This document shows positions 1 to 64,000 of a stretch of 64,000 bases of DNA, one piece after another. This DNA is from Acidobacteriota bacterium. Its GTDB lineage: Bacteria > Acidobacteriota > UBA6911 > RPQK01 > JAJDTT01. Within the stretch, counting starts at the first letter, position 1, and every line of letters starts with the position of its first letter. A model generated the notes under the pieces. That model did not search any database. It saw only the letters and a list, made by a program, of their open reading frames with translations, and was not told the origin of the DNA. The stretch lies in the NCBI GenBank assembly GCA_965217775.1, contig CBDCJH010000002.1:3840001-3904000 (forward strand), given 5' to 3'. The position numbers were made by a program, and so were the translations under genes.

Positions 1-296
1 GTCCGGCTGGGATCGGGCGTCTGCCGAAACGCGTCGTGAATTGACTGAATGTCAATGGCTTGAGCATCCCGTTCGGCGGTGTAGTCGACAAGGCGCCAGG
101 CACCATGTTTCCACTCCCGGGAAAGGGAGGACTGGGGCTCCGACCGGTCCAGGTCGCTCAGATAGATGGCTTCCGAAGATTCGGTTTCCAATTGTTCAGA
201 AGCCGGCGTGGACGCGGGACCGTCGTTTCCGGTCTCCGAACAGGACGCGACCAGAATAAGCGTCACGATCGGCAGGAATCTGTTCCGTAGTAGCAT
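1..296 (-). CDS. Exported lipoprotein, N-terminal part (runs off the window)
   Basis: Manually translated (absent from ORF track): ATG at 296, MLLRNRFLPIVTLILVASC-SETG lipobox, GGAG upstream, no stop before position 1. Confidence 0.7.
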   Translation of the reverse strand, partial: MLLRNRFLPIVTLILVASCSETGNDGPASTPASEQLETESSEAIYLSDLDRSEPQSSLSREWKHGAWRLVDYTAERDAQAIDIQSIHDAFRQTPDPSR

Positions 297-509
297 GGTT
301 GAAGCTCCGCGGGATGACGCCGTACGGCAGTCAATTCCACCCAGCATTCCAGAGCGAATTTGGGCGGATGTGAATCTCCCGGCCCCCTGAAGGCCAGCGA
401 GCATCTGACGAGCATCCTAACAGGGGACCGCCCTGCGCGGGAACCTTCGGAGTTCTTCCACTTTTCCGCAAGTCGAATATTGGATAATGATCCAGTTCCG
501 AGCAACGGA

Positions 510-1781
510 ATGAAGACAATGCCTAAACGACGGGATTTCATCAAAGGAGCGGCCGGCTTGGCGGCGGGTCTTCTCACCGGCGCCTGTCACACCGAAACGT
601 CCGAAAGGCGGAACCGCCAACCTGGGAGCGACGGGTCCGAAGGCGGCAACCCGGCGCGAAAGGAAAGGGCCATGATCGTCGACTCACACGCCTACGTGTT
701 TCCACCCGGGGACGAGCCTGCGGGCCACGCCAGCCCCGAAGAGCATCTCGCCTGGATCCAGGCGGCCCACGCGGGACATCATCAGCCGGCCTGGAGAGTT
801 CGGGACCGGGCCCCGGCCTCGTCCAAGCCTCTGGCGCCGGGGGGATTCAGGAACCTGTCCGAATTGCCCGACGTGAACTTTCGGGTGGATCGCGAGCGGG
901 GCCGGGTCGTCTGGACCGTCGACGGAGAGGACTACACCAAGCAATTTTACCCGCCCAACCTGAGAAACCTGGAGTTCACTCCCCACAGCCTCGTCGCCGA
1001 GATGGACTACGCCGGCGTGGACGTGACGCTCCTGCACACCGACCCCATGTTGATCCGGGAAAGCCGCTACCTGGCGGAGAGCGTGCGCCTGTATCCGGAT
1101 CGCCTGCGCTCCATGGCTCCCGTGGATGAGTGGCGGATTCCGTCGGAAACCGATGCCGTCATCCGGGAACTGGACACGGCCATCAACGAGCTCGGCCTTC
1201 ACGCCATCAAGTTCATTCCGCCACTCGGTTACCTGAGCAGTAATGAGCCCTGGGACGATGGTCCGTTCCGTCCTTTCTGGGAGGCGGCCACCTCCTGGAA
1301 AGTTCCGGTCTTCTTCACCCTGGGCACGGGACCCGGTGCGGTGACCGTCGAGGACCAGCGCCGTGGATACCTCAACGAATTGGGGATCCTGATGCGCTGG
1401 ATGGAACGCTATCCGGATACGTTGTGCAGTCTCACCCACGGGTTTCCGTGGCGCGTGTTCCTGGACGGGGACCGGATCACTCTGCCGCAGAACATCTGGC
1501 AACCTTTCCGGAACCCGAAATGCAATCTGGAGGTGAGTTTTCCGGTGCGGCTCGGCGACCTCTTCGACTATCCCTACCGGGAAGTGTGGTCCACGCTGGA
1601 GGCGATGGTGGAAAACGTGGGTCCCGGCCAGTTGCTGTGGGGTACCGACATGCCCTTCCAGAACCGCTTCTGCACCTACCGGCAGTCCCGGGACTGGGTC
1701 GAGAAATACTCCCGTTTCCTGGGTCCTGGAGATCTCTCCAGGATCATGGGCGGGACGGCGGCCCGCATCCTCGGGTTGTGA
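510..1781 (+). CDS. Tat-exported amidohydrolase_2 family protein
   Basis: KRRDFIKG twin-arginine signal, LTGAC possible lipobox, IVDSHAY and LWGTDMP amidohydrolase motifs. Confidence 0.85.
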   Translation: MKTMPKRRDFIKGAAGLAAGLLTGACHTETSERRNRQPGSDGSEGGNPARKERAMIVDSHAYVFPPGDEPAGHASPEEHLAWIQAAHAGHHQPAWRVRDRAPASSKPLAPGGFRNLSELPDVNFRVDRERGRVVWTVDGEDYTKQFYPPNLRNLEFTPHSLVAEMDYAGVDVTLLHTDPMLIRESRYLAESVRLYPDRLRSMAPVDEWRIPSETDAVIRELDTAINELGLHAIKFIPPLGYLSSNEPWDDGPFRPFWEAATSWKVPVFFTLGTGPGAVTVEDQRRGYLNELGILMRWMERYPDTLCSLTHGFPWRVFLDGDRITLPQNIWQPFRNPKCNLEVSFPVRLGDLFDYPYREVWSTLEAMVENVGPGQLLWGTDMPFQNRFCTYRQSRDWVEKYSRFLGPGDLSRIMGGTAARILGL

Positions 1782-1786
1782 GGCAA

Positions 1787-3154
1787 ATGCATTCGATGCG
1801 AAGGCGGAACAAAAGAATTCTCTACGTTGTATTCGTTTCGTTTGTGGCGGCCCTGGGCGGTTTCCTGTTTGGCTATGACTTGGTGATGATCTCGGGGGCG
1901 GTCATATTCCTTAAAGAAGAATATGGCCTCAGCGCTGCGGGATTGGGGTTTACCACGGCCAGCGCGGTCATCGGTTGTATTGTCGGACCGATAGCGGGAA
2001 GCCGCCTGTGTGACCTGCTGGGCCGCAAGCGGACACTGATCACCGCGAATATCCTGTTCGGGATCAGCGCCATCGGCACAGCGGTGCCTGAAACCATCGA
2101 TCAATTCAATTTTTTTCGCGTCATCGGCGGAATCGGGTGTGGTCTTGCCAGCGTAGCCTCCCCCATGTACCTGGCTGAGATTGCTCCCGCGCGCCTCCGG
2201 GGCCGACTGGTGATGATCTACCAACTGGCCATTGTCGTCGGGGCCTTTTCCGCCACTCTGGTGGCCTATTACCTGGCTTTTTTCGAGGCTTGGCGCTGGA
2301 TGTTCGCTTCCGAGCTGGTTCCCATCCTGGCCTTTGGAGTCCTGTTGACCCTGATACCGCGGTCACCGAGGTGGCTGGCCCAGCAAAACCGCTACCAGGA
2401 AGCTCGAAGAGTCCTGGCTCGAATCAACGGGCGGGAAAAAACGGAGGGACTGCTCCAGGAGATTCAGGAATCGCTGGCCGAGGAGACCGGCACCCTTTCC
2501 GAATTGCTGAAGCCCGGAATCCGAACCGCCTTTGCCGTAGCCGTGCTGCTGGCCGTTTTCAGTCAATGGACCGGTTGGAGTCTCGTCGCTTCCTACCTGC
2601 CTATCCTGCTTCAGAAAGCCGGATTCGAAGAAGCCAGCGACGCCATCTTCCAATATGCGATGGTGAACGGAATCAATATTGGGCTGACCCTCGTCTCCAT
2701 GGCGCTCGTGGACCGAGTCGGCCGCCGGCCTATCTGGTTGGTGACGTCGTTGGGGATGATTTTCGGGGTCACGCTGCTCGGCGCGGTCTTTCACTTCAAC
2801 CTCACCGGGTTTGTCGTGGTTGGGGCGGTGTTGATGTGCGCCTGGCCTCACGTAATTGGTCTCGGCCCGTTGCCCTGGGTCATGATGTCGGAGGTCATGC
2901 CCACGCGAGTGCGTGCTCGGGCAGTCAGCATCGCGACCATGTGCCTATGGATCGCCAACTATTCCGGTGTTCACGCCTTTCCGGTTCTCCTTGAGTTGTC
3001 GGAGGAGCGCTTCGGATCTCCAGCACCAGTTTTCTGGATCTTCACGTTGACTTGTGCCTTGGCTTTTGTCTTCGGCTGGAAATTCGTGCCCGAGACCAAG
3101 GGCAAGAGCCTGGAGAAAATCGCCCGGGACTGGCGGCATACCGGGCATCGTTGA
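1787..3154 (+). CDS. Sugar porter family MFS transporter
   Basis: GGFLFGYD, DLLGRK, YLAEIAP..RG, SPRWL, DRVGRRP and VPETKG motifs. Confidence 0.95.
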   Translation: MHSMRRRNKRILYVVFVSFVAALGGFLFGYDLVMISGAVIFLKEEYGLSAAGLGFTTASAVIGCIVGPIAGSRLCDLLGRKRTLITANILFGISAIGTAVPETIDQFNFFRVIGGIGCGLASVASPMYLAEIAPARLRGRLVMIYQLAIVVGAFSATLVAYYLAFFEAWRWMFASELVPILAFGVLLTLIPRSPRWLAQQNRYQEARRVLARINGREKTEGLLQEIQESLAEETGTLSELLKPGIRTAFAVAVLLAVFSQWTGWSLVASYLPILLQKAGFEEASDAIFQYAMVNGINIGLTLVSMALVDRVGRRPIWLVTSLGMIFGVTLLGAVFHFNLTGFVVVGAVLMCAWPHVIGLGPLPWVMMSEVMPTRVRARAVSIATMCLWIANYSGVHAFPVLLELSEERFGSPAPVFWIFTLTCALAFVFGWKFVPETKGKSLEKIARDWRHTGHR

Positions 3155-3208
3155 CAGCCTGTGGTAAAGGTCGTCACGGCATTCGACTGTCCCTGCATCC
3201 GGCGGGCT
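3155..3208 (-). mobile_element. Degenerate partial copy (one end) of the 158-bp MITE
   Basis: CAGCCTGTGGTAAAGGTCGTCACGGCATTCGACTGTCCCTGCATCC matches the element right end, directly after TTGA containing the MFS stop codon. Confidence 0.85.
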
Positions 3209-3245
3209 GTAGTGGGTAGCCGGATTTGTGACGGAGAGAGGTGCT

Positions 3246-3842
3246 ATGAAGAGCGTGGCCGAGCGGATCATGGAGTACGCCGAGGCCTCGCCCGAGGCCT
3301 CGCCGATCTGCCCGAGCGCTCTGCTTCATCTCGGCAAGCGCGGGGCGGTAAATCAGGCTCTGTCGCGCTTGCCTCGCTCCGGGCGACTCTTGCGGATCTG
3401 CCAAGGCGTCTACATGCGCCCGATCGAGACCCGGTTCGGGCGCTGTGCACCGAGCGTCGACAAGTCGCTCCAGTCGCTTTCGGAACTCTGGGGCGAGACC
3501 ATCGTTCCGAACGGAGGCGGCGCGGCCAACTGGCTTGGCCTGACGACCCAGAATCCGGTCCGCTCGGTCTATCTCACTTCCGGCCGCAGTCGGCGATTGC
3601 TCTTCGGCAAGCACCCCGTGGAGCTACGGCATGCGCCGCCCTGGCAGCTGGCGGCCCCACGTCGGATGGCGGGAGTAGTCATCCGCGCCTTGGCATGGCT
3701 TGGCCCCCATGAGGTCGAAGATGGCCTCGACGTTGTCCTGCCCAGCCTCACTCAGGAAGATCTCGACGAGCTTGCAGCCGCGCGAGCCGTCATGCCCCGG
3801 TGGATGGCGGAGCCGCTGAGCAAACGTCTCGCGCATGGGTGA
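3246..3842 (+). CDS. AbiEi-like antitoxin (DUF6088-type) of a type IV TA system
   Basis: wHTH-like N-terminus (VNQALSRL..RICQGVY), AANWLGLTTQNP, YLTSG motif; overlaps the AbiEii-like gene. Confidence 0.85.
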   Translation: MKSVAERIMEYAEASPEASPICPSALLHLGKRGAVNQALSRLPRSGRLLRICQGVYMRPIETRFGRCAPSVDKSLQSLSELWGETIVPNGGGAANWLGLTTQNPVRSVYLTSGRSRRLLFGKHPVELRHAPPWQLAAPRRMAGVVIRALAWLGPHEVEDGLDVVLPSLTQEDLDELAAARAVMPRWMAEPLSKRLAHG

Positions 3843-4566
3843 GACACAGTTTCAGCATCTCTCGGTCGAAGAGCGCCGCCTCGCCCTGCGCAAGGCCCAG
3901 GCCGAAAGCCCGCACCCGGCGTTCCTGCTCGAGAAGGACATCTGGGTTGTTGCCACCCTGAACGTCCTGTTCGAAGCTCCGTTCGGACGGCATCTGGTGT
4001 TCAACAGTCCGTGGTGAAAGTCGCGCGAGCACCGAGACCGGTCCTGCGCCCGCCGGACAAGGCACGATTCGGGAGCATACCGGGAGTATGTGAGCGAATC
4101 GCAACGCTGTCCGCCGGGATGCAGGGACGGTCGAATGCCGTGACGACTTTTGCCACGGGCTGTCAAGGACGGCACATCGCTGACCAAGGTGTGGGGGGCG
4201 ATTCGGCGGTTCTCCGAAGACATCGACATCACGTACGACATCCGCAGTTTCGCCCCGGATCTGGTCGCCGGCGTCGGCGACGAGGCGCTGCCGCCGACGC
4301 GCAGTCAGGAGAGGCGCTGGACCCGGGCGATCCGTCCCCGTCTCGCCGAATGGGTCCGTGAACGGGCGGGACCGCTGGTCGAGGAAGAACTCGCCCGCGC
4401 CGGGTTCGCGGCGCGGATACGGGCGGAGGCCGAGCGGCTCTACATTCGGTACAAGCCGCTGTTCGAGGTACGCGGCATCGTGCGGCCGGAGGTGCAAGTG
4501 GAAAGGAGAAGGAGGCTGGGAGGACAGGCCCATCTGACCCTACTCAGGGATCGAAATACCGAGTGA
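3835..4566 (+). pseudogene. AbiEii/AbiGii nucleotidyltransferase toxin, MITE-interrupted and 3'-truncated
   Basis: LEKDIWV; LVFK[insertion]DGTSLTK; IRRFSEDIDI; homology appears to end at RPEVQVE near 4500. Confidence 0.88.
4005..4162 (+). mobile_element. 158-bp MITE, full copy 1
   Basis: TIRs CAGTCCGTGGTGAAAGTC / GACTTTTGCCACGGGCTG; TCAA duplicated at 4001-4004 and 4163-4166. Confidence 0.93.
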
Positions 4567-5586
4567 GGCTGCCAGATCAACCAACTGGCACCATAGCGTA
4601 TCCGGGATCGGAATTCCCTCCCGCAGCCGGAGGACCCTGGCCTGGAGTTCGGGATCGCCGGGGATCAGAACTTCCTCGAAACCTGCGGCCGGAGGGACAG
4701 CTTTGATCCGTTTACGGAGCCGGTCGGCCCTATTCCCATAATCGGAAAACGGCTGAAACAGGTCGGCTTTGACGACCATCATGGCCGCGCCGGAATGACT
4801 GAAATAGAGACCCCCACGATTGGCCTGGGCAAATTGGGCCGATCCAGTGAAGATTCGGCCCAGCCATTCGGCCGCCACCGCCAACGCGTACCCCTTGTGC
4901 TCCCCAAAGGGCAATTGCCCCCCTCCTTCCAAGAGGTCATCCACATTGTTGGTGGGATTCCCCTCTTTATCGACGATCCAACCGTCGGGGACTTCTTGCC
5001 TGGTCCGCTGGGCGTTGACGATTTTGACTCCTGACGAGGCAGCAGTGGCGAAATCGAACAGCATTCGGGGCTCCCTCCCGGCGGGGAGACCCATGGCCAA
5101 AGGGTTGGTTCCCAGTACGGCCTCGCGACCTCCATGAGGCACCACTCTTGGCCTTTTTTCGCCGAATCCACCCCCCCAAACCATCGCAATCATTCCTTCA
5201 GCGGCAGCCGCCTCCGCGTACTCCCCCACGCGACCGATATGGTGGCTTTCCACTAAACCGACCACAGACACGTCGTGCTTTGCCGCCTTGGCAATGGCTT
5301 TCTCGATGGCGAATTTCGCCACCACCTGTCCAAAGGTCCAATTGCCCCTGACCAAGGCACTGGTGCTCGTTTCCCTCACGATCTCAGGCCGGGCTGCCGG
5401 AACCAACTCTCCCGCTTGTATGGCAGCGACGTAACCCGGCAGTTGCCAGACCCCATGCGTGTCGACGCCGCTCAGGTTGGCTGAAACCAGATGTTTCGCC
5501 ACTACGGCGGCGTTGGCCTCACCGGCTTTGACCGTCACCAGCATGTCTTTCACCAGTTGCTTCAGTTCGTCAGCGCTCTTTCTCAT
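4540..5586 (-). CDS. Ldh_2 family oxidoreductase (malate/L-lactate/ureidoglycolate dehydrogenase-like)
   Basis: GVDTHG, SHHIGR, LGTNP, DFATA and HKGY motifs. Confidence 0.92.
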   Translation of the reverse strand: MRKSADELKQLVKDMLVTVKAGEANAAVVAKHLVSANLSGVDTHGVWQLPGYVAAIQAGELVPAARPEIVRETSTSALVRGNWTFGQVVAKFAIEKAIAKAAKHDVSVVGLVESHHIGRVGEYAEAAAAEGMIAMVWGGGFGEKRPRVVPHGGREAVLGTNPLAMGLPAGREPRMLFDFATAASSGVKIVNAQRTRQEVPDGWIVDKEGNPTNNVDDLLEGGGQLPFGEHKGYALAVAAEWLGRIFTGSAQFAQANRGGLYFSHSGAAMMVVKADLFQPFSDYGNRADRLRKRIKAVPPAAGFEEVLIPGDPELQARVLRLREGIPIPDTLWCQLVDLAASLGISIPE

Positions 5587-5789
5587 TCTTTTGCGTCTCC
5601 ACGATTATCAACAGTACAATTCCGGGCAGGATCCGGCCAGCCTGAAAGCAAGTCGGAACGTGAGCAGAAAACCATTGCCGCACCAGTAGAACCCCCTGGA
5701 TTCAGGCAGGGCAAGCCGGCCTCCGGACTTCGCCTCCCATCAGGGATTGAGGCTTCGGGGCACGCTGATATTTGAGGAGAAGGACGGCC

Positions 5790-6572
5790 ATGTTGTTGCA
5801 GGATAAAGTCGCTCTGATCACCGGTGCAGCCTCGGGAATCGGACGGGCAACTGCCCAATTGTTCTCGAGCCGGGGCGCCAAAGTGGTCGTTGCCGATATC
5901 GATGGCGCCGGAGCCGCAGAGACGGTCCGGAACATCAGGAGAGGTTCCGGCGAGGCCTTCTTTATCCAGGCAGACGTGGGAAGGATGGACTCGGTGGAGG
6001 CGATGGTCGGGTCAGCTCTGGACCGGTATGGCCGCCTGGACGTCGTACACAGCAACGCCGCGGCCTATGTGCTGGGGACGGCTTCAGAGACGAGTGAGGC
6101 GGATTGGGACCGCACCCTCGATGTCTGTTTGAAAGCCACCTGGATGATTGCCCGCTGTGCCCTGCCCCCCATGGTGGCTCAGGGTGGCGGCACTTTCATT
6201 ATTACGGGATCGGTTCATTCCATCCGAGGCTACTCCCTCCATGCAGCCTATCAAGCCTCCAAGGGGGGCCTACTGGCTCTCACCCGGTCCTTGGCCGCAG
6301 ACTATGCGCCCTCAGTTCGGGTGAATGCGATTCTGCCGGGCGCGGTGGAGACCGGATTGTGGAAAGGTCTCTCCCAGGCCGATCGTTTGAAGATCAAGCA
6401 AATGTGTCCCCTGCGCCGGAATGGTCATCCGGAGGATATTGCTCAAGCCGCTTTGTTTCTGGCATCCGACATGTCAGCGTACATGACGGGCGCCTACTTG
6501 GTGGTGGACGGCGGTTTGAGTTCCATTATCGAGATGCCGGAGTGGCTGTGGTCAAGACTCAAATCCCGATGA
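5790..6572 (+). CDS. Short-chain dehydrogenase/reductase
   Basis: TGAASGIG, YQASK, VNAILPG. Confidence 0.93.
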   Translation: MLLQDKVALITGAASGIGRATAQLFSSRGAKVVVADIDGAGAAETVRNIRRGSGEAFFIQADVGRMDSVEAMVGSALDRYGRLDVVHSNAAAYVLGTASETSEADWDRTLDVCLKATWMIARCALPPMVAQGGGTFIITGSVHSIRGYSLHAAYQASKGGLLALTRSLAADYAPSVRVNAILPGAVETGLWKGLSQADRLKIKQMCPLRRNGHPEDIAQAALFLASDMSAYMTGAYLVVDGGLSSIIEMPEWLWSRLKSR

Positions 6573-6665
6573 GGACTCAGGTAAAGCCCGAAGAGCAGCA
6601 GCAACCAGCAACACCAGCGATCGGGAGATTTTGGCGGTATCGGTTCAAGCGCAGGGGCCAAGGCG

Positions 6666-7412
6666 ATGGGTAAGCTTCAGGGAAAAGTTGCTTTAGTCAC
6701 CGGAGGAGGCACCGGGATAGGAAAGGCAACCTCTCTCCTGTTTGCCCGGGAGGGAGCAGACGTCGCCGTGAACTTCTCCCGTTCCAGATCCGATGCTGAG
6801 GAAACGGTGTCTGAAATACGGCAACTCGGCTCGCAGGCAATCGCTGTCTGTGCAGATATCTCAAACGACGACGCCGTAAGATTGATGGTCGGGAAAGTCG
6901 TGAAGACGCTGGGGAGGCTGGATATTCTCGTCAACAACGCGGCGACTACAAAGTTCGTCCTCCCAAAAGATCTCGAAGGAATGACCGAAGAGCTCTGGGA
7001 CAAGATCCTCGAGGTGAACGTCAAGGGCACTTTTTTTTGTTCACGAGCAGCGATCGCTGCCATGAGAATTCATGACGGCGGGCACATAGTCAATGTGTCC
7101 TCCGATTCGGCCTTCACCGGAAGAGGAAGTTCCATTGCCTATACTGCTTCCAAAGCGGCAATTATCAATATGACTCTGGCATTGGCTATCAGCCAGGCTC
7201 CGGCGATTCGCGTTAACGCCGTGGCGCCCGGAGTCGTGGAAACTCGCTGGATCGATAAGATAAAGCCACTTGCAGACGAGGCTCGGAGGAAAAATCCTCT
7301 GCAACGGCTAGCCTACCCAAACGACATCGCCGAAGCCATTTTGAGTCTCGTGGTTAGCGATTTCATCACGGGCCACACGCTGGTAGTAAACGGCGGAGCC
7401 ACGCTCGTGTAG
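6666..7412 (+). CDS. Short-chain dehydrogenase/reductase
   Basis: TGGGTGIG, NNAA, YTASK, VNAVAPG. Confidence 0.93.
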   Translation: MGKLQGKVALVTGGGTGIGKATSLLFAREGADVAVNFSRSRSDAEETVSEIRQLGSQAIAVCADISNDDAVRLMVGKVVKTLGRLDILVNNAATTKFVLPKDLEGMTEELWDKILEVNVKGTFFCSRAAIAAMRIHDGGHIVNVSSDSAFTGRGSSIAYTASKAAIINMTLALAISQAPAIRVNAVAPGVVETRWIDKIKPLADEARRKNPLQRLAYPNDIAEAILSLVVSDFITGHTLVVNGGATLV

Positions 7413-7447
7413 CCACGGCTGGAGTGCGGTAAGGAGTTTTCCCAATT

Positions 7448-8551
7448 ATGAAATCGAAGGCGGCAATACTCTTTGAAGTGGGCCAACGGCTCGATATTCG
7501 AGAAGTTGACGTGGAAAAACCTCGGGCCGGTGAAGTTCTGGTGCGAATGGCGGTCGGCGGCATATGTCACAGTGATCTTCATGTGATGACGGGACACTTG
7601 AACGCCCCGACACCGTCGATCCTGGGTCATGAGGGCGCTGGGACTGTGGTCGAAGTCGGCTCGGGGGTGACCTCCGTCCGACCTGGCGACAACGTCATAC
7701 CCCTTTGGCGGCTCAGTTGCGGCGAATGCGAATATTGTACTTCGGCGCGACCGGCACTCTGCGCCGTGGGACTGAAGATCCGGTCTACGGGACGGCTCTT
7801 GGACGGTAGCAGCCGCTTCTCCCTCAACGGGTCCGAGATCAAGCACTTTCTGGGAGTCTCGACTTTCTCCGAATACACCGTGATTCTGGAAAAAGCGCTG
7901 GTGAAGGTTCCAGAAGACATCCCTCTCCAGCAGGCAGCCTTACTGGGCTGTGCCGTGATTACCGGAATCGGAGCGGTGATGAATGCCGCCCGAGTGAAGC
8001 CGGGCAGTCAGGTCGCGGTTTTTGGCAGTGGAGGAGTCGGCTTGAACGTGATCCAGGGAGCCGCTTTGGCGGGCGCCGAAAAGATCATCGCGGTCGACCT
8101 TTTGGACAACAAGCTCGAAATGGCGCGACAATTTGGAGCCACGCACACGGTCAATGCGTCAGCGTGCGATCCGGTCGAACAGGTCCGGTCGTTGACCGAA
8201 CAGAAAGGAGTGGACTATGCCTTCGAGGTTATCGGGCTTCCCAAGACAGTGCGACAAGCCTTTGACAGCTTGGCCAAGCGCGGTGAGACCATTGTCCTCG
8301 GAGTCACCCCTCTGGAAACCGAAGTCTCGATACCGATCATGCCCCTCATCTTTGAGGAGAAAGTTGTCAAGGGATCGGTCTATGGCTCGAGCCGGCCTCG
8401 AATCGACATCCCCAAGTTGATGAATCTCTACCGGGCCGGGAAACTCAAACTCGACGAATTGGTGACCCGCACCTACTCTTTCGATCAGATCAACGAGGCT
8501 TACGCCGCACTCGAGCGGGGCGAAGTGGCTCGAACCGTGGTTCTGATGTGA
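7448..8551 (+). CDS. Zn-dependent alcohol dehydrogenase (class III-like MDR)
   Basis: CHSD, GHEGAG, CGECEYC structural Zn site, GSGGVG. Confidence 0.95.
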   Translation: MKSKAAILFEVGQRLDIREVDVEKPRAGEVLVRMAVGGICHSDLHVMTGHLNAPTPSILGHEGAGTVVEVGSGVTSVRPGDNVIPLWRLSCGECEYCTSARPALCAVGLKIRSTGRLLDGSSRFSLNGSEIKHFLGVSTFSEYTVILEKALVKVPEDIPLQQAALLGCAVITGIGAVMNAARVKPGSQVAVFGSGGVGLNVIQGAALAGAEKIIAVDLLDNKLEMARQFGATHTVNASACDPVEQVRSLTEQKGVDYAFEVIGLPKTVRQAFDSLAKRGETIVLGVTPLETEVSIPIMPLIFEEKVVKGSVYGSSRPRIDIPKLMNLYRAGKLKLDELVTRTYSFDQINEAYAALERGEVARTVVLM

Positions 8552-8602
8552 GCTGGACTGGCGACTGTAATCCGTTGAGGGGTGGAAACAGAGGGAGACG
8601 AC

Positions 8603-10582
8603 ATGGCTGAACTCGATCGACGGGACTTTGTCAAACTGGGTGCGGCCACGGCCGCCGGCGCCGGCGCACTGGTGAGCTGTTCAAGGGGAGAGAAGGAAAG
8701 TGCGCCGCCAACAGCTTCCACCTATGAGGCCGACGTGCCGGACACGCTGGATTTGGCAGAGCGGGCCCGGCTCTCGGTCAACTCTTTGACCGGAGCAGTC
8801 GACCTCCAGCAGAACTGCGAAACCTTCCAGTGCCTGCACTTTGACACCAACCCACCTTATTTCACTCACAACACCGGAGGTCCGTGTCTGCCCAAGGCGA
8901 TTCATGTCTTGCCGCTGATGCGCAAGATGAGCGGCAGCAAGCTCCACGCCGATTATGACGGCAGGATGGTCGATGCTTTGCTTACGGATATCGACGAGAA
9001 CGGTCTCTGGTGGCTCCGTTATGCCGGAAAGCCCTCTCGGGAGGGTTTTCCCAATTACGGAGAAGATGTTTACTGGCCCTTCCCCCATGCTCGGCTCATG
9101 GTCGCTTTGATGGCCTGGCACGAGTTCGACAAAGACCCGAAGTGGCTCAAGATCGGGAGGCATCTGGCCGGGGGGCTGCAGAAGGTGGCGCAGCAGAACG
9201 ACCAACGTGCCTGGTTTACCAACAATAAGCCGACCTTCCTGGCCCGCGCGGCCATGGCGGAGGAATACGAAGATCTGGTTGCCATGGGTGAAGGGAAAAA
9301 GCCGACCGGGAAAGGCGGCTCCGGTCCGACGGTCGAGGAGCCGGACAAAATCAATTTTCAGGTCATCGGCAATCCCTTGCGCGCGCTATCCCTATGGGCT
9401 GGTGTCAGCGGAGACGAGGAGGCGCTCGAACTGGCCCGGAAAACAGCGCGCTTTATGCTCAAACCCACCATGTGGGGATCTTCCGACGGACCGACCATGA
9501 TTGCGGGGCCGGAGCACGCTCATTGGGAAGGTCACTTCCACACTCGGACCACCGGTGTGATGGGAATGGTGGACTACGCCATCATTGCCAACGATTACGT
9601 GGCCAAGCAATTCGTGCGCCATTTCTATGAATACACCCGGAATGCCGGAATCGGCCGCATTGGGTTTTTCCCCGCGGTTCTAGGTCCCCTGGAGAAGATC
9701 CAACAGAACAACCGGCGGGCCTACGGGGGATCCGCTCAAGTGTGTGAGACCTGCTCGATCGGAGACATGGTCTATATCGCCTGCCGGCTGAGCCAAGCCG
9801 GGATCGGTGATTACTGGGACGATGTCGACCAATACGTGCGAAATCACCTGGTCGAGAGTCAGTTGTTGCGTCGCGACCTGATCGAAGAAATCATTGAGAC
9901 CGCCAGCGAGCACACCCTCAACCCTGAGATCGAGTCCGGCGAGCGAGTCATCGAAAGAGGACTGGGCGGTTTTGCTTCCGTCTCCGACCCGACCATGCTG
10001 CATGCCTGGTGGACGATGTGCTGCAATGCCAACGCCCCTGTGGGGCTTTACGAAGCCTGGAATTCGATCGTCCAATACAGTCAAGGTCTGGCCCAGGTGA
10101 ATTTGCTCTTGAACCGGGCTTCGGCCTGGGTCGATATCGATAGTCACCTGCCCTACGAGGGCAAGGTGGGATTCAAAATCAAGACGGCAAAAAAGCTGAG
10201 TGTGCGCATTCCCACTTGGGCTGACAAGAGGGCGGTACAGTGCCAGGTCAATCAGAAAAGCATCTTGCCGGCATGGTCGGGCAATTATGTTTTGGTTGAT
10301 CGATTGCAGCCTGGTGATGAAGTGACCCTGACTTTTCCCATGGTGGAGACCACGGAATATCACACCGCGCCCACCTATGAGATTCAATACACCTGCCATT
10401 TCAAAGGGAATACCTTGGTTGACATTTCGCCGCGGCCGGACAAATTCGCCTGGAAACTGATGGCCTCGGACGATGGCGCCAAGATTCCTGTCAGGAGAGG
10501 GTATCCGCTCTATTTGAGGGAGTTCTATAAGGGTGCCCAAGCCCCGATGAAGAAGATTTCCCGCTATGTCCATCCGGTTTAG
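8603..10582 (+). CDS. Tat-exported lipoprotein, GH127/GH146-like (beta-L-arabinofuranosidase-like)
   Basis: DRRDFVK signal plus LVSC lipobox; ETC and CC Zn/Cys motifs (CETCS, MCCNAN); PYEG/VRIP C-terminal beta domain. Confidence 0.65.
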   Translation: MAELDRRDFVKLGAATAAGAGALVSCSRGEKESAPPTASTYEADVPDTLDLAERARLSVNSLTGAVDLQQNCETFQCLHFDTNPPYFTHNTGGPCLPKAIHVLPLMRKMSGSKLHADYDGRMVDALLTDIDENGLWWLRYAGKPSREGFPNYGEDVYWPFPHARLMVALMAWHEFDKDPKWLKIGRHLAGGLQKVAQQNDQRAWFTNNKPTFLARAAMAEEYEDLVAMGEGKKPTGKGGSGPTVEEPDKINFQVIGNPLRALSLWAGVSGDEEALELARKTARFMLKPTMWGSSDGPTMIAGPEHAHWEGHFHTRTTGVMGMVDYAIIANDYVAKQFVRHFYEYTRNAGIGRIGFFPAVLGPLEKIQQNNRRAYGGSAQVCETCSIGDMVYIACRLSQAGIGDYWDDVDQYVRNHLVESQLLRRDLIEEIIETASEHTLNPEIESGERVIERGLGGFASVSDPTMLHAWWTMCCNANAPVGLYEAWNSIVQYSQGLAQVNLLLNRASAWVDIDSHLPYEGKVGFKIKTAKKLSVRIPTWADKRAVQCQVNQKSILPAWSGNYVLVDRLQPGDEVTLTFPMVETTEYHTAPTYEIQYTCHFKGNTLVDISPRPDKFAWKLMASDDGAKIPVRRGYPLYLREFYKGAQAPMKKISRYVHPV

Positions 10583-10703
10583 GCGTGCGGACAAGAGTTT
10601 CGTCCTTGCCGGCTGCCGGCGCTGCCGAAGGATTGGGCTGGTGTGGCAACCAGGTTCCTGTATTCTCAGATGACATGGATTTTCATTTCTGGGGGATTTG
10701 GCG

Positions 10704-11597
10704 ATGACAGATGCAGCAGCCCCGTTCCGATTCGGGAACGCAGCCTACGGCTTCCGGGAGTACGGCTTTCCGGAATTTTTCGAGGCTTGTAGCAGGATCG
10801 GCACGCCGGCGGTCGAGATTGACGCTGGATGGTTCGATGAAGGCGAAGCCAAGAACCGGGTTTCGTTGGACGCCACCGCCCGGGAACTCGACCAGGTGAA
10901 GGAATTGGCGACGGCGGCCGGCGTGAAAGTGACCGCGCTGGGAGGTGGCGCCGTGGTCGGCCTCGCAGGTGACGTCGCCGAGGATCGCTCCGCCGAGATC
11001 ATGAAGGCGGTCGACATTGCAGAGGTCCTGGGCGCGCAAGTGATTCGGGTATTCACTGAACACGATTTCACCCACTCCAAACACTACGTCCTGACACCTG
11101 ACCGGGTGACCGACGCGCTTTACGAGACGCTGGCCATTGCCTTCAACAAATTGGGCGATTACTTGAAGGGCAAAGGAATTCGTGTGGGAATCGAAAACCA
11201 TGGCGGCACCTCGGCCACCGGCGCCGGCCTCAAAAAACTCTTGGACCTGGTGCCTCACCAAGAAATAGGAGTGACCTACGACCCCGCCAACTACGCTTTT
11301 GGGGGAGAAGATCCTTTCCAGGCGTTGTTGGCGGTGCAGGATCGAGTCGTCTATACGCACTGGAAAGACGTCGCCCAAGCGCCTGACAAACCCAGGGGCG
11401 TTGAATACCGAGCCTTCGGAGAGGGTGAGATCGACTGGTTTCCCATTATCAGCACGCTCTTGGACTCCTTTGACGGAATCTGGGCCATTGAGTACGAGCG
11501 CAAGGAGGCCAGTACGCTGGAAAATCTTGCCGAAGGCACACGAAGATCGAAGCAGAATCTTGCAACGATCATCGAGCAGGTGAGGAACGCTTCATGA
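10704..11597 (+). CDS. Sugar phosphate isomerase/epimerase (xylose isomerase-like TIM barrel)
   Basis: IENHGG, YDPAN, HWKD, GEGEIDW and IEYE motifs. Confidence 0.88.
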   Translation: MTDAAAPFRFGNAAYGFREYGFPEFFEACSRIGTPAVEIDAGWFDEGEAKNRVSLDATARELDQVKELATAAGVKVTALGGGAVVGLAGDVAEDRSAEIMKAVDIAEVLGAQVIRVFTEHDFTHSKHYVLTPDRVTDALYETLAIAFNKLGDYLKGKGIRVGIENHGGTSATGAGLKKLLDLVPHQEIGVTYDPANYAFGGEDPFQALLAVQDRVVYTHWKDVAQAPDKPRGVEYRAFGEGEIDWFPIISTLLDSFDGIWAIEYERKEASTLENLAEGTRRSKQNLATIIEQVRNAS

Positions 11598-13279
11598 TTC
11601 GGGTCCGAAACTTCACTCACGTTGCCATCAGCGTCCCCAACGTCGAGGAGACCGTCGAATTCTACGAAAAAATTGTCGGGCTCGAGACGAGCGGCCGCGA
11701 CGACGGCGCCGCCTTCTTGCGCTGTAACCGCAACCACCACTGCCTGGCTATTTATCCTGGCGATCGGGCTCTGCATCACCTCGGATTGGAAGTTTCCGGT
11801 GAGCCGGCTCTGGAGCAAGCCGAGCAAGAGCTGGCGGCACGAGGTTTCCGCCCCGAGCCCCGAGACTACTGCGAACCAGGTCACGGATCCGGCCTTTGTT
11901 ATCGCGATCCCGACGGAAACAGGGTGGAGCTCTACGCAGGAATGCAAACCCTGGATCAACCGTTGGAACCGCGTGAAGTCCGACCGGTTGGTTTCGGCCA
12001 CATCACGCTCATGACCGCCGACCTTCCGCGTTGCGCCGCGTTTTATACGGATGTTCTCGGATTTCGGATTTCGGACACCGTGGACGACTCAGCCATCTGG
12101 ATGCGGTGCAACCAGCAGCACCACGGTGTCGCCATCCTCCAAACCGGCCAGGCCAAGGTGAACCACTATGCCTATGACCTGGCCGACTGGAGCGAACTGA
12201 AAAAGATCTGTGATCATCTTTGGAAGAATGACGTTCCCATCATCTATGGCCCCGGTCGTCACGGTCCCGGGCACAACATCTTCATTTACATCCCTGACCC
12301 TGCCGGAAATGTGATCGAACTGACCTTGGAGGTGGACCAGATCTGGGACGAAGAAACCTACCGGCCCCTGAATTGGACCAACGAACCCAAAACCGTCGAT
12401 GTCTGGAGAGCACTCCCACAGCCTCCCTACATGCTGGAAGGGGAAGGCCGTGATTTTACGGATTGGTCGACCGGCTCCCCTCTGATCGGACGAGGCTGGA
12501 GCATTCCCCAAGTGGACGGCCACGAGCTGCTCGATCCAACCGCCACCGTGACTCCTCCTAGGTCGGAAACGCCCGAGCTGAAAATCGAGATCCCTGCCTT
12601 TACGCTCAAGTTCGATAATCCTCTCGACCACGTGAAGGCCATGTTTGTGAGCGATCGGCGCTATCCCACGGGCGAAGGTCTTTCCGTTTCCGTAGACCTC
12701 TGCGTTGAGGTGAATGGGACCGAAGGCAACCCCTTCGGCGCGGATCCGGATAATCCCAAGTTGGCAAACGGGGCCATCGCGTTGATTGACAACACCACCG
12801 GGGTGGTTTTGAACTTGGGGGTGTCAAATCGACGTATCCTGGCGTTACGCGAACACTTCCAGGTGAAATCACCCACGGGCAAAGATTCGACTCTGCCCAT
12901 GATCGATCCGCTCCTGACGGACATCACGATTGAGCCCGGTTCGTGGCATCGTTACGAAATTCGTTATCAGCCGGGAGAGGACGGCTGGTTGGAAGCTGCT
13001 CCCGACCACGCTCAATGGCTGGTGGACGGCCGGGTCGTTCGCGAAGTCGATTGGGTTGCCACCATCGACGAGCCCTCGGCTCCCATCGTTCTACCCGCCC
13101 GGTTCCGGGTCCTCATGGCCATTTTCACCCTGCTGGACGATCTTCCCGACGGGAGGGGAGGCGTTGTGCCGGGACTCGATTCCCAATACCGGCACTCACT
13201 CTTTGGACAAGGTGTCACGGCTCGTTGGCGCAATTTGAAGGTCCTGGCCTCCAGTCAAGCCGAGCACATCAAGACGTGA
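11594..13279 (+). CDS. Extradiol dioxygenase-like two-domain VOC protein fused to a DUF6081-like beta domain
   Basis: GHI, NHYAY and PGRHGPGHN..YIPDPAGNVIE metal motifs; extra ~270-aa C-terminal domain (DHVK, GNPFGADPD, FTLLD, LFGQG). Confidence 0.75.
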   Translation: MIRVRNFTHVAISVPNVEETVEFYEKIVGLETSGRDDGAAFLRCNRNHHCLAIYPGDRALHHLGLEVSGEPALEQAEQELAARGFRPEPRDYCEPGHGSGLCYRDPDGNRVELYAGMQTLDQPLEPREVRPVGFGHITLMTADLPRCAAFYTDVLGFRISDTVDDSAIWMRCNQQHHGVAILQTGQAKVNHYAYDLADWSELKKICDHLWKNDVPIIYGPGRHGPGHNIFIYIPDPAGNVIELTLEVDQIWDEETYRPLNWTNEPKTVDVWRALPQPPYMLEGEGRDFTDWSTGSPLIGRGWSIPQVDGHELLDPTATVTPPRSETPELKIEIPAFTLKFDNPLDHVKAMFVSDRRYPTGEGLSVSVDLCVEVNGTEGNPFGADPDNPKLANGAIALIDNTTGVVLNLGVSNRRILALREHFQVKSPTGKDSTLPMIDPLLTDITIEPGSWHRYEIRYQPGEDGWLEAAPDHAQWLVDGRVVREVDWVATIDEPSAPIVLPARFRVLMAIFTLLDDLPDGRGGVVPGLDSQYRHSLFGQGVTARWRNLKVLASSQAEHIKT

Positions 13280-13372
13280 GCAGCAAGCGCAAGATCGACA
13301 ACCGAAAAGCAAGTCCCATCGAGGAATTCCGACGTCCAGCCGGCCAGTTCTTGACACCTCCCTGATCGTCTT

Positions 13373-15058
13373 GTGATGAAGACTACGCTTCGAATCGGCG
13401 TGACGTTTCTCCTTGGACTTGTGGCCGACAACACCTTCCTCCCAGCCCAGGCTCCGATCAAGTTCGTCGATCGAAGCCGGGAGTCCGGGCTGAATCGTCC
13501 GATTGTCTATGGAGGCGTGGAGTCGCAACGCTACATCCTGGAAACGACCGGGACGGGAGTCGCCGCTTTCGATTATGACCGGGACGGACGGATTGACATC
13601 TTTCTGGTCAACGGCTCCAGATTGGACGGCGCCTCCGGCGATCCTCCCTCCAATGTGCTGTATCGAAATCTCGGAAATGGTCGTTTTTCAGACGTGACGG
13701 CGCCTTCCGGCCTCAAGCGCTCGGGCTGGGGACAGGCGGTCTGCGTCGGAGATATCGACAACGATGGATGGACTGATCTTGGCGTGACCTACTACGGGGA
13801 GATCGTGCTCTACCGGAATCGAGGAAACGGAAGCTTTGAAGACATCTCGCAGAGCTCGCGGATCGGCGGCCAGCGGCGTTGGAACGCCGGTTGCACCTTC
13901 CTGGATTACGATCGCGACGCCGACCTGGACCTGTTTGTAGCCAACTATGTGGACTACGCCGAGGCCACCCGGCATGAGCCCGGTTCCGGCGCCAACTGCA
14001 GGTGGCGGGGCATCGCGGTCATGTGCGGTCCGCTCGGGCTCAAGCAATCGGCCAATATCATGTTTCGCAATAACGGAGACGGCACTTTCAGCGACGTCTC
14101 CCCGGCCAGCGGCATCACCGCTGCCGAAGGGTTTTATTGTCTCATGCCGATCACGCTCGATTTCGACGAGGACGGCTGGACGGACATTTATGTCGCCTGC
14201 GATACCACCCCCAACATCCTTTACCGGAATAACCAGGATGGTACGTTTGCGGATGTGGGCATGATCTCGGGAGTGGCCCTCAGCGACAACGGAAGAGAGC
14301 AAGCCGGCATGGGAGTCGCAGCTGCGGATTACGATTTGGACGGACACCTCGATCTGCTGGTGACAAATTTCTCCGACGACACCTCGACCCTCTACCACAA
14401 CGACGGAAACTCCACTTTCACCGACACGACTTATCTGGCCAAGCTGGGGAAGGACACCCAATACTTGAGTTGGGGAACGGGTCTGGTCGATTTTGACAAC
14501 GACGGCTGGAAGGATGTGTTTATCGCCAGCGGGCACGTTTATCCCGAAGTCGACCGTCACCCCTCCGAAATTACCTACCGGCAGCAGCGATTGGTCTACC
14601 GAAATCAAGGTGACGGCAGCTTTAGAAACGCCTCCAGCCAAGCCGGAGACGCAATTGCCGCCAAAGCGGCCGGGCGAGGCGTCGCATTCGAGGATCTGGA
14701 TGGTGACGGGGATTTGGATATCGTCGCAGTCAACCTGAACGACACCCCTTCTTTGCTGATCAACGAAAGCACTTCAGAGAACGGTTGGCTGATCCTGGAA
14801 CTGGAAGGTGAAAGCAGCAACCGCAGTGCCATTGGCGCGCGGATTCAAGTGGCCGCCGGAGGACGAATCCAAACCGACGAGGTGCGGAGCGCCTCCAGTT
14901 ACTACTCAAGTAACGGACTGCGTGTCCATTTCGGCCTCGGCAAGGAGAGTCGGGCCGAGTGGATAGAGATCCAGTGGCCCAGCGGCAGCCGGCAAAGGTT
15001 TGAAGAGGTCCCGGCACGCCGAGTCATTTCCGTCCGCGAGGGAACCGGTATCCGATGA
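13373..15058 (+). CDS. CRTAC1-family FG-GAP/ASPIC-UnbV secreted protein
   Basis: Signal peptide, repeated DxDxDG Ca-binding motifs, C-terminal SNRSAIGA..HFGLG..WPSG UnbV domain. Confidence 0.92.
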   Translation: MMKTTLRIGVTFLLGLVADNTFLPAQAPIKFVDRSRESGLNRPIVYGGVESQRYILETTGTGVAAFDYDRDGRIDIFLVNGSRLDGASGDPPSNVLYRNLGNGRFSDVTAPSGLKRSGWGQAVCVGDIDNDGWTDLGVTYYGEIVLYRNRGNGSFEDISQSSRIGGQRRWNAGCTFLDYDRDADLDLFVANYVDYAEATRHEPGSGANCRWRGIAVMCGPLGLKQSANIMFRNNGDGTFSDVSPASGITAAEGFYCLMPITLDFDEDGWTDIYVACDTTPNILYRNNQDGTFADVGMISGVALSDNGREQAGMGVAAADYDLDGHLDLLVTNFSDDTSTLYHNDGNSTFTDTTYLAKLGKDTQYLSWGTGLVDFDNDGWKDVFIASGHVYPEVDRHPSEITYRQQRLVYRNQGDGSFRNASSQAGDAIAAKAAGRGVAFEDLDGDGDLDIVAVNLNDTPSLLINESTSENGWLILELEGESSNRSAIGARIQVAAGGRIQTDEVRSASSYYSSNGLRVHFGLGKESRAEWIEIQWPSGSRQRFEEVPARRVISVREGTGIR

Positions 15059-15114
15059 ACGATCTACAGTGAAGCGCCTCAAGAAAACGCGATAGCGACA
15101 GATTTGGCAGCTAG

Positions 15115-15272
15115 CAGTCCGTGGTGAAAGTCCCGCGAGCACCGAGACCGTTCCTGCGCCCGCCGGACAAGGCGCGATTCGGGAGCATACCGGGAGTATG
15201 TGACCGAGTCGCAACGCAGTCCGCCGGGATGCAGGGACGGTCGAATGCCGTGACGACTTTTGCCACGGACTG
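15115..15272 (+). mobile_element. 158-bp MITE, full copy 2
   Basis: Complete TIRs; flanks CTAG / CTAT (imperfect); abuts the stop codon of the convergent CRTAC1 gene. Confidence 0.92.
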
Positions 15273-17030
15273 CTATGGCTTCCACGGTACTCCGGAGCCT
15301 TCTTGGAGGGTGACGAGCCGGTCAGCTTCCACCCCTTCCCAGATCTCGCTGCTGCCGCTGGGCCAGTGGACGATGACTGCCTTGACCTCCTGGTCCCGGC
15401 CCAAGCCAAAGTGCACCCGATGGTCGTTGGCGTTCAAATAGCTGCCGTCGGTATGCGCGCGACGCCATAACGTTCTCTTACCCTGGCGCTGCACTCCCAC
15501 CCGGGCTCCTGCCCCGTAGCGGTTGCTTTGCACCCCCTCCAGTTGAACCTGCAGCCAGTGATGCCGCGACCCGATCTGATTCAACAGCAACCGCACCGGT
15601 CCGTTGTTGTTGCTGATCAGAATGTCCACGTCACCGTCGTTGTCAATGTCGCCAAAGGCGGCTCCCCGGCTCACTTCCGACAGTTGCAGGGCCGCTCCCG
15701 CCTCGGCAGTCGTTTCTCGATAGTTCCCTTCCCCGTCGTTATGGAACAGTTGGTTGATTTGATCGTAGGCATAATCGGCCGGTTCGGCCAGCCGCGTCAT
15801 TCGCACCGCACCATTGGCCATGAACAAATCCAACTGGCCGTCATTGTCGTAGTCGAACCACTGGGTGCCGAAACCGGTGTAATTATGAACCCGGGTCAAT
15901 CCAAAACGACTGGTCTGGTCAGAAAAACCGCCGGCGCCATCGTTCAGATAGAGGGTGTGGGTCTCTTCCGTCAGATGAGTCATGAAGAGGTCTTCGCTGC
16001 CGTCGTTGTTGAAATCGGCGGCCGTGACCCCCATGCTGGCCTCGGCATTGCCATCGACGTTGAACGCTGTCCCTGAGAACAACCCCGCCTCTTCAAAGCT
16101 TCCGTTTCCCCGGTTGAGCCAGAGTCGATTGGGAGTCTTGTCATTGGCAACGTAGATATCCGTCCACCCGTCAACATTGAAATCCGCACAAACGACGCCC
16201 AATCCATTACCAAACGCAGCCGCCAGCCCCGCCTGCTCTGTCACGTCGACGAATCGGCGCCCACCCTCGTTGCGAAAGAACCGGTCGGGCAATGGGGAAT
16301 AAACAGTGGGAAAACAGTAATCCCTGGCGCCGGCGGTCCTGCAAACCTGGTTCCCCGTTACGGTGAAGCCAACGTAGTTGGTCAGGAACAAATCAAGGTC
16401 GCCGTCGCGATCGTAGTCCAGAAAGGCAGCGCTGGTGGTCCAGCGGGAATCCTCGGCTCCCATTCCCTCCATCGGGGTGAAGGTCGCGTCTCCGTTGTTG
16501 CGATACAAAAGATTGGGGCCGTAGTTGGTCAGGTAAAGGTCAAGATCTCCATCGTTGTCGTAGTCCCCAACCGCAGCCCCCATCCCGTAGCTGACCGAGT
16601 CGACTCCAGTCTCGGTGGTCACCTCGCGAAAACTCAGACTTCCGCCAGGGATCAGTTCGTTTCGATAGAACCGGTGTCCCGGCCTCCACCCAGGGTCTGG
16701 AACAAACTGAGACTGGGAGGGACTCTTGCCCGGTTCCAGCATCGTGCCTTGTACCAGATAGACATCCAGGTCGCCGTCGCCATCGTAGTCCAACAGGGCG
16801 GCTCCTGCGCCCACGATTTCAGGCAGGTAAAACTTGCCGCCGGCCCCGTTGAAGTGTTTGAAATCCAGCCCCACCTGGGAAGCCACTTCCGAGAAAAGCG
16901 GAGTTGGTATCGACGGGTCTTGCGCCCCAAGAGACGGCCAAGCAGAGGCTCCCCAAAGCAGGGTGACCAGCAGCCGGCCAGCGGGCCGTGAGCAAGCGCC
17001 CCGGGCCGGAAAGCCCGCCATCTCTCTCAT
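15273..17030 (-). CDS. CRTAC1-family FG-GAP/ASPIC-UnbV secreted protein (paralog A)
   Basis: DYDGDGDLD repeats, UnbV domain; near-identical to 35614..37374. Confidence 0.93.
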   Translation of the reverse strand: MREMAGFPARGACSRPAGRLLVTLLWGASAWPSLGAQDPSIPTPLFSEVASQVGLDFKHFNGAGGKFYLPEIVGAGAALLDYDGDGDLDVYLVQGTMLEPGKSPSQSQFVPDPGWRPGHRFYRNELIPGGSLSFREVTTETGVDSVSYGMGAAVGDYDNDGDLDLYLTNYGPNLLYRNNGDATFTPMEGMGAEDSRWTTSAAFLDYDRDGDLDLFLTNYVGFTVTGNQVCRTAGARDYCFPTVYSPLPDRFFRNEGGRRFVDVTEQAGLAAAFGNGLGVVCADFNVDGWTDIYVANDKTPNRLWLNRGNGSFEEAGLFSGTAFNVDGNAEASMGVTAADFNNDGSEDLFMTHLTEETHTLYLNDGAGGFSDQTSRFGLTRVHNYTGFGTQWFDYDNDGQLDLFMANGAVRMTRLAEPADYAYDQINQLFHNDGEGNYRETTAEAGAALQLSEVSRGAAFGDIDNDGDVDILISNNNGPVRLLLNQIGSRHHWLQVQLEGVQSNRYGAGARVGVQRQGKRTLWRRAHTDGSYLNANDHRVHFGLGRDQEVKAVIVHWPSGSSEIWEGVEADRLVTLQEGSGVPWKP

Positions 17031-17299
17031 GGCCGTTTGCCTGCTTGCTGCAACTGCTGCAGGAACCTCTCCAGGTCAACTGCCAATTCACCCTTCCCCA
17101 CCGAAAGCGCCTTTTCTCGGGCCTGGGTGGCAGATTCAACGGCTTTATCCAGGTCACCCAGGCGAGCATAGCTGTGGGCCAACAGGTACAGGTACACGGG
17201 AGTTCTCTCATCCTCTACGCTTAGAGTCTTCAGGAAATGGGGGACGGCTTCCGCATCCTTCCCCTGTTTCTGAAGCAGGAGACCCAACTGAAAATGGGC
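15273..17299 (-). repeat. ~2.0-kb inverted duplication, left arm
   Basis: Reverse complement of 35345..37374 (TPR 3' end plus whole CRTAC1 gene). Confidence 0.9.
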
Positions 17300-18436
17300 T
17301 GTCCGGTAATCAGGCTGGTTCTCGATCGCCTGCCGAAAATGGTGCTTGGCACCCTTTAGACGCTCTTGCTGGGCCAAAACCACCCCCAGAAGGTAGTGGG
17401 ACTCGGCGTAAAAAGGATCGATTTCCAAGGCCTCTCGAAAGGCTTCCGCAGCTTCCCGGTTTCTACCCTGAAGTCGGCGGAGTAATCCCAGGTTGTGGCG
17501 AATTTCGTGAATATTCGGATCAAGCTTGAGAGCCAATTGACAGTGGTGCTCGGCTTGGTCCAACCGTTTCAAAAGCAGCTGGGCCAGGCACAGATTGGCG
17601 TGAGCCCGCGCGTACTTCGGATCTTCCTTCAGAGCCCGTTGATATTCAACGATGGCCAGTTCGACCCGACCCTCCTCTTGAAGCCGAAGACCCTCCTTGA
17701 AGTAATATTCTGCGTAGGATCGCAGGGCTGCCACCGTCTTGAGCAGAGGATCATCCAACTGCGGACTTCTCCCCCGATTTTGTTGAAAGCGCCGTATGTT
17801 TTCTTGATATTTATCCAGCATTCCCAGTTGTCGACAGGCTGTTGCCAAAGCGTAATAGGCCGCCGCGAAACCCGGGGACAATTTCAAGGCTCTGCGGTAG
17901 CTTTGAATTGCGGCTTGCCATTGACCCCTGGAGGACTGAATCCGACCCATTCCGTAGTGCGCTTGCGAACAGTCGGGATGTTGCTTTAGCACTTGCTCGT
18001 AGATTGTTTTTGCTTCCTCCTGATTGTGGGTCGCAAGAAGAAGTTCGGCCAATCGGACACGGGCGGGAAGATAGTCCGGGTCAACCGTGGTCGCCTTGCG
18101 CAATATGCTGATAGCCTCCCTGGTCTTCCCCTCGGCTCCGCGCACGACGCCCAGGTAGTATGGCCAACGAAAAGTTCCTGATTGCAGCAAGTCGCTTCTT
18201 TGATAAAAAACTGCTGCCAGCTCGAATTGGTCGAAGGCATGGAAGGTCATTGCCAAGCGACCGTTGGCTTCCACATCGTTTGGAAATTCCAACACCTTGG
18301 CATAGGCTTGCTGCAATTTGGGCTCGAGAATCTCCAATTGCCGGGGCAGGAGTTGAGGAATGGGTGGAAGATCCTGGGCCCAAAGGTCTGAGGAAACCAG
18401 GAGAAATAACACGACCGGTGCGGCCCAACGGCCCAT
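17027..18436 (-). CDS. Secreted tetratricopeptide repeat protein
   Basis: Signal peptide (MGRWAAPVVLFLLVSSDLWAQ), many TPR repeats; ATGA-coupled to CRTAC1. Confidence 0.9.
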   Translation of the reverse strand: MGRWAAPVVLFLLVSSDLWAQDLPPIPQLLPRQLEILEPKLQQAYAKVLEFPNDVEANGRLAMTFHAFDQFELAAVFYQRSDLLQSGTFRWPYYLGVVRGAEGKTREAISILRKATTVDPDYLPARVRLAELLLATHNQEEAKTIYEQVLKQHPDCSQAHYGMGRIQSSRGQWQAAIQSYRRALKLSPGFAAAYYALATACRQLGMLDKYQENIRRFQQNRGRSPQLDDPLLKTVAALRSYAEYYFKEGLRLQEEGRVELAIVEYQRALKEDPKYARAHANLCLAQLLLKRLDQAEHHCQLALKLDPNIHEIRHNLGLLRRLQGRNREAAEAFREALEIDPFYAESHYLLGVVLAQQERLKGAKHHFRQAIENQPDYRTAHFQLGLLLQKQGKDAEAVPHFLKTLSVEDERTPVYLYLLAHSYARLGDLDKAVESATQAREKALSVGKGELAVDLERFLQQLQQAGKRP

Positions 18437-18585
18437 TGTCCGAATTGTATTCCGCGTTGAACACTCGGTCAAGCCAGGCCAGGAACAGGCCCAGGATGGT
18501 GTGGCCCCGGAGCAACTGGAATAGGATAGGCGGGATTCTCTAGTTGATCTTTCCACCCTCTTCGCACGTCTGTTAGCATTGGAGG

Positions 18586-20028
18586 ATGGTGTTGCCTGCC
18601 GGGCCACGCTGGTCACATCTAGCACGAAGTACTGTCCTTTTTATTTTCTTCTGCTTCGGATGGTCACAATCGTCAGGGCAGAAAACCGTTTCGGAACTCC
18701 TTCTAGCAGGCCGTTTGCCGGAGGCCCGTAAAATACTTGTGGAGCGGGCTCAAAAGGATCCGGACAACGAAGATTTACAGGCAGTTCTTGGGCAAATCGC
18801 CTTCCGTTTGAAAGAGTACGGGGAGGCTGCGGAACGCTTCCAAGAAAGTACCTCAAAGCTCTCCACGAACCCGATTCTACTTCTCAACTATACCGAGTCG
18901 CTACTGCAGACCAAGGCCAATCAGGCTGCCCTTGAAGCAGTGGAACGATTGCCCGAAGACCACTTCATGGCGCAGTTCGAGGCGGGTTTGATTCTGGCTC
19001 GCTTCGGCGAATTCCCGGCTGCTGAAAGACATTTCCGGCTGGCCCGGGCCGGGCATCCGGACCCGCTGTCAGTGGCCTACAACTTGGCCTTGGCGCAATA
19101 CCGTCTAAGGAAGTTCGAAGAGTGCGCGGCGACGCTCGAGGAATTGCGCCGCGGCTGGACCATTTCCAATATTTCAGGTCCTCCGGATCATTCCTTGGCT
19201 CAGAAACAGGAACGAATGCTCGATTTATTGTTGCTGGCGAAAAAGGAGGCGCCAGTCGACATGCTGCGGCAGGCGATCGACCGCGATCCTGGAGATGAAA
19301 TCAATTACCTGGCCGCTGCCGAGCGCCTGGTCGAGGAAAACCAGCTACTGCAGGCAGTTGGATTGGTGGAGCGGGGTCTGGAACAACTCCCGCATGCTTA
19401 CAGTTTGGGTTTCAAACATGCTCATTTGCGATATCTCCTGGCTCAATACGGGAGGGCCGAATCCGAGTACCGAAAGGCTGCCAAGCTACGGCCGGACCTG
19501 GACATGCCGCGAGTGGGTTTGGCTCTGGTGCTGATGGCAACCCGGCAGCTTGACGAGGCTTCCACTGTCTTGCAGGAGGTGCTGCAACGAACCCCTCTCA
19601 GTTTTTATGGACATTATCTTCTGGGAGAGCTGGCTATCTTGGGCGGTGCTGCGCCCGGAAGTCAGGTTGAGTCGAAAGCCGTGGAGCACCTGAAACGGGC
19701 CACTGCGTTACAACCGGATTTCTTTTTTTGGGAAGGATCATCTCCCGTGGCCCTTGCACACACCAGCCTGGGTAAGCTGTATTTGAAAAGAAGCGACCCC
19801 GCCTCGGCCGTTCGAGAGTTGGAAAAAGCGGTTCAACTGGACCCGGAAGCGACTCCGGCCTTCTATCAGCTCTCGATCGCTTATCGAAAGTTGGGTAATA
19901 AGGAAAAAGAACGCCAGACATTGGCCCAGGTCCGTCGTCTCAATCAACAAAGGCGCCAACTAGGCGCCAGGGAATTGTCGAATCGCGCGCTTCAGAAAAC
20001 CCGCCTGGGAACTGGTAGTCCCCCCTAA
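18586..20028 (+). CDS. Secreted tetratricopeptide repeat protein
   Basis: TPR repeats; paralog of 25630..27009 (AQFEAGLILARFGE, YQLSIAYRK). Confidence 0.88.
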   Translation: MVLPAGPRWSHLARSTVLFIFFCFGWSQSSGQKTVSELLLAGRLPEARKILVERAQKDPDNEDLQAVLGQIAFRLKEYGEAAERFQESTSKLSTNPILLLNYTESLLQTKANQAALEAVERLPEDHFMAQFEAGLILARFGEFPAAERHFRLARAGHPDPLSVAYNLALAQYRLRKFEECAATLEELRRGWTISNISGPPDHSLAQKQERMLDLLLLAKKEAPVDMLRQAIDRDPGDEINYLAAAERLVEENQLLQAVGLVERGLEQLPHAYSLGFKHAHLRYLLAQYGRAESEYRKAAKLRPDLDMPRVGLALVLMATRQLDEASTVLQEVLQRTPLSFYGHYLLGELAILGGAAPGSQVESKAVEHLKRATALQPDFFFWEGSSPVALAHTSLGKLYLKRSDPASAVRELEKAVQLDPEATPAFYQLSIAYRKLGNKEKERQTLAQVRRLNQQRRQLGARELSNRALQKTRLGTGSPP

Positions 20029-20221
20029 AACAATGTCTGGACCAAGTGCTGACCGCGCTGATCAAATCACTATCCACTCGCTACTAACCACTATCTGACT
20101 ACTCACGCCCTCGTTTATGCGCTTGTCACCCGGGTACCCTTACGGTTGTTTCTCAAAGAAGTGCAAGCTGAAGGATCATCCATTTATGTCGTGATACATG
20201 CGTGGGGCCATGGTCCCATCG

Positions 20222-21505
20222 TCAGCGCCGCGAACTGTCCTTTTGCTGGAACTGCTTCAAAAGACGTTTAGCTACAGTCGAATAGATAGCGATGTTGTGA
20301 TCCCGCATCCGCGGAGCCTCAAAACCGCCGGCCGTCTCCATTGGCGTTCTCAGGTCCCGATGTACCGGCATATGACAGTCGATACAGTTGCCTTCGATGG
20401 TATCCCCCAAGGTTGCTACCATCCCACAGACCTGGGGCTGGTGGCAGGTCATGCAACGTCGAGAAAACAGTTGCCGGTTCCCCCGCTCCAGGTGGTGCGG
20501 ATCATGGCAACTCATACAGGTCATTGATCCACTCTCCTGAAAACATCGGGAGCGGCGAAGACGATCGGGTTGATTGGTGGTGTGCACGCCTCCGCTGTTC
20601 CTGGCCCGAAGGCTCTCCACGGCAATGAACGCTTCAGGTCCCTGGCCGGGTCTGAAGGAAAAGGGACCGTTGCGTGGGACCAGGTGACCCGAGTGACACT
20701 GGGCGCAGAGTGTCATCCGGAGTTGCCGGTCGAGTTTTCCGGGATGGACGATATCGGCAGTTGCGCCGGAGTCGGATCTTTCCAACCGGTTTTTCGAATG
20801 AAGACCTCCCGGACCATGACAGCTCTCGCAGGTGACTCCCAGCAAGTAATGGTCCTGGCGATAGACATTGCTCAGATAGGGCCGCATAGGGTCTTCTTCG
20901 CTGACGACCTCAAAGAAGGTGGCATGGCATTCGAGGCAACGCGGATTAACCGGGCGATCGAAATACGCCTGACCATCCGGATAGCCGGGGCTGTTGATCC
21001 AACGCTTCGCCTGAGTGAAATAGGAAACCGGCAACTGGAAGAGTTCGCTGCCTCGCCAGTAGAGATAAGTCTGGCCCATTTTCCCCGATCCGACGACGAT
21101 GTCCATGCGCTCGGTCCGCGGGACAATTCGACCTTTTTCCCGGGACCAGGCGGTTTGAAAGAAGCCGTCTTCCAATGCGCGCATCTCGAACCAGAGATCG
21201 GGATTGCGGGTGCGAAGCAAATTTTGATCGGACGCAAAACTGCCGCGTATGGAGTTCGCTTGAGGAAGCTGGGAGGTGAGGTAGTGGGAGGTTTGGCGAA
21301 AGCTTTCAAAGACGGCTTGATGACATTTCCCACAGGTCGAGGCGCCGACATAAGAAGAGCGATTGTTGCCCGAAGGCGCCGGCACGGAAGAGGCTGGTTG
21401 TTCCGGCGGGAGCAGCGGTGGGCCGGCAACCGGTTGAACCAAGAGGAGCGGAACCAGAATCCGGATCAAAGAGCCGGTATGGGGACAACCCACCTTATCC
21501 CCCAA
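20222..21505 (-). CDS. Multiheme cytochrome c (7 CxxCH)
   Basis: CGKCH, CLECH, CESCH, CAQCH, CMSCH, CMTCH, CIDCH; N-terminal signal-like segment. Confidence 0.9.
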   Translation of the reverse strand: MGDKVGCPHTGSLIRILVPLLLVQPVAGPPLLPPEQPASSVPAPSGNNRSSYVGASTCGKCHQAVFESFRQTSHYLTSQLPQANSIRGSFASDQNLLRTRNPDLWFEMRALEDGFFQTAWSREKGRIVPRTERMDIVVGSGKMGQTYLYWRGSELFQLPVSYFTQAKRWINSPGYPDGQAYFDRPVNPRCLECHATFFEVVSEEDPMRPYLSNVYRQDHYLLGVTCESCHGPGGLHSKNRLERSDSGATADIVHPGKLDRQLRMTLCAQCHSGHLVPRNGPFSFRPGQGPEAFIAVESLRARNSGGVHTTNQPDRLRRSRCFQESGSMTCMSCHDPHHLERGNRQLFSRRCMTCHQPQVCGMVATLGDTIEGNCIDCHMPVHRDLRTPMETAGGFEAPRMRDHNIAIYSTVAKRLLKQFQQKDSSRR

Positions 21506-21643
21506 CTCTCCAAAAATGGGAATGATGACTTGGTTCCCAACAGAACTGGTTGGGAGTCACCAAAGTACGCCTGTCGGACGATCCGGTCGTGGACCGCTAC
21601 AAAAGCCCAAGTCGGGTCTGGGACGATCAATTCGAGAGGGACT

Positions 21644-21688
21644 TGCTCAGTCCCGCCACCTCGTTTTAACAGGCGGCGAGACTGAGCA
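21644..21688 (-). terminator. Stem-loop downstream of the TonB receptor (terminator or mRNA-stability hairpin)
   Basis: TGCTCAGTC-CCGCC...GGCGG-CGA-GACTGAGCA inverted repeat 12 nt after the stop codon; no U-tract. Confidence 0.45.
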
Positions 21689-21700
21689 GGTGGTTGATTG

Positions 21701-24700
21701 TCAGAAATAGAACTGCAGTCCCAACTGAGTTTGGCGTCCAAATTGAGCGCTTGTGATGCGATTGGTCGTGCAGGGAGCAGCGGCCGGACAGATGCTTGTA
21801 CTCGGATCGTTGAAGTTGGCGCGGTTCAGGAAATTGAAGAAATCGGCCGTAAAACGAAGCCGCTTACCCTCCATGATAACGAAGTCCTTCATCAGGGAGA
21901 AATCAACGGTCTGCGATCCAGGACCTTCCACGATTCCGACACCGGCATTGCCAAAGACGAAGGGCCCGGGATGAACGAATGCATTGATGTCCCACCAGGC
22001 TTCGATCGTCTGCGGACCCTTGCCGTTACGGACCCGGGTGGCGCGTGAATTTCCCCCGAATGAACCCGTCAAGTTGGGCGATGCGTAGAAGTTCAGAGGA
22101 ACTCCCGATTGGCCAATAAAGGCGAATGAGGTGTTCCAACCCCCTAGTATTTTAGCTATGGGTCCATCAGCGAGAAACGTACGATTTACTCCGAAGGGCA
22201 ACTCGTAAGTACCCGCCACCACGAAACGCAGCCGTCTCGAGAGCCAAGCCGGCCCCCTGGCGGCAGCTCGGTCGTAGACGTTGTGTCGCCCTTCACGATT
22301 GCCCAGGTGTTTTGACCAGGTGAAGTTGGTGAGAAATGCCAAGCCGCCTCCGAACCTCTTTTGCGCCTTGAGCACCATGGCATGATAAGTCATGGTCTTG
22401 TCGGGTACCGAGATCTGGTTTACAGCGCTGTATTGCGGATAGGGGCGGTCGGCCTGGGTGGCATTCGGCCCCATCAATTGAGGCCGAAGCTGGTTCAAAT
22501 TGTAGCTCCACTCACCCAGGTGCCTGGTCAGGTTGCCGATGTAGCCGGCTTCGAGCACGATGTCGTTGATTTCGTGCTGGAGGGTGAAACTCATAGAGAT
22601 GCTGTAGGGGTTCTGACGCAACTCGGGACAGCACAGGTATTCGGCGCCCAGAATGGCCGGCTGCCCAATCTCAACCGCTCCGAATCCGGGTTGCAGCTCG
22701 AACACCGGTATCGCTCCCACACCGGCCGAAAGACCGCTGATCGCCGGAGTGACTCCAAAGTCGGGGCTTCCCAAGTCCTTGCTGACTGTCACATCGCCGC
22801 GGCCCGTCCGGGGAGTTTGCCAGGGGTTCATGCCGATCATGGGCTGCATGTAGTAAATGCCGGCCCCGGCCCGCACCACTGTCTTGCCGCCCCCGGGATT
22901 CCAGGCGACTCCCAGGCGCGGGGCAACGTTGGTTTTTTGCGTCTCATAGTACTTGTCGGGGTAAAAGAAGGCGCCCGGGCAGTTACAAACGGGGTTGATC
23001 GCATTGAGGTCGAAAGAGCTTATGAGGTTATTTCGCTCCCTTAACGGCGTGTCGAAGTCATAGCGCAGCCCCAGGTTCACGATCACGTTGGGACTGACCC
23101 GCCAGTCGTCCTGCACGAACATCCCCCAGTACCAAGTGCTGAAATTTCGTTGGGCAACATTGGAAATGCTGGCGGCGTCCACCCAATCCAGCAGCAGAGA
23201 GGCTACTGAATCCCCGCTGGCGGCGTCAAAAGGATGGGCGGCTGTGGCGTTGGCAGAGAAATTATATCGTCCGGAGGAATTGCTGGCTTGGAAATACGCG
23301 TGACCGGAACGTCTCGTCTCGATGCCGACCTTGAATGAATGGGCGCCCTTCAGCCAGGTAGCGGTCTCGCCAAAGTGCAGCCCGCGTCGTGGATTGATCG
23401 CAGCGCCACCGCCCCAGCCGGCGCCGGGTCCGTTGTAGCCGGGTATGCCGATAAAGGGAAAGTGGTTGTTGCCGCCGTAGGTCGTCGTGGCCGGGACTTC
23501 AGGAGGAACCGTGATTCCTACCTCTTGCGGGAAACCCAGACCCTGGGAAAGAGGCCTTGCCCATTGCGACAACTCGTTGTAGGACTGGCGAAAGTCAGAG
23601 ATCACCGAGGGACTGAAGGTATGCGTCCAACCGGCCGCCTGGTTGAGCTGGTCGAACCTCATAACCCAGTCATCCGGGTCGGCCGGATTCCGTTCGGCGC
23701 GCTTGGCAATGGCGTCGTCGGGAAGCCGGCTCGTGTCGAAGCCGGAGGGTGGAGTCCAGGGTCCAATCGATTCACTGACGGATGGATCGGAAATAAAGCG
23801 AGCAAAGATCTTGTCGTTGTCATCGACTTGCCAGTCGACACGGGCGGTCCATCCCCACAAGGCCAAGGGGTTGGCTGTCAGCCCCACGTAGTTGTTGCTT
23901 CCGGAAGGGTCATCAGGGGCCCGGTTCCCTAACGGAAGATAGGACAGAATCGCCTGTGCCTGGCGGCTGATGCGGTCGGCCGGGATGATGTTGTTCGGAA
24001 AAGGAGTTCGGCTGATCGTTCCGTCCGGATTTTCAACCGTGGTGAGCGGATCATAAATGGTTCGCAAACTCCCGTCAGAGTTGAACTTGCCCGAAAAATC
24101 CCCCCGCCTCTGGGCCTCCGTGGGGAAGGTGTGAAACCTGGAGCCGGTTGGAGTAAAGGAGCGCTTTCCCGAACCACTGACCATGAAGTGGAGTTTGTCT
24201 TTGACGATCGGTCCGTCCACTTCGAACCCGTAAAGATGTTCCCGGAAAGGGTCCCGTCTGGCAGCGAAGAAATTGCGAGCGTCCAACGCTTTCTGACGGT
24301 GAAACTCCCACACGGAACCGTGGAAACTGTTGGTTCCCGACTTGGTGGACATGATCACCAGGCCGCCACCCCCTCCGTTGTACTCGGCCTTGAAGCTGTT
24401 TTGCACGATCCGCATTTCCTTGACAGTGGCTGTTCTGGGACTGGTGTCCGGGTTGCTGTCGTAGGCGCGGCCGCTCATGCCGTAGGCTCCGTCGACATAG
24501 ATTTCCCCAGCTTGGTAGGGAGCTCCGTTCATGCTGTAATAAGTCGACTGGCCGGGTATCAGATTCCAGGTTCCGCGATAGGAAACAGCCGCTGCATACT
24601 TGATCATGTCGAGAGGCCGTTTTAATACTTGGGGCAGATCCTCGATCATTTTCTCTTCGAAAAAAGTGCTGACCTTTGCCGATTCCCTCTCCAGGGTCAC

Positions 24701-25072
24701 GCCCAGCGCCTCCACCGTGACCTGGTCGGAGATTTCACCAATTTCCAGGGCGATGTCCACGGTGGTGATCTTCATCGTTTCCAACGTCGCTTCCACGACC
24801 GTGGTTTTGAAGCCGTCCAACTGGGCACTAATTCGATAGGCCCCCGGATTCAGCTCGAAGACGCGGTATAGCCCCGTGTCGGTCGTGATGGACGTCTTGT
24901 TAACGCCGGACTCGGCGCTGGTGACGGTGACGGTGACGCCGGGCAGAACTGCGCCCGTGGCGTCCGTGACCGTCCCTGAGACTTCGGCGAAACGCTGTGC
25001 CCAGGCAACCGAAGAAAGCAGCGAGAAAGAGAGTAGAAAAACAACAACCGTTTTAGACTTCATGGCCCTCAC
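21701..25072 (-). CDS. Oar-type TonB-dependent receptor with N-terminal carboxypeptidase-regulatory-like domain
   Basis: GTVTDATGAVLPGVTVT, KSGTNSFHG, FVQDDWRV..NLGLRYD, FFNFLN, C-terminal Phe (LQFYF). Confidence 0.95.
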   Translation of the reverse strand: MRAMKSKTVVVFLLSFSLLSSVAWAQRFAEVSGTVTDATGAVLPGVTVTVTSAESGVNKTSITTDTGLYRVFELNPGAYRISAQLDGFKTTVVEATLETMKITTVDIALEIGEISDQVTVEALGVTLERESAKVSTFFEEKMIEDLPQVLKRPLDMIKYAAAVSYRGTWNLIPGQSTYYSMNGAPYQAGEIYVDGAYGMSGRAYDSNPDTSPRTATVKEMRIVQNSFKAEYNGGGGGLVIMSTKSGTNSFHGSVWEFHRQKALDARNFFAARRDPFREHLYGFEVDGPIVKDKLHFMVSGSGKRSFTPTGSRFHTFPTEAQRRGDFSGKFNSDGSLRTIYDPLTTVENPDGTISRTPFPNNIIPADRISRQAQAILSYLPLGNRAPDDPSGSNNYVGLTANPLALWGWTARVDWQVDDNDKIFARFISDPSVSESIGPWTPPSGFDTSRLPDDAIAKRAERNPADPDDWVMRFDQLNQAAGWTHTFSPSVISDFRQSYNELSQWARPLSQGLGFPQEVGITVPPEVPATTTYGGNNHFPFIGIPGYNGPGAGWGGGAAINPRRGLHFGETATWLKGAHSFKVGIETRRSGHAYFQASNSSGRYNFSANATAAHPFDAASGDSVASLLLDWVDAASISNVAQRNFSTWYWGMFVQDDWRVSPNVIVNLGLRYDFDTPLRERNNLISSFDLNAINPVCNCPGAFFYPDKYYETQKTNVAPRLGVAWNPGGGKTVVRAGAGIYYMQPMIGMNPWQTPRTGRGDVTVSKDLGSPDFGVTPAISGLSAGVGAIPVFELQPGFGAVEIGQPAILGAEYLCCPELRQNPYSISMSFTLQHEINDIVLEAGYIGNLTRHLGEWSYNLNQLRPQLMGPNATQADRPYPQYSAVNQISVPDKTMTYHAMVLKAQKRFGGGLAFLTNFTWSKHLGNREGRHNVYDRAAARGPAWLSRRLRFVVAGTYELPFGVNRTFLADGPIAKILGGWNTSFAFIGQSGVPLNFYASPNLTGSFGGNSRATRVRNGKGPQTIEAWWDINAFVHPGPFVFGNAGVGIVEGPGSQTVDFSLMKDFVIMEGKRLRFTADFFNFLNRANFNDPSTSICPAAAPCTTNRITSAQFGRQTQLGLQFYF

Positions 25073-25629
25073 TTCTGTTAATAAAAATCGATCGAAGGAT
25101 TAAGGTAGGAGCAGAAAACCCGGCTCAACCAACCGGGGAGAGAATAAATTTCTTCGGCCGTCAAAGACCTCATCCAACCCTCTCAAAAACAAAAAGCGGA
25201 ACCGAGGTGTTCTCGTCCGCTACGGGTGCTCGGAATTCGGCCTTCACCGCGGGCCATGACGCAACTCAGTTGGTATCGGCTGGGCAAAGTCAGTCGCCAG
25301 GATTCCGAGTCCTGCGGACGATCCATCGGTCCAAAGCACGCACGTAGCACTGGGATGCAGGGGCGTTCAAAGCTTGTCTAGCAAGAGCGGGAGAGGAAGT
25401 CAACCCCCCCCGAAATAAAACAAAAATTCCGATTGCATCTTCCCGGGTCAGGAAACTTGCCGGGGGCGGGCGAGTCGGAGGGGTGTCATTTAGGGGGACA
25501 ACTCCAGTCTTTGGTTCAATTAACGGACTCTTTCGAGAGGCGCAAGAACCGTCAACGTGGTTCCTTGACCGACTACTCAACGGTTGAGACTCCTTGGTTC
25601 TTCCGATAGCCAAACCTTATACTGGGTCA

Positions 25630-27009
25630 ATGAGGCGAGTTCCATTCTCGCTATTTGTGGGCGCGCCCGGTTGGTTGATTCTGCTCTCTCTCGCCCTGGC
25701 CCAGCCGGTCTGGAAACAGCGTGCACTTGAACTGCTTGAACGGGGTCGGGTGCAGGAAGCGCGCACGCTGCTGCTGGAAAGGTTGGGGCGGGAGGCCGAG
25801 GACGAAGAGGCCCAGGCTCTGCTGGGACAAATCGCCTTCAACCTGAAAGCTTACCGGGAAGCAATTCTACGCTTTTCCAAAGCTCCCTCGGTGCTGCAGG
25901 CAAACCCTTTGTGGCTGGTCAACTATGCCGAGGCGTTGCTCGAAACCAGACAGGTCGGGGCAGCCAAACGTGTCCTGGAAAGCGTAGCGGAGGACCACGC
26001 TATTGCCCAGTTCGAGACGGGTCTCCTGCTGGCGCGTTTCGGTGAGTATGCCGCGGGCGAACGCCACTTGGAGCTTGCCCAAGTGGGCTATCCCGACAAA
26101 TCCGCGGCGGCCTATAACTTGGCGTTTGTACAATATCTTCTGGGTAAACACACTGACTGTGCCAATACCCTGGAGAACGTTCCGCAACGATACAAGACCG
26201 GTGATGATTTCAACCTGCTGGCACTAGCCTATTTGGAGCTCGAAGAATTCCAGAAAGCTTGGCGGATCTTGCAGCAGGCAACTCGAGACTATCCAGGCGA
26301 CGAACGCAATTACGTGGCGATCGCCCGGCTGGCGACAGAGGCGGCCATGTCACCGTCGGTGGCCCTGGATTTCCTGGATCGGGGGTTGGCTCATCTGCCG
26401 GATTCCCACGTCTTGCACATCCAACGTGGCTACTTGAAGCTTTCCCAGGGTCGCTACCGCGAAGCGGCATCCGACTACGAAAAGGCAATTCAGCTACAGC
26501 CGAATTCGGAGCTGGCCAGACTGGGACTGGCGTTCGTGTTGGTGGAATCTCAGCAACATGATGAGGCAACAGTTCTTCTTGAGCAGACACTACGGGAAGA
26601 CCCGACAAATTTCTATGCCCACTACCTGCTGGGAGACATCGCGATGACTCAAGGGTCTCGTCCGGGTACACCGGCAGAAGCAAGAAGTCTAAAACATTTA
26701 CAGCAAGCGACGGCCTTGAGGCCCGACTTCGTTCTTGCCCGCATCAGCCTGGGAAAACTCTATTTGAAACGAAACGACCTGGACTCAGCCATCCGGGAGC
26801 TGGAGACATCGATCCGGCTCGATCCCCAGGCAACTACGGCCTATTATCAATTGTCGATCGCCTATCGAAAAGCCGGGGAAAAGGAAAAAGCTCTCGAGGC
26901 TCTCCAACAGGTACGACGCCTCAATCGGGAGGAACGCAAGCTGGGAACCGACCGATTCCTTTATCGCAAGCTCAAGAGAGGGGCGACCCAACTCTACACA
27001 CCCCGTTAG
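25630..27009 (+). CDS. Secreted tetratricopeptide repeat protein
   Basis: Signal peptide, TPR repeats, paralog of 18586..20028. Confidence 0.9.
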   Translation: MRRVPFSLFVGAPGWLILLSLALAQPVWKQRALELLERGRVQEARTLLLERLGREAEDEEAQALLGQIAFNLKAYREAILRFSKAPSVLQANPLWLVNYAEALLETRQVGAAKRVLESVAEDHAIAQFETGLLLARFGEYAAGERHLELAQVGYPDKSAAAYNLAFVQYLLGKHTDCANTLENVPQRYKTGDDFNLLALAYLELEEFQKAWRILQQATRDYPGDERNYVAIARLATEAAMSPSVALDFLDRGLAHLPDSHVLHIQRGYLKLSQGRYREAASDYEKAIQLQPNSELARLGLAFVLVESQQHDEATVLLEQTLREDPTNFYAHYLLGDIAMTQGSRPGTPAEARSLKHLQQATALRPDFVLARISLGKLYLKRNDLDSAIRELETSIRLDPQATTAYYQLSIAYRKAGEKEKALEALQQVRRLNREERKLGTDRFLYRKLKRGATQLYTPR

Positions 27010-27017
27010 GTGAAAAG

Positions 27018-28001
27018 ATGAAGCTGAGGTATTCTCGCGTGGTTTTGACGGTGCTGGTGCTGAGTGTGTTCTCCAACCTTTTGATAGCACAGGCGGCAGC
27101 ACGGGAACACCAACAAACACCTCAGCAGCCAGCTCAAGACGAGCAAGAACCCGTGGCGCCTGTCCGTGTCGTCGGAGAGGCCGGAGAGAAAGCAGAGTTC
27201 GATGCTTGGCAAGAGATGGAACGATCCGGGAGCCTTTCGGAAAAGGCCGAATTGGCCACGAGGTTTCTGGAGAGCTTTCCGAACAGTGGGCTGACGGCCT
27301 TTGCCCATCACGTCTTGGCGGACGCCGCTTATCAGGTGAATGATGTCGGCAACTTTATCCTGCACGCCGAAAAAGCCTTGCTTGAGTTGCCCGAAATACC
27401 TCAGTTGCTGGCCCCACTAGCTTACCTCTATTCCGAAAGACGCCAAGCGGCCAAGGCGAGCGAGTACGCCGATCGAGCCCTGCTGTTGTTGGAGAAACTG
27501 GAAAAACCCGGCAAAATGACATCCTCCGAATGGGTCAAGCAAAGGCAGGGATTGCAGGCCGACTCCCACTTTGCTTTGGGTCGCGCCCACTTGGAGCTTT
27601 GGCAGCAATCGGTCGGTTCACCCCAGGAACTTCGACAGGCGGTAGAGCACTTCAGCAAGACACTGGAATTGGATCCTGAGCATGCTTATGCTGCCTTTCG
27701 ACTGGGCTTTGCCCAGGGAAACTCTCGCAATCCGAAGGCTGCGGTGGCTGCCTATGCCCGAGCCTCCATTCTGGATTCTCCGGCTTCCGAGCGCTCCAAA
27801 ACTTATTTGGAGCGAATACATTCGATCATGCAAAAGGCCCGCGGTTACGAATGGGCCGAGAAGAGCATTGAGGAAATCCTCGAAGAGGAACGAGGACGCC
27901 TGGCGGCGGAACAGGCTGAAAAGGAGCAGGAACTGGCTCGTCTGGCGGAAGAGATCGACAATTTGGTACAGGAAGGCGTAGATTTACGTCCGGACCATTA
28001 A
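27018..28001 (+). CDS. Secreted TPR-like protein
   Basis: Signal peptide, FLESFPNS motif, TPR-like helices, coiled-coil tail. Confidence 0.85.
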   Translation: MKLRYSRVVLTVLVLSVFSNLLIAQAAAREHQQTPQQPAQDEQEPVAPVRVVGEAGEKAEFDAWQEMERSGSLSEKAELATRFLESFPNSGLTAFAHHVLADAAYQVNDVGNFILHAEKALLELPEIPQLLAPLAYLYSERRQAAKASEYADRALLLLEKLEKPGKMTSSEWVKQRQGLQADSHFALGRAHLELWQQSVGSPQELRQAVEHFSKTLELDPEHAYAAFRLGFAQGNSRNPKAAVAAYARASILDSPASERSKTYLERIHSIMQKARGYEWAEKSIEEILEEERGRLAAEQAEKEQELARLAEEIDNLVQEGVDLRPDH

Positions 28002-28020
28002 CCAATAGGAGATTCCAACA

Positions 28021-28908
28021 ATGAACGTCAAGGTGGGTAGCTGCCCGGATTCCTGGGGCGTGTGGTTTGGGGAAGATCCAAGACAAATCCCCTGGCGGAG
28101 GTTTCTCGACGAGGTGGCGGAGGCCGGCTATGAGTGGATCGAACTGGGCCCGTACGGTTATTTTCCGCAAGATCTCAAGGTCTTGCGCCGGCAATTGAGC
28201 CGACGTAATTTGAAGGTCTCGGGCACTTTTCTGATGGCTCATCTGGAAGACCCGGAAGCATGGCCGGGGTTGGAGTCACAGCTCTTGGGAGTAGGAGAGT
28301 TGCTGGCGGGACTGGGAGCGCAATTTCTGGTCTTGATCGATGACCTGCACACCGATTGGTTTACCGGCAAACGAATCAAGCCCGAACGATTGGATGAGGA
28401 TGCGTGGAAGCGCCTGATCGACGCCACCCACAGGGCGGCCATCATCGTGCGGGAAAAATTCGATCTGCAGTTGGTTTATCATTCCAGCCCCGATTCCCAC
28501 GTTGCCTTTGAAGATCAGATTGAGAAGTTACTGGAAGATACTGACCCCGAGGTGGTCTCCCTGGGTCAGGATATTGGTCATTTAGCCTACCGCGGGGTGG
28601 ATCCGGTCGCCTTCGTGCGCCGGCATCACGAGAGGATTCCTTACCTTCATCTCAAGAGTGTGGACCCGAAACTTCGCCAGCAAGTGGTGGCTGAGGAAAT
28701 AGCGTTTATTCATGCTGTCGCCATGGGCATGTTCTGTGAACTCTCAAAGGGATTGGTGGATTACATTGCCTTTCGAGATTTGTTGCAGGAAATCGACTAT
28801 GACGGATGGGCAATTGTTGAACAAGACATGTATCCTGTGGCGTTCGACAAACCATTGCCAATCGCCAAACGAAACCGGGAATACTTGAGATCGATAGGAA
28901 TCGGATAG
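28021..28908 (+). CDS. IolE-like inosose dehydratase / sugar phosphate isomerase
   Basis: PDSWGVWF, ELGPYGY, DIGH, YLHLK, VEQDMYP. Confidence 0.85.
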   Translation: MNVKVGSCPDSWGVWFGEDPRQIPWRRFLDEVAEAGYEWIELGPYGYFPQDLKVLRRQLSRRNLKVSGTFLMAHLEDPEAWPGLESQLLGVGELLAGLGAQFLVLIDDLHTDWFTGKRIKPERLDEDAWKRLIDATHRAAIIVREKFDLQLVYHSSPDSHVAFEDQIEKLLEDTDPEVVSLGQDIGHLAYRGVDPVAFVRRHHERIPYLHLKSVDPKLRQQVVAEEIAFIHAVAMGMFCELSKGLVDYIAFRDLLQEIDYDGWAIVEQDMYPVAFDKPLPIAKRNREYLRSIGIG

Positions 28909-29023
28909 TGGTTGAATAAATTTTGACCATCCCAACGCTTGTTTCGAAACGGTTAAGCGGTAAATCAAGCGTTAGTTGTCAATCGGCGCAACAGCTTTCA
29001 AGCAATCCAAGAAAGGGGTGTTG

Positions 29024-29803
29024 ATGGAGAACGCCAACAGGTTCAGGGCCAAGCTGGAGAGTGGGCAGATCCCGCTTGGCTGCGGAGTGACCTTTTCGGA
29101 TCCCACCGTGACCGAGTTGATCTCTCATACACTCGATTTTGCCTTCATCGACATGGAGCACAATGCCCATTCCCTGGAAACGGTTCAGGGTCACATCATG
29201 GCGACAAAGGGTAGCGACGCCGCGGCGTTGGTGCGTGTTGCATGGAATGACGCCGTCTTGATCAAGCCGGTGTTGGACATTGGGGCAGACGGAATTGTGG
29301 TCCCGCTCGTCCGCTCGGTCCAAGACGTTGAGCTTGCCGTCTCGGCATGCTTGTATCCTCCGGAGGGAGAGCGGGGATTCGGTCCGCGGCGTCCGATTCG
29401 ATACGGTCGCATCGGGGACGCAGAGTACTGCCGGCGAGCCAACCGGGAAATCGTTTGTATAGTGCAAATCGAGCACATAGACGCTGTCAACGTCATCGAC
29501 GAAATGGTTCGCGTGCCGGGACTCACAGCGATCATGATAGGTGTCAACGATTTGGCCGGGTCAATGGGACATATGGGAAATCCTCAACACGCGGAGGTGC
29601 AGACCGCCGTTGAAACCGTCGTGACCACGGCACATCAAGCCGGCGTCTTTCCCGGTATCGGTCTGGCCGATGATCCTGAAGCGCTTATGGAGTGGACGGA
29701 AAAGGGAATCCAATGGGTGCTCATGGGCGTGGATTGGGCGCATTTGGCGCGTGCGATCGACACCTCGGCCGCCCGCCTGAGAGGGCATGCCAGTCAAAGG
29801 TAA
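29024..29803 (+). CDS. HpcH/HpaI aldolase family protein
   Basis: IDMEH, LDIGADG, YPPEGERGFG, QIE, IGVNDL. Confidence 0.92.
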   Translation: MENANRFRAKLESGQIPLGCGVTFSDPTVTELISHTLDFAFIDMEHNAHSLETVQGHIMATKGSDAAALVRVAWNDAVLIKPVLDIGADGIVVPLVRSVQDVELAVSACLYPPEGERGFGPRRPIRYGRIGDAEYCRRANREIVCIVQIEHIDAVNVIDEMVRVPGLTAIMIGVNDLAGSMGHMGNPQHAEVQTAVETVVTTAHQAGVFPGIGLADDPEALMEWTEKGIQWVLMGVDWAHLARAIDTSAARLRGHASQR

Positions 29804-29855
29804 CGGTATAGAGCCAAGAGGGCTTTTCCTGGGGCCTTGGCAGCCTATGAGCTAA

Positions 29856-30013
29856 CAGCCCGTGGCAAAAGTCGCCACGGCATCCGACCGTCCCTGCATC
29901 CCGGCGGACTGCGTTGCGATTCGATCACATACTCCCGGTATGCTCCCGAATCGCGCCTTGTCCGGCGGGCGCAGGAACGGTCTCGGTGCTCGCGGGACTT
30001 TCACCACGGACTG
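29856..30013 (-). mobile_element. 158-bp MITE, full copy 3
   Basis: Complete TIRs; CTAA duplicated at 29852-29855 and 30014-30017; between convergent genes. Confidence 0.93.
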
Positions 30014-30018
30014 CTAAG

Positions 30019-32364
30019 CTAATTTCCAAGCCTCTCCAAGAGGAGGCGGGCCTGCACGTGGTCCGGATTCAGCTTGAGCAACTGCTGGAGAAATTGTCTT
30101 GCCAATGCACCCTCGTTCTTCAACGAGTGCACCATCGCCAAGGTCAGGAGAGTTTCTTCGGCTTGAGGGTTCAGGGATAATGCCTGGTGCAGCGACTCGA
30201 TGGATCTCTCCAGATGACCGGCTTGAGCCAGGACACGACCGAGATTCAGGAAGGTTGCCTCTGCGGCAACACCCTTTTCGACTGCCTCCTCGAGCACTTC
30301 AATAGCGCGCTCGAAAGCGCCCTGCCGCGCCGCGACGATTGAAACCGCGTTGTAGGCGGTTTCGTTGTCTGGCTCCAACTTCAGTAACCGCTCGAAGGCT
30401 TCTTCGGCCTGGGACAACCGGTTCTGAAGGGCGTAAAGATTTCCAAGGTCCAGGTATGCCGGAGCGAATCTCGGAGAAACAGCCAAGGTGCGGTTGATCG
30501 CTGCAAAGGCTTTATCCCACTCCTGGTCGCGCAAGTACATTTGGGCCAGGTGATAGTGGGAAAAGACCGCAATCGGAAACAACTCGGTTGCTCTTTCGAA
30601 GTACCCGATCGCCTCTTGTTTTTTTCCGGCGCCGGCCGCCAGGACGCCCAGCCCGTGAAGTGCCGGAACATAATCCGGAAATCGCTCCAGCACTTGGGAG
30701 AAGTAGATTCTGCCGCGTTCATGGTCTCCCCGGTTGGCGTAGATCAAAGCCAGATTGCTCAAAGGCAGCAACTGATCCGGCCGCCCTTCCAGCGAGCGCT
30801 CATAAGCTGCCACCGCCTGATCGATTTTCCCCGAAACTTCATAACCTTTTCCCAGTAGGGCGAAGGCCTCGATCAGGTAGCGACCGTCGGCCCGCTCGAG
30901 GTACTGCTCCAACAACCGCATTCCTGTTTCCAACTGTCTGGGGCGTTCGGTCAGTTCGGCTGGAGTCGCATCCAAAAATGCCGCTCCCATAAAAAAAAGA
31001 TTCTCGGCCTCGGACAGTGACGAGGTTGAAGGTTCCAGTTCGTAGAGGGTGTTCCGGCCCAGATCAGCGGGCACTTCGGCTCTGGAGTGGATACCGATTC
31101 TATGGTTGGTAAAAACGATGTGACGGGTACGTTGATTTCCTCGCCGCAGCTCCTCGAACGAAATATCGGGGCTATCACCGGTCGGGTCTCCGGATGGCAT
31201 GTGGCAAGGGGCACAGTTCCCCTCGATTTCGACAGGTTTGTGGGTGCTGTCGAGCTCACTCGAGACATGGCAGGAAAGACAGCGGGCGCGGTAGAAATCG
31301 GCGCTCTCTTCAGGAGAGACCTTCCGGTGGGGATCATGGCAGGTGGAACAAGTCATGGCGCCGCCGCTGGCTTGAAAGCATTTCGATTCTTCCATCAGAT
31401 CGCCATGCTGCTTCACCATGTCGAATTGTTTGCTCTTGTCGTCCACACCGCGAAGCTTGAAGCGGACTGCGTAATCCGAGAAAGTTTCGCCCGGCCGGTA
31501 GGAGAAAGTTTCCCGACCCGGCACGATGACTCTGGTTGCCACGCTGTAGACGTTGGTCTCCAGGTGGCATTGGTAACAGAGATCTCTCTGAGCCTCCTTC
31601 GAATCGAGCCCGGGGTGGTAAATCGCCTTCTTGACCTTTTCCGCCGGAGCTCCCTCCGAGATCAAGCGGACGTGTTCGCTGCCCGGTCCGTGACAACGCT
31701 CACAACCGATGCCGGTCGGAAGGGGGTTGGGAAAATAGACCTCGTCCTCGGACCTTTGCGGGATGAGCCGAGGGTAGGAAGTGTGACAAAAAAAACACCC
31801 CTGGGGTATGGGGCGGGTGAAGTCGAGATGATCTGCGACGTCGTAACCGGGAGACATGCCCCAGCGTTGTTCCTGGGTGTACCAGGTGACGGGCAACTTG
31901 GTAATCACGCCATTGGGATGATGATGAAAATAGGAGCGGGCATGATCGCCTGAACCCAGGATGTAGGTGATCTCCTCCTCATGAGTGTGAATAGGCTCGC
32001 CCTTTTTGTTCTTGAGGCTGCGGCGCTGAAAAAAGCGCCCGTCGCGCTCGAGCATGGTGTAATAAAAGCCCGACTTTTCATGGAAAAAACTGTTGTTTTT
32101 TTCATAGTCCTCAATCGTGTTCGCAGGTATGGGGCGAGAGAACGAGCGTGCCATTGCAACACGTTGGTAGGAGTCGGTGATTTCCCTGTGACAGCTAGCG
32201 CACGTATTTTGTCCGACATGGCCTTCGGCCTGACGAGGCTCGGCTGTGGAGAGAGGCGTGGTCTGGCCGGTCGAACCCTGTGGAAAGAGCGCCAGAAGCA
32301 CGGCTGGAAATACCAGGATGGCGCACCCGGCGACGCCGGTTCCGATCAGGATTCTGCTAAACAC
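30019..32364 (-). CDS. Multiheme cytochrome c (7 CxxCH) fused to C-terminal TPR repeats
   Basis: CASCH, CFFCH, CERCH, CYQCH, CSTCH, CLSCH, CAPCH, then ~300 aa of TPR; start codon uncertain. Confidence 0.9.
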   Translation of the reverse strand: MFSRILIGTGVAGCAILVFPAVLLALFPQGSTGQTTPLSTAEPRQAEGHVGQNTCASCHREITDSYQRVAMARSFSRPIPANTIEDYEKNNSFFHEKSGFYYTMLERDGRFFQRRSLKNKKGEPIHTHEEEITYILGSGDHARSYFHHHPNGVITKLPVTWYTQEQRWGMSPGYDVADHLDFTRPIPQGCFFCHTSYPRLIPQRSEDEVYFPNPLPTGIGCERCHGPGSEHVRLISEGAPAEKVKKAIYHPGLDSKEAQRDLCYQCHLETNVYSVATRVIVPGRETFSYRPGETFSDYAVRFKLRGVDDKSKQFDMVKQHGDLMEESKCFQASGGAMTCSTCHDPHRKVSPEESADFYRARCLSCHVSSELDSTHKPVEIEGNCAPCHMPSGDPTGDSPDISFEELRRGNQRTRHIVFTNHRIGIHSRAEVPADLGRNTLYELEPSTSSLSEAENLFFMGAAFLDATPAELTERPRQLETGMRLLEQYLERADGRYLIEAFALLGKGYEVSGKIDQAVAAYERSLEGRPDQLLPLSNLALIYANRGDHERGRIYFSQVLERFPDYVPALHGLGVLAAGAGKKQEAIGYFERATELFPIAVFSHYHLAQMYLRDQEWDKAFAAINRTLAVSPRFAPAYLDLGNLYALQNRLSQAEEAFERLLKLEPDNETAYNAVSIVAARQGAFERAIEVLEEAVEKGVAAEATFLNLGRVLAQAGHLERSIESLHQALSLNPQAEETLLTLAMVHSLKNEGALARQFLQQLLKLNPDHVQARLLLERLGN

Positions 32365-32370
32365 CTGTTG

Positions 32371-33999
32371 TCATTGAATCTTGAATCGGTCGCGGGTTCC
32401 GGCCGATTCTCTGGAAATGCCGTCACGTACGGTCACTCGTAGCGAATAGTCGCCAAGCGGGAGGCCGTCCAAGTCAAGATATTGAACGAAAACCGCTCGC
32501 TCCGGTGAGAAATAGGCAAGATTCTGGCTGGCAGTGTCGGCGACGTTCTTGACAATCTTCCCGTTCCTGGTGATTTCGTAGACAATCTCAGGGTCCGGTC
32601 TGGCCAGGGCCTGATCTACCTGTAGGTTGTACACCTGAAGATAAACCGGCAGCGAAACGGTGGAGGCAAACGTACGATTGACATTGGGGATCACTTTCAG
32701 GTCACCGAGCACGAACATCTGGATCGAATCCGGCACCGCACCAAGCTTCTGAATCGACTCGGCCAGAATCAGAGAGGCGGCAAGTTGTTTTTCGTCATAC
32801 TTGGGAGCCGGCAAGCGAATCTCGGTTGAACCCATCCTTTCACCGTGCAAATCTTCAAGGATCAGAGTCAGCTTGTAGAGACCGGCCGGGACTGCTATCT
32901 GATTCTGATAAACGGACCGTTCCGTCAAGCTCTTTTCGAATTCTTCGGCTTCGTAATCAATTGCCAGTTCCTGCTCGAACTCGGTCAGCATTCGGCCGCT
33001 CACACTCATCACGCGTCCATAGATTCTAAGGCGGCCCTGCTGGATGCCGGATTGCTCTTGAAAGGTCAGGTCCTGATTGCGCACCTCGACGGTAATGGCA
33101 ATCAACACCCTGGCATCGTCCAGTTTGATCGCGTTGGTGGTGATGTCGAACGGCAGACTGTGAAAAAAGACTCTGCTGTCGACCAGCTTTTGGAGGTCTT
33201 TGTAGCGAATCTCGGGAGCCCGCTGAACATCGAAGTAGCGCGCCAGGCGAGCGAAGGGACGATCTTTTGCGCGCATGCCCATGATCCCCTGAATAAAGGG
33301 GTTATGGGCACTGGACGGAGTGAAATAAGGGCGTTGGGACTTATCCATCATCCCCAGTTGTTCTGCCATGGTCAACCCGCCTTCGCTGTGGAGGAGCGCA
33401 TCTTTCTCCTCCAAACCAAGCGCTAGACGGTATTCACCGGTACCTGACTGATCGACAAATTCCAACTCGATATCGGACCCGATTCCTGGGATGTGGCGAT
33501 AAATCCAGCGCTCGAAGGGATAAGTTGTAGTCGTTCCTCCGCCCTCGTAGATAAGCCTTTCATAGCGGCCGCCCGATGGACGCATTTCGCGGTCGTCAGG
33601 CGGACCCCAGAGGATGTAGGTCCTGCCACGATCCGTTCTCCACCCTGCCTTGGCGCTGAAGAAATGGTCATTGGCGTAGGCAATACGCCGGTAATGTTCT
33701 TCCTTGAATTCATTGACCGCGGTGCGGAGATCCGAATCGCGCCGTCGCCAGAACTGTTCGATGAAGCGTTCCCGCTCGTCATCGTTGGTGAGTCGCAGGA
33801 AAACGTCTTCTTCCTCCTCGGTGATGATGTAGACGACGTCCTGTTCGAGCCACTTTCTAAAGTAATCCTGCGCCTCTTCCTGCACCAGGGCTCGATCGAT
33901 TCCCTTGGGAGGAGGAGTGGGTTGTTGAGACCAGCCGGTCTCCACCAGTGCAACAAGTGCTATTAAGGCAAGGCTTCGGCCCCCCATGTACCGTTTCAC
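32371..33999 (-). CDS. GWxTD domain protein
   Basis: KWLEQDVVYII, FIEQFW, EEHYRRIAYAN, GWRTDRG signature. Confidence 0.93.
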   Translation of the reverse strand: MKRYMGGRSLALIALVALVETGWSQQPTPPPKGIDRALVQEEAQDYFRKWLEQDVVYIITEEEEDVFLRLTNDDERERFIEQFWRRRDSDLRTAVNEFKEEHYRRIAYANDHFFSAKAGWRTDRGRTYILWGPPDDREMRPSGGRYERLIYEGGGTTTTYPFERWIYRHIPGIGSDIELEFVDQSGTGEYRLALGLEEKDALLHSEGGLTMAEQLGMMDKSQRPYFTPSSAHNPFIQGIMGMRAKDRPFARLARYFDVQRAPEIRYKDLQKLVDSRVFFHSLPFDITTNAIKLDDARVLIAITVEVRNQDLTFQEQSGIQQGRLRIYGRVMSVSGRMLTEFEQELAIDYEAEEFEKSLTERSVYQNQIAVPAGLYKLTLILEDLHGERMGSTEIRLPAPKYDEKQLAASLILAESIQKLGAVPDSIQMFVLGDLKVIPNVNRTFASTVSLPVYLQVYNLQVDQALARPDPEIVYEITRNGKIVKNVADTASQNLAYFSPERAVFVQYLDLDGLPLGDYSLRVTVRDGISRESAGTRDRFKIQ

Positions 34000-34207
34000 C
34001 TTCCGGCCACCTCACTTCGAGCTTCGAGTTTCGAAAACTTGTTTTCAAAAACGATAGGATGCCAGTCGAACGTCTGTCAAGCGGTCTGAACGTAGGGGCG
34101 CCTCTACGGCGAAGAAATTTGGGTTCCGGCTACGCCGGGTCCGGGAATTGGACTTGGTGCGCGCCTCATCTTGAGCTCTTTTTGGGCAAACAGGTATCAT
34201 CAGGACC

Positions 34208-35617
34208 ATGCTGCCGCTTTGGACCTTGAGTTTGGCTTTCATTGCGGTCGCAACTCCGGAATTGCCTCCACCGCCCCAGTTGGCCGAACGGTTGCTGGCC
34301 GCTTTCGAGCCCCGCGATCGCCAACGGCTGCTTGAAACCTACAGAGAAGCTCTGGCAAATCCGACGGATGGCGAACTCAATGGCCGGCTGGCAATGCTTC
34401 TGCACGGTTTTGGACAATATGAACTCGCATCCACATTTTACCGGCGCGTTGGGTCCATCGAGCCGTCCAATTTTCGCTGGCCATATTATCTAGGGGTGGC
34501 GATGACCGCGATCGGCCGAGAGGCGGAAGCGATCCCTGCTCTTCGGAGGGCCGTCGCATTGGACCCGGACTATCTTCCAGTTCAGCTAAGACTTGCCAAA
34601 CTGCATCGGACGGTGGGCGACTGGGATGAGAGCAGAAAGATTTATCGGAAGGTGGTTCGGCAGCGTCCCGATTGTGCCCGTGCCCATTACGGACTGGGCC
34701 GGGTTCAGTTTGCTCGAGGCGAGACTCAGGCGGCCTTGAAGAGTTATCAGACCGCTTCCCGGTTGGCGCCCGATTTTGGGGCCGCCCATTATGGGCTCGG
34801 CACTGTGTACCGCAGCCTGGGAGAAAAAGAGAAGGCTCGCCGGCATCTACTCCTTTTTGAACGGACTCATGGGAATCCGCCTCCCTTGGCGGACCCTCTG
34901 TTGGATTCGCTCCGCCAGCTTCAATCAAAGGCGGAATACCATTACTTGCGAGGGCTGGGATTTCAACGTAGAGGGCAAATTTCTGAAGCGCTTGGCGAAT
35001 TTGAGCGGGCCTTGAAAGAAGACCCCCGGCATGCGGGGGCACACGCCAACCTGTTCTTCAGCTTTCTCACCCTGGGAGACTTCGTCAAAGCAGAAGAACA
35101 TTATCAAGCGGCGCACAGACTCGATCCCCGGCTTCACGAAATCCACCACAATCTGGGTATTCTCCGAACGCTTCAGAAGCGTGATCGGGAAGCTGAAGAA
35201 GCTTTCCGGCAAGCTCTGGAACTCAATCCTTTTCGGGCCGAGTCACATTTCCTTTTGGGTACCATTCTGGCAAATGGCGGTCAGGTGAGAGAGGCGGAAA
35301 AACGCTTCCGCCTGGCGATCGAGAACCGGTCGCAATTCATGGATGCCCATTTTCAGTTGGGTCTCCTGCTTCAGAAACAGGGGAGGGATGCGGAAGCCGT
35401 CCCCCATTTCCTGAAGACTCTAACCGTAGAGAATGAGAGCACTCCCGTGTACCTGTACCTGTTGGCCCACAGCTATGCTCGCCTGGGTGACCTGGAGAAA
35501 GCCGTTGAATCCGCCACCCAGGCCCGAGACAAGGCGCTTTCGGTGGGGAAGGGTGAATTGGCAGTTGACCTGGAGAGGTTCCTGCAGCAGTTGCACCAAG
35601 CAGGCAAACGGCCATGA
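34208..35617 (+). CDS. Secreted tetratricopeptide repeat protein
   Basis: TPR repeats; paralog of 17027..18436 with near-identical last ~90 aa; ATGA-coupled to CRTAC1. Confidence 0.9.
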   Translation: MLPLWTLSLAFIAVATPELPPPPQLAERLLAAFEPRDRQRLLETYREALANPTDGELNGRLAMLLHGFGQYELASTFYRRVGSIEPSNFRWPYYLGVAMTAIGREAEAIPALRRAVALDPDYLPVQLRLAKLHRTVGDWDESRKIYRKVVRQRPDCARAHYGLGRVQFARGETQAALKSYQTASRLAPDFGAAHYGLGTVYRSLGEKEKARRHLLLFERTHGNPPPLADPLLDSLRQLQSKAEYHYLRGLGFQRRGQISEALGEFERALKEDPRHAGAHANLFFSFLTLGDFVKAEEHYQAAHRLDPRLHEIHHNLGILRTLQKRDREAEEAFRQALELNPFRAESHFLLGTILANGGQVREAEKRFRLAIENRSQFMDAHFQLGLLLQKQGRDAEAVPHFLKTLTVENESTPVYLYLLAHSYARLGDLEKAVESATQARDKALSVGKGELAVDLERFLQQLHQAGKRP

Positions 35618-37374
35618 GAGAGATGGCGGGCTTTCCGGCCCGGGGCGCTTGCCCACGGCCCGCTGGCCGACTGCTGGTCACCCTGCTTTGGGGAGCCTCT
35701 GCCTGGCCGTCTCTTGGGGCTCAAGACCCGTCCACACCAACTCCCCTGTTCTCGGAAGTGGCCTCCCGGGTGGGGCTGGATTTCAAACATTTCAACGGAG
35801 CCGGCGGAAATTTTTACATCCCTGAAATCGTGGGCTCAGGAGCCGCCCTGTTGGACTACGACGGCGACGGCGACCTGGATGTCTATCTGGTACAAGGCAC
35901 GATGCTGGAACCGGGCAAGAGTCCCTCCCAGTCCTGGTTTGCTCCAGACCCTGGGTGGAGGCCGGGGCACCGGTTGTATCGAAACGAGCTGATCCCCGGG
36001 GGAAGTCTCAAGTTTCGGGAGGTCACCGCGGAAGCTGGGGTCGACTCGGTCAGCTACGGGATGGGGGTGGCGGTAGGAGATTACGACAATGATGGAGATC
36101 TTGACCTTTACCTGACCAACTACGGCCCCAATCTGTTGTATCGCAACAACGGGGACGCGACCTTCACCCCAATGCAGGGAATGGGAGCCGAGGATTCCCG
36201 CTGGACCACCAGTGCTGCCTTTCTGGATTATGACCGCGATGGTGACCTCGACTTGTTCGTGACGAATTACGGAAATTTCACTGTCAAAGGAAACAACCCC
36301 TGCCACAATAAGATGGGTCTCCGGGATTATTGCGGTCCCAGTGGCTATCGACCCATCCCGGATCGTCTCTTCCGGAACGAGAGGGGCCGGCAATTTGTCG
36401 ACGTGACAGAGGATGCCGGACTGGGGGCCGCCTTTGGAACCGGGTTGGGAGTCATTTGTGCCGATTTCAACGGTGACGAGTGGACGGATATCTACGTAGC
36501 CAATGACAGAACTCCCAATCAGCTCTGGCTCAACCGGGGAAACGGAAGCTTTGAAGAGGCGGGGTTGTTCTCAGGGACAGCGTTCAACGTCGATGGCAAT
36601 GCCGAAGCCAGCATGGGGGTCACGGCCGCCGATTTCAACAACGACGGCAGCGAAGACCTCTTCATGACTCATCTGACGGAAGAGACCCACACCCTCTACC
36701 TGAACGATGGCGCCGGCGGTTTTTCTGACCAGACCAGTCGTTTTGGATTGACCCGGGTTGATAACTACACCGGTTTCGGCACCCAGTGGTTCGACTACGA
36801 CAATGACGGCCAGTTGGATTTGTTCATGGCCAATGGTGCGGTGCGAATGACGCGGCTGGCCGAACCGGCCGATTATGCTTACGATCAAATCAACCAACTG
36901 TTCCACAACGACGGGGAAGGGAACTATCGAGAAACGACTGCCGAGGCGGGAGCGGCCCTGCAACTGTCGGAAGTGAGCCGGGGAGCCGCCTTTGGCGACA
37001 TTGACAACGACGGTGACGTGGACATTCTGGTCAGCAACAACAACGGACCGGTGCGGTTGCTGTTGAATCAGATCGGGTCGCGACACCACTGGCTGCAGGT
37101 TCAACTGGAGGGGGTGCAAAGCAATCGCTACGGGGTAGGAGCCCGGGTGGGAGTGCAGCGCCAGGGTAAGAGAACGTTATGGCGTCGCGCGCATACCGAC
37201 GGCAGCTATTTGAACGCCAACGACCATCGGGTGCACTTTGGCTTGGGCCGGGACCAGGAGGTCAAGGCAGTCATCGTCCACTGGCCCAGCGGCAGCAGCG
37301 AGAGCTGGGAAGGGGTGGAAGCTGACCGGCTCGTCACCCTCCAAGAAGGCTCCGGAATACCGTGGAAGCCGTAG
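35345..37374 (+). repeat. ~2.0-kb inverted duplication, right arm
   Basis: Matches reverse complement of 15273..17299 with one extra codon. Confidence 0.9.
35614..37374 (+). CDS. CRTAC1-family FG-GAP/ASPIC-UnbV secreted protein (paralog B)
   Basis: DYDGDGDLD repeats, UnbV domain. Confidence 0.93.
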   Translation: MREMAGFPARGACPRPAGRLLVTLLWGASAWPSLGAQDPSTPTPLFSEVASRVGLDFKHFNGAGGNFYIPEIVGSGAALLDYDGDGDLDVYLVQGTMLEPGKSPSQSWFAPDPGWRPGHRLYRNELIPGGSLKFREVTAEAGVDSVSYGMGVAVGDYDNDGDLDLYLTNYGPNLLYRNNGDATFTPMQGMGAEDSRWTTSAAFLDYDRDGDLDLFVTNYGNFTVKGNNPCHNKMGLRDYCGPSGYRPIPDRLFRNERGRQFVDVTEDAGLGAAFGTGLGVICADFNGDEWTDIYVANDRTPNQLWLNRGNGSFEEAGLFSGTAFNVDGNAEASMGVTAADFNNDGSEDLFMTHLTEETHTLYLNDGAGGFSDQTSRFGLTRVDNYTGFGTQWFDYDNDGQLDLFMANGAVRMTRLAEPADYAYDQINQLFHNDGEGNYRETTAEAGAALQLSEVSRGAAFGDIDNDGDVDILVSNNNGPVRLLLNQIGSRHHWLQVQLEGVQSNRYGVGARVGVQRQGKRTLWRRAHTDGSYLNANDHRVHFGLGRDQEVKAVIVHWPSGSSESWEGVEADRLVTLQEGSGIPWKP

Positions 37375-37514
37375 CGGACCAGGATTCCCGAAAAGCGACG
37401 TTGGAACCCCCAGTCAGCTTTCAAAAAATCTGGAAATAGGGAGGAACTATTGGTGACGATAGGAGTTCTCGTGCAGAGATCCAAAAAAACCATTGACGCT
37501 CGAAGGAGGTTCTC

Positions 37515-38273
37515 ATGGCAGCCAGTCTCGACAACCGAATTGCTTTGGTAACGGGCGGAGCCTCGGGGATTGGCCGAGCCACCTGTCTACTGCTTGCTCG
37601 GGAAGGCGCCAAAGTGGTTGTGGCGGATGTACAGGAGGATAAAGCGAGCGAAACCGTCCAGTTGGTCAAAGCTGCCGGTGGGGAGGCGATGTCCGTTGCC
37701 TGTGATGTGACGAAAGCCGGTGAAGTCGAGGGGTTGGTCCAAGCATGCGTGAGCCGGCATGGCCGGCTGGATTGCGGTATTAACGTCGCCGGCATTTTGG
37801 GAGAAATGGGCAAGATCCACGAGTGTACCGAGGACAACTACGATCGTGTGATGGCAACCAACACCAAGGGCATATGGCTGTGCATGAAATATGAAATTAT
37901 CCAGATGCTTGCGCAGGGGTCGGGAGTGATCGTGAACATCGCCTCTGTCGCTGGTGAGGCGGGAACCCCCGACTTGGCGGTTTATGGAGCGTCCAAGGTG
38001 GCTGTCACTATGCTGACACGGGCGGCAGCGGTCGACCTGGTCGCCAGGAATATTCGTGTGAACGCCATTAATCCCGGCTTCGTCCAGACTGCAATGGTCG
38101 ACCAGCAGGAAGCGGACTATCCCGAAAAGGTCAAGGAATATCAAGAAGGTCTTAGAATCGGTCGCATGGGACGTCCCGAGGAAATCGCCGAGGCGGTCGT
38201 GTGGTTGTGTTCGGACAAAGCCTCTTTCGTCGCCGGCCAAACGATGAACGTCGACGGAGCGGCTCTGGCCTAA
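37515..38273 (+). CDS. Short-chain dehydrogenase/reductase
   Basis: TGGASGIG, YGASK, VNAINPG. Confidence 0.93.
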   Translation: MAASLDNRIALVTGGASGIGRATCLLLAREGAKVVVADVQEDKASETVQLVKAAGGEAMSVACDVTKAGEVEGLVQACVSRHGRLDCGINVAGILGEMGKIHECTEDNYDRVMATNTKGIWLCMKYEIIQMLAQGSGVIVNIASVAGEAGTPDLAVYGASKVAVTMLTRAAAVDLVARNIRVNAINPGFVQTAMVDQQEADYPEKVKEYQEGLRIGRMGRPEEIAEAVVWLCSDKASFVAGQTMNVDGAALA

Positions 38274-38307
38274 CAGCCCGTGGCAAAAGTCGTCACGGCA
38301 TTCGACC
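38274..38307 (-). mobile_element. Partial copy (34-bp end) of the 158-bp MITE
   Basis: CAGCCCGTGGCAAAAGTCGTCACGGCATTCGACC directly after CTAA containing the SDR stop codon. Confidence 0.88.
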
Positions 38308-38671
38308 TCCAAATCGAGAAAATCTGGCCTCGATTCCCCACTTTCTCGCTACGATCACTCCTACGGCGCAGACTCCTAGCTTCAGCAGTTTCCCGCGCAG
38401 GGTCCAACTCTGCGCCCGTGCCAGCTCCGTCCCCGCCAGCGGCTTGCCTCGAGCCGACGCCAGACGCCGGATCTCTCCCGTCGGGTCGTCCCGGTCACAT
38501 AGCAGGGCCAGGAGGCGGCCCCGATCCTTGAATGAGACCCTTGCGGACCGTACTCTGCTGGCAATGACCGTCCTGCATTTGCTGCCTGAGACCGTCCTGA
38601 AGTTGGTTCTTCCGGTCAGGAAAGTAATCCGATGCCTGACGCCGGCAACGGGGTTCGACACCAAGAACAGA

Positions 38672-41011
38672 ATGCCGGTGCGGTTCGCGATAGCCGTCGT
38701 CTCCCTGAGTCTGGCGATACCGGCCGCGGCTCAGGAGTCCTCCGAGACGGTGCCGGACCGATTCGTGACGCTGTGCTCAAGCTGCCACGGTGAAAAGGCC
38801 CAGGGCACCGAACGGGGTCCTTCGTTGGTCCACAGCCGGAAGCTGCGAAGCCTTTCCGAGAACGAAATCCGCTCAGTGATCCGCAACGGCACCCAGGGAG
38901 GGATGCCGCCGTTCGCGATGGAGGACTCGGCGCTGTTGACCTTGGCGGCTTGGGTCCACTCGCTGAACGCCTCGGCCTACGATATCCAGCCGCCCGGGGA
39001 TGTCCTCGCCGGCGAGCGCTTCTTCTTCGCAGAGGGCAAGTGCGGGACGTGCCACATGATCGCGGGCCGCGGGGGTACGAATGGTCCCGATCTGTCGGAT
39101 ATCGGACGTCAACTCACGGCACTCCAACTGGACCAGTCTCTGGACGATCCCCTCGCCCGCGCCGCCGTCCGCTCTTCCGCTTCTTGTCCCGGCTGGGCCT
39201 TCTGTCCCGAGAACCCGTGGGAAGTCGCCACCGTCCAACAGCGCGATGGACCGGTGCTGCGCGGGTTCATTCGCAGCCGCGGAATGCACGACCTGCAGGT
39301 TCAGACTCTCGACGGTGGTTTACACCTGCTGCTCGACACCGAATACACCGGCATCTCCGTCGAAGCAGAACCCCTGATGCCGGCCCTCGAGGCTTCGGCC
39401 CGGGAGCGCCGCGATCTGGTGGCCTACCTGAGCCGCCGCTCCGGTACTTCGGTCGGTCCCCTGGCCGGTGAACCGGTGCCGGTGTCGAAGGAGGAGATGC
39501 GGCGAATCCTCTCTCCCGAACCTGGGGAGTGGCCCACCTACAACGGAAACCTGAACGGGAACCGTCACAGCCCTCTCGATCAGATCCATACCGGCAACGC
39601 CGGAAAGCTGCAGCTTCGATGGTCCCATTCCCTTCCGTACTCGCCTCTCGAAACCACGCCGCTGGTCAGCGACGGGATCATGTTCGTGACCGGGCCCAAC
39701 CGCGTCTGCGCGATGGATGCGCGCACGGGACGGCGGATCTGGTGCTACATCCGTCCGCGCAGCTTGGCGGGCACCATTTCCGGCGACGCCGCAATCGGAG
39801 CGAACCGGGGGGTCGCGATCCTGGGTGACCGGGTCTTCTTCACCACCGACAACTCCCACCTCATCTGTCTGAACCGATTCACAGGGGGATTGATGTGGGA
39901 CGTCGCCATGCCGGAGCCGGACCTCCCGGGGCCCTACGGATCGACCAGCGCGCCCTTGGTCGTCAACGACCTGGTCATCGCGGGGGTCGGCGGCGGCGAT
40001 GAGGGAATTCGAGGGTTTCTGGACGCCTACAAGGCGGCGACCGGAGAACGCGCCTGGCGCTTCTGGACCGTCCCGGCGCGGGGCGAGCCGGGCTCGGAGA
40101 CCTGGGTCGGAGACGCCATCGAGCTCAGCGGCGGGGCCACTTGGCTGACGGGCTCCTACGACGTGGAATCCGGGTGGCTCTACTGGACCACCGGAAACCC
40201 TTGGCCCGACACGGACCCGACCGACCGAATCGGTGCCAACCTCTACACCAACTCCGTCGTGGCGCTGGACGTGAAGACCGGCAAGCTGCAGTGGTATTTC
40301 CAGTTCACTCCGGCCGACGTTCACGACTGGGACGCCACCGAGCCGGTCCTCCTGGTGGACACGGAGTTTCAGGGACGGGACCGGAAGCTCCTGCTGCAAG
40401 CGAATCGCAACGGTTTTTTCTATGTACTCGACCGCACCAACGGCAAGTTTCTGCTGGGGGAACCCTTCGTCAAGAAGCTGACTTGGGCCAGCGGCATCGA
40501 CGACAACGGTGCGCCGCAACTACTCCCCGGCAATGAGCCGACGCTGGGCGGAACGAAGTCGTGTCCCGCCGTGCGGGGAGCGACGAACTGGTACTCGACG
40601 GCCTTTCACCCGGCGACCCGGTTGCTGTACGTGATGGCCGTGGAGGACTGCACCATCTACCAGAAGGCCCGGCTCGGGGGATTCCTGCCGTACCGGAATC
40701 CGGAGGACCCGCCCCAGAAGTTTCTGAGGGCGTTGGAAGTCGACACGGGGAAGATCGCCTGGGAGATCCAGCAAGTCGGCACTCCCGAGTCGAACTACTC
40801 CGGCGTCCTGTCCACCAACGGAGGATTGGTGTTCTACGGCGAGACGGGAGGAGGATTCGCGGCCGTCGACGCCAGGAACGGCGAGACGCTGTGGCACTTC
40901 GAGGCAAATGAGATCTGGAAGGGATCGCCCATGACCTACAAGGTCAAGGGCAAGCAGTACGTCGCGATCGCTTCGGGGGGCAACATCCTCTCGTTCGCGC
41001 TGTCCGATTAG
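38672..41011 (+). CDS. PQQ-dependent dehydrogenase with two N-terminal cytochrome c domains
   Basis: Signal peptide, CSSCH and CGTCH, then WPTYNG, RHSPLDQI, TGNPWP, WYFQFTPADVHDWDA, ANRNGFFYVLDR, PMTY..GKQYVA. Confidence 0.92.
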   Translation: MPVRFAIAVVSLSLAIPAAAQESSETVPDRFVTLCSSCHGEKAQGTERGPSLVHSRKLRSLSENEIRSVIRNGTQGGMPPFAMEDSALLTLAAWVHSLNASAYDIQPPGDVLAGERFFFAEGKCGTCHMIAGRGGTNGPDLSDIGRQLTALQLDQSLDDPLARAAVRSSASCPGWAFCPENPWEVATVQQRDGPVLRGFIRSRGMHDLQVQTLDGGLHLLLDTEYTGISVEAEPLMPALEASARERRDLVAYLSRRSGTSVGPLAGEPVPVSKEEMRRILSPEPGEWPTYNGNLNGNRHSPLDQIHTGNAGKLQLRWSHSLPYSPLETTPLVSDGIMFVTGPNRVCAMDARTGRRIWCYIRPRSLAGTISGDAAIGANRGVAILGDRVFFTTDNSHLICLNRFTGGLMWDVAMPEPDLPGPYGSTSAPLVVNDLVIAGVGGGDEGIRGFLDAYKAATGERAWRFWTVPARGEPGSETWVGDAIELSGGATWLTGSYDVESGWLYWTTGNPWPDTDPTDRIGANLYTNSVVALDVKTGKLQWYFQFTPADVHDWDATEPVLLVDTEFQGRDRKLLLQANRNGFFYVLDRTNGKFLLGEPFVKKLTWASGIDDNGAPQLLPGNEPTLGGTKSCPAVRGATNWYSTAFHPATRLLYVMAVEDCTIYQKARLGGFLPYRNPEDPPQKFLRALEVDTGKIAWEIQQVGTPESNYSGVLSTNGGLVFYGETGGGFAAVDARNGETLWHFEANEIWKGSPMTYKVKGKQYVAIASGGNILSFALSD

Positions 41012-41139
41012 CCTGAACCAGCCGCGGGGAGCGATGCGAAGGTCAGCCCGCATTTCCCACCGGGGGGCACACTCCGGGCATCTGTTCAGGAAATCCGAAT
41101 CGGCGTGGAGGACTGACGAAGAGGTCCATCCGGGTGAAG

Positions 41140-41812
41140 ATGATGAATCGACTCTTTTGCGCCTTTCTGCTGCTGATTGGCTTGGTAGCAGTCCGTGGTG
41201 AAAGTCCCGCGAGCACCGAGACCGTTCCTGCGCCCGCCGGACAAGGCGCGATTCGGGTGCATACCGGGAGTATGTGCCCGAATCGCAACGCAGTCCGCCG
41301 GGATGCAGGGACGGTCGAATGCCGTGGCGACTTTTGCCACGGGCTGGTAGGGTCCATGACAGCCGAGACATCCCGGCAGCCAGGACGCGAGATCGTCGCA
41401 CCCGCGGGGGATCGGCCCGCACGAGTATTGGGACAAGCTCGAACGGAGGCGGAATATGAAGCGTTCGTGGCTCTCAAATCGGCGCTCGGACCGCTGGGAA
41501 AGGCCGAATCGGCGCAAGATTTCCTGGAAAGGTTCCCTCTGAGCGGGCTCTCGCCGCTTGCCCACCAAGCGGACAGGGCATCCGGCAGTTACGCGCGCGG
41601 CGGCCCTGGACGGATTTACGTCGTCGCTGGCCCGTCAGCATCTCGAAAAGATCTACAGGCACCTCCACCCTCCCCTACCGGATGAGGACCAGGAGCGATA
41701 TGAGCTGCGGATCTCGCACGGCTTGAACGGACTCGTCGCTCAAGAGAGGGAATACTACCGATTACGGCAAGGACTTCCCCGAACGGCCAGGAGCGGCGGC
41801 TCGGAGAAGTGA
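41140..41812 (+). pseudogene. Degenerate paralog of the 27018 secreted TPR-like protein with an in-frame MITE and an internal deletion/frameshift
   Basis: AEYEAF..KAESAQDFLERFPLSGLSPLAHQ aligns with AEFDAW..KAELATRFLESFPNSGLTAFAHH; C-terminal homology (RAAALD..RQHLEKIY) lies in another frame. Confidence 0.65.
41189..41346 (+). mobile_element. 158-bp MITE, full copy 4 (in-frame in an ORF)
   Basis: GTAG duplicated at 41185-41188 and 41347-41350; reading frame stays open. Confidence 0.93.
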
Positions 41813-41842
41813 CTTCCGGGCGCCCAATCCTCCACTTTCCAG

Positions 41843-42970
41843 TCAAGCCGTGACGCCGGAAACGGCCTTGTTCAAGGCAGGCATCAGTTCCTTGGCGAAC
41901 AGTTCCAGGTTGCGAATCCAACTCGCCTTGTCGTCCCAGTCGAAGCCCATCAGGACGAGGGTGCCGAAGGGACCACTCTCTTCCATCAGCTCCAACAGCC
42001 GCCGGAGCACCTCGTCGACGTCGCCGGCGATGATCTGCTCCTGGAGCCATAAATCCATGTTGCAGTCGGCGTCCGGCATGTCGAGGTCGCGTTTCAGGAT
42101 CCCCCGGTGCCCCAATGAATTGTCCAACAGGGAGGCGATGTACTCGTAGTTCCCGCCCACCGAGTTGTTGCGCGCCAGCTTTACGGCCTCCTCGGTGGTG
42201 TCGGCGAGGAAAATGGCGCGACAGACTTTCCAGGTCCCGGGATCGGCTTCGCGCCCCGCTTCGGCGGCGGCCCGGGCGTAGGTCGCCCAATTGTCCGCCA
42301 GGACGTTCCCGGTGGCCAGAGCTGCCGAGAAGGGAGCGTACCCGCGCTGGCCAGCCAGGGTGAGGGTGCCCGAGTTGCGGCTGATGCCCGGCATGGCGAT
42401 GGGCGGATGCGGCTGCTGGAGCGGCTTGAATATGAATCCGATCCCCGTCGCCTCATCGACGTTCTCTTCGAGCGAGAACTGCCAGAATTTGCCTTCGTGG
42501 TGGTAGGGCGGGTCCGACGCCCACAGTTTCAGGATGGCGTCCAACGACTCCAGTGTCATAGCCCCGCCATCCTTTGGATGCTGGCCGTAGAGCTCCATGT
42601 CGGTGCTGACGCTGTTGGGCCCGAAGCAGAGGTTGAGCCGTCCCTTCGAGAGGTGATCCAGAAACGCGAGCCGCGTGGCTACGTAGGCCGGATGATGCAG
42701 ATTGAGGCACACGGGCGCGGCTCCCAGACGAATGCGTTCGGTCACTCCGAGCACGCGGCCGATGAACACCTCGGGGACCACGATCGGCTCGAACCTCATG
42801 GTGTGGTGCTCGCCGATCCAGAATTCGTCGAAACCGAGTTCCTCCGCCCGGATGACCAGTTCGACATCCTCGTCGAAGCACTGAGCCAGCGGCTTGCTCG
42901 ATGGGTGGTAGGGCATGATGAAAATGCCGGTTTTGATGGGTCGTGCGCCAGCGTTGGTGTCACCTGTCAT
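41843..42970 (-). CDS. LLM-class flavin-dependent oxidoreductase
   Basis: AEELGFDEFWIGEHH, LDHLSKGR, PLQQPHPPI, LELFAKELMP. Confidence 0.93.
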   Translation of the reverse strand: MTGDTNAGARPIKTGIFIMPYHPSSKPLAQCFDEDVELVIRAEELGFDEFWIGEHHTMRFEPIVVPEVFIGRVLGVTERIRLGAAPVCLNLHHPAYVATRLAFLDHLSKGRLNLCFGPNSVSTDMELYGQHPKDGGAMTLESLDAILKLWASDPPYHHEGKFWQFSLEENVDEATGIGFIFKPLQQPHPPIAMPGISRNSGTLTLAGQRGYAPFSAALATGNVLADNWATYARAAAEAGREADPGTWKVCRAIFLADTTEEAVKLARNNSVGGNYEYIASLLDNSLGHRGILKRDLDMPDADCNMDLWLQEQIIAGDVDEVLRRLLELMEESGPFGTLVLMGFDWDDKASWIRNLELFAKELMPALNKAVSGVTA

Positions 42971-43551
42971 GCGCCGTGTTCTCCTCTCGTCGACGGGGCC
43001 TTTGGGGAATGGTTCCGTGCCAGAAGAATGTTGCGATCGGATTATGGAGTCAACCTCAGAAGAGGAATAAGGAGTGAGAGAAGAGAAGGTGACAGGCACG
43101 CTCCCATGGTGATTGGCTCCCGCTCGACGAAACTGAACCAGGAGTGAAAGTAAGGATATAGAACCTGGGCGAGGCGGCGGCACGAATCCCTCGTCGGGTG
43201 GTTCGCACTTCCCCACTTCACCGGTAGCGGGAGCCGGTCGAGCTCGACCCCCGGTTTCTCCCCTGAATCCGCCGGGTCGCCCCCCGTTGGGGAAGCTTCC
43301 GAGTCGTCCAGGCCGGACCTGTGTCGGCAGCCTGCTTGACGTGTGTTTGCGGCCCGTTTGCTCTGGGGGAACGTTCCGCCGGCCCGTTGGTCTGGAACTC
43401 GGAAATCTGTTTTGTAATATTGGATTTTACGGAGATGCGTACGACGGAACCCGCCACGAACTTACCCGATGGGGAGCTCCGCGGGGTTCTCCATTTCTCC
43501 AAGTTCCATGTTCATCCGGCCCGATTTGTCCTGCTGGCCGAAATAGCCTAG

Positions 43552-43709
43552 CAGCCCGTGGCAAAAGTCATCACGGCATTCGACCGTCCCTGCATCCCGG
43601 CGGACGGCGTTGCGATTCGGGCACATACTCCCGGTATGCACCCGAATCGCGCCTTGTCCGGCGGGCGCAGGAACGGTCTCGGTGCTCGCGGGACTTTCAC
43701 CACGGACTG
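43552..43709 (-). mobile_element. 158-bp MITE, full copy 5
   Basis: CTAG duplicated at 43548-43551 and 43710-43713; 30 nt upstream of the TonB receptor start. Confidence 0.93.
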
Positions 43710-43739
43710 CTAGTCGATTTCATGCGGGAGATTTCCATC

Positions 43740-46700
43740 ATGTCGATCAGAAGCCTGATCCCTTCTTCCTCTCATCCTCGCTTATGGCGCTCTCTGCGCC
43801 GACTGGGGATCGCGGCGGCGATTCTGTTGGCCGGCACGGTCCTGCTTTCCGCCCAGACCGACACCGGCACCATTCGCGGCTACGTCTACGATGAGACCCG
43901 GGCCGTTCTCCCCGGCGTCACCGTTACCGCCACTTACCAAGGCCGCGGCGTGACCCGGGAGACCCTCACCTCGGAGATCGGCGAATACGTCCTGAGCCGG
44001 GTCGATCCCGGCCTCTACACGCTCCGCTTCGAGTTGCCCGGGTTCGCTCCCTACGTGGCCAAGGACCTGGAGGTGCTGGTGGGACAGACCCAGTCCTTTT
44101 CCCCCGAGATACCGGTGGCCGCCGAGGCCGTTGAAATCACGGCGGAAGCGACGCGGGTCAGCATCGCCCACGACAAGACCCAGCAGTCCAACCATATCGA
44201 CTCTGCCAGCATCGAGGATCTGCCCGTCAACCGCCGCGACTACCTGGACTTGGCGCTGCTGACTCCCGGCGTCGTCGACTCGAACTATGTGGCGGATGAC
44301 CGCGACTACCGCATCGCCCCGACCCCCGCGTCCGGACTCGGTATCGGCGGCGGCGGCGGGCGCGGCAACACCTTCACCATCGATGGATTGGACAACAACT
44401 ACGCCACCGGAAGCGTCCGCTCCTCCATCAGTCAGGACGCGGTGCAGGAGTTTCAGATCAACCGCAATTCGTTTTCCGCGGAACTGGGCGGAGCGCCCGG
44501 GGGAGCCATCAACATCGTCACCAAGGGAGGGACCAACGAGTTTCGCGGGTCCATCTTCGGAGTGCTCCGCAACCGGCGCTTCCAGACCCGCAACCACTTC
44601 GATCCGGCCGACTCGGCGTATACAAGGAGCCAGAGTGGGGGGTCTTTTGGCGGCCCCATCCTGCGAGACAGGACATTCTTCTACACCGCCTACGAACGCC
44701 TCGACCGTCACGAATCCTCGTTCGTTCCGCTGCTCCGGGACAGATCGTTCCTGTACGAGCCGACGCCCTCGCAAAAGGCCTTGGCCGGGGCGCTCGGGGA
44801 CGCGGTTCCGCCCCAGTTGGCCCCGCTGGTCCAACAACTTACGGCGGCCTTGATTCCGGGAAACTTCCCCCACGTCGTCCATCTGTTCGAGAGCAACAGC
44901 GGGGTGTTCCCGTTCTCGGAAGAGCGGCAGCAAGTCATAGGGCGCATCGACCATGCGGTGGGCTCCGGGCACAATCTCTTCTTTCGAGGAAACTGGACAG
45001 GACAGAACAGCCAGAACACCAGCTTCGGTTCGCTGGTGGCCCGCAGCCGGGGACGCAACAACAATGTGAACGATTTCGCCCTGGCGGTCGGAGACACCCT
45101 GGTCGTGGGTCCGGAATGGATCAGCGAGACCTGGTTGGGACTGTCGTACCACGACTTCGGGGTCTTCCCGACCGACCCCCACGGACCCTCCATCGACATC
45201 AACGGATTCGGCCATTTTGGACGAGACTTCATCCTGCCGACTCGAAGCCTCCAACGCAGGGGACAGGCCCGGCAGAATTTCACTTACGTCTCCGGGGGGC
45301 ACACGTTGAAGTTCGGTGCGGACGTCAACCTGGGATACAGCAGAGTTCGGTCCGAGACCTTCTTCAGCGGGCGATTCATCTTCGGAGCGGCCGTCCCCCT
45401 TTCAGCTCTGATCGACGCCAGGGGCGGGCCCGGCGCATCCCAATTCGTCAAGCTGTTGCTGACGGGAGCGGGGGCTCCCCACCTGGCGGCGGCAGTGGAC
45501 CACCCCATCTCCTCACTTCAGGCCTACGCGCTGGGCCTCCCCATCGTTTACCAACAGGGCTTCGGCGATCCTTTCTGGCGCGGAGGGGCGAGTACCTACG
45601 GGTTCTTCGTAGAAGACTCCTGGCGGATCCGCCCGAAATTCCTGCTGACTCTGGGACTGCGCCACGAGCTCTTCCGCAAGTCGAATTTTCCCAGAGACAA
45701 CAACAACTTCGGGCCACGCATGGGATTCGCCTGGAGCCCCGATACCAAGACCGTGGTGCGGGGCGGCTACGGTATTTTCCATGCCCGGATCGACGGCCAG
45801 ATCACGTACATTCGGGACCTGCTCTCAGACGAAGTCCAGCAGATCTTTCAGGTCTTCATCCCCTTGACCGGCATCCCGGGAATCAACAGCGCGCTGACCG
45901 GGCAGACGCTCACGTCGGCGGAGATCTACCAGTCGGTGTTGGCCCGGGGCATTCTGGGCAAACGGCAAATCAGGCCTGAGGACTTGGCCATCCACGGCCT
46001 GGTTCCGACTCCCGGACTGCCGTTGCGCGTCGCGTTCACCGTGGCCGACGATATGGTGAACCCCTACGCCCAACAGGCAAGCCTCGAGATCCAAAGAAAC
46101 GTCGGCGGATTTGCCCTCTCGGCCGGGTACAACTTCAACCGCGGCGTCCATATCAGTCCGTGGTGAAAGTCTCGCGAGCACCGAGACCGTTCCTGCGCCC
46201 GCCGGACAAGGCGCGATGAGGGAGCATACCGGGAGTATGTGACCGAATCGCAACGCAGTCCGCCGGGATGCAGGGACGGTCGAATGCCGCGACGACTTTT
46301 GCCACGGGCTGATATCGTCCGCCCGCTCGACGTCAACATCTACCGCGCCGGAACCAACGCCCAAGGACGACCCATCGTCGGTTTTCACAGGCCGGAGATC
46401 CTGCAGGACAACGTCTATGGCAGTTGGTCCAATTCCTTCTATCACGCCCTGATTCTGCAATTGGAGAAGCGCTTTTCGGACGGCGTCGTGATCTCGGCAC
46501 ACCACACCTGGAGCAAGGCGATGGACGAGATCACCGACTACAACTCCTCGTTCCAACCTCACCTGCAGTGGGACGCCGCGGCCGAAACGGCCCTCTCGTC
46601 CTACCATCGCGGTCACCGCTTCGTCTTGCGCACCCTGGCGAAGCTGCCCTGGAAGGCCGGCCGGGGGAAAGGGCTCGGACACAACCTGTTGGGCGACCTC

Positions 46701-47090
46701 ACCCTTTCCGGGATTGTCACGGCACGCTCGTTTGCCCCCTTCAACCTCAATGCCGGCTTCGACAACGTGGGCGACCGCCACACCGACACGCACCGTCCCT
46801 GGGGCCTGGGCCGCAACGTGGGCATCGGACCCAACCTCTTCAGCGTCGACCTGCGCCTGAAGCGCCGAATTTCGCTCGGAGAGGACAAGAGCCTGGACAT
46901 CGTCGCCGAAGGGTTCAACATCCTCAACCGCACCAACTTCAAGCACGTCAACGGCACCGTCGGTACGCTCACCCTGGAGGAGCTCCCGTCCTCGTACACG
47001 GGACGCCGGGGGCCGGTGACGGAACCGTTCTCGTACACCTCGGCATTCGCACCGAGGCAGTTCCAGTTTTCTCTCCGTCTCAATTTCTGA
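43740..47090 (+). pseudogene. Oar-type TonB-dependent receptor interrupted by a MITE (single in-frame TGA)
   Basis: ORFs 43287..46166 and 46239..47090 share a frame; removing the insertion restores GVHIVRPLD; ends in LRLNF. Confidence 0.88.
46154..46311 (+). mobile_element. 158-bp MITE, full copy 6
   Basis: ATAT duplicated at 46150-46153 and 46312-46315. Confidence 0.93.
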
Positions 47091-47202
47091 TGGGCCGAAC
47101 GTAGCTTCCCCGGACGGCAAAGCGAAGGACCGAAGAAATCCGTGCTATTTGCTCCACTATGCGCCGGAGCCGACCCGCCGGCGGTCGGGAGCCGCGCCGG
47201 GA

Positions 47203-48876
47203 TCAGACTCGCGTGGGCAGCGTCCGGTATTCGATGCTCAACTCCAGGCTGTGGAGGATCATCTCGATGCGGACCTGGGGGTTGCGCTTCTCGAGGGTGG
47301 CCTCCAACCGGTTGACTCCCTGCCGGATCCAGTCTCCGTGCGTGAGGTCGTAGGACATGATGTAGTTGCCCTGGTACTCGATGGGCCCCGGACCGACCCG
47401 GTTCATGGGGATCTCCAGGCCGGGGTTTTCAGGCAACGGACGCCCGTTCCAGTTCAGTTCCAGGTCATCTTCCCACGTCAATCCCACCACGGTCAGGCTC
47501 AGCTTGATCTCCTGGAGCATGCCTCTGCGGCGCGCCATGTCCAGGTCGTCCGCCACCAGGACTTCCACCGTCTTGGTCTTCCCTTCGGCCAGCGCCTCGG
47601 GCAGTTGATGCACGAAAGCCTGGAAGACGTCACTGCTGCGGGGGTACTTATTCAAGCAGTCGTAACAGCCGACCTCGGTATAGAGCTTGTCCTTGTGCTC
47701 CAGCGTCTTGGGATTCCCCAACTCCTGGAACACCACCTCGGCCTCCTTCAGATTGTGGCCGATATGGTGGTGGAAGTTGAACATGTAGATCCCGTCGACT
47801 CCCTGACGCCAGGCGTTGGCGGCTCCGGCCCGGAGTGTCGCCGCGGGTGGACGCCGGTGGTAGCCCGGCCCCACTTGTTCGGAAGTGCAGGCGTAGATCC
47901 GGCACGAGGTCCCTTTCGCCAGGGCGACGAACTCGTCGTAGGGCATGCTCGTGGCCGTATCCCAATGGACCCCGGGAGAGACGTAATCGACCAAGCCCTC
48001 CTGGATCCAGGTCTTCAACTCCAGTCCGATCTGATGGCACTTTTCCAGCGTCGCCGGGACCCGGATCCCGAATCCCAGGGGGCGGCCTCGATCGGTTCCG
48101 ATGCGGCTGAACAAGGCCCTGGCTTCACGCAGATACCGGGTCAGGATCGGCCTCCCCTTCTCGATGTCGGGGAAATAGTGCCCGGGCTCGCGCAGGAAAT
48201 CCCACTCGAAGCCGTCGGCATCATAGCGGGTGCACGCGTCCTCTACCAGTTGCAGACGGTGCGCCCGGACCTCAGGTATCGAGAAGTTGAGGCCGACGCA
48301 TTTCTCGGCGTAGACGCTTTCGGGACTATGGACGCCCGAGCCACAGTTGTCTCCCAACTCGTATTCTCGATGGGCAACCCGAAAGTGGCTGGGCCATTGA
48401 AAACGGGGACCGTGCAGATCATTGAAGCGCATGCCGATCCAGTACTGCAGGCCGGCTTCGTGAGCCAGCTCCAGAGAGAGCTGCCAGGGATCGATGCCCT
48501 GGTCCAACAGTCCTCGGATACAGGTCTGCTGTTTCCACTCGCTGACGTGAAGGAACGTGTCCCGATCGATCCCCTCGGCCTCGGGGACCCGGGTGGGAAA
48601 CAGGGGGACCGCGTCGCCGAAGCCGAACATGTGGCAGACGACGGCGCCGATCTGGGTCCCGACGAACCGGCCCACGGCTTCGTAGACGAAGTCCTCAGGC
48701 GTCCTGGGAGGAGCGGGGTAGAAGAGGAAGCTGCCGTCGTTGTTGTAGAACAGAGGCGGCAGCGAAAGGCGCTCCGTCTGGGCCTCAAGAGGCCGGGCCG
48801 ACGCGACTCCGGCCCCCGCCAAGGTCAGCGCGCCCACGTTCCGCTGAAACTCCCTTCGGTTCAGCCTCTTCGCCAT
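47203..48876 (-). CDS. Tat-exported GHL10-like (glycosyl hydrolase-like TIM barrel) protein
   Basis: NRREF Tat motif, YNNDG, RFNDLH, LNFSIPEVR, YDADGFEWDFLR, DGIYMFNF. Confidence 0.7.
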   Translation of the reverse strand: MAKRLNRREFQRNVGALTLAGAGVASARPLEAQTERLSLPPLFYNNDGSFLFYPAPPRTPEDFVYEAVGRFVGTQIGAVVCHMFGFGDAVPLFPTRVPEAEGIDRDTFLHVSEWKQQTCIRGLLDQGIDPWQLSLELAHEAGLQYWIGMRFNDLHGPRFQWPSHFRVAHREYELGDNCGSGVHSPESVYAEKCVGLNFSIPEVRAHRLQLVEDACTRYDADGFEWDFLREPGHYFPDIEKGRPILTRYLREARALFSRIGTDRGRPLGFGIRVPATLEKCHQIGLELKTWIQEGLVDYVSPGVHWDTATSMPYDEFVALAKGTSCRIYACTSEQVGPGYHRRPPAATLRAGAANAWRQGVDGIYMFNFHHHIGHNLKEAEVVFQELGNPKTLEHKDKLYTEVGCYDCLNKYPRSSDVFQAFVHQLPEALAEGKTKTVEVLVADDLDMARRRGMLQEIKLSLTVVGLTWEDDLELNWNGRPLPENPGLEIPMNRVGPGPIEYQGNYIMSYDLTHGDWIRQGVNRLEATLEKRNPQVRIEMILHSLELSIEYRTLPTRV

Positions 48877-48938
48877 GATGATCCTCCCGCGAGCCCTGTC
48901 GATGCGGGTTTTGGAATTCGCTTCCCGTCAAGAGACCC

Positions 48939-50171
48939 TCAGGCCGGAATTCGCACGGCCCGGCGGCTGGCCGACGACTCCTTGGCCGCCTCGATGATCT
49001 CCAGCATGTGGACATTGTCTCGAATCGGCGAGGGGGCCGGGGCCCCGGTCCGCGAGGCCTCCAGGAAGTCCCGGAACAACTCTTCGGCCATGATGCCGCC
49101 GTAACCCGGAGTCTGCGGAATCTGGTAGGTCTTGCGGTGGCGGCGGCCGCTGACCCAATGCCGGGCCTCACTGTAGAGGGTGTAGGTTCCACCCGCCACG
49201 GCGGCATTCGTCGTCCCGTGCTCCACCGGCTCCACCAGCGGCAGGATGGAATAGCCTTCCGTTCCCCGCATGCCGATGTAGAAATCGTAGACGGCCCGGC
49301 TGCCCTTCAAGTGATATCCGGCCTGGAACGTCCCCAGCTTGCCGCTCTCGAAGCTGAGCAACAGCAATCCCGTGTCTTCGACGGCAATCTTCTCCGGATT
49401 CAGGTTCCCCACCAGGGCCATGACTTCCACCACCCGCTCCTGCATCAGGTACAACACCAGGTCCAGGCAATGGCACCCCAACCAGGACATGATTCCGCTG
49501 CCCGCGGTCTTGGGATCGAAGATGTAGGCGGAGGTGTCCCGGTATTCCACCAACCCGTTCAGGAGCTTGGCCTCGATGGTCATGATGCGGCCCAGCGCAC
49601 CATCGTCCAGGGCCCGCTTAAAGTCCATGACCATGGGATTGTAGCGCCACTGCAGCATGGCGCCGGCCGTCACGCCCTTCTTCTCCGCCACTTCCGCAAC
49701 CCGGCGGAGGTGGGAGGAGTGGGTCGTCGCCGGTTTGTCGTACAGGACCGGCAAGCCGGCGGAGACGACCTGCTCCAGAATGCCCGGCGCCTGGTCCGGA
49801 CGGGCGCAGACCGTCACCGCGTCCAGGTCGTCTCTGGCCAGGAATTTGCCCAGGTCGGTGGATTTCGAGGCCACCTTGGACGACTCTGCGGCAAGTTTTT
49901 CGACGTCGGCCAGCTCGGTGGCGGCACAGACGTGGATCTTGCCCACCTCCGAAAGCTGGTCCAGGACACGCACGTGTCCCCCGGCATGACCGTGGCCGGA
50001 GATAGCTCCCACCACCATGGACCCTTCCCGGATTGGGCTCGACCCGAGGTTCGATGGGAGGACGCCGCCGCTCGATCCCAACGGCTCGCCACCCCCCAGA
50101 GCTTCCCGTCTCAAGTTGCCCATCGCCGCCACCGAAGGCAGCGCATAGCCGAGAAAGCTGCGTCTCTGCAT
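48939..50171 (-). CDS. Tat-exported Gfo/Idh/MocA family oxidoreductase
   Basis: MQRRSFLG signal, LYDKP motif, GALGRI, WLGCHCLD. Confidence 0.85.
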   Translation of the reverse strand: MQRRSFLGYALPSVAAMGNLRREALGGGEPLGSSGGVLPSNLGSSPIREGSMVVGAISGHGHAGGHVRVLDQLSEVGKIHVCAATELADVEKLAAESSKVASKSTDLGKFLARDDLDAVTVCARPDQAPGILEQVVSAGLPVLYDKPATTHSSHLRRVAEVAEKKGVTAGAMLQWRYNPMVMDFKRALDDGALGRIMTIEAKLLNGLVEYRDTSAYIFDPKTAGSGIMSWLGCHCLDLVLYLMQERVVEVMALVGNLNPEKIAVEDTGLLLLSFESGKLGTFQAGYHLKGSRAVYDFYIGMRGTEGYSILPLVEPVEHGTTNAAVAGGTYTLYSEARHWVSGRRHRKTYQIPQTPGYGGIMAEELFRDFLEASRTGAPAPSPIRDNVHMLEIIEAAKESSASRRAVRIPA

Positions 50172-50466
50172 TTCCGATTCCTCCATATTCCAGATTCGAT
50201 CCAGAGCCGTTGCTGAAGACGGCTCCGAATTCCGCGGGCCGCCAACGGCACGGCGATTGTAGTGGCCATGCGCCCTGAGTTGCCACCCAAGTCGGTGAGC
50301 CCATTCCGGCAAAAAAATCACATCTATCGAGGTGGAGACCCCCTCTCGTGGGTACGGAGAGTGCGAAACACGAGGAGTGCAGGAGACTGTTGATCCGCCG
50401 GCCACGTTTTCTGCCGGTGCACAACGTTGAATCCCAGCGACTGAGCGATTTCGAGGAGGTGGCGCT

Positions 50467-51027
50467 ATGGCAAGTCTCACACTTAAGAACAACAGATGGA
50501 TCCGGAAAACCACGATCGTGGGACTGGCCCCCTTGACGCTGGTGCGAATCTTTATCGCCCTGATGTGTCTTCCCCAGACCTTGAAGGCCGGTTCGGAGAT
50601 TCGCCGTGAGTTGGCCTGGGAGGACCTTCCCGCCGTTCTTCACGGAGAGAAGGTCACCGTCATGCTGTCGGAGGGGGGCGCCGTCCGTGGTGGCGTGGTC
50701 GTGGTTCAGGAAAACGCCGCCTACCTGCCCAAGGTCACCGTGGCCACCGACGGAAAACGTTACGCCGGTGGATTCGAGGCCTCGATCCCGAGAGAATCGG
50801 TCAAAGAATTTCAGGTGGAGAAGGTGCTGGAGGACGCAGCGATCGGGGGTGCGGTTGTGGGAGCCATTGCGGCCTTTGGGCTGACCGGCCTCACGCTCCT
50901 CGGTGCTCGTTGGGACCCACGTCTGGAGTGGACGGCCCTATTGGTTTCGCCTGTGGGAGGCGGTTTTCTTGGACACCAGTTTGGCAAACGCCTGGGTCGC
51001 GAGACCACTATCATCACGATCCGTTGA
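50467..51027 (+). CDS. Hypothetical exported/membrane protein with glycine-rich C-terminal helices
   Basis: GAGGAGG RBS, signal-like region, Sm-like beta segment, two hydrophobic Gly-rich stretches. Confidence 0.6.
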   Translation: MASLTLKNNRWIRKTTIVGLAPLTLVRIFIALMCLPQTLKAGSEIRRELAWEDLPAVLHGEKVTVMLSEGGAVRGGVVVVQENAAYLPKVTVATDGKRYAGGFEASIPRESVKEFQVEKVLEDAAIGGAVVGAIAAFGLTGLTLLGARWDPRLEWTALLVSPVGGGFLGHQFGKRLGRETTIITIR

Positions 51028-51150
51028 CCGGCTGGCTCTTCGGAACCCGCTCCCGTATTGCAGGCGATTCGAGCCGTTCGCGGCTTTGTGCGCCGGCCGC
51101 CGCCACGATCTCCCGGCCGTAAGACCAACTTCACCCTGCCTTGGGGGTAT

Positions 51151-52632
51151 TCAATTCCTGCGAATGCGAAACGCGTAGACACTGCCTCCACGCAGCCACA
51201 GGCGCAGTTTCACGATCCGTCCCCGCAATTGGCTCAGGTCCCGCCGATTCTTCCAGCGCACCGGCACTCGCAGGCCGTCGACCTGCCGCAGCACGAGGGC
51301 CTCTTCTCGGGAAAAGCCCGGGATCGGCTCATCGTCGGCATTCAGAACCTCGACTGTGAGTTCGCCGTTCGGGACCTCCAGGTTGACCACGACTTCCTCG
51401 CCCTCGACCCGAAACGGCCGGGTGGTGGCCCAGCCCAATCGATCGGATGCAGTCAACGAAACGAAACGATCCAGCGGGACCGTGGCCAAGCCGATGCCGG
51501 TGGGCGCTCCAGCGCTTCCCTGGCCGCTGTGAGAGATGGGACGCCCCACGTAGTAGATCCAGTGCTGGTCCTTCCAGGTGACGATGTTGGGAGCCGGCTG
51601 GATCCATTTGGCGTCGAAGCTTCCGGCGGGGCCGCGGCGCAGGAACGGCTGGTTCCGGTACACCCACTCCAGATTCCAGGGGCGATCCCCGCGAGTCATG
51701 GCCAGAAAGAAGTCCATCTCCTCGCTCTCCCCCGGCCGTTCCAGCGACCAGAGCAGCCCGAATTGGACACCCTCGTAGATCCATCCGTTCAAGCTGTAGA
51801 TCTGGCGGGTCCACTCGTAATCCTTCCTGCCGCTCTCCCGCCCCAGACACCACTCGCGCACGGTCGTCCACTCTCCAAGGTGACTCCGGAGCTCCGTCCA
51901 TGAGTTCACCATGTCCCGGGTTCCCCGAATCTCTCCGCTCCCTCCCCCCGTTCCATAGTCGGTACGGGTGTAGAGTCGGTAGACACCCGAATACGGATCC
52001 CAGAGCACTTGGTTGATGGTGTCCGCGGCCCGGCCGGTGATGGGCCGGCCCTGATCGTAATAGCTCCAGCGCAGGCCGTCGGGGGAATAAGCCAGGGCAG
52101 TGGTGGTGCCGTATCCCTTCCCGGCTCCGACGGCCGACTTGTACTTGTGGCGAGGGTCCTTCTCGTTGGGATCCACAAAGGGGCAGTAGGCCTGCGGCCG
52201 GCCGATCTGATAGATGTTGTTGGCCCGGCTGCCGTCGAATTCCACGAGCCCGAGCCGGGGCTTGACCCAGCGGACCCCGTCCCGGGATTCGGCATAGCAG
52301 TAGGTCGCCGCATCCGCGCCGGAGCCGGCGGCCCGGTACCAGATGCGGAACCGGCCGTCCTCCCGGAGCACGGAACCGACGATGGGCACCCCGAAGTCTT
52401 CCCACGGAGTGTCGTCGACGATGACGGGCCGGCCGCCATTCGCTTTGGTGGGCCGCCTGAGCCGGCGCGCCAATAGGTGCTTCCCGGCAATGACGTGGTC
52501 ATCCACCAAAAGCTGCTTCCGCTCTCCGAATTGAAGAACGGGTCCGTCACCCGGCTCGCCGGCATGGGCCGAGGCGAAGAGCGTGATCACGAACAGCGCG
52601 AAGAGTGGCCGGCGACACCACGGGCAGAGCAT
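51151..52632 (-). CDS. Secreted five-bladed beta-propeller glycosidase-like protein (GH32/GH130-like)
   Basis: KQLLVDDH, YAESRDGVRWVKPRLG, YSPDGLRW, GSFD, IGLA..DRFVS; AGGGGAG RBS. Confidence 0.75.
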   Translation of the reverse strand: MLCPWCRRPLFALFVITLFASAHAGEPGDGPVLQFGERKQLLVDDHVIAGKHLLARRLRRPTKANGGRPVIVDDTPWEDFGVPIVGSVLREDGRFRIWYRAAGSGADAATYCYAESRDGVRWVKPRLGLVEFDGSRANNIYQIGRPQAYCPFVDPNEKDPRHKYKSAVGAGKGYGTTTALAYSPDGLRWSYYDQGRPITGRAADTINQVLWDPYSGVYRLYTRTDYGTGGGSGEIRGTRDMVNSWTELRSHLGEWTTVREWCLGRESGRKDYEWTRQIYSLNGWIYEGVQFGLLWSLERPGESEEMDFFLAMTRGDRPWNLEWVYRNQPFLRRGPAGSFDAKWIQPAPNIVTWKDQHWIYYVGRPISHSGQGSAGAPTGIGLATVPLDRFVSLTASDRLGWATTRPFRVEGEEVVVNLEVPNGELTVEVLNADDEPIPGFSREEALVLRQVDGLRVPVRWKNRRDLSQLRGRIVKLRLWLRGGSVYAFRIRRN

Positions 52633-52777
52633 CTCCCCTGCCGCTGGCCCCGCCAGCCGAGAGACGGCCTCCGATGTTCGGACCAGGAACGGAGGGACGG
52701 CCGCGGCGGCAGAGTTGGTGAGGCTCATTGCGGGAAGAGGCAAGGTTCGCAGATCCTCGACGAACTTGTCAGGCCCC

Positions 52778-54208
52778 TCAGGGATCCGGCGAGCGGATTC
52801 CGAACAGCACCTTGGTGCGCGCCTCCAAGCCTTGCGCCAGGGATTCGACCAATCTCAGACCATTCAGGGCTTCGGTCCGGCTGTAGTAGGTGAGAGCGTC
52901 TTGGGCCAGATCCCCTTCTCCGGCCTGCAACAGCGCCAGCGCGATTCCCTCCACCGTGGCCTGCTCGTCAATCAGGCGAGACTCGAAGGCGGTCAAGGCC
53001 TCCATGACCTCCGGCAGGAATTTCGCTTCGTGGGATTTGGCCAGATAGAACAGACGCTTGCAGGCGCGGAACGCGTACCGCGTCGATTCCACCCCCATGT
53101 CCTGGTCCCTGATGTGGCGGGAGTCCTCGCCTGCGGTGAGGTAGCGATGCTTCTTGAACTCGGGCGGCACATCTTGAACGCCGATGCGGTAGGGGACAAA
53201 CGGCGCCGCTACCGGAGGGGCCGGAGCGACCCACAAGGTCCCCAACTCCCGATGGACGCCTTGGCGCAAGTGGGCCACCTGACCGTAACCGGCGGAATCC
53301 CTGGTGAGTTCCGGGGTCCGAACGACCTCGATCATGTCCTTCAGGCCGATCCGGCCTGCCCTGGCCCGCAGGCGGTCCTCGATCATCTGGACTGCCTCGG
53401 CCTTGTGGGCAGACCGTCCATACACCTTTCCCACATGAAAGGGCTCTCCCGATCCGGGGTCGTACCAGCCACGTTCCACGGCGAAGGAAATCAAGTTCCT
53501 GGATCCCATGAAATCCGGATGCTCCCGGTAATTGAGTGGAACCTCATGGATATAGCCGGGACGAGACACCCGAATGTCGTCCGGTCCCAATCGTTCGGCA
53601 ACCCAGAGGCCCTGGCCGCCCGCGAAGTTGATCAGGACCCACCCCTCATCGGCGTCGGCGAAGAGATGGGAGTTGCCTCCGTAGGTGGAAAAACCGTACC
53701 GGTCAATCAGCTCGCCCACGATCTCCACGGCCGCGCGTGCGCTTCGGGCGCGTTCCATCACAATCCTGGACAGGTCGCTGTAGTTTGGCCCGCGCTGCGG
53801 ATTGGGCGTCATCTCCCGCAGCTCGATCCGGGAGCCGGACGACACGTCGCGGGCCGCGACACCGTGTTCGTTCAATCCGCCATTCGTCAGGGGCGCCGGG
53901 AAACCCGCAAAGTAGGAATAGTTCATGGTCAGGTAGCGAAACGTGGTGGGCACCTGCGGAATCTCGATGAGTTCTCCGGGATAACGGGATTCCGGAGTCG
54001 CTCCCACCGTCAGGGTGGAACCGGCAGGATGCTGCCGGCGGGGCACGATCTCCAACCAATGGCTGGAAGGCTCATCGCCGTATCCGGCCAGAAACACACT
54101 GCCGTCCCGGGTCAGGTTCTTCCCCACGTAGATTGCATAGCTGGCCTCGGCGCCAGAGCCGGTGGCGAGGCTGATCATCAAGCTGGTCAGCACGGTACGT
54201 ATTTTCAT
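52778..54208 (-). CDS. Peptidase C69 (dipeptidase/secernin-like Ntn hydrolase)
   Basis: Signal peptide, SYAIYVGKNLTRDGS, GGLNEHGVA, FADADEGW, LWVAERL. Confidence 0.82.
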   Translation of the reverse strand: MKIRTVLTSLMISLATGSGAEASYAIYVGKNLTRDGSVFLAGYGDEPSSHWLEIVPRRQHPAGSTLTVGATPESRYPGELIEIPQVPTTFRYLTMNYSYFAGFPAPLTNGGLNEHGVAARDVSSGSRIELREMTPNPQRGPNYSDLSRIVMERARSARAAVEIVGELIDRYGFSTYGGNSHLFADADEGWVLINFAGGQGLWVAERLGPDDIRVSRPGYIHEVPLNYREHPDFMGSRNLISFAVERGWYDPGSGEPFHVGKVYGRSAHKAEAVQMIEDRLRARAGRIGLKDMIEVVRTPELTRDSAGYGQVAHLRQGVHRELGTLWVAPAPPVAAPFVPYRIGVQDVPPEFKKHRYLTAGEDSRHIRDQDMGVESTRYAFRACKRLFYLAKSHEAKFLPEVMEALTAFESRLIDEQATVEGIALALLQAGEGDLAQDALTYYSRTEALNGLRLVESLAQGLEARTKVLFGIRSPDP

Positions 54209-54414
54209 GGCGGTGTCCTCATTTTCTTGGCGGCCAGCTCAATCCTGACAGAAAGAGGGGAGAATGCGGGGGTTTGTAACCCTCGATTCCGGGTCGCCGA
54301 TGAAGAGGGGGACAGGAATGTCCCCCCTCCTGGAGTGCCCCATGTTTCTCCCCGGACTCTGCCGGGGTGCCAGCCGGTGGGGAAACGTCTATCTGATACG
54401 AGCGTCGTCCAAGA

Positions 54415-54828
54415 CTACACGTCCACCCGGACGTGCTTCATGGCCTCGTAGGCCGGAGACGGCTTGCCCTGTACGTGGAGGAAGGGGTATCGGTAGTCCT
54501 CCTCTCCCACCCAGCGGGACTCGCCGGTCATGAAAATCACGGTGTAGGCGCGCCGGGAGCGCGGGCTCCGGTTGGGCTCGCTCCGGTGATAGGTCAGGCA
54601 ATGGTGGAACCCAACGCTTCCTTTGCTCAGCTCCACCGGAATCTCATCCCCCAGACGGCTCAGAGCCTCTTGGGTCAGCTTCCAGGTATTCCCGGGCACG
54701 TCCGTCCGCTCGTGATCGAGCAGGCCCAACTTGTGGCTTCCGGGGATCACGGTGAGGCAACCGTTCTCGCGGGTCGCATCCTCCAACGCGATCCAGGCCG
54801 TCAGCATCCGGTAGGGCTGGAAACTCCA
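54415..54828 (-). pseudogene. 5'-truncated duplicate of the phytanoyl-CoA dioxygenase gene
   Basis: Near-identical to 56221..56634 at a constant 1806-bp offset; lacks the HxD motif. Confidence 0.88.
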
Positions 54829-54913
54829 ACGCGCAGCTGATGGTGACTGTCACCTGCTTGCTTGCTGGTGGTTACCCGGTCGCCTTCTATCATGATCACC
54901 CGCTCCCTTCTTT

Positions 54914-56083
54914 TCATGCGTTCTGAAGCAACATCGCCAGCTCGGAGACGCTGATCGCCTCAACGCCTTCGGTGACCGGGAAGCGCTCGTCGCCGGAATG
55001 CGCGACGAACGCATGGGCCGGCCTCAGGTCCGCGCGGGCGTTGTGGAAGCCGCGGTCCAGTCTCGGGGCGCGGCCCCGCTTGATCTCTATCGCCCACAGT
55101 TCGCCGCTCGGCAACTGAAGCGCGAGATCGACCTCGGCGCCGGCGGAAGTGCGGTAAAAACTGGCCGTCGTCCGTTCCGGGGCGGCCGCGAGCAGATTCT
55201 CTATCACATATCCTTCCCAACTGGCGCCGGCCACAGGATGGCCGGCCAGCGCATTGAAATCGCCAATGCCGAGCAGAGCGTGCAGCAGGCCGCTGTCGCG
55301 TATGTAGATCTTCGGCGATTTCACAAGCCTTTTCCCGACATTGGCGCGCAAAGGAGCCAGGCGCCGCACCAGCAGCAAATCGGTCAAGAGTCCGATATAG
55401 CGATTCACGGTTTGCACGCTCACACCCAATGACGAAGCCAGCCGGGAGGCATTCAACAGGCCTCCCTGGCTGTGGGCCAGCATGATCCAAAGGCGTTCCA
55501 GCGTTTCCGCGGGGAGGCGGGGCCCGAACAAGGCGACGTCGCGCTCCAGGTAAGTCCGGATAAAGTCCTTGCGAAGAAGAAAGCTACGCCTTCCGTCAAC
55601 GGCCAGAAAGCTGTCCGGGAAGCCGCCCCGCACCCAGAGCCGGGTGGGCGTGTCACTGCCGCCCGCCACCTCGAGGAGGTGGAACGGCTGCATGTCAATA
55701 TAGGCGATCCGGCCGGCAAGGCTCTCGCTGGACTGGCGCAACAGATCCATCGACGCGGAGCCGAGGATCAGGAATCGTCCGGTCCGTTTTCCTCGCCGCC
55801 GGCCGCTGTCGATGACCCCTCGAAGATCCTGAAACAGTCCGGGAACTCTGTGGATTTCATCGAGAATCACGAGGCGGTTTTCGTAATGGCTCAGGAACAG
55901 CGCCGGGTCGCTCAGCTTTTGCCGATCGGTTCGGTCTTCGAGGTCGAGATATAAGGCTCCGCGCTCTTCGCCGATATCCAGCGCGAGCGTGGTCTTGCCA
56001 GCTTGGCGCGGGCCGATAATGGCCACCGCTGCCTGGTAACCAAGCGCCTCAAGAACGCGGGGCTTGATATGCCGCTCTATCAT
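54914..56083 (-). CDS. AAA+ ATPase (AAA_14) with DUF4143 and C-terminal PD-(D/E)xK-like domain
   Basis: GPRQAGKTT, ILDEIH, LILGS, LAGR, RGGFP, KSPKIYIRDSG, EVDL..AIEIK. Confidence 0.93.
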   Translation of the reverse strand: MIERHIKPRVLEALGYQAAVAIIGPRQAGKTTLALDIGEERGALYLDLEDRTDRQKLSDPALFLSHYENRLVILDEIHRVPGLFQDLRGVIDSGRRRGKRTGRFLILGSASMDLLRQSSESLAGRIAYIDMQPFHLLEVAGGSDTPTRLWVRGGFPDSFLAVDGRRSFLLRKDFIRTYLERDVALFGPRLPAETLERLWIMLAHSQGGLLNASRLASSLGVSVQTVNRYIGLLTDLLLVRRLAPLRANVGKRLVKSPKIYIRDSGLLHALLGIGDFNALAGHPVAGASWEGYVIENLLAAAPERTTASFYRTSAGAEVDLALQLPSGELWAIEIKRGRAPRLDRGFHNARADLRPAHAFVAHSGDERFPVTEGVEAISVSELAMLLQNA

Positions 56084-56122
56084 CCTTGTATATTATCCAT
56101 ATAATGGACAATTAACAAGGAT
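56082..56122 (-). promoter_or_regulatory. AT-rich inverted repeat overlapping the RBS and start of the ATPase gene
   Basis: ATCCTTGT..TCCAT-ATA-ATGGA..ACAAGGAT. Confidence 0.55.
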
Positions 56123-56220
56123 AGGATCCACTCCGAGGAAAGAAGCCGTCTATGTATTCCACAGGAACGAGAATGCCTCCGCTCGTGGACGCGTGGGCGG
56201 GTCCGGCACGCGTTCCCGAC

Positions 56221-56982
56221 TTACCCGTCCACCTGGACGTGCTTCATGGCCTCGTAGGCCGGAGATGGCTTCCCCTGAACGTGCAGGAAGGGATACCGGT
56301 AGTCCTCCTCCCCCACCCAGCGGGATTCGCCGGTCATGAAGATCACGGTGTAGGCGCGCCGGGAGCGCGGGCTCCGGTTGAGCTCGCTCCGGTGATAGGT
56401 CAGGCAATGGTGGAATCCCACGCTTCCTTTGCTCAGCTCCACCGGAATCTCATCCCCCAGACGGCTCAGAGCCTCTTCGGTCAGCTTCCAGGTATTCCCG
56501 GGCACGTCCGTCTGCTCGTGATCGAGCAGGCCCAACTTGTGGCTTCCGGGGATCACGGTGAGGCAACCGTTCTCGCGGGTCGCATCCTCCAACGCGATCC
56601 AGGCCGTCAGCATCCGGTAGGGCTGGAAACTCCAGTAGTACATGTCCTGGTGGGGCGGGACCACGCCCCCGTCCAGCGCCGGCTTGGCAAAGAGCCCGTC
56701 GGCGTAGATGTCCAGGTCGGGGCCGAGGATCCGCTCGACGACCGCTGCCAACTTGGGATGCGTGGCCACGGACCGAAAGGCGGACTCGCGGTGGAGCAGC
56801 CCGAAGGCGTTCCGGAGCGCGGAAGGATTGGTCGGCTCCCACTTGAGATCGCCCTCGGGGTAAGGAAGCTCCCTCCTTTCCAGGACATCCACCCGGGCCA
56901 TGAGTTCGTCCATCTCCGCAGGAGTGAAGACGTTGTCCACAGTGACGTAACCGTTCTCGTCAAAGAAGCTCTTGAGGCTCAT
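56221..56982 (-). CDS. Phytanoyl-CoA dioxygenase (PhyH) family protein
   Basis: FAKP, PPHQD, WIALEDATRENGCL..PGSH, HRS..N.S..RR; GGAG RBS. Confidence 0.93.
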   Translation of the reverse strand: MSLKSFFDENGYVTVDNVFTPAEMDELMARVDVLERRELPYPEGDLKWEPTNPSALRNAFGLLHRESAFRSVATHPKLAAVVERILGPDLDIYADGLFAKPALDGGVVPPHQDMYYWSFQPYRMLTAWIALEDATRENGCLTVIPGSHKLGLLDHEQTDVPGNTWKLTEEALSRLGDEIPVELSKGSVGFHHCLTYHRSELNRSPRSRRAYTVIFMTGESRWVGEEDYRYPFLHVQGKPSPAYEAMKHVQVDG

Positions 56983-57109
56983 CGATTCTCCCTCTCCGGA
57001 CCTTCCTGCCCAATGCAGCACAACAATATAGACGCAGCTCCCTTCCGGAGCAAAGCCGGGTGTGGTTCTGGCAAGACGGTCGGAGCCGCCGGAAACGGCG
57101 CCATTGTGG

Positions 57110-57892
57110 TCAGCTGGAACTCTTGCCGGCGGCTTTCAGTCCATACAAATTCAGGAGTTCGATGAAGTCCTGACTTTGACGAAATCCGTCGAAAACGCCG
57201 TCCGCCGCCAGCCGTTCCTGGTCCGCGAATCCAGCCGCCAGCGCCCTCCCCAGATACTTCAGGCACTGGGGCTGGTCCCCCATTTCGGCAAAGAGGCGGG
57301 CCAGATTGTAGTTCGTCTCCGAGTCCATTCCCATGGGGTCCGGATAGGTCACGCGGGAGACATTCGTTGTCTTGAAGATTTCCGGGTCCAGGAGCGCGGC
57401 TTGGAGGTAGGCTCGGCGTGACTCCTCGTACCGGCCCCGCATCATCTGGCCGTAACCCAGATTGACGTAGTAGGACGGCTTGGGATCGAGGGCGATGGCC
57501 TTTTCGAAATAGCCGGCCGCCTGCTTGTACTTTCGATTCGAAAGGGCGACGATTCCCAACGTGTTGTAACCCGAGGCGTATCCCGGCTGGAGCCGGATGG
57601 AGCGTTGCGCGGCCTTCCTTCCCTGCCAGTATCGCCCGGTCCGGCAATAAGCGATGGCCAACTTGTTGAAGATGGCTTCGTGATACGGATTCAGCGTCGT
57701 CGCTTCGACGTATTTCAGGACCGCCAGATGGTCCTTTCCCTCTTTCATCATCTCGTCGGCCTCCCCCATGAGGCGGTATGCCGCGATCACTTGCTCCTGT
57801 GGAACCGGCAACTTCTTGATGCGTGAAGTACCGCAACCGAGGAGCGACCCGGTCAAAACGATGATGGCTGCGTCCCGGAATCGTAGGGACAT
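57110..57892 (-). CDS. TPR lipoprotein
   Basis: LLGC lipobox, TPR repeats, TPR end-of-group-like tail (YNLARLFA..LGRALAAGF). Confidence 0.88.
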   Translation of the reverse strand: MSLRFRDAAIIVLTGSLLGCGTSRIKKLPVPQEQVIAAYRLMGEADEMMKEGKDHLAVLKYVEATTLNPYHEAIFNKLAIAYCRTGRYWQGRKAAQRSIRLQPGYASGYNTLGIVALSNRKYKQAAGYFEKAIALDPKPSYYVNLGYGQMMRGRYEESRRAYLQAALLDPEIFKTTNVSRVTYPDPMGMDSETNYNLARLFAEMGDQPQCLKYLGRALAAGFADQERLAADGVFDGFRQSQDFIELLNLYGLKAAGKSSS

Positions 57893-58057
57893 TGTTCAGT
57901 TGCGTCCGAAACTCCCCGGCGTCTCGGACCTGGGTTCGGAGCGCGAAACTCGGCGACGGGAACCGTATCCTTGTATGCTCCCGATTATATCGAGAAAGTT
58001 CGTTTTCGGGTGCCGGGCTCGAATCCTTGGCGCTTCATGAAAAGGGAGGTCGCAAGT

Positions 58058-59563
58058 ATGACTCTTCACAGGATGTTGGTTGTTCTCATCGGAATCGGCC
58101 TGTCGCTGCAGCCAGGCGCCGGGGCCGGCAAGGAGACGGTCCTTTTCCCGTTCGACGACTACAGCGTTCCCTTCAGCAAGGGCTTGGTGCTCGAACTGAT
58201 CCCGGGCCGGAAGGGCGCGGTCAACAAGGGCACCGGAGCCGATCCCCTGCACCCGAGCAAACCGGTCGTCCCTCCGGGCATGCCGGGAGACCCGGACCAC
58301 CCGCGGGTCTACTACTACGGCACCGTCCTGAAAATCGATGGCGAGTACCGCATGTGGTACACCGGTTGGGACAAGGACAGGAAGAGGCAGGTCCTCTATG
58401 CCGTCTCCCGGGACGGGGTCCGCTGGGACAAGCCGGACCTGGGACTCGTCGAGTACAACGGGAACCGGCAGAACAACCTGGTGCTGTCCGACGGCAAGGG
58501 GCCCATGAAGGGAGCCTTCTGCCTGGTCCTCCACGAGCCGGACGATCCGGACCCCGGACGGCGCTTCAAGATGGTCCGGGAAGAGCATCCGCGAGCCATC
58601 ATGGCAGCCTACAGTCCCGACGGGCTGCACTGGACCGACTCCTCCAACAACCCCATCATCAAGAGCAGCGGCCTGGAGACGGGCGGCCTGATTCGGTTCA
58701 ACGGCTTCTACTATTTGAACGGTCAGGGGGGACCGATCCCCCACCCCGTCCCCAAGGCCCGGAACCGAATCATGGTCACTTTCGTCTCCCACGACTTCGA
58801 CCATTGGAGCGATGCGGCCCATCTCAGCTTCCGGAGGGATCCCATCCCACCGCGTCCTCTCAACGATTTCGAGATCCATCGCGGCGAACAGGTCCACATG
58901 GGGGCCAGCCTCTGGAACCGGGGGAACGTGATCCTCGGCTTCTACGGCCAATACCACAACCAGACCAACGACCGACGCTATTCGACCTGCGACCTGGGCC
59001 TGGTGGTGAGCCACGACGCCATCCATTTCAAGGAGCCGATCCCCGACTTCAAGATCCTGCCCTCCTACGAGGAACCGGACGGGGCGGAACCGCGGCTGAT
59101 CCAGGGGCAGGGGTTCGAGAACATCGGCGACCGGACCTTCTTCTGGTACAGCATCTGGGTCGCGTTCGACCCGGAGGGGCCCACCGGTGTCCGTCTGGCC
59201 ACCTGGGGCCGGGACCGGCTGGGATATTTCGCTGCGGCGCCCCGGACGCAGGGCGCCCATTTCTTCTCTACGCCAATCGAATTGGATTCCCCGCAGACGG
59301 AGATCTACGTCAACGCTTCGGGGTTGTCCGAGACGAGCCAACTCCGGGTCGAGGTCCTGGACGGCCGGCTCCAGCCAATGCCCGGTTATTCGGGAGACGC
59401 TTCGATTCCGCTCCGGAAACCGGGACTGCGGCAACGGGTGGCCTGGAGCGGCAAGGACCAACTGGCAGGAGCGGACGGGCCAATCCGCGTGCGCGTGAAC
59501 TGGGAAGGGATTTATCCGGAAGACGCTCGCCTTTACGCCGTCTATGTGGTGGAGAGCGATTAG
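58058..59563 (+). CDS. Secreted five-bladed beta-propeller glycosidase-like protein
   Basis: Signal peptide, YRMWY, YAVSRDGVRWDKPDLG, YSPDGLHW, DRLGYF; GGAGG RBS. Confidence 0.78.
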   Translation: MTLHRMLVVLIGIGLSLQPGAGAGKETVLFPFDDYSVPFSKGLVLELIPGRKGAVNKGTGADPLHPSKPVVPPGMPGDPDHPRVYYYGTVLKIDGEYRMWYTGWDKDRKRQVLYAVSRDGVRWDKPDLGLVEYNGNRQNNLVLSDGKGPMKGAFCLVLHEPDDPDPGRRFKMVREEHPRAIMAAYSPDGLHWTDSSNNPIIKSSGLETGGLIRFNGFYYLNGQGGPIPHPVPKARNRIMVTFVSHDFDHWSDAAHLSFRRDPIPPRPLNDFEIHRGEQVHMGASLWNRGNVILGFYGQYHNQTNDRRYSTCDLGLVVSHDAIHFKEPIPDFKILPSYEEPDGAEPRLIQGQGFENIGDRTFFWYSIWVAFDPEGPTGVRLATWGRDRLGYFAAAPRTQGAHFFSTPIELDSPQTEIYVNASGLSETSQLRVEVLDGRLQPMPGYSGDASIPLRKPGLRQRVAWSGKDQLAGADGPIRVRVNWEGIYPEDARLYAVYVVESD

Positions 59564-59570
59564 CGGATTC

Positions 59571-59639
59571 TTATGGGTTCCAGGGAAATCCCTCCCGCAC
59601 TACGAGATCTCTGCCCGACGGGTCCCGGGGCAAACTCAT
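59571..59639 (-). pseudogene. HicA-like toxin N-terminal remnant (22 aa)
   Basis: ATGA-coupled to the HicB-like gene; MSLPRDPSGRDLV resembles HicA starts (MxLPRDxSGxxL), then stops. Confidence 0.55.
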
Positions 59640-60004
59640 ACAGCGATGACCTTTTGGCGGGGAGAATAGCAGTCCGTGGTGAAAGTCCCGCGAGCACCGA
59701 GACCGTTCCTGCGCCCGCCGGACAAGGCGCGATTCGGGTGCATACCGGGAGTATGTGCCCGAATCGCAACGCCGTCCGCCGGGATGCAGGGACGGTCGAA
59801 TGCCGTGATGACTTTTGCCACGGGCTGATAGAGTCGAATCACTTTCGGTCGATCGCGCTTTTCAAAATGACACCGGACAGCATCCGGCATCGCGGCGTAA
59901 AGCTGCGGAAGCGTGCCTGCTTCTGTGAGAATCGAAACCCCCAATGCGCGCGCCGTGAATCCACTCTCTGGCGCCTCTTCGACGACGAATACAATTTCCT
60001 TCAT
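59636..60004 (-). CDS. HicB-like antitoxin carrying an in-frame 54-aa MITE insertion
   Basis: MKEIVFVVEEAPESGFTARALGVSILTEA..DAVRCHF..PKVIRLY[54 aa]SPRQKVIAV. Confidence 0.75.
   Translation of the reverse strand: MKEIVFVVEEAPESGFTARALGVSILTEAGTLPQLYAAMPDAVRCHFEKRDRPKVIRLYQPVAKVITAFDRPCIPADGVAIRAHTPGMHPNRALSGGRRNGLGARGTFTTDCYSPRQKVIAV
59670..59827 (+). mobile_element. 158-bp MITE, full copy 7 (in-frame in a minus-strand ORF)
   Basis: ATAG duplicated at 59666-59669 and 59828-59831. Confidence 0.93.
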
Positions 60005-60039
60005 GGCGAGTTCCCAACATTTCTCACTGCGACGCATGG

Positions 60040-60294
60040 TCAATTGCTCCACGCATCATCGCCCCAAACGAAGTCCTCTTCGGGAGCGGAAAACTCTCCC
60101 GGGGTGGTTGGAAGCCGACGATAACCGGCCCGGTGCCGCTCTTCCAATTCCGCATCGTCGTAGCGGTCCAACGCGGCTTGCAAGGCCTCCCGGGCAAACG
60201 CGGATCGTGTTGCACCGAGCTGCTGAACGCGTTTGTCAATCCGTCCCAAGAGTTCCGTGTCCATCGCAACTTTTATAGTCATCATAGATGTCAT
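60040..60294 (-). CDS. Ribbon-helix-helix (CopG/MazE-like) antitoxin
   Basis: TIKVAMDTELLGRID..TRSAFAREAL RHH pattern; LEERHRAGY..P..PGEF..W tail typical of MazF partners. Confidence 0.8.
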   Translation of the reverse strand: MTSMMTIKVAMDTELLGRIDKRVQQLGATRSAFAREALQAALDRYDDAELEERHRAGYRRLPTTPGEFSAPEEDFVWGDDAWSN

Positions 60295-60542
60295 TTACCT
60301 GGTTCCTATAGTTATTGCGGACGTGGATGCTCTTTACGATACAACGGTCAAGCTGCGAGTTCGACGTCCAAATATTCTCCCCCGGTGGACTGCCAAGACT
60401 CGACTTACATGGTTGTTTCAGGCATTGTGGCCAGGGTTCATCGGCGTTTTCCTTTTGGCTCCCCGGGATGAAGCCCGGAAACGGAAGATGACGGGCAAAC
60501 CATAGTGCTGAATAGAGTTAGAATCTGCCAGGAAGGACGCCC

Positions 60543-62156
60543 ATGCCCGGAATGATCGTCGCTCCCCAGCCCGTGGCGGTGGAAGAGGGGGCCAAGGTGT
60601 TGATGTCGGGCGGCAACGCCGTAGACGCCGCCGTCACTTGCGCGCTGGTGCAGTCGGTCCTGAGTCCCCACATGTGCGGGGCCGGGGGTTACATCATCCT
60701 GACCCTCCACGTCGCCGGCGATTCGGAGGCCAAGGGACGGGTCCTGGACGCTCCCGCTGTGGCCGGTTCGAAAGTCTCTCCGGCCATGTGGGAAAAGGTG
60801 GTCCTGGGGCCCAACCCCGACGGCTGGGGCTTCTTCCTGAAGGACAAGGTCAACGACCTGGGCTACCAGTCCATCTGCGTCCCCGGAGCGGTCAAGGGAT
60901 TCGCCGCCATGCTGGAGCGCTGGGGAACCCGTTCCTGGCGGACCGTCCTCGGGCCCGCAGCCCGAATCGCCCGGGAGGGGTTCTTGGTGGACAAGAATCT
61001 GGCGGACGGATGGAGGGCGAGGCCGGCCTATCCGGAAGCCTCCTGTCTGATGGACTACGTCCAGGGCAATGCCGAGGCCAGCCGGATCTATCTCAACGAC
61101 CAGGGGCTCCCCCGCGAGGTCGGGGATCGGCTCACCAACCCCGACTACGCCGCGACTCTCGAGCATCTGGCCGAACACGGGCCCGAAGATTTCTATCGGG
61201 GGGAATTGGCGGAAACCATGGCCGCCGACCTCGCGGCCAACGGAAGCTTCGTCACCGCAGGAGACTTGGCGGGTTACCGGCTCCGGGACCCGGAACCGGT
61301 GGTGAGCAGCTATCGAGGATATCGCGTTGTCGGTTCCCAGCCGCCCCACGGGGGACCGACCCTGGCGGCCATCCTCAACATCCTGGAAGACTGGGATCTG
61401 GCCAGCTTGGGACACAACTCCCCGGCCTTTATCGAACGGGTCGCCATGGCCATGAAGGCCGCCTTCGCCGACCGGAGCCTGCAGCTGGCCGATCCGGATT
61501 TCGTGGACGTCCCCCTGGATTGGATGACCTCCAAGGAACGCGCTGCCCAGTGGCGCCGCACCATCGAGGAGGGCGGCGCAATCAATGTGGAACCCATGGC
61601 TCCCGAGCCTCCCGACACCACCCAGGTCAGCGTGGTGGACTCTGACGGAAACTGCGTCTCGCTGACCCACTCACTGGGAGTCTCGTCGGGAGTGATCACG
61701 CCGGGCCTGGGCTTCATGTACAACAACTCCATGATCAACTTTCACCCCCTGGCTGGCCATCCCAACTCCATCGCTCCAGGCAAGGGGCGCACCACGGGCA
61801 TGACTCCGACCCTGGTCTACAAGGGAGATCGTCCGGTGGTGGTGATCGGCGCGCCGGGGGCGACTCGAATCATCACCTCCGTCCTCCAGGTCCTGGTCAA
61901 CATCCTGGATTTCGGGATGAGCGCCAGCGACGCGGTGCTGGCTCCGCGTTTCGACTGCCAGGGAGACCTGATCCGTTGCCAGGCTCGTATCCCCGAATTC
62001 GTTTGCGCCCAGGTCCGCAAAGATCACCCCATCGAGCGGCTGCCCCTGAGTCACGGGGGGATGGGCCTGGTTCACGCCATTGTCATCGATCCCGAGACCG
62101 GACAACTCTCGGGAGGCGCCGACACCGGCAGCGGCGGGATGGCTCTGCTAACCTGA
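60543..62156 (+). CDS. ggt: Gamma-glutamyltransferase
   Basis: GGNAVDAAV, VPG, FYRG, DTTQVSVVDSDGN catalytic Thr, GAPGA. Confidence 0.93.
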   Translation: MPGMIVAPQPVAVEEGAKVLMSGGNAVDAAVTCALVQSVLSPHMCGAGGYIILTLHVAGDSEAKGRVLDAPAVAGSKVSPAMWEKVVLGPNPDGWGFFLKDKVNDLGYQSICVPGAVKGFAAMLERWGTRSWRTVLGPAARIAREGFLVDKNLADGWRARPAYPEASCLMDYVQGNAEASRIYLNDQGLPREVGDRLTNPDYAATLEHLAEHGPEDFYRGELAETMAADLAANGSFVTAGDLAGYRLRDPEPVVSSYRGYRVVGSQPPHGGPTLAAILNILEDWDLASLGHNSPAFIERVAMAMKAAFADRSLQLADPDFVDVPLDWMTSKERAAQWRRTIEEGGAINVEPMAPEPPDTTQVSVVDSDGNCVSLTHSLGVSSGVITPGLGFMYNNSMINFHPLAGHPNSIAPGKGRTTGMTPTLVYKGDRPVVVIGAPGATRIITSVLQVLVNILDFGMSASDAVLAPRFDCQGDLIRCQARIPEFVCAQVRKDHPIERLPLSHGGMGLVHAIVIDPETGQLSGGADTGSGGMALLT

Positions 62157-62175
62157 GGTCAGGAGGGATTGCTCC

Positions 62176-63942
62176 ATGAGCCAGAACCTGATCGCCCTGC
62201 AGAACAAGTTTCTGGGTCACGGACAGACCGTCTACGACGAACTCTCGAAGCTCCACGAGCGGCAGGGCTACATCGGCGACCAGGACATCGACCGTCTGGC
62301 CCGTCAACACCACCTGCCTCCCCAGCAGATCCGGGCGACGGCCAAATTCTATGAGGAACTCTCCCACGACCGGCCGGCCGAACGGGTCATCAAGGTCTGC
62401 AACGGCGAGGCCTGCCGCGTTGCCGGGTTCGTTTCCTGCGAAGAACAGCTTCTGGAAGCTTGCGGACTCGAAGCTCCCGGGGGCGTCGGCACCAACGGGG
62501 TGCGGGTCGAGCACGTCACCTGTCTCGGCTATTGCGGACTGGGTCCCAACGTCATGGTCGACAACGACCCGGTCAGTCTCGCCGGCGAAGGCGCTCTCGA
62601 GTCGGTTCTGGAGTACGCGCGGTCCGGCGCTTCCCATGGACTGAACGAACCCAACAACCCGACCCACATGCCGCAGGGAAGCGAACCCTGCATTCTGCTG
62701 AGGCGGTTCGACCGGGACGTAGTGCCTCTCGAAGGCGCCCGGGATGCCGGAGTCTACAGTTCTCTGGAGAAGGCTCTCGCGTCCATGAGTCCGCAGCAGG
62801 TGATCGACGAAATCAAGGCCAGCCGGCTTCGGGGACGGGGGGGAGCCGGTTTTCCCTCGGGCATCAAGCTGGAAACGGTTTCGCGCTCCGCTTCGGCCGA
62901 CGGCCGCAAGTTCGTGGTGGTCAACTGCGACGAGGGGGACGCCGGATCCTACATCGACAAGGAACTGATGGAGCGAGACCCCCATACTCAATTGGAAGGA
63001 GCCCTGCTGGCCGCCTATTCCTGCGGCGCCCAGGAGGTGATCCTCTACATCCGGTTCGAGTACCCCCGCCTGCTTCGAGTGATGCGCCAGGCGATCGCCG
63101 AGGCCGAAGGAGCGGGCCTGGTGGGACCGAACATTTTGGGAAGCGATTTCTCCTGCCCGGTGCGGATCGTCATGGGTCAGGGGGCCTACATCTGCGGCGA
63201 GGAGACCTCGCTGCTCCGTTCCATCGAAGGGGTCCCGGCCATCGTCAGCTTCAAGCCGCCTTTCCCGGCCGAGAAAGGGCTCTACGGTTGCCCCACGGCG
63301 GTGAACAACGTCGAAACCCTGCACAACCTGCCCTGGATCATCGAACACGGCGGCGAAGCCTTTGCCGCCTACGGCCACGGAAACTCCCGGGGCACCAAGC
63401 TGGTCAGCCTCAACACCCGGGTCCGGCGGCCGGGGCTCTACGAGATCGAGTTGGGCGTCACCTTGCGGGATCTGATCTTCCACCGGGCCGGCGGGATGGC
63501 GCCCGGAGAGGTCTTCAAGGCGGTCCAGGTGGGAGGGCCCTTGGGAGGCATCCTGCCCGAGAGCAAGCTGGACACGCCCTTGGCCTTCGAGACCATGGCC
63601 GAAGCCGGCGGCATTCTGGGGCACGCCGGTGTGGTCGTCTATTCCCAACGGGACGATCTGGTGGAGATCGGACGGGCCCTGATGGCCTTCTGCGCCGTCG
63701 AAAGCTGCGGAAAGTGCTTCCCCTGCCGCATCGGCGCCGTACGGGGCACCGAGCTGTTCGACCAGTTCCTGGACCCGAACGGTATCGGCGTGACCGATGA
63801 CAAGCTGCAGTTGCTCTCGGAACTGTGCGAGACCATGAAGTACGGCAGCCTCTGCGCGCTGGGCGGAATGATCCCCATTCCCATCGAGAACCTGATGGAA
63901 TTCTTTCCCGAAGAGATCGACAGGTACCGGAGAGGCGCGTAG
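62176..63942 (+). CDS. NuoE-NuoF fusion (NAD(H)-binding diaphorase subunit, formate dehydrogenase beta-like)
   Basis: CNGEAC..CLGYC 2Fe-2S, LRGRGGAGFP, DEGD, GAYICGEETSL, ESCGKCFPCR..C 4Fe-4S. Confidence 0.9.
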   Translation: MSQNLIALQNKFLGHGQTVYDELSKLHERQGYIGDQDIDRLARQHHLPPQQIRATAKFYEELSHDRPAERVIKVCNGEACRVAGFVSCEEQLLEACGLEAPGGVGTNGVRVEHVTCLGYCGLGPNVMVDNDPVSLAGEGALESVLEYARSGASHGLNEPNNPTHMPQGSEPCILLRRFDRDVVPLEGARDAGVYSSLEKALASMSPQQVIDEIKASRLRGRGGAGFPSGIKLETVSRSASADGRKFVVVNCDEGDAGSYIDKELMERDPHTQLEGALLAAYSCGAQEVILYIRFEYPRLLRVMRQAIAEAEGAGLVGPNILGSDFSCPVRIVMGQGAYICGEETSLLRSIEGVPAIVSFKPPFPAEKGLYGCPTAVNNVETLHNLPWIIEHGGEAFAAYGHGNSRGTKLVSLNTRVRRPGLYEIELGVTLRDLIFHRAGGMAPGEVFKAVQVGGPLGGILPESKLDTPLAFETMAEAGGILGHAGVVVYSQRDDLVEIGRALMAFCAVESCGKCFPCRIGAVRGTELFDQFLDPNGIGVTDDKLQLLSELCETMKYGSLCALGGMIPIPIENLMEFFPEEIDRYRRGA

Positions 63943-64000
63943 GCGTTATCCATTAAAACGTAGTAGACTGACGGGTACCGCATAGGAATTCACTTATGAG

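Follow-up and report, generated by a model that had tools for sequence, protein, structure and literature searches.

The stretch of DNA analyzed here (the window, 64,000 nucleotides from an Acidobacteriota bacterium) contains seven full copies of a 158-bp element, as determined by BLASTN within the window using the first copy as query (E ≤ 1e-69, 95–96% identity to the query copy); they differ at 0–8 positions. The copy at 4005..4162 (plus strand, target TCAA) interrupts an AbiEii gene and is the most divergent, with 5 differences from the window majority. That at 15115..15272 (plus strand) is located between convergent ASPIC/UnbV genes, with the TAG stop codon of the minus-strand gene in its flank, and its duplication (CTAG/CTAT) has one mismatch. 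Two further copies lie between convergent genes: 29856..30013 (minus strand, target TTAG in element orientation), with a stop codon 5 bp away, and 41189..41346 (plus strand, target GTAG), flanked by PQQ dehydrogenase and luciferase-like genes. The copy at 43552..43709 (minus strand, target CTAG) lies upstream of, and the copy at 46154..46311 (plus strand, target ATAT) within, a TonB-type receptor gene, to which the latter adds an in-frame stop. Finally, the copy at 59670..59827 (plus strand, target ATAG) is identical to copy 43552 and to the four copies at loci L038, L056, L069, and L089 of the MAG contigs CATOST01. In addition to the full copies, BLASTN within the window located two right-end fragments on the minus strand: one of 52 nt (3155..3205, element positions 107–158), whose start directly follows an MFS gene's stop codon, and one of 34 nt (38274..38307, element positions 125–158), which begins in the same way behind the stop codon of an SDR gene.

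The coordinates and lengths given for these copies and partial ends in a first-pass annotation made from the sequence alone were reproduced. The same holds for its 18-bp imperfect terminal repeats, which are CAG-ended and, by sequence comparison, lie at 41189..41206 (plus strand) and 41329..41346 (minus strand) in the example copy, and for the perfect 4-bp duplications at six of the seven full copies (TCAA, CTAA, GTAG, CTAG, ATAT, ATAG). Its description of these duplications as TA-centered fails as a general rule, given that TCAA lacks a TA center, and the density of about one copy per 7 kb applies with fragments counted, whereas full copies alone give one per 9 kb. In the examined loci of the closest genomes, 1–2 copies per 20 kb were present.

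Together with its duplication, the element comprises 162 bp, equivalent to 54 codons. An intact 1062-aa homologue (98% identity) of the TonB-type outer-membrane receptor gene (43740..47090, plus strand) could be aligned in a single frame over a gap of 54 codons at copy 46154. Copy 4005 interrupts the toxin gene (AbiEii family; 3835..4566, plus strand) of a type IV toxin-antitoxin pair; this gene showed a 54-codon gap versus its homologue, with the product ending at about residue 170 of 343. Because each of two genes carries an interruption of exactly 54 codons when set against its intact homologue, the copies are real, recent insertions; empty sites, named in the annotation as a check, thus exist at two sites as intact protein-level alleles. 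The annotation, which had missed both intragenic copies, called the family active; this is shown only in the sense of recent insertion, as the window contains no partner transposase and, in a search for empty sites at the DNA level, none of the retrieved loci overlapped the sites in the window. Both intragenic copies break the host gene, the element being entered in a closed frame. An in-window ASPIC paralogue without the element was considered as a further empty site, yet its homology ends at the stop codon, which made it unusable.

In agreement with the annotation, no transposase family match was obtained among the 57 window ORFs scanned, selected from 206 ORFs of ≥90 aa. Rfam 15 gave 0 matches in the window at the gathering threshold and none at an E-value threshold (best E 0.44, on one copy), a tRNA scan gave no match, and neither a sigma-70 promoter nor an intrinsic terminator was predicted in the one copy scanned. 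When plasmids, E. coli genomes, and phages were searched with the element by BLASTN, no full match was obtained; a 39-bp match to a Rhodococcus plasmid did not resolve into an element. The suggestion of a possibly undescribed family is in line with its absence from Rfam and the literature searched, although there is a resemblance between its interior and the known ERIC repeat. A 2024 MITE census (PMC11602168) assigns 99 viral MITEs to Acidobacteriae UBA7540 phages.

A search for a transposase gene bounded by the same terminal repeats, as the annotation had proposed, identified 22 elements of 1.44–1.54 kb in a genome scan, all with an intact DDE transposase. Such a gene is encoded in 22 of the 23 long elements with these ends (20 distinct), and a perfect duplication flanks 18 of the 22 coding elements. 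Their majority left end is matched by that of the example copy at 17 of 18 bases. The single ORF of about 450 aa comprises the Pfam domains DUF772 and DDE_Tnp_1, and three acidic positions were unchanged in all 13 aligned transposases. Among NCBIfam models, IS1182 scored best in 13/13 (157–180 bits, cut-off 270); IS5_4 gave 81–107 bits (cut-off 140), and the E. coli IS5 control scored 366. No IS701 model was matched by the 13 proteins, and an IS701 partner was rejected. The closest plasmid relatives (approximately 50% identity) are mostly annotated just as 'transposase'. By these scores, the clade falls between the IS1182 and IS5 models; the single ORF, the DUF772 and DDE domains, the DDE triad, the short repeats, and the 4-bp duplication are as in these families, whereas the scores lie under both NCBIfam cut-offs. 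In ISPse1 (IS1182), 16-bp repeats and a 4-bp duplication have been described (PMC3281130).

From their ends and targets, the 1.44–1.54-kb elements are likely the mobilizer of the 158-bp element. The DDE transposase supplied in trans would bind and cut the 18-bp ends, and insertion at NTAN-type sites, mostly CTAG/TTAG, would yield the 4-bp duplication. Ends and targets are common to element and partner, and catalysis on the element by the partner enzyme is highly probable. The proposal of the first-pass annotation that an IS5/IS1182/IS701-type DDE transposase acts in trans thus stands for the IS1182/IS5 group, with same-ended elements carrying such a gene, and falls for IS701. No partner transposase was found in the window or, for those genomes whose copies are closest, in the examined loci; the partner occurs together with degenerate relatives in loci L061 and L074 and with a 271-bp relative in L032. 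Element and partner have only 17–21 terminal bases in common, and no core match was located within an IS; an origin of the interior by internal deletion of the partner was rejected on these grounds.

The whole element, ends and interior, forms one hairpin (z-scores of −13 as RNA and −8.5 as DNA); the first-pass annotation had noted only the terminal repeats. The interior folds as a single long rod whose stems covary and in which one strand forms tandem G-A loops, and it is present in Acidobacteriota, Planctomycetota, and others, mostly in elements of 157–161 bp. Its conserved core (41236..41299, plus strand, in the example copy) consists of a basal CAAGGCG / CAACGCAG internal-loop motif, a mid-stem, a tandem G-A loop, and an apical 6-bp hairpin. 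In the core alignment, 91.4% of cells were paired (26–44% in slid controls), 11 of 17 core pairs exhibited two-sided change, and the covariation score was reached by 0 of 500 shuffles. The fold is strand-specific, with 39 2x2 GA/GA loops on the core strand versus 2 on the opposite strand, and the core strand gave the better fold in 36 of 38 cases. In the youngest subtype the G-A loops are replaced by pairs and spread continues, indicating that the loops are dispensable for jumping. The apical loop was also considered as a CsrA site, an idea discarded because this loop is variable and differs in ERIC. The interior is best explained as a conserved rod-forming body and not as a remnant of the partner IS.

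The same body was found with other transposon ends. In locus L041 (3871–4028), the interior is 84% identical to that of a CAG-ended member, and the window end is matched at 8 of 18 terminal bases. In L023 (11583–11740), the ends match annotated IS630 ends at 22–23 of 28 bases and the interior is 72% identical; the IS630-ended relatives measure 159–160 bp. Nested arrays of core-bearing elements are present in L047 and L058; the region 15915–17089 of L058 was considered as an IS and ruled out by its ORFs, read by eye. Partner families were sought for two other end types, those of L041 and L047, and none was found. By these comparisons, the interior has changed ends between transposase families, as shown for the IS630-type ends. 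The type II MITE would combine two separable modules, transposase-recognized ends and an ERIC-type interior. The literature searched gave no description of a shared core of ERIC type whose ends can be exchanged.

The central hairpin and the flanking internal-loop motif of ERIC are present in the element. Basal motif and order of parts are the same in core and ERIC, and the apical stem equals that of one E. coli ERIC at 20 of 22 bases, with one compensatory pair accounting for both differences. A profile trained on the cores placed all 7 ERIC copies of 221 kb of E. coli K-12 in the top 10, with only 2 of 7 above all 20 null maxima, and its segments had been picked after both core and ERIC had been seen. 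The reciprocal ERIC-trained profile ranked 7/7 window copies first; five exceeded all 50 null maxima and two equaled the highest. A profile of the apical hairpin only ranked two ERICs first, but inside the null range. ERIC/IRU/RU-1 shares with the element one long stem-loop with the basal motif, a G-A loop under a near-identical apical stem, and an intergenic location near gene ends. ERIC comprises approximately 127 bp with TA termini and a TA duplication (PMC2759123, PMC2229807) and is catalogued as MITEEc1_IS630 (PMC11602168); the element, which is 158 bp long and has CAG-ended repeats of 18 bp and a duplication of 4 bp, falls outside this definition. Furthermore, its mid-stem is 12 bases shorter per arm (5 versus 17), the outer arms are unalignable, and its host is not an enterobacterium. 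On balance, the compared motifs and profiles make it quite probable that the core is of ERIC type and shares common ancestry with ERIC.

Alternatively, the element may be an ordinary lineage-specific MITE whose ERIC likeness arose by convergence of GA-rich hairpins, with no selected function in the interior apart from tolerability. In favor of this, a covariance model scored ERIC weakly (best E 0.062, 2/7 copies among 6 matches), BLASTN against 5426 E. coli genomes gave no ERIC match, the 48–54% identity between interior and ERIC lies inside the shuffled range, and the youngest copies lack G-A loops. The near-identical apical stem with its compensatory pair, the equally ordered basal motif, and the reciprocal profile result argue against it, and one body with both IS630-type and IS1182-like ends is left unexplained; we regard this reading as unlikely.

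Similarly low is the probability that the interior serves transposition as DNA, its 158 bp (15 helical turns) or a cruciform pairing the ends for any transposase family. Short transposons are subject to helical phasing, which supports such a role, and 38 of 59 short elements measure 157–161 bp despite interiors down to 43% identity. The IS630-ended relatives have a similar length, as does an ISMac2/IS1182 MITE of Methanosarcina acetivorans with 160 bp (PMC3852290). However, length periodicity was not significant (18 length classes, Rayleigh p ~0.08), the 157–161-bp group is related by descent, and a cruciform requires both strands to fold, whereas the opposite strand folds worse. HUH transposases and reverse transcriptases read one-strand folds and conserved internal loops, so the core with these features would suit them as a unit mobile by itself as single-stranded DNA or RNA, with IS ends acquired later; the nested arrays also fit. 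This is very improbable: every examined strong core match lies within terminal repeats or their remains, duplications are DDE-type with exact ends, and no such enzyme was present among the scanned window ORFs. Least credible is a coding role as in the palindromic RPEs of Rickettsia, with a 54-codon insert tolerated as peptide, for although 162 bp is divisible by three and three reverse frames are open in 7/7 copies and one forward frame in 6/7, both intragenic copies stop their gene and the length keeps the frame in only 21 of 38 relatives.

With heuristic gene calls, a stop codon lay within the duplication at 12 of 32 copies versus 90 of 708 YTAR sites (p 0.0005); the enrichment over the partner IS (3/23) was not significant with the same calls (p 0.066). 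No orientation bias toward the neighboring transcript was observed (8 versus 4, p 0.39; 7 versus 4). The fold of the ERIC-type interior forms on a single strand and most likely in RNA, by read-through from a host gene. Copies persist next to stop codons or in the space separating convergent genes; there, the interrupted helix could influence stability or decay as a 3' element, easing the cost of insertion. Owing to its mismatches, the double-stranded DNA would not be a perfect palindrome, which is unstable. For Yersinia ERIC, reviews mention an orientation-dependent effect on mRNA decay. An RNA-level role after read-through may be the reason for keeping the fold, at somewhat less than even chances.

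Sequence features assign the element to the type II MITEs: it is short and multi-copy (7 × 158 bp) with 18-bp terminal repeats, has duplications (perfect in 6/7) and protein-level empty alleles at two sites, codes for no transposase, and resembles the IS at its ends only. The 158-bp element is a non-autonomous transposon. Type II MITEs are likewise described as short and noncoding, with terminal repeats in common with an autonomous IS, a 4-bp duplication, a stable stem-loop, and similarity to that IS confined to the ends (PMC10969869); the element differs by an interior that is conserved across phyla, shows covariation, and is combined with the ends of at least two IS families. Like REP/REPIN sequences moved by RAYT, it is palindromic, extragenic, and often between convergent genes, but it has DDE-type ends, duplications, and a DDE partner, and no RAYT link was seen. 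As a whole, a type II MITE with trans-mobilized ends, an end-swapping ERIC-type interior, and a fold kept as RNA is probably the best explanation.

At about even odds, ERIC is one enterobacterial representative of noncoding structured passengers that form a superfamily spanning phyla. Their conserved one-strand fold, with basal motif and apical hairpin at most about one helical turn apart, would be read by a factor of the host or of the element, and the body would outlive IS turnover by swapping repeats among unrelated DDE families (IS630, IS1182/IS5-like, and at least one more), a new end being copied across via the hairpin.

The partner clade lies outside present family cut-offs, and annotation pipelines consequently miss element and partner alike. 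In the usual description, MITEs are insertion sequences that have decayed and whose interiors are leftovers; here, the interior appears older than the ends, selected for a one-strand fold, and passed between transposase families, which suggests that ERIC-like cores are reusable passengers switching carriers. The ERIC repeat has been known since about 1990. If the tie to ERIC is true, its origin and purpose become testable, since a candidate partner with intact copies, natural variants differing in ends or mid-stem length only, and a defined motif are at hand.

The seven full copies of the 158-bp element (window positions 4005, 15115, 29856, 41189, 43552, 46154, and 59670) and the two right-end fragments (3155 and 38274) were confirmed at the positions assigned in the first-pass annotation, as were the perfect 4-bp duplications of six copies; the duplication of the seventh contains one mismatch. 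The copies differ pairwise at 0 to 8 bases, those at 43552 and 59670 being identical, and copies identical to the window's are present in an Acidobacteriota MAG (four copies, CATOST01 contigs). Each copy is predicted to form a single end-to-end hairpin (RNA: −108 kcal/mol, z −13, 0/200 shuffles; DNA: z −8.5), and Rfam assigned no family to the element. The preferred targets are scarce in the window, since CTAG, TTAG, CTAA, and TTAA each occur only 18 to 19 times versus approximately 250 for an average 4-mer.

Genes of the window include those for TonB-type receptors, ASPIC/UnbV, and GWxTD proteins, and a Bryobacterales homologue was found for one window protein; taken with the MAG copies, these features would suggest that the host is an acidobacterium. 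An inverted paralogous block of 2.4 kb (88% identity; 15272-17647 and 34997-37375) comprises an ASPIC/UnbV gene and a partial TPR gene; an element is located at the stop codon in only one of the two blocks. The end of a PhyH gene is directly duplicated (413 bp, 96%; 54416-54828 and 56222-56634), and the repeats flank an AAA/DUF4143 gene (54914-56083), resembling an integrated islet. At 3155-4566, a DUF6088 antitoxin gene and a truncated AbiEii toxin gene begin immediately after the element fragment; this fragment and copy 4005 have an identical target when read in element orientation.

Protein-level alignments at two sites demonstrated that the window copies are true insertions. Copy 46154, inside a TonB-type receptor gene, is spanned in a single frame by an intact homologue of 1062 aa, with 98% identity over the first 762 residues, a gap of 54 codons (158 + 4 bases), and 212 of 218 identical residues beyond it; the stop codon of the interrupted gene is supplied by the element. 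At copy 4005, alignment of the interrupted gene to intact AbiEii homologues likewise leaves a 54-codon gap. These gaps fix the element ends and the 4-bp duplication, and the receptor alignment indicates a recent insertion of copy 46154. The mobile MITE proposed earlier is a real type II MITE that was recently mobile.

Species-representative genomes were scanned with an end pattern anchored on TA, which gave at least 121 loci, all counts being those of a sample; by eye tally of record titles, about three quarters belong to Acidobacteriota, the others including Planctomycetota and delta-proteobacteria. Window-type ends delimit 59 short and 23 long elements in the 80 loci with long flanks, from which element counts were drawn. 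The transposase gene within matching terminal repeats that the first-pass annotation had suggested searching for was encoded by 22 of the 23 long elements; the remaining one is a short element interrupted by an IS630. In the window itself no partner element was found, in line with the earlier statement that it lacks a transposase. The 22 elements measure 1437-1535 bp, 20 of them are distinct, and all encode a single transposase type (56-100% identity to a reference member) with DUF772 and DDE domains; the duplication is perfect in 18 of 22, and CTAG is the commonest target (11/22), with target composition biased by the TA-anchored pattern. Across 13 aligned transposases, the D, D, and E positions are invariant, which we take from established DDE motifs to be catalytic. 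IS1182 was the best NCBIfam model for all 13 proteins, yet below its cut-off, as was IS5. Judged by sequence, the partner would resemble IS1182 and IS5 in its working and belong to neither as filed; a candidate partner clade is hereby identified.

Paired partner copies occur in inverted orientation on either side of 2.7 kb (locus L017, 4399-10017) and in tandem (L075, 10004-13282). In an Aminicenantes MAG, two contig ends (L067, 10004-10057; L100, 1-55) are 98-100% identical to the first 54 to 55 bases of the window element, which points to either recent transfer or a binning error. A Rhodococcus plasmid (L001, 2001-2039) contains a 39-bp match (85%) to the right arm, with no recognisable ends.

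The MITE interior is not derived as a piece of the partner, because the match of the window element to long elements is confined to 17 to 21 terminal bases and the model of the core, the conserved 64-base part of the interior, found no match inside them. Among the 59 short elements, 38 are 157-161 bp long, and their interiors are between 43% and 99% identical to the window copy. Aligning 41 elements (six window copies and 35 distinct relatives) gave 41 consensus pairs, 26 of them with two-sided changes. In the 24 rows retained for the core (four near-duplicates and 13 divergent rows were left out), 91.4% of cells are paired versus 26-44% in slid controls, shuffle controls ignoring relatedness, and 11 of 17 pairs changed on both sides. 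In 11 sequences, covariation is seen at a lone pair with a G-A loop on either side. Predicted 2x2 GA/GA loops number 39 on the core strand versus two on the opposite one, and the better fold is that of the core strand in 36/38 (RNA) and 35/38 cases (DNA). Selection for the fold therefore acts on one strand, RNA and single-stranded DNA both being compatible with the data. In the youngest subtype, that shared by the window and the four CATOST01 copies, some loops are now paired, which counts against a strict need for them.

Elements with other ends accounted for four of 16 further core matches examined. The interior of L041 3871-4028 is 84% identical to that of a member with CAG ends (shuffled maximum, 61%), and only 8 of 18 terminal bases are common with the window end. 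In L023 11583-11740 (interior, 72%), the ends match annotated IS630 elements of two plasmids at 23/28 and 22/28 bases; the matches sit at the transposase stop codon, and the second end is present as well. The ends of L008 look similar to these IS630-type ends, and a further type of end is found on elements of 168-177 bp in L047, L058, and L101, in some of which the mid-stem is longer and ERIC-like. Within short elements, the two ends resemble each other more closely than do the two ends of the partner elements (mean mismatches in 18 bases, 2.1 versus 3.0; p 0.011), which fits a copying step in which one end would be transferred onto the opposite side via the hairpin. Nested or adjacent short elements with differing ends, and an IS630 inside a short element, were observed at L047 9578-10241, L058 10004-12941, and L101 159-778; such clusters are likely places of end exchange. 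At L058 15915-17089, two ends of the third type surround a 372-codon ORF unlike a transposase, possibly a captured cargo.

The resemblance of the core to ERIC, at first presumed, was afterwards tested on 221 kb of E. coli K-12 sequence, in six regions selected by expected ERIC position, which contained seven ERIC copies. These were identified by the consensus printed in a table of PMC2759123 and by an 18-base stretch of one copy that co-occurs with ERIC in 386 papers. In the apical stem, one ERIC copy and the window core agree at 20 of 22 bases, the two differences forming one compensatory pair, and the basal motif is the same. A covariance model of the 24 cores gave an ERIC as top match (E 0.062) and two of the seven among six matches, a weak score for which the ERIC mid-stem, exceeding that of the core by 12 bases in each arm, is a plausible cause. 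With the 24 cores alone as training set, a four-segment profile allowing free spacers placed all seven ERICs within the top 10 (two exceeding all 20 null maxima, five not), and the reciprocal ERIC-trained profile ranked the seven window copies 1-7 (five exceeding all 50 null maxima, two equalling the highest); neither test was blind, since the segments were picked with both sequences already seen. Full-length similarity between the element and ERIC is absent. The window element is not an ERIC; its core is constructed like that of ERIC. By eye, the RU-2/YPAL sequence in Table 1b of PMC2759123 appears to end in the CAG manner, and its apical hairpin looks similar.

By heuristic gene calls, the duplication includes a long ORF's stop codon in 12 of 32 long-flanked copies versus 90 of 708 YTAR sites of the same loci (3/23 for long elements), and 11 of the 32 are located between convergent genes. 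Both window fragments begin immediately after stop codons, and the copies showed no orientation bias. According to two reviews (PMC10969869, PMC2229807), ERIC in Yersinia has an orientation-dependent RNase E effect. Given this effect and the placement of the copies, an RNA-level reason for the fold would be the favoured one, with somewhat less than an even chance of being correct.

Type II MITEs and IS1182 MITEs with 4-bp duplications are described in PMC11602168, PMC3184786, PMC2267715, PMC3281130, PMC3852290, PMC2229807, PMC2759123, and PMC10969869, a set in which ERIC is described as restricted to Enterobacteriaceae and Vibrionaceae. Neither this MITE family nor an ERIC-type core combined with different ends was reported in the literature searched, with subscription papers thinly covered; the family may be among those listed in the PMC11602168 supplement. 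As a mobile element the family is ordinary; the part worth following up is its conserved, end-swapping, ERIC-type interior.

Follow-up and report, generated by a model that had tools for sequence, protein, structure and literature searches.

The window, a 64,000-nt stretch of the genome of an Acidobacteriota bacterium, contained seven copies of a MITE that was present in the genome as 213 full copies plus fragments. These copies lay between genes, at gene ends, and inside ORFs, where the host frame was broken in some cases and read through in others (Table 1).

Table 1. Positions of the MITE copies in the window and of the ORFs and genes discussed with them.
Feature	Position	Strand	Remarks
MITE copy	4005..4162	+	TSD TCAA; closed frame, breaks AbiEii-like gene 3835-4566
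MITE copy	15115..15272	+	TSD CTAG/CTAT; holds stop codon of FG-GAP/UnbV_ASPIC gene 15273-17030 (minus strand)
MITE copy	29856..30013	-	TSD TTAG; intergenic, a few bases off 3' end of gene 30019-32154 (minus strand)
ORF, 183 aa	41134..41685	+	MITE read through
MITE copy	41189..41346	+	158 nt, TSD GTAG on both sides; five of six frames open; inside ORF 41134-41685
MITE copy	43552..43709	-	TSD CTAG; intergenic in our own gene calls
TonB-dependent receptor gene	43827..47090	+	CarboxypepD_reg and OMP_b-brl_4; interrupted by the 46154 copy
MITE copy	46154..46311	+	TSD ATAT; closed frame, breaks TonB-dependent receptor gene 43827-47090
ORF, 138 aa	59636..60052	-	Small protein of ~68 aa, 54 MITE residues and native final 9 residues
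MITE copy	59670..59827	+	158 nt, TSD ATAG; inserted cleanly and in frame into the minus-strand small gene, nine codons ahead of its stop

An earlier note on this DNA had reported two ORFs that carry the MITE in different frames, and we found both: ORF 41134-41685 reads through the 41189 copy and ORF 59636-60052 through the copy at 59670-59827. The peptides quoted in that note are the true translations of the frames of the 41189 copy. ORF 41134-41685 had no family match and no full orthologue in five congeners, where it returned just partial matches of 30–60 aa, and it looks like a remnant. The product of ORF 59636-60052 had been labelled HicB-like, a label that found no backing in Pfam or NCBIfam for either this protein or its MITE-less 68-aa orthologue (85% identical) in the congeneric genome G001. 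That orthologue was found by searching the genus with the MITE-free part of the ORF as the query; the whole 138-aa ORF matched the MITE only.

The MITE is small, present in high copy number, and devoid of a transposase gene. It forms a full-length hairpin of 158 nt (dG −59.2 kcal/mol, z −9.4) that is self-complementary over nearly all of its length, with terminal inverted repeats of ~18 nt in which the termini CAGTCCGTGGTGAAAGTC and GACTTTTGCCACGGGCTG are paired across 18 positions. A 4-bp target site duplication (TSD) was perfect in 154 of the 213 full copies, with NTAN-like targets including TTAA, CTAG, TTGA, ATAT, GTAG, and similar tetranucleotides. A scan of the MITE against Rfam returned no family (best E 0.27). 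The full copies measured 158 nt (n = 149), 159 nt (n = 34), 160 nt (n = 20), or other lengths (n = 10). The 159- and 160-nt classes are defined by common indels and are older than the 158-nt class, with identities of 91% and 87.5%, respectively.

Among the 31 genomes searched, the family was limited to one genus of Acidobacteriota, being found in all eight congeneric genomes and in none of 22 other genomes from the same family and order. Diverged relatives (63–79% identity, 157–170 nt) occurred in MAGs labelled as other phyla, comprising Planctomycetota, Armatimonadota, Phycisphaerales, and Vicinamibacteria MAGs, and a length of ~158 nt was retained even in copies with just 63–67% identity. 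Empty sites were identified by DNA comparison for an AlbA_2 gene (in G006, with a 4-nt overlap) and by protein-level comparison for a TPR gene (in G007) and for the small gene at 59636-60052 (in G001).

A candidate partner insertion sequence (IS) of 1475 bp (L002, positions 156-1630) carries the terminal inverted repeat CAGCCCGTGGCAAAAG, a CTAG duplication, and the domains DUF772 and DDE_Tnp_1. This IS occurs three times in the genome, and its terminal sequence is identical to the MITE ends. The MITE, whose ends and 4-bp CTAG duplication it shares, is presumably moved by it in trans. The end of the transposase falls in a second frame, and the partner IS may be inactive in this genome. A further IS, with the Pfam domains Transposase_20 and DEDD_Tnp_IS110, interrupts the MITE in four places, each time at the same fixed position.

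The distribution of the copies was analyzed against gene calls from a home-made, conservative caller run on the MITE-removed genome (4358 genes, 82% coding), which missed both ORFs cited in the earlier note. The 213 copies comprised 148 intergenic copies, 33 with a stop codon inside the duplication, seven within a gene's last six codons, four within its first 12, and 21 deep inside genes. When the 154 copies with a perfect TSD were compared with expectations weighted by the availability of target tetranucleotides, deep intragenic copies were depleted about 4-fold (20 observed vs. 79.9 expected), and stop-codon copies were in excess (22 observed vs. 5.5 expected). Relative to sites called intergenic, the stop-codon excess was 2-fold (22/130 vs. 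0.079, p = 0.0008); any genes that the caller missed were counted as intergenic, which may have inflated this value in part. The placement of 33 of 213 copies exactly on a gene's stop codon is a firmer pattern than selection for peptide insertion. A terminator or 3'-end role was considered and rejected: the shares of convergent, tandem, and divergent spacers matched target availability (p = 0.59), and the orientation at stop codons (18 same, 15 opposite) gave no support. Many copies adjoin gene ends because the target is stop-codon-like. The NTAN-like targets are scarce within GC-rich genes, and insertions into genes are probably mostly lost, so that copies would build up intergenically and at the precise site of stop codons, the stop being regenerated there by the duplication.

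Insertion of the peptide in frame, as claimed in the earlier note, does occur: 13 of the 19 deep intragenic 158-nt copies are read through. This proportion did not differ from the 0.66 expected from random insertion (binomial p = 1.0), and the numbers of open frames in intragenic and intergenic copies were similar (4.37 vs. 4.21, p = 0.5). By chance, a copy that keeps the frame on landing in a gene would leave it open about two times in three, and read-through would add a 54-residue stretch rich in Arg, Pro, Ser, Gly, Ala, and Cys. The 13 hosts included three that look intact, at least five that are decayed, and a remaining five or six in neither group. The intact-looking hosts, a TPR protein, a LamG/He_PIG protein, and an AlbA_2/HATPase_c_4/HTH regulator, bear clean insertions, and their relatives have empty sites or uninterrupted orthologues. 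In a TonB receptor among the read-through hosts, the native 5' end is gone and a signal peptide is missing; a sulfatase is without its first 128 codons in this genome; the domain of a Cu amine oxidase spans just positions 3–240 of 407; a DUF1156 host reached only 86 bits, far below the cut-off of 1000; and an ISNCY transposase is partial. Read-through alleles may last for a while, mainly in dispensable or already decaying genes.

We consider the element to be, with a probability of roughly 0.7, an ordinary non-autonomous MITE of the IS5/IS1182 type whose in-frame insertions are incidental and reflect no adaptation. It shares with prokaryotic IS5/IS1182-derived MITEs the terminal inverted repeats, the 4-bp TSD at CTAG/TTAA-like sites, the lack of a transposase gene, the stable hairpin, a copy number in the hundreds, and an autonomous IS in the genome whose termini and duplication match, and nothing essential sets it apart from them. 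Several observations count against this reading. Sequences with at least five open frames are uncommon among shuffles and random genomic 158-mers, and the minus strand is open in nearly all copies (both detailed below); intact-looking hosts exist; and a PyrK-like protein from another genome carries the MITE peptide between cysteines of its C-terminal Cys-rich segment. In addition, 158-nt copies were enriched among those deep inside genes (19/149 vs. 2/64 for other lengths; Fisher p = 0.042), and among 68 copies sampled from other genomes, all three intragenic ones had a length plus duplication divisible by three (3n) and were read through.

This enrichment, the three copies from other genomes, and the clean insertions in the TPR, LamG, and AlbA_2 genes would also be expected if an unadapted element were passively filtered, its 3n and mostly stop-free form being less harmful in genes, surviving longer there, and occasionally leaving lasting protein parts, as argued for Rickettsia palindromic elements (RPEs). 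A sulfatase insertion points the same way: the allele with the MITE was common to all 10 cluster members covering the site, which were 92–100% identical. For one host, a sulfatase carrying the MITE (P0044), AlphaFold predicted the host fold confidently (mean pLDDT 85.4), and the insert (residues 369–422) was placed between a helix (364–367) and a strand (432–436), without predicted structure. However, the low pLDDT of the insert is partly an alignment effect and would be expected anyway, as the insert is present in only 3 of 63 alignment rows, and further damage was seen in most of the MITE-bearing sulfatase alleles, only 2 of 10 being complete at both ends relative to MITE-free orthologues. 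Moreover, the length contrast is confounded by age, since copies of other lengths are older (89% vs. 96% identity), and the open-frame rate of the 3n intragenic copies equals chance. Passive filtering is an unlikely alternative to an ordinary MITE, and a stronger form of it is more doubtful still, namely that the 158-nt subfamily owes its dominance in part to a 3n size and a minus strand free of stops, which aid survival in genes, with some 54-residue loops now stable, translated parts of working Acidobacteriota proteins (TPR, LamG, AlbA_2 regulator, PyrK-like, and sulfatase).

The earlier note had proposed that the MITE may have been shaped by selection to be frame-neutral and free of stops, and that it may serve to generate peptide insertions. 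Its arithmetic (158 + 4 = 162 nt, never causing a frameshift) and its count of five open frames in six hold for the 41189 copy and do not extend to the family: length plus duplication was 3n in 154 of the 213 full copies, the consensus of the 158-nt copies has four open frames, and the 149 individual 158-nt copies have five (72 copies), four (31), three (39), or two (7). In the 68-copy sample from other genomes, 40 copies measured 158 nt and 45 were 3n. Minus-strand frames were nearly always all open, with stops in 6, 2, and 2 of the 149 copies. In favor of the proposal, at least five open frames occurred in only 1.9–2.8% of dinucleotide shuffles, 1.3–2.3% of hairpin-preserving (pair-column) shuffles, and 5.1% of random genomic 158-mers; frequent shuffles of this kind, which the note had named as contrary evidence, were thus not seen. 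The corresponding values for at least four open frames were 14%, 7.5–10%, and 26%. The retention of ~158 nt in strongly diverged copies also fits the proposal. When substitutions were relocated to test for stop avoidance, the minus strand had 10 new stops vs. 34.3 expected, and the plus strand showed the opposite trend (124 vs. ~43 expected); the test is weak, as the variants are mostly common by descent, with few independent events. Against selection for coding tolerance, about 90% of the copies lie outside the depleted gene interiors, and the copy number therefore cannot be driven by how well genes tolerate the element. Furthermore, subfamilies with two to four open frames were amplified equally, the older subfamilies measure 159–160 nt, the diverged relatives have one to three open frames, and intragenic copies showed no frame filter. 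Two other outcomes named in the note as contrary were found in part: lengths off 3n do occur, and many in-frame hosts are decayed, while some look intact. The proposal is already largely refuted by these results, and we regard it as very improbable. The 3n size is a property of the youngest and most abundant subfamily, and the scarcity of stops, mainly on the minus strand, is consistent with a GC-rich hairpin; neither bears signs of upkeep by selection.

Searches of public protein databases, as suggested in the earlier note, were made with three of the frames and matched 43, 25, and 120 predicted proteins carrying the MITE peptide. Apart from the frame beginning QPVAK, the two frames searched gave proteins with a Pfam domain in just 11 of 43 and 7 of 25 cases, and 22 of the best 35 QPVAK-frame representatives were shorter than 150 aa, so that at least a third of each such "protein" consists of the repeat. 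Several database proteins have the peptide at their extreme N-terminus, which suggests over-extended starts. It is nevertheless hardly credible as the main account that many of these proteins are annotation artefacts, open frames spanning a GC-rich repeat and not translated in that form; clean internal insertions flanked on both sides by homologous sequence exist.

In-frame fusions of MITEs with genes are already known from RPE, ERIC, and QMITE elements. RPEs are described as palindromic repeats lying in frame inside protein genes, to which they add a peptide, with compatibility with the host fold being argued; for three families, the review states that nearly half lie inside ORFs (PMC10969869). 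ERIC and other small mobile sequences of enterobacteria are reported to contribute open frames joined without a frameshift to chromosomal ORFs, either within these or at a 3' or 5' end (Delihas 2007, as cited in PMC3184786 and PMC10969869). Going by these descriptions, the present MITE resembles RPEs in being a palindromic repeat of roughly 100–150 bp found in frame in genes, and ERIC in its repeat-borne open frames fused with ORFs, whereas the element families and hosts differ from those of ERIC. In contrast to the RPEs so described, just 21 of its 213 copies are deep inside genes, gene interiors are depleted 4-fold, and many hosts are decayed. The present MITE showed neither unusually frequent insertion into ORFs nor retention of the host frame beyond chance.

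The insertion sequence IS1111 is a member of the IS110 family. In Coxiella burnetii, QMITE2 is described as a hot spot for IS1111, and QMITE1 and QMITE2 as hairpin MITEs lying over gene 3' ends, sometimes providing a stop or a C-terminal extension (PMC5896051). The present MITE is similar in its 33 copies on stop codons and in the fixed position at which the IS with DEDD_Tnp_IS110 is inserted. As described there, QMITE2 has direct repeats of 7–11 nt and a GTAG-type REP core, whereas the present MITE has a 4-bp TSD and IS5-type ends.

If the MITE were tuned for tolerance in coding DNA, the RPE phenomenon would extend to free-living bacteria and provide a mechanism for the addition of protein loops; the stronger form of passive filtering, if true, would likewise give free-living soil bacteria a path to protein tinkering that resembles that of RPEs. 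The data indicate instead an ordinary MITE with in-frame insertions at the chance rate. Such a repeat inflates protein predictions, with dozens of database "proteins" holding its translation, and it serves as a marker of recently disrupted or decaying genes.

One repeat accounted for seven copies in the window (G000:C2:3840001-3904000 in the source genome, G000), five on the plus and two on the minus strand, all starting with CAGTCC, ending with GGGCTG, and flanked by a 4-bp direct repeat. A blastn search with the copy at 41189 as query revealed 213 full-length copies in the 6.43-Mb genome: 149 were 158 nt long, 34 were 159 nt, 20 were 160 nt, and 10 had other lengths. Perfect 4-bp duplications bordered 154 of the 213, most commonly TTAA (27), CTAG (19), TTGA (13), ATAT (13), and GTAG (12). 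The element, a single end-to-end hairpin (DNA dG -59.2 kcal/mol, z -9.4; 0 of 200 shuffles folded as well) with no family in Rfam, is a typical IS5-type hairpin MITE. An internally deleted derivative of approximately 95 nt, retaining positions 1-52 and 107-158, was present in four copies.

Coordinates of MITE copies in the window and of related elements elsewhere
Feature	Location	Strand	Direct repeat
MITE copy	4005-4162	+	TCAA
MITE copy	15115-15272	+	CTAG/CTAT
MITE copy	29856-30013	-	TTAG
MITE copy	41189-41346	+	GTAG
MITE copy	43552-43709	-	CTAG
MITE copy	46154-46311	+	ATAT
MITE copy	59670-59827	+	ATAG
~95-nt mini-MITE	G000:C2:985933-986027
~95-nt mini-MITE	G000:C2:3579131-3579227
~95-nt mini-MITE	G000:C2:4889634-4889726
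~95-nt mini-MITE	G000:C2:5007959-5008055
IS110-type IS within MITE	G000:C2:1656572-1658241
IS110-type IS within MITE	G000:C2:3134809-3136482
IS110-type IS within MITE	G000:C2:5760147-5761892
IS110-type IS within MITE	G000:C2:6039542-6041283
Same-end elements in MAGs labelled as other groups	loci L029, L031, L043, L078, L050, L054, L067, L085

The likely autonomous partner of the MITE is a 1475-bp IS, present in three copies, with CAGCCCGTGGCAAAAG as its terminal sequence, CTAG as its duplication, and a transposase (DUF772 + DDE_Tnp_1) whose end lies in a second frame. In the one copy of the three that was examined, the transposase was split over two frames (L002 222-1577(-) and 242-547(-)), with DUF772 and DDE_Tnp_1 sharing one frame and a different frame encoding the C-terminal DDE_Tnp_1_6 part; this may represent a frameshifted inactive copy or programmed frameshifting. 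A different IS of approximately 1.5-1.6 kb, encoding a 317-aa IS110-family (DEDD) transposase, was located inside the MITE at four places (loci L001 and L003), always at the identical position between MITE nt 64 and 71, which suggests that it targets the hairpin site-specifically. This resembles the targeting by IS1111 of Coxiella QMITE2, described as a hot spot for that IS in a report that also places QMITEs over gene 3' ends (PMC5896051).

To locate the copies relative to genes, we removed all 213 copies and one duplication each from the genome and called genes with a hexamer model trained on long ORFs. This yielded 4358 genes, which occupy 82% of the genome; the calls were conservative, with only 215 genes below 100 aa and both ORFs named by the earlier note uncalled. 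Of the copies, 148 were intergenic, 33 duplicated a stop codon, 7 lay in the last 6 codons, 4 in the first 12 codons, and 21 were deep intragenic. When expected placement was weighted by the frequency of each used tetranucleotide per compartment, the expectation for the 154 perfect-duplication copies was 79.9 insertions deep within genes, 63.7 between genes, and 5.5 at stop codons; the observed numbers were 20, 108, and 22, respectively. Gene interiors were therefore approximately 4-fold depleted and stop codons approximately 4-fold enriched. The 33 stops hit (TAG 14, TAA 12, TGA 7; genome usage 1112, 451, and 2794) fit a TA-centred target. At these sites, the MITE directly follows the coding sequence and the duplication regenerates the stop, as with the window copy adjoining gene 15273-17030(-). 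Spacers carrying copies showed no convergent, tandem, or divergent bias (p=0.59), and MITE orientation within spacers was likewise unbiased. In the window, the sequences at 15267-17338 and 35306-37380 form inverted 2-kb repeats, 91-94% complementary, which comprise paralogous FG-GAP/UnbV_ASPIC genes and part of the adjoining TPR gene.

The earlier note had described the MITE as frame-neutral, with 158 nt plus the 4-bp duplication giving 162 nt, so that insertion never shifts the frame, and five of six frames open. Both statements hold for the copy at 41189, and the observation stands for the copies that the note examined; for the family it stands only in part, since 154 of 213 copies have a length divisible by three (3n) with the duplication and the consensus has four open frames. 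Among the 149 copies of 158 nt, 72 had five open frames, 31 had four, 39 had three, and 7 had two. Closures were concentrated on the plus strand (frame +1 in all 149, +2 in 75, and +0 in 45), with the minus-strand frames closed in only 6, 2, and 2 copies. The 159- and 160-nt classes are genuine subfamilies whose members have indels in common: in 19/34 and 12/20 copies, respectively, position 64 is followed by an additional base, and 14/20 of the 160-nt copies have another after position 110. Both classes are older, matching the query at 91% and 87.5% identity, versus 96.3% for the 158-nt class, and have fewer perfect duplications. At least five open frames proved uncommon: dinucleotide shuffling produced them in 1.9% of cases for the consensus and 2.75% for the 41189 copy, and they occurred in 1.3-2.3% of shuffles preserving the hairpin pairs and 5.1% of 20,000 random 158-mers from the source genome. 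At least four, the consensus state, were commoner (14%, 7.5-10%, and 26% for dinucleotide shuffles, hairpin-preserving shuffles, and random 158-mers, respectively).

Tabulation of frame usage by intragenic copies did not bear out the proposal that the MITE has been selected for tolerance in coding DNA and acts as a peptide-insertion generator. Nineteen of the 21 deep intragenic copies were 158 nt long; 13 of these kept the host frame open and 6 closed it, while both 159-nt copies broke it. When random 158-nt copies were placed in silico at target sites within coding sequence, the read-through fraction was 0.66 overall (0.28 in the same orientation as the gene, 0.945 in the opposite), so that 13/19 represents no excess (binomial p=1.0). 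Open frames were also not in excess in intragenic compared with intergenic copies (4.37 vs 4.21, p=0.5). With read-through at the random expectation and genes depleted of copies, the data give no support to selection for frame neutrality. Copies of 3n length may nevertheless be favoured by a weak passive filter: 19/149 of the 158-nt copies were deep intragenic, compared with 2/64 of other lengths (Fisher p=0.042), although the other classes are older, which confounds this contrast.

Fusion of MITE ORFs with genomic ORFs has precedents. A 2024 review includes the statement that in-frame fusion of intragenic MITE ORFs is not unusual and singles out RPEs for the frequency of such fusions (PMC10969869), and PMC3184786 describes repeats fused within genes as well as at their 3' and 5' ends. 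The literature on acidobacterial MITEs, as listed, held nothing obviously about this family; the large survey PMC11602168 may include it.

The read-through hosts, which comprised twelve distinct ORFs with usable gene scores and one dubious ORF, were examined by Pfam, NCBIfam, and comparison with congeners. Three looked intact and carried clean insertions: a TPR protein with a signal peptide (MITE-free site in G007, ...ERAD|IMVRL), a LamG/He_PIG protein (flanks of the site contiguous in five congeners), and an AlbA_2/HATPase_c_4/HTH regulator (empty site with a 4-nt overlap in G006). The regulator gene carries one MITE on its start codon and one between domains, neither present in G006. These two belong to a group of three copies within 2.4 kb (G000:C2:6054954-6057353; L014, L021), the third of which is 159 nt long and breaks the ORF after the regulator gene. 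Many in-frame insertions are in decaying loci. A TonB-dependent receptor, MITE-free in five congeners, lacks a signal peptide and is not collinear with G002 over its first 214 nt; a sulfatase lacks its first 128 codons; a Cu amine oxidase domain is cut at position 240 of 407; and a weak DUF1156 protein and a partial ISNCY transposase are also decayed. The other hosts had no family match in Pfam or NCBIfam.

Translation of the two window ORFs confirmed that they read the MITE in different frames. In the 138-aa ORF at 59636-60052, the MITE has inserted cleanly into the gene for a 68-aa protein, nine codons ahead of the stop; the MITE-free orthologue of this protein in G001 is 85% identical and ends in ...IRLHFLRQEIIAV; the label HicB-like found no support in Pfam or NCBIfam. 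The 183-aa ORF at 41134 differs: in five congeners it had partial matches (30-60 aa) but no full orthologue, and it looks like a remnant, as the earlier note suspected. The copies at 4005 and 46154 inserted in the closed frame, the former disrupting an AbiEii-like gene and the latter a TonB receptor gene. A 300-nt direct repeat (54416-54715 and 56222-56521; 95% identical, 1.8 kb apart) overlaps called minus-strand genes.

Protein databases were searched with the MITE peptides of three frames, and each gave matches. The SPWQK frame matched 43 predicted proteins over 91 aa (Pfam domain in 11/43), the VRGES frame 25 (7/25), and the QPVAK frame 120 representatives at E<=0.001, of which 35 reached E<=1e-10; 22 of these best 35 were under 150 aa. 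The most informative case was a sulfatase cluster, in which the peptide occurred at the same place in all 10 members covering the site (92-100% identity); MITE-free orthologues are approximately 615 aa long (71-88% identity), and G007 has the empty site. Only two of the 10 were complete at both ends, six having a replaced C-terminal tail and two lacking the N-terminus. An AlphaFold model of one complete allele (P0044) was confident overall (mean pLDDT 85.4, pTM 0.86) and placed the insert (residues 369-422) after helix 364-367 and before strand 432-436, in a segment of low confidence that lacks predicted structure; low confidence is expected there anyway, because the insert is present in only 3/63 alignment rows. 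In agreement with the modelled position, alignment to PDB 9fo1 breaks off at ...PLLN and resumes later. In a PyrK-like protein from another assembly, the VRGES peptide lies between the cysteines of the C-terminal Cys-rich segment, which are probably its iron-sulfur ligands.

The MITE was found in all eight other genomes of the genus, whereas a search of 22 further genomes from the family and order detected no copy. Among 68 copies from other public genomes, a non-random sample of the matches listed, 40 were 158 nt long and 45 were 3n; three were intragenic by our criteria, all 3n and open. Relatives in MAGs labelled Planctomycetota, Armatimonadota, Phycisphaerales, and Vicinamibacteria share the MITE ends and CTAG duplication and are only 63-79% identical, 157-170 nt long, with 1-3 open frames; their length remains near 158 nt. 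Copies 93-96% identical were observed in a MAG labelled Aminicenantes. Relatives in MAGs labelled as other groups may reflect horizontal spread or binning error. In-frame peptide insertions by this MITE are real, but they occur at the chance rate amid strong depletion from genes.
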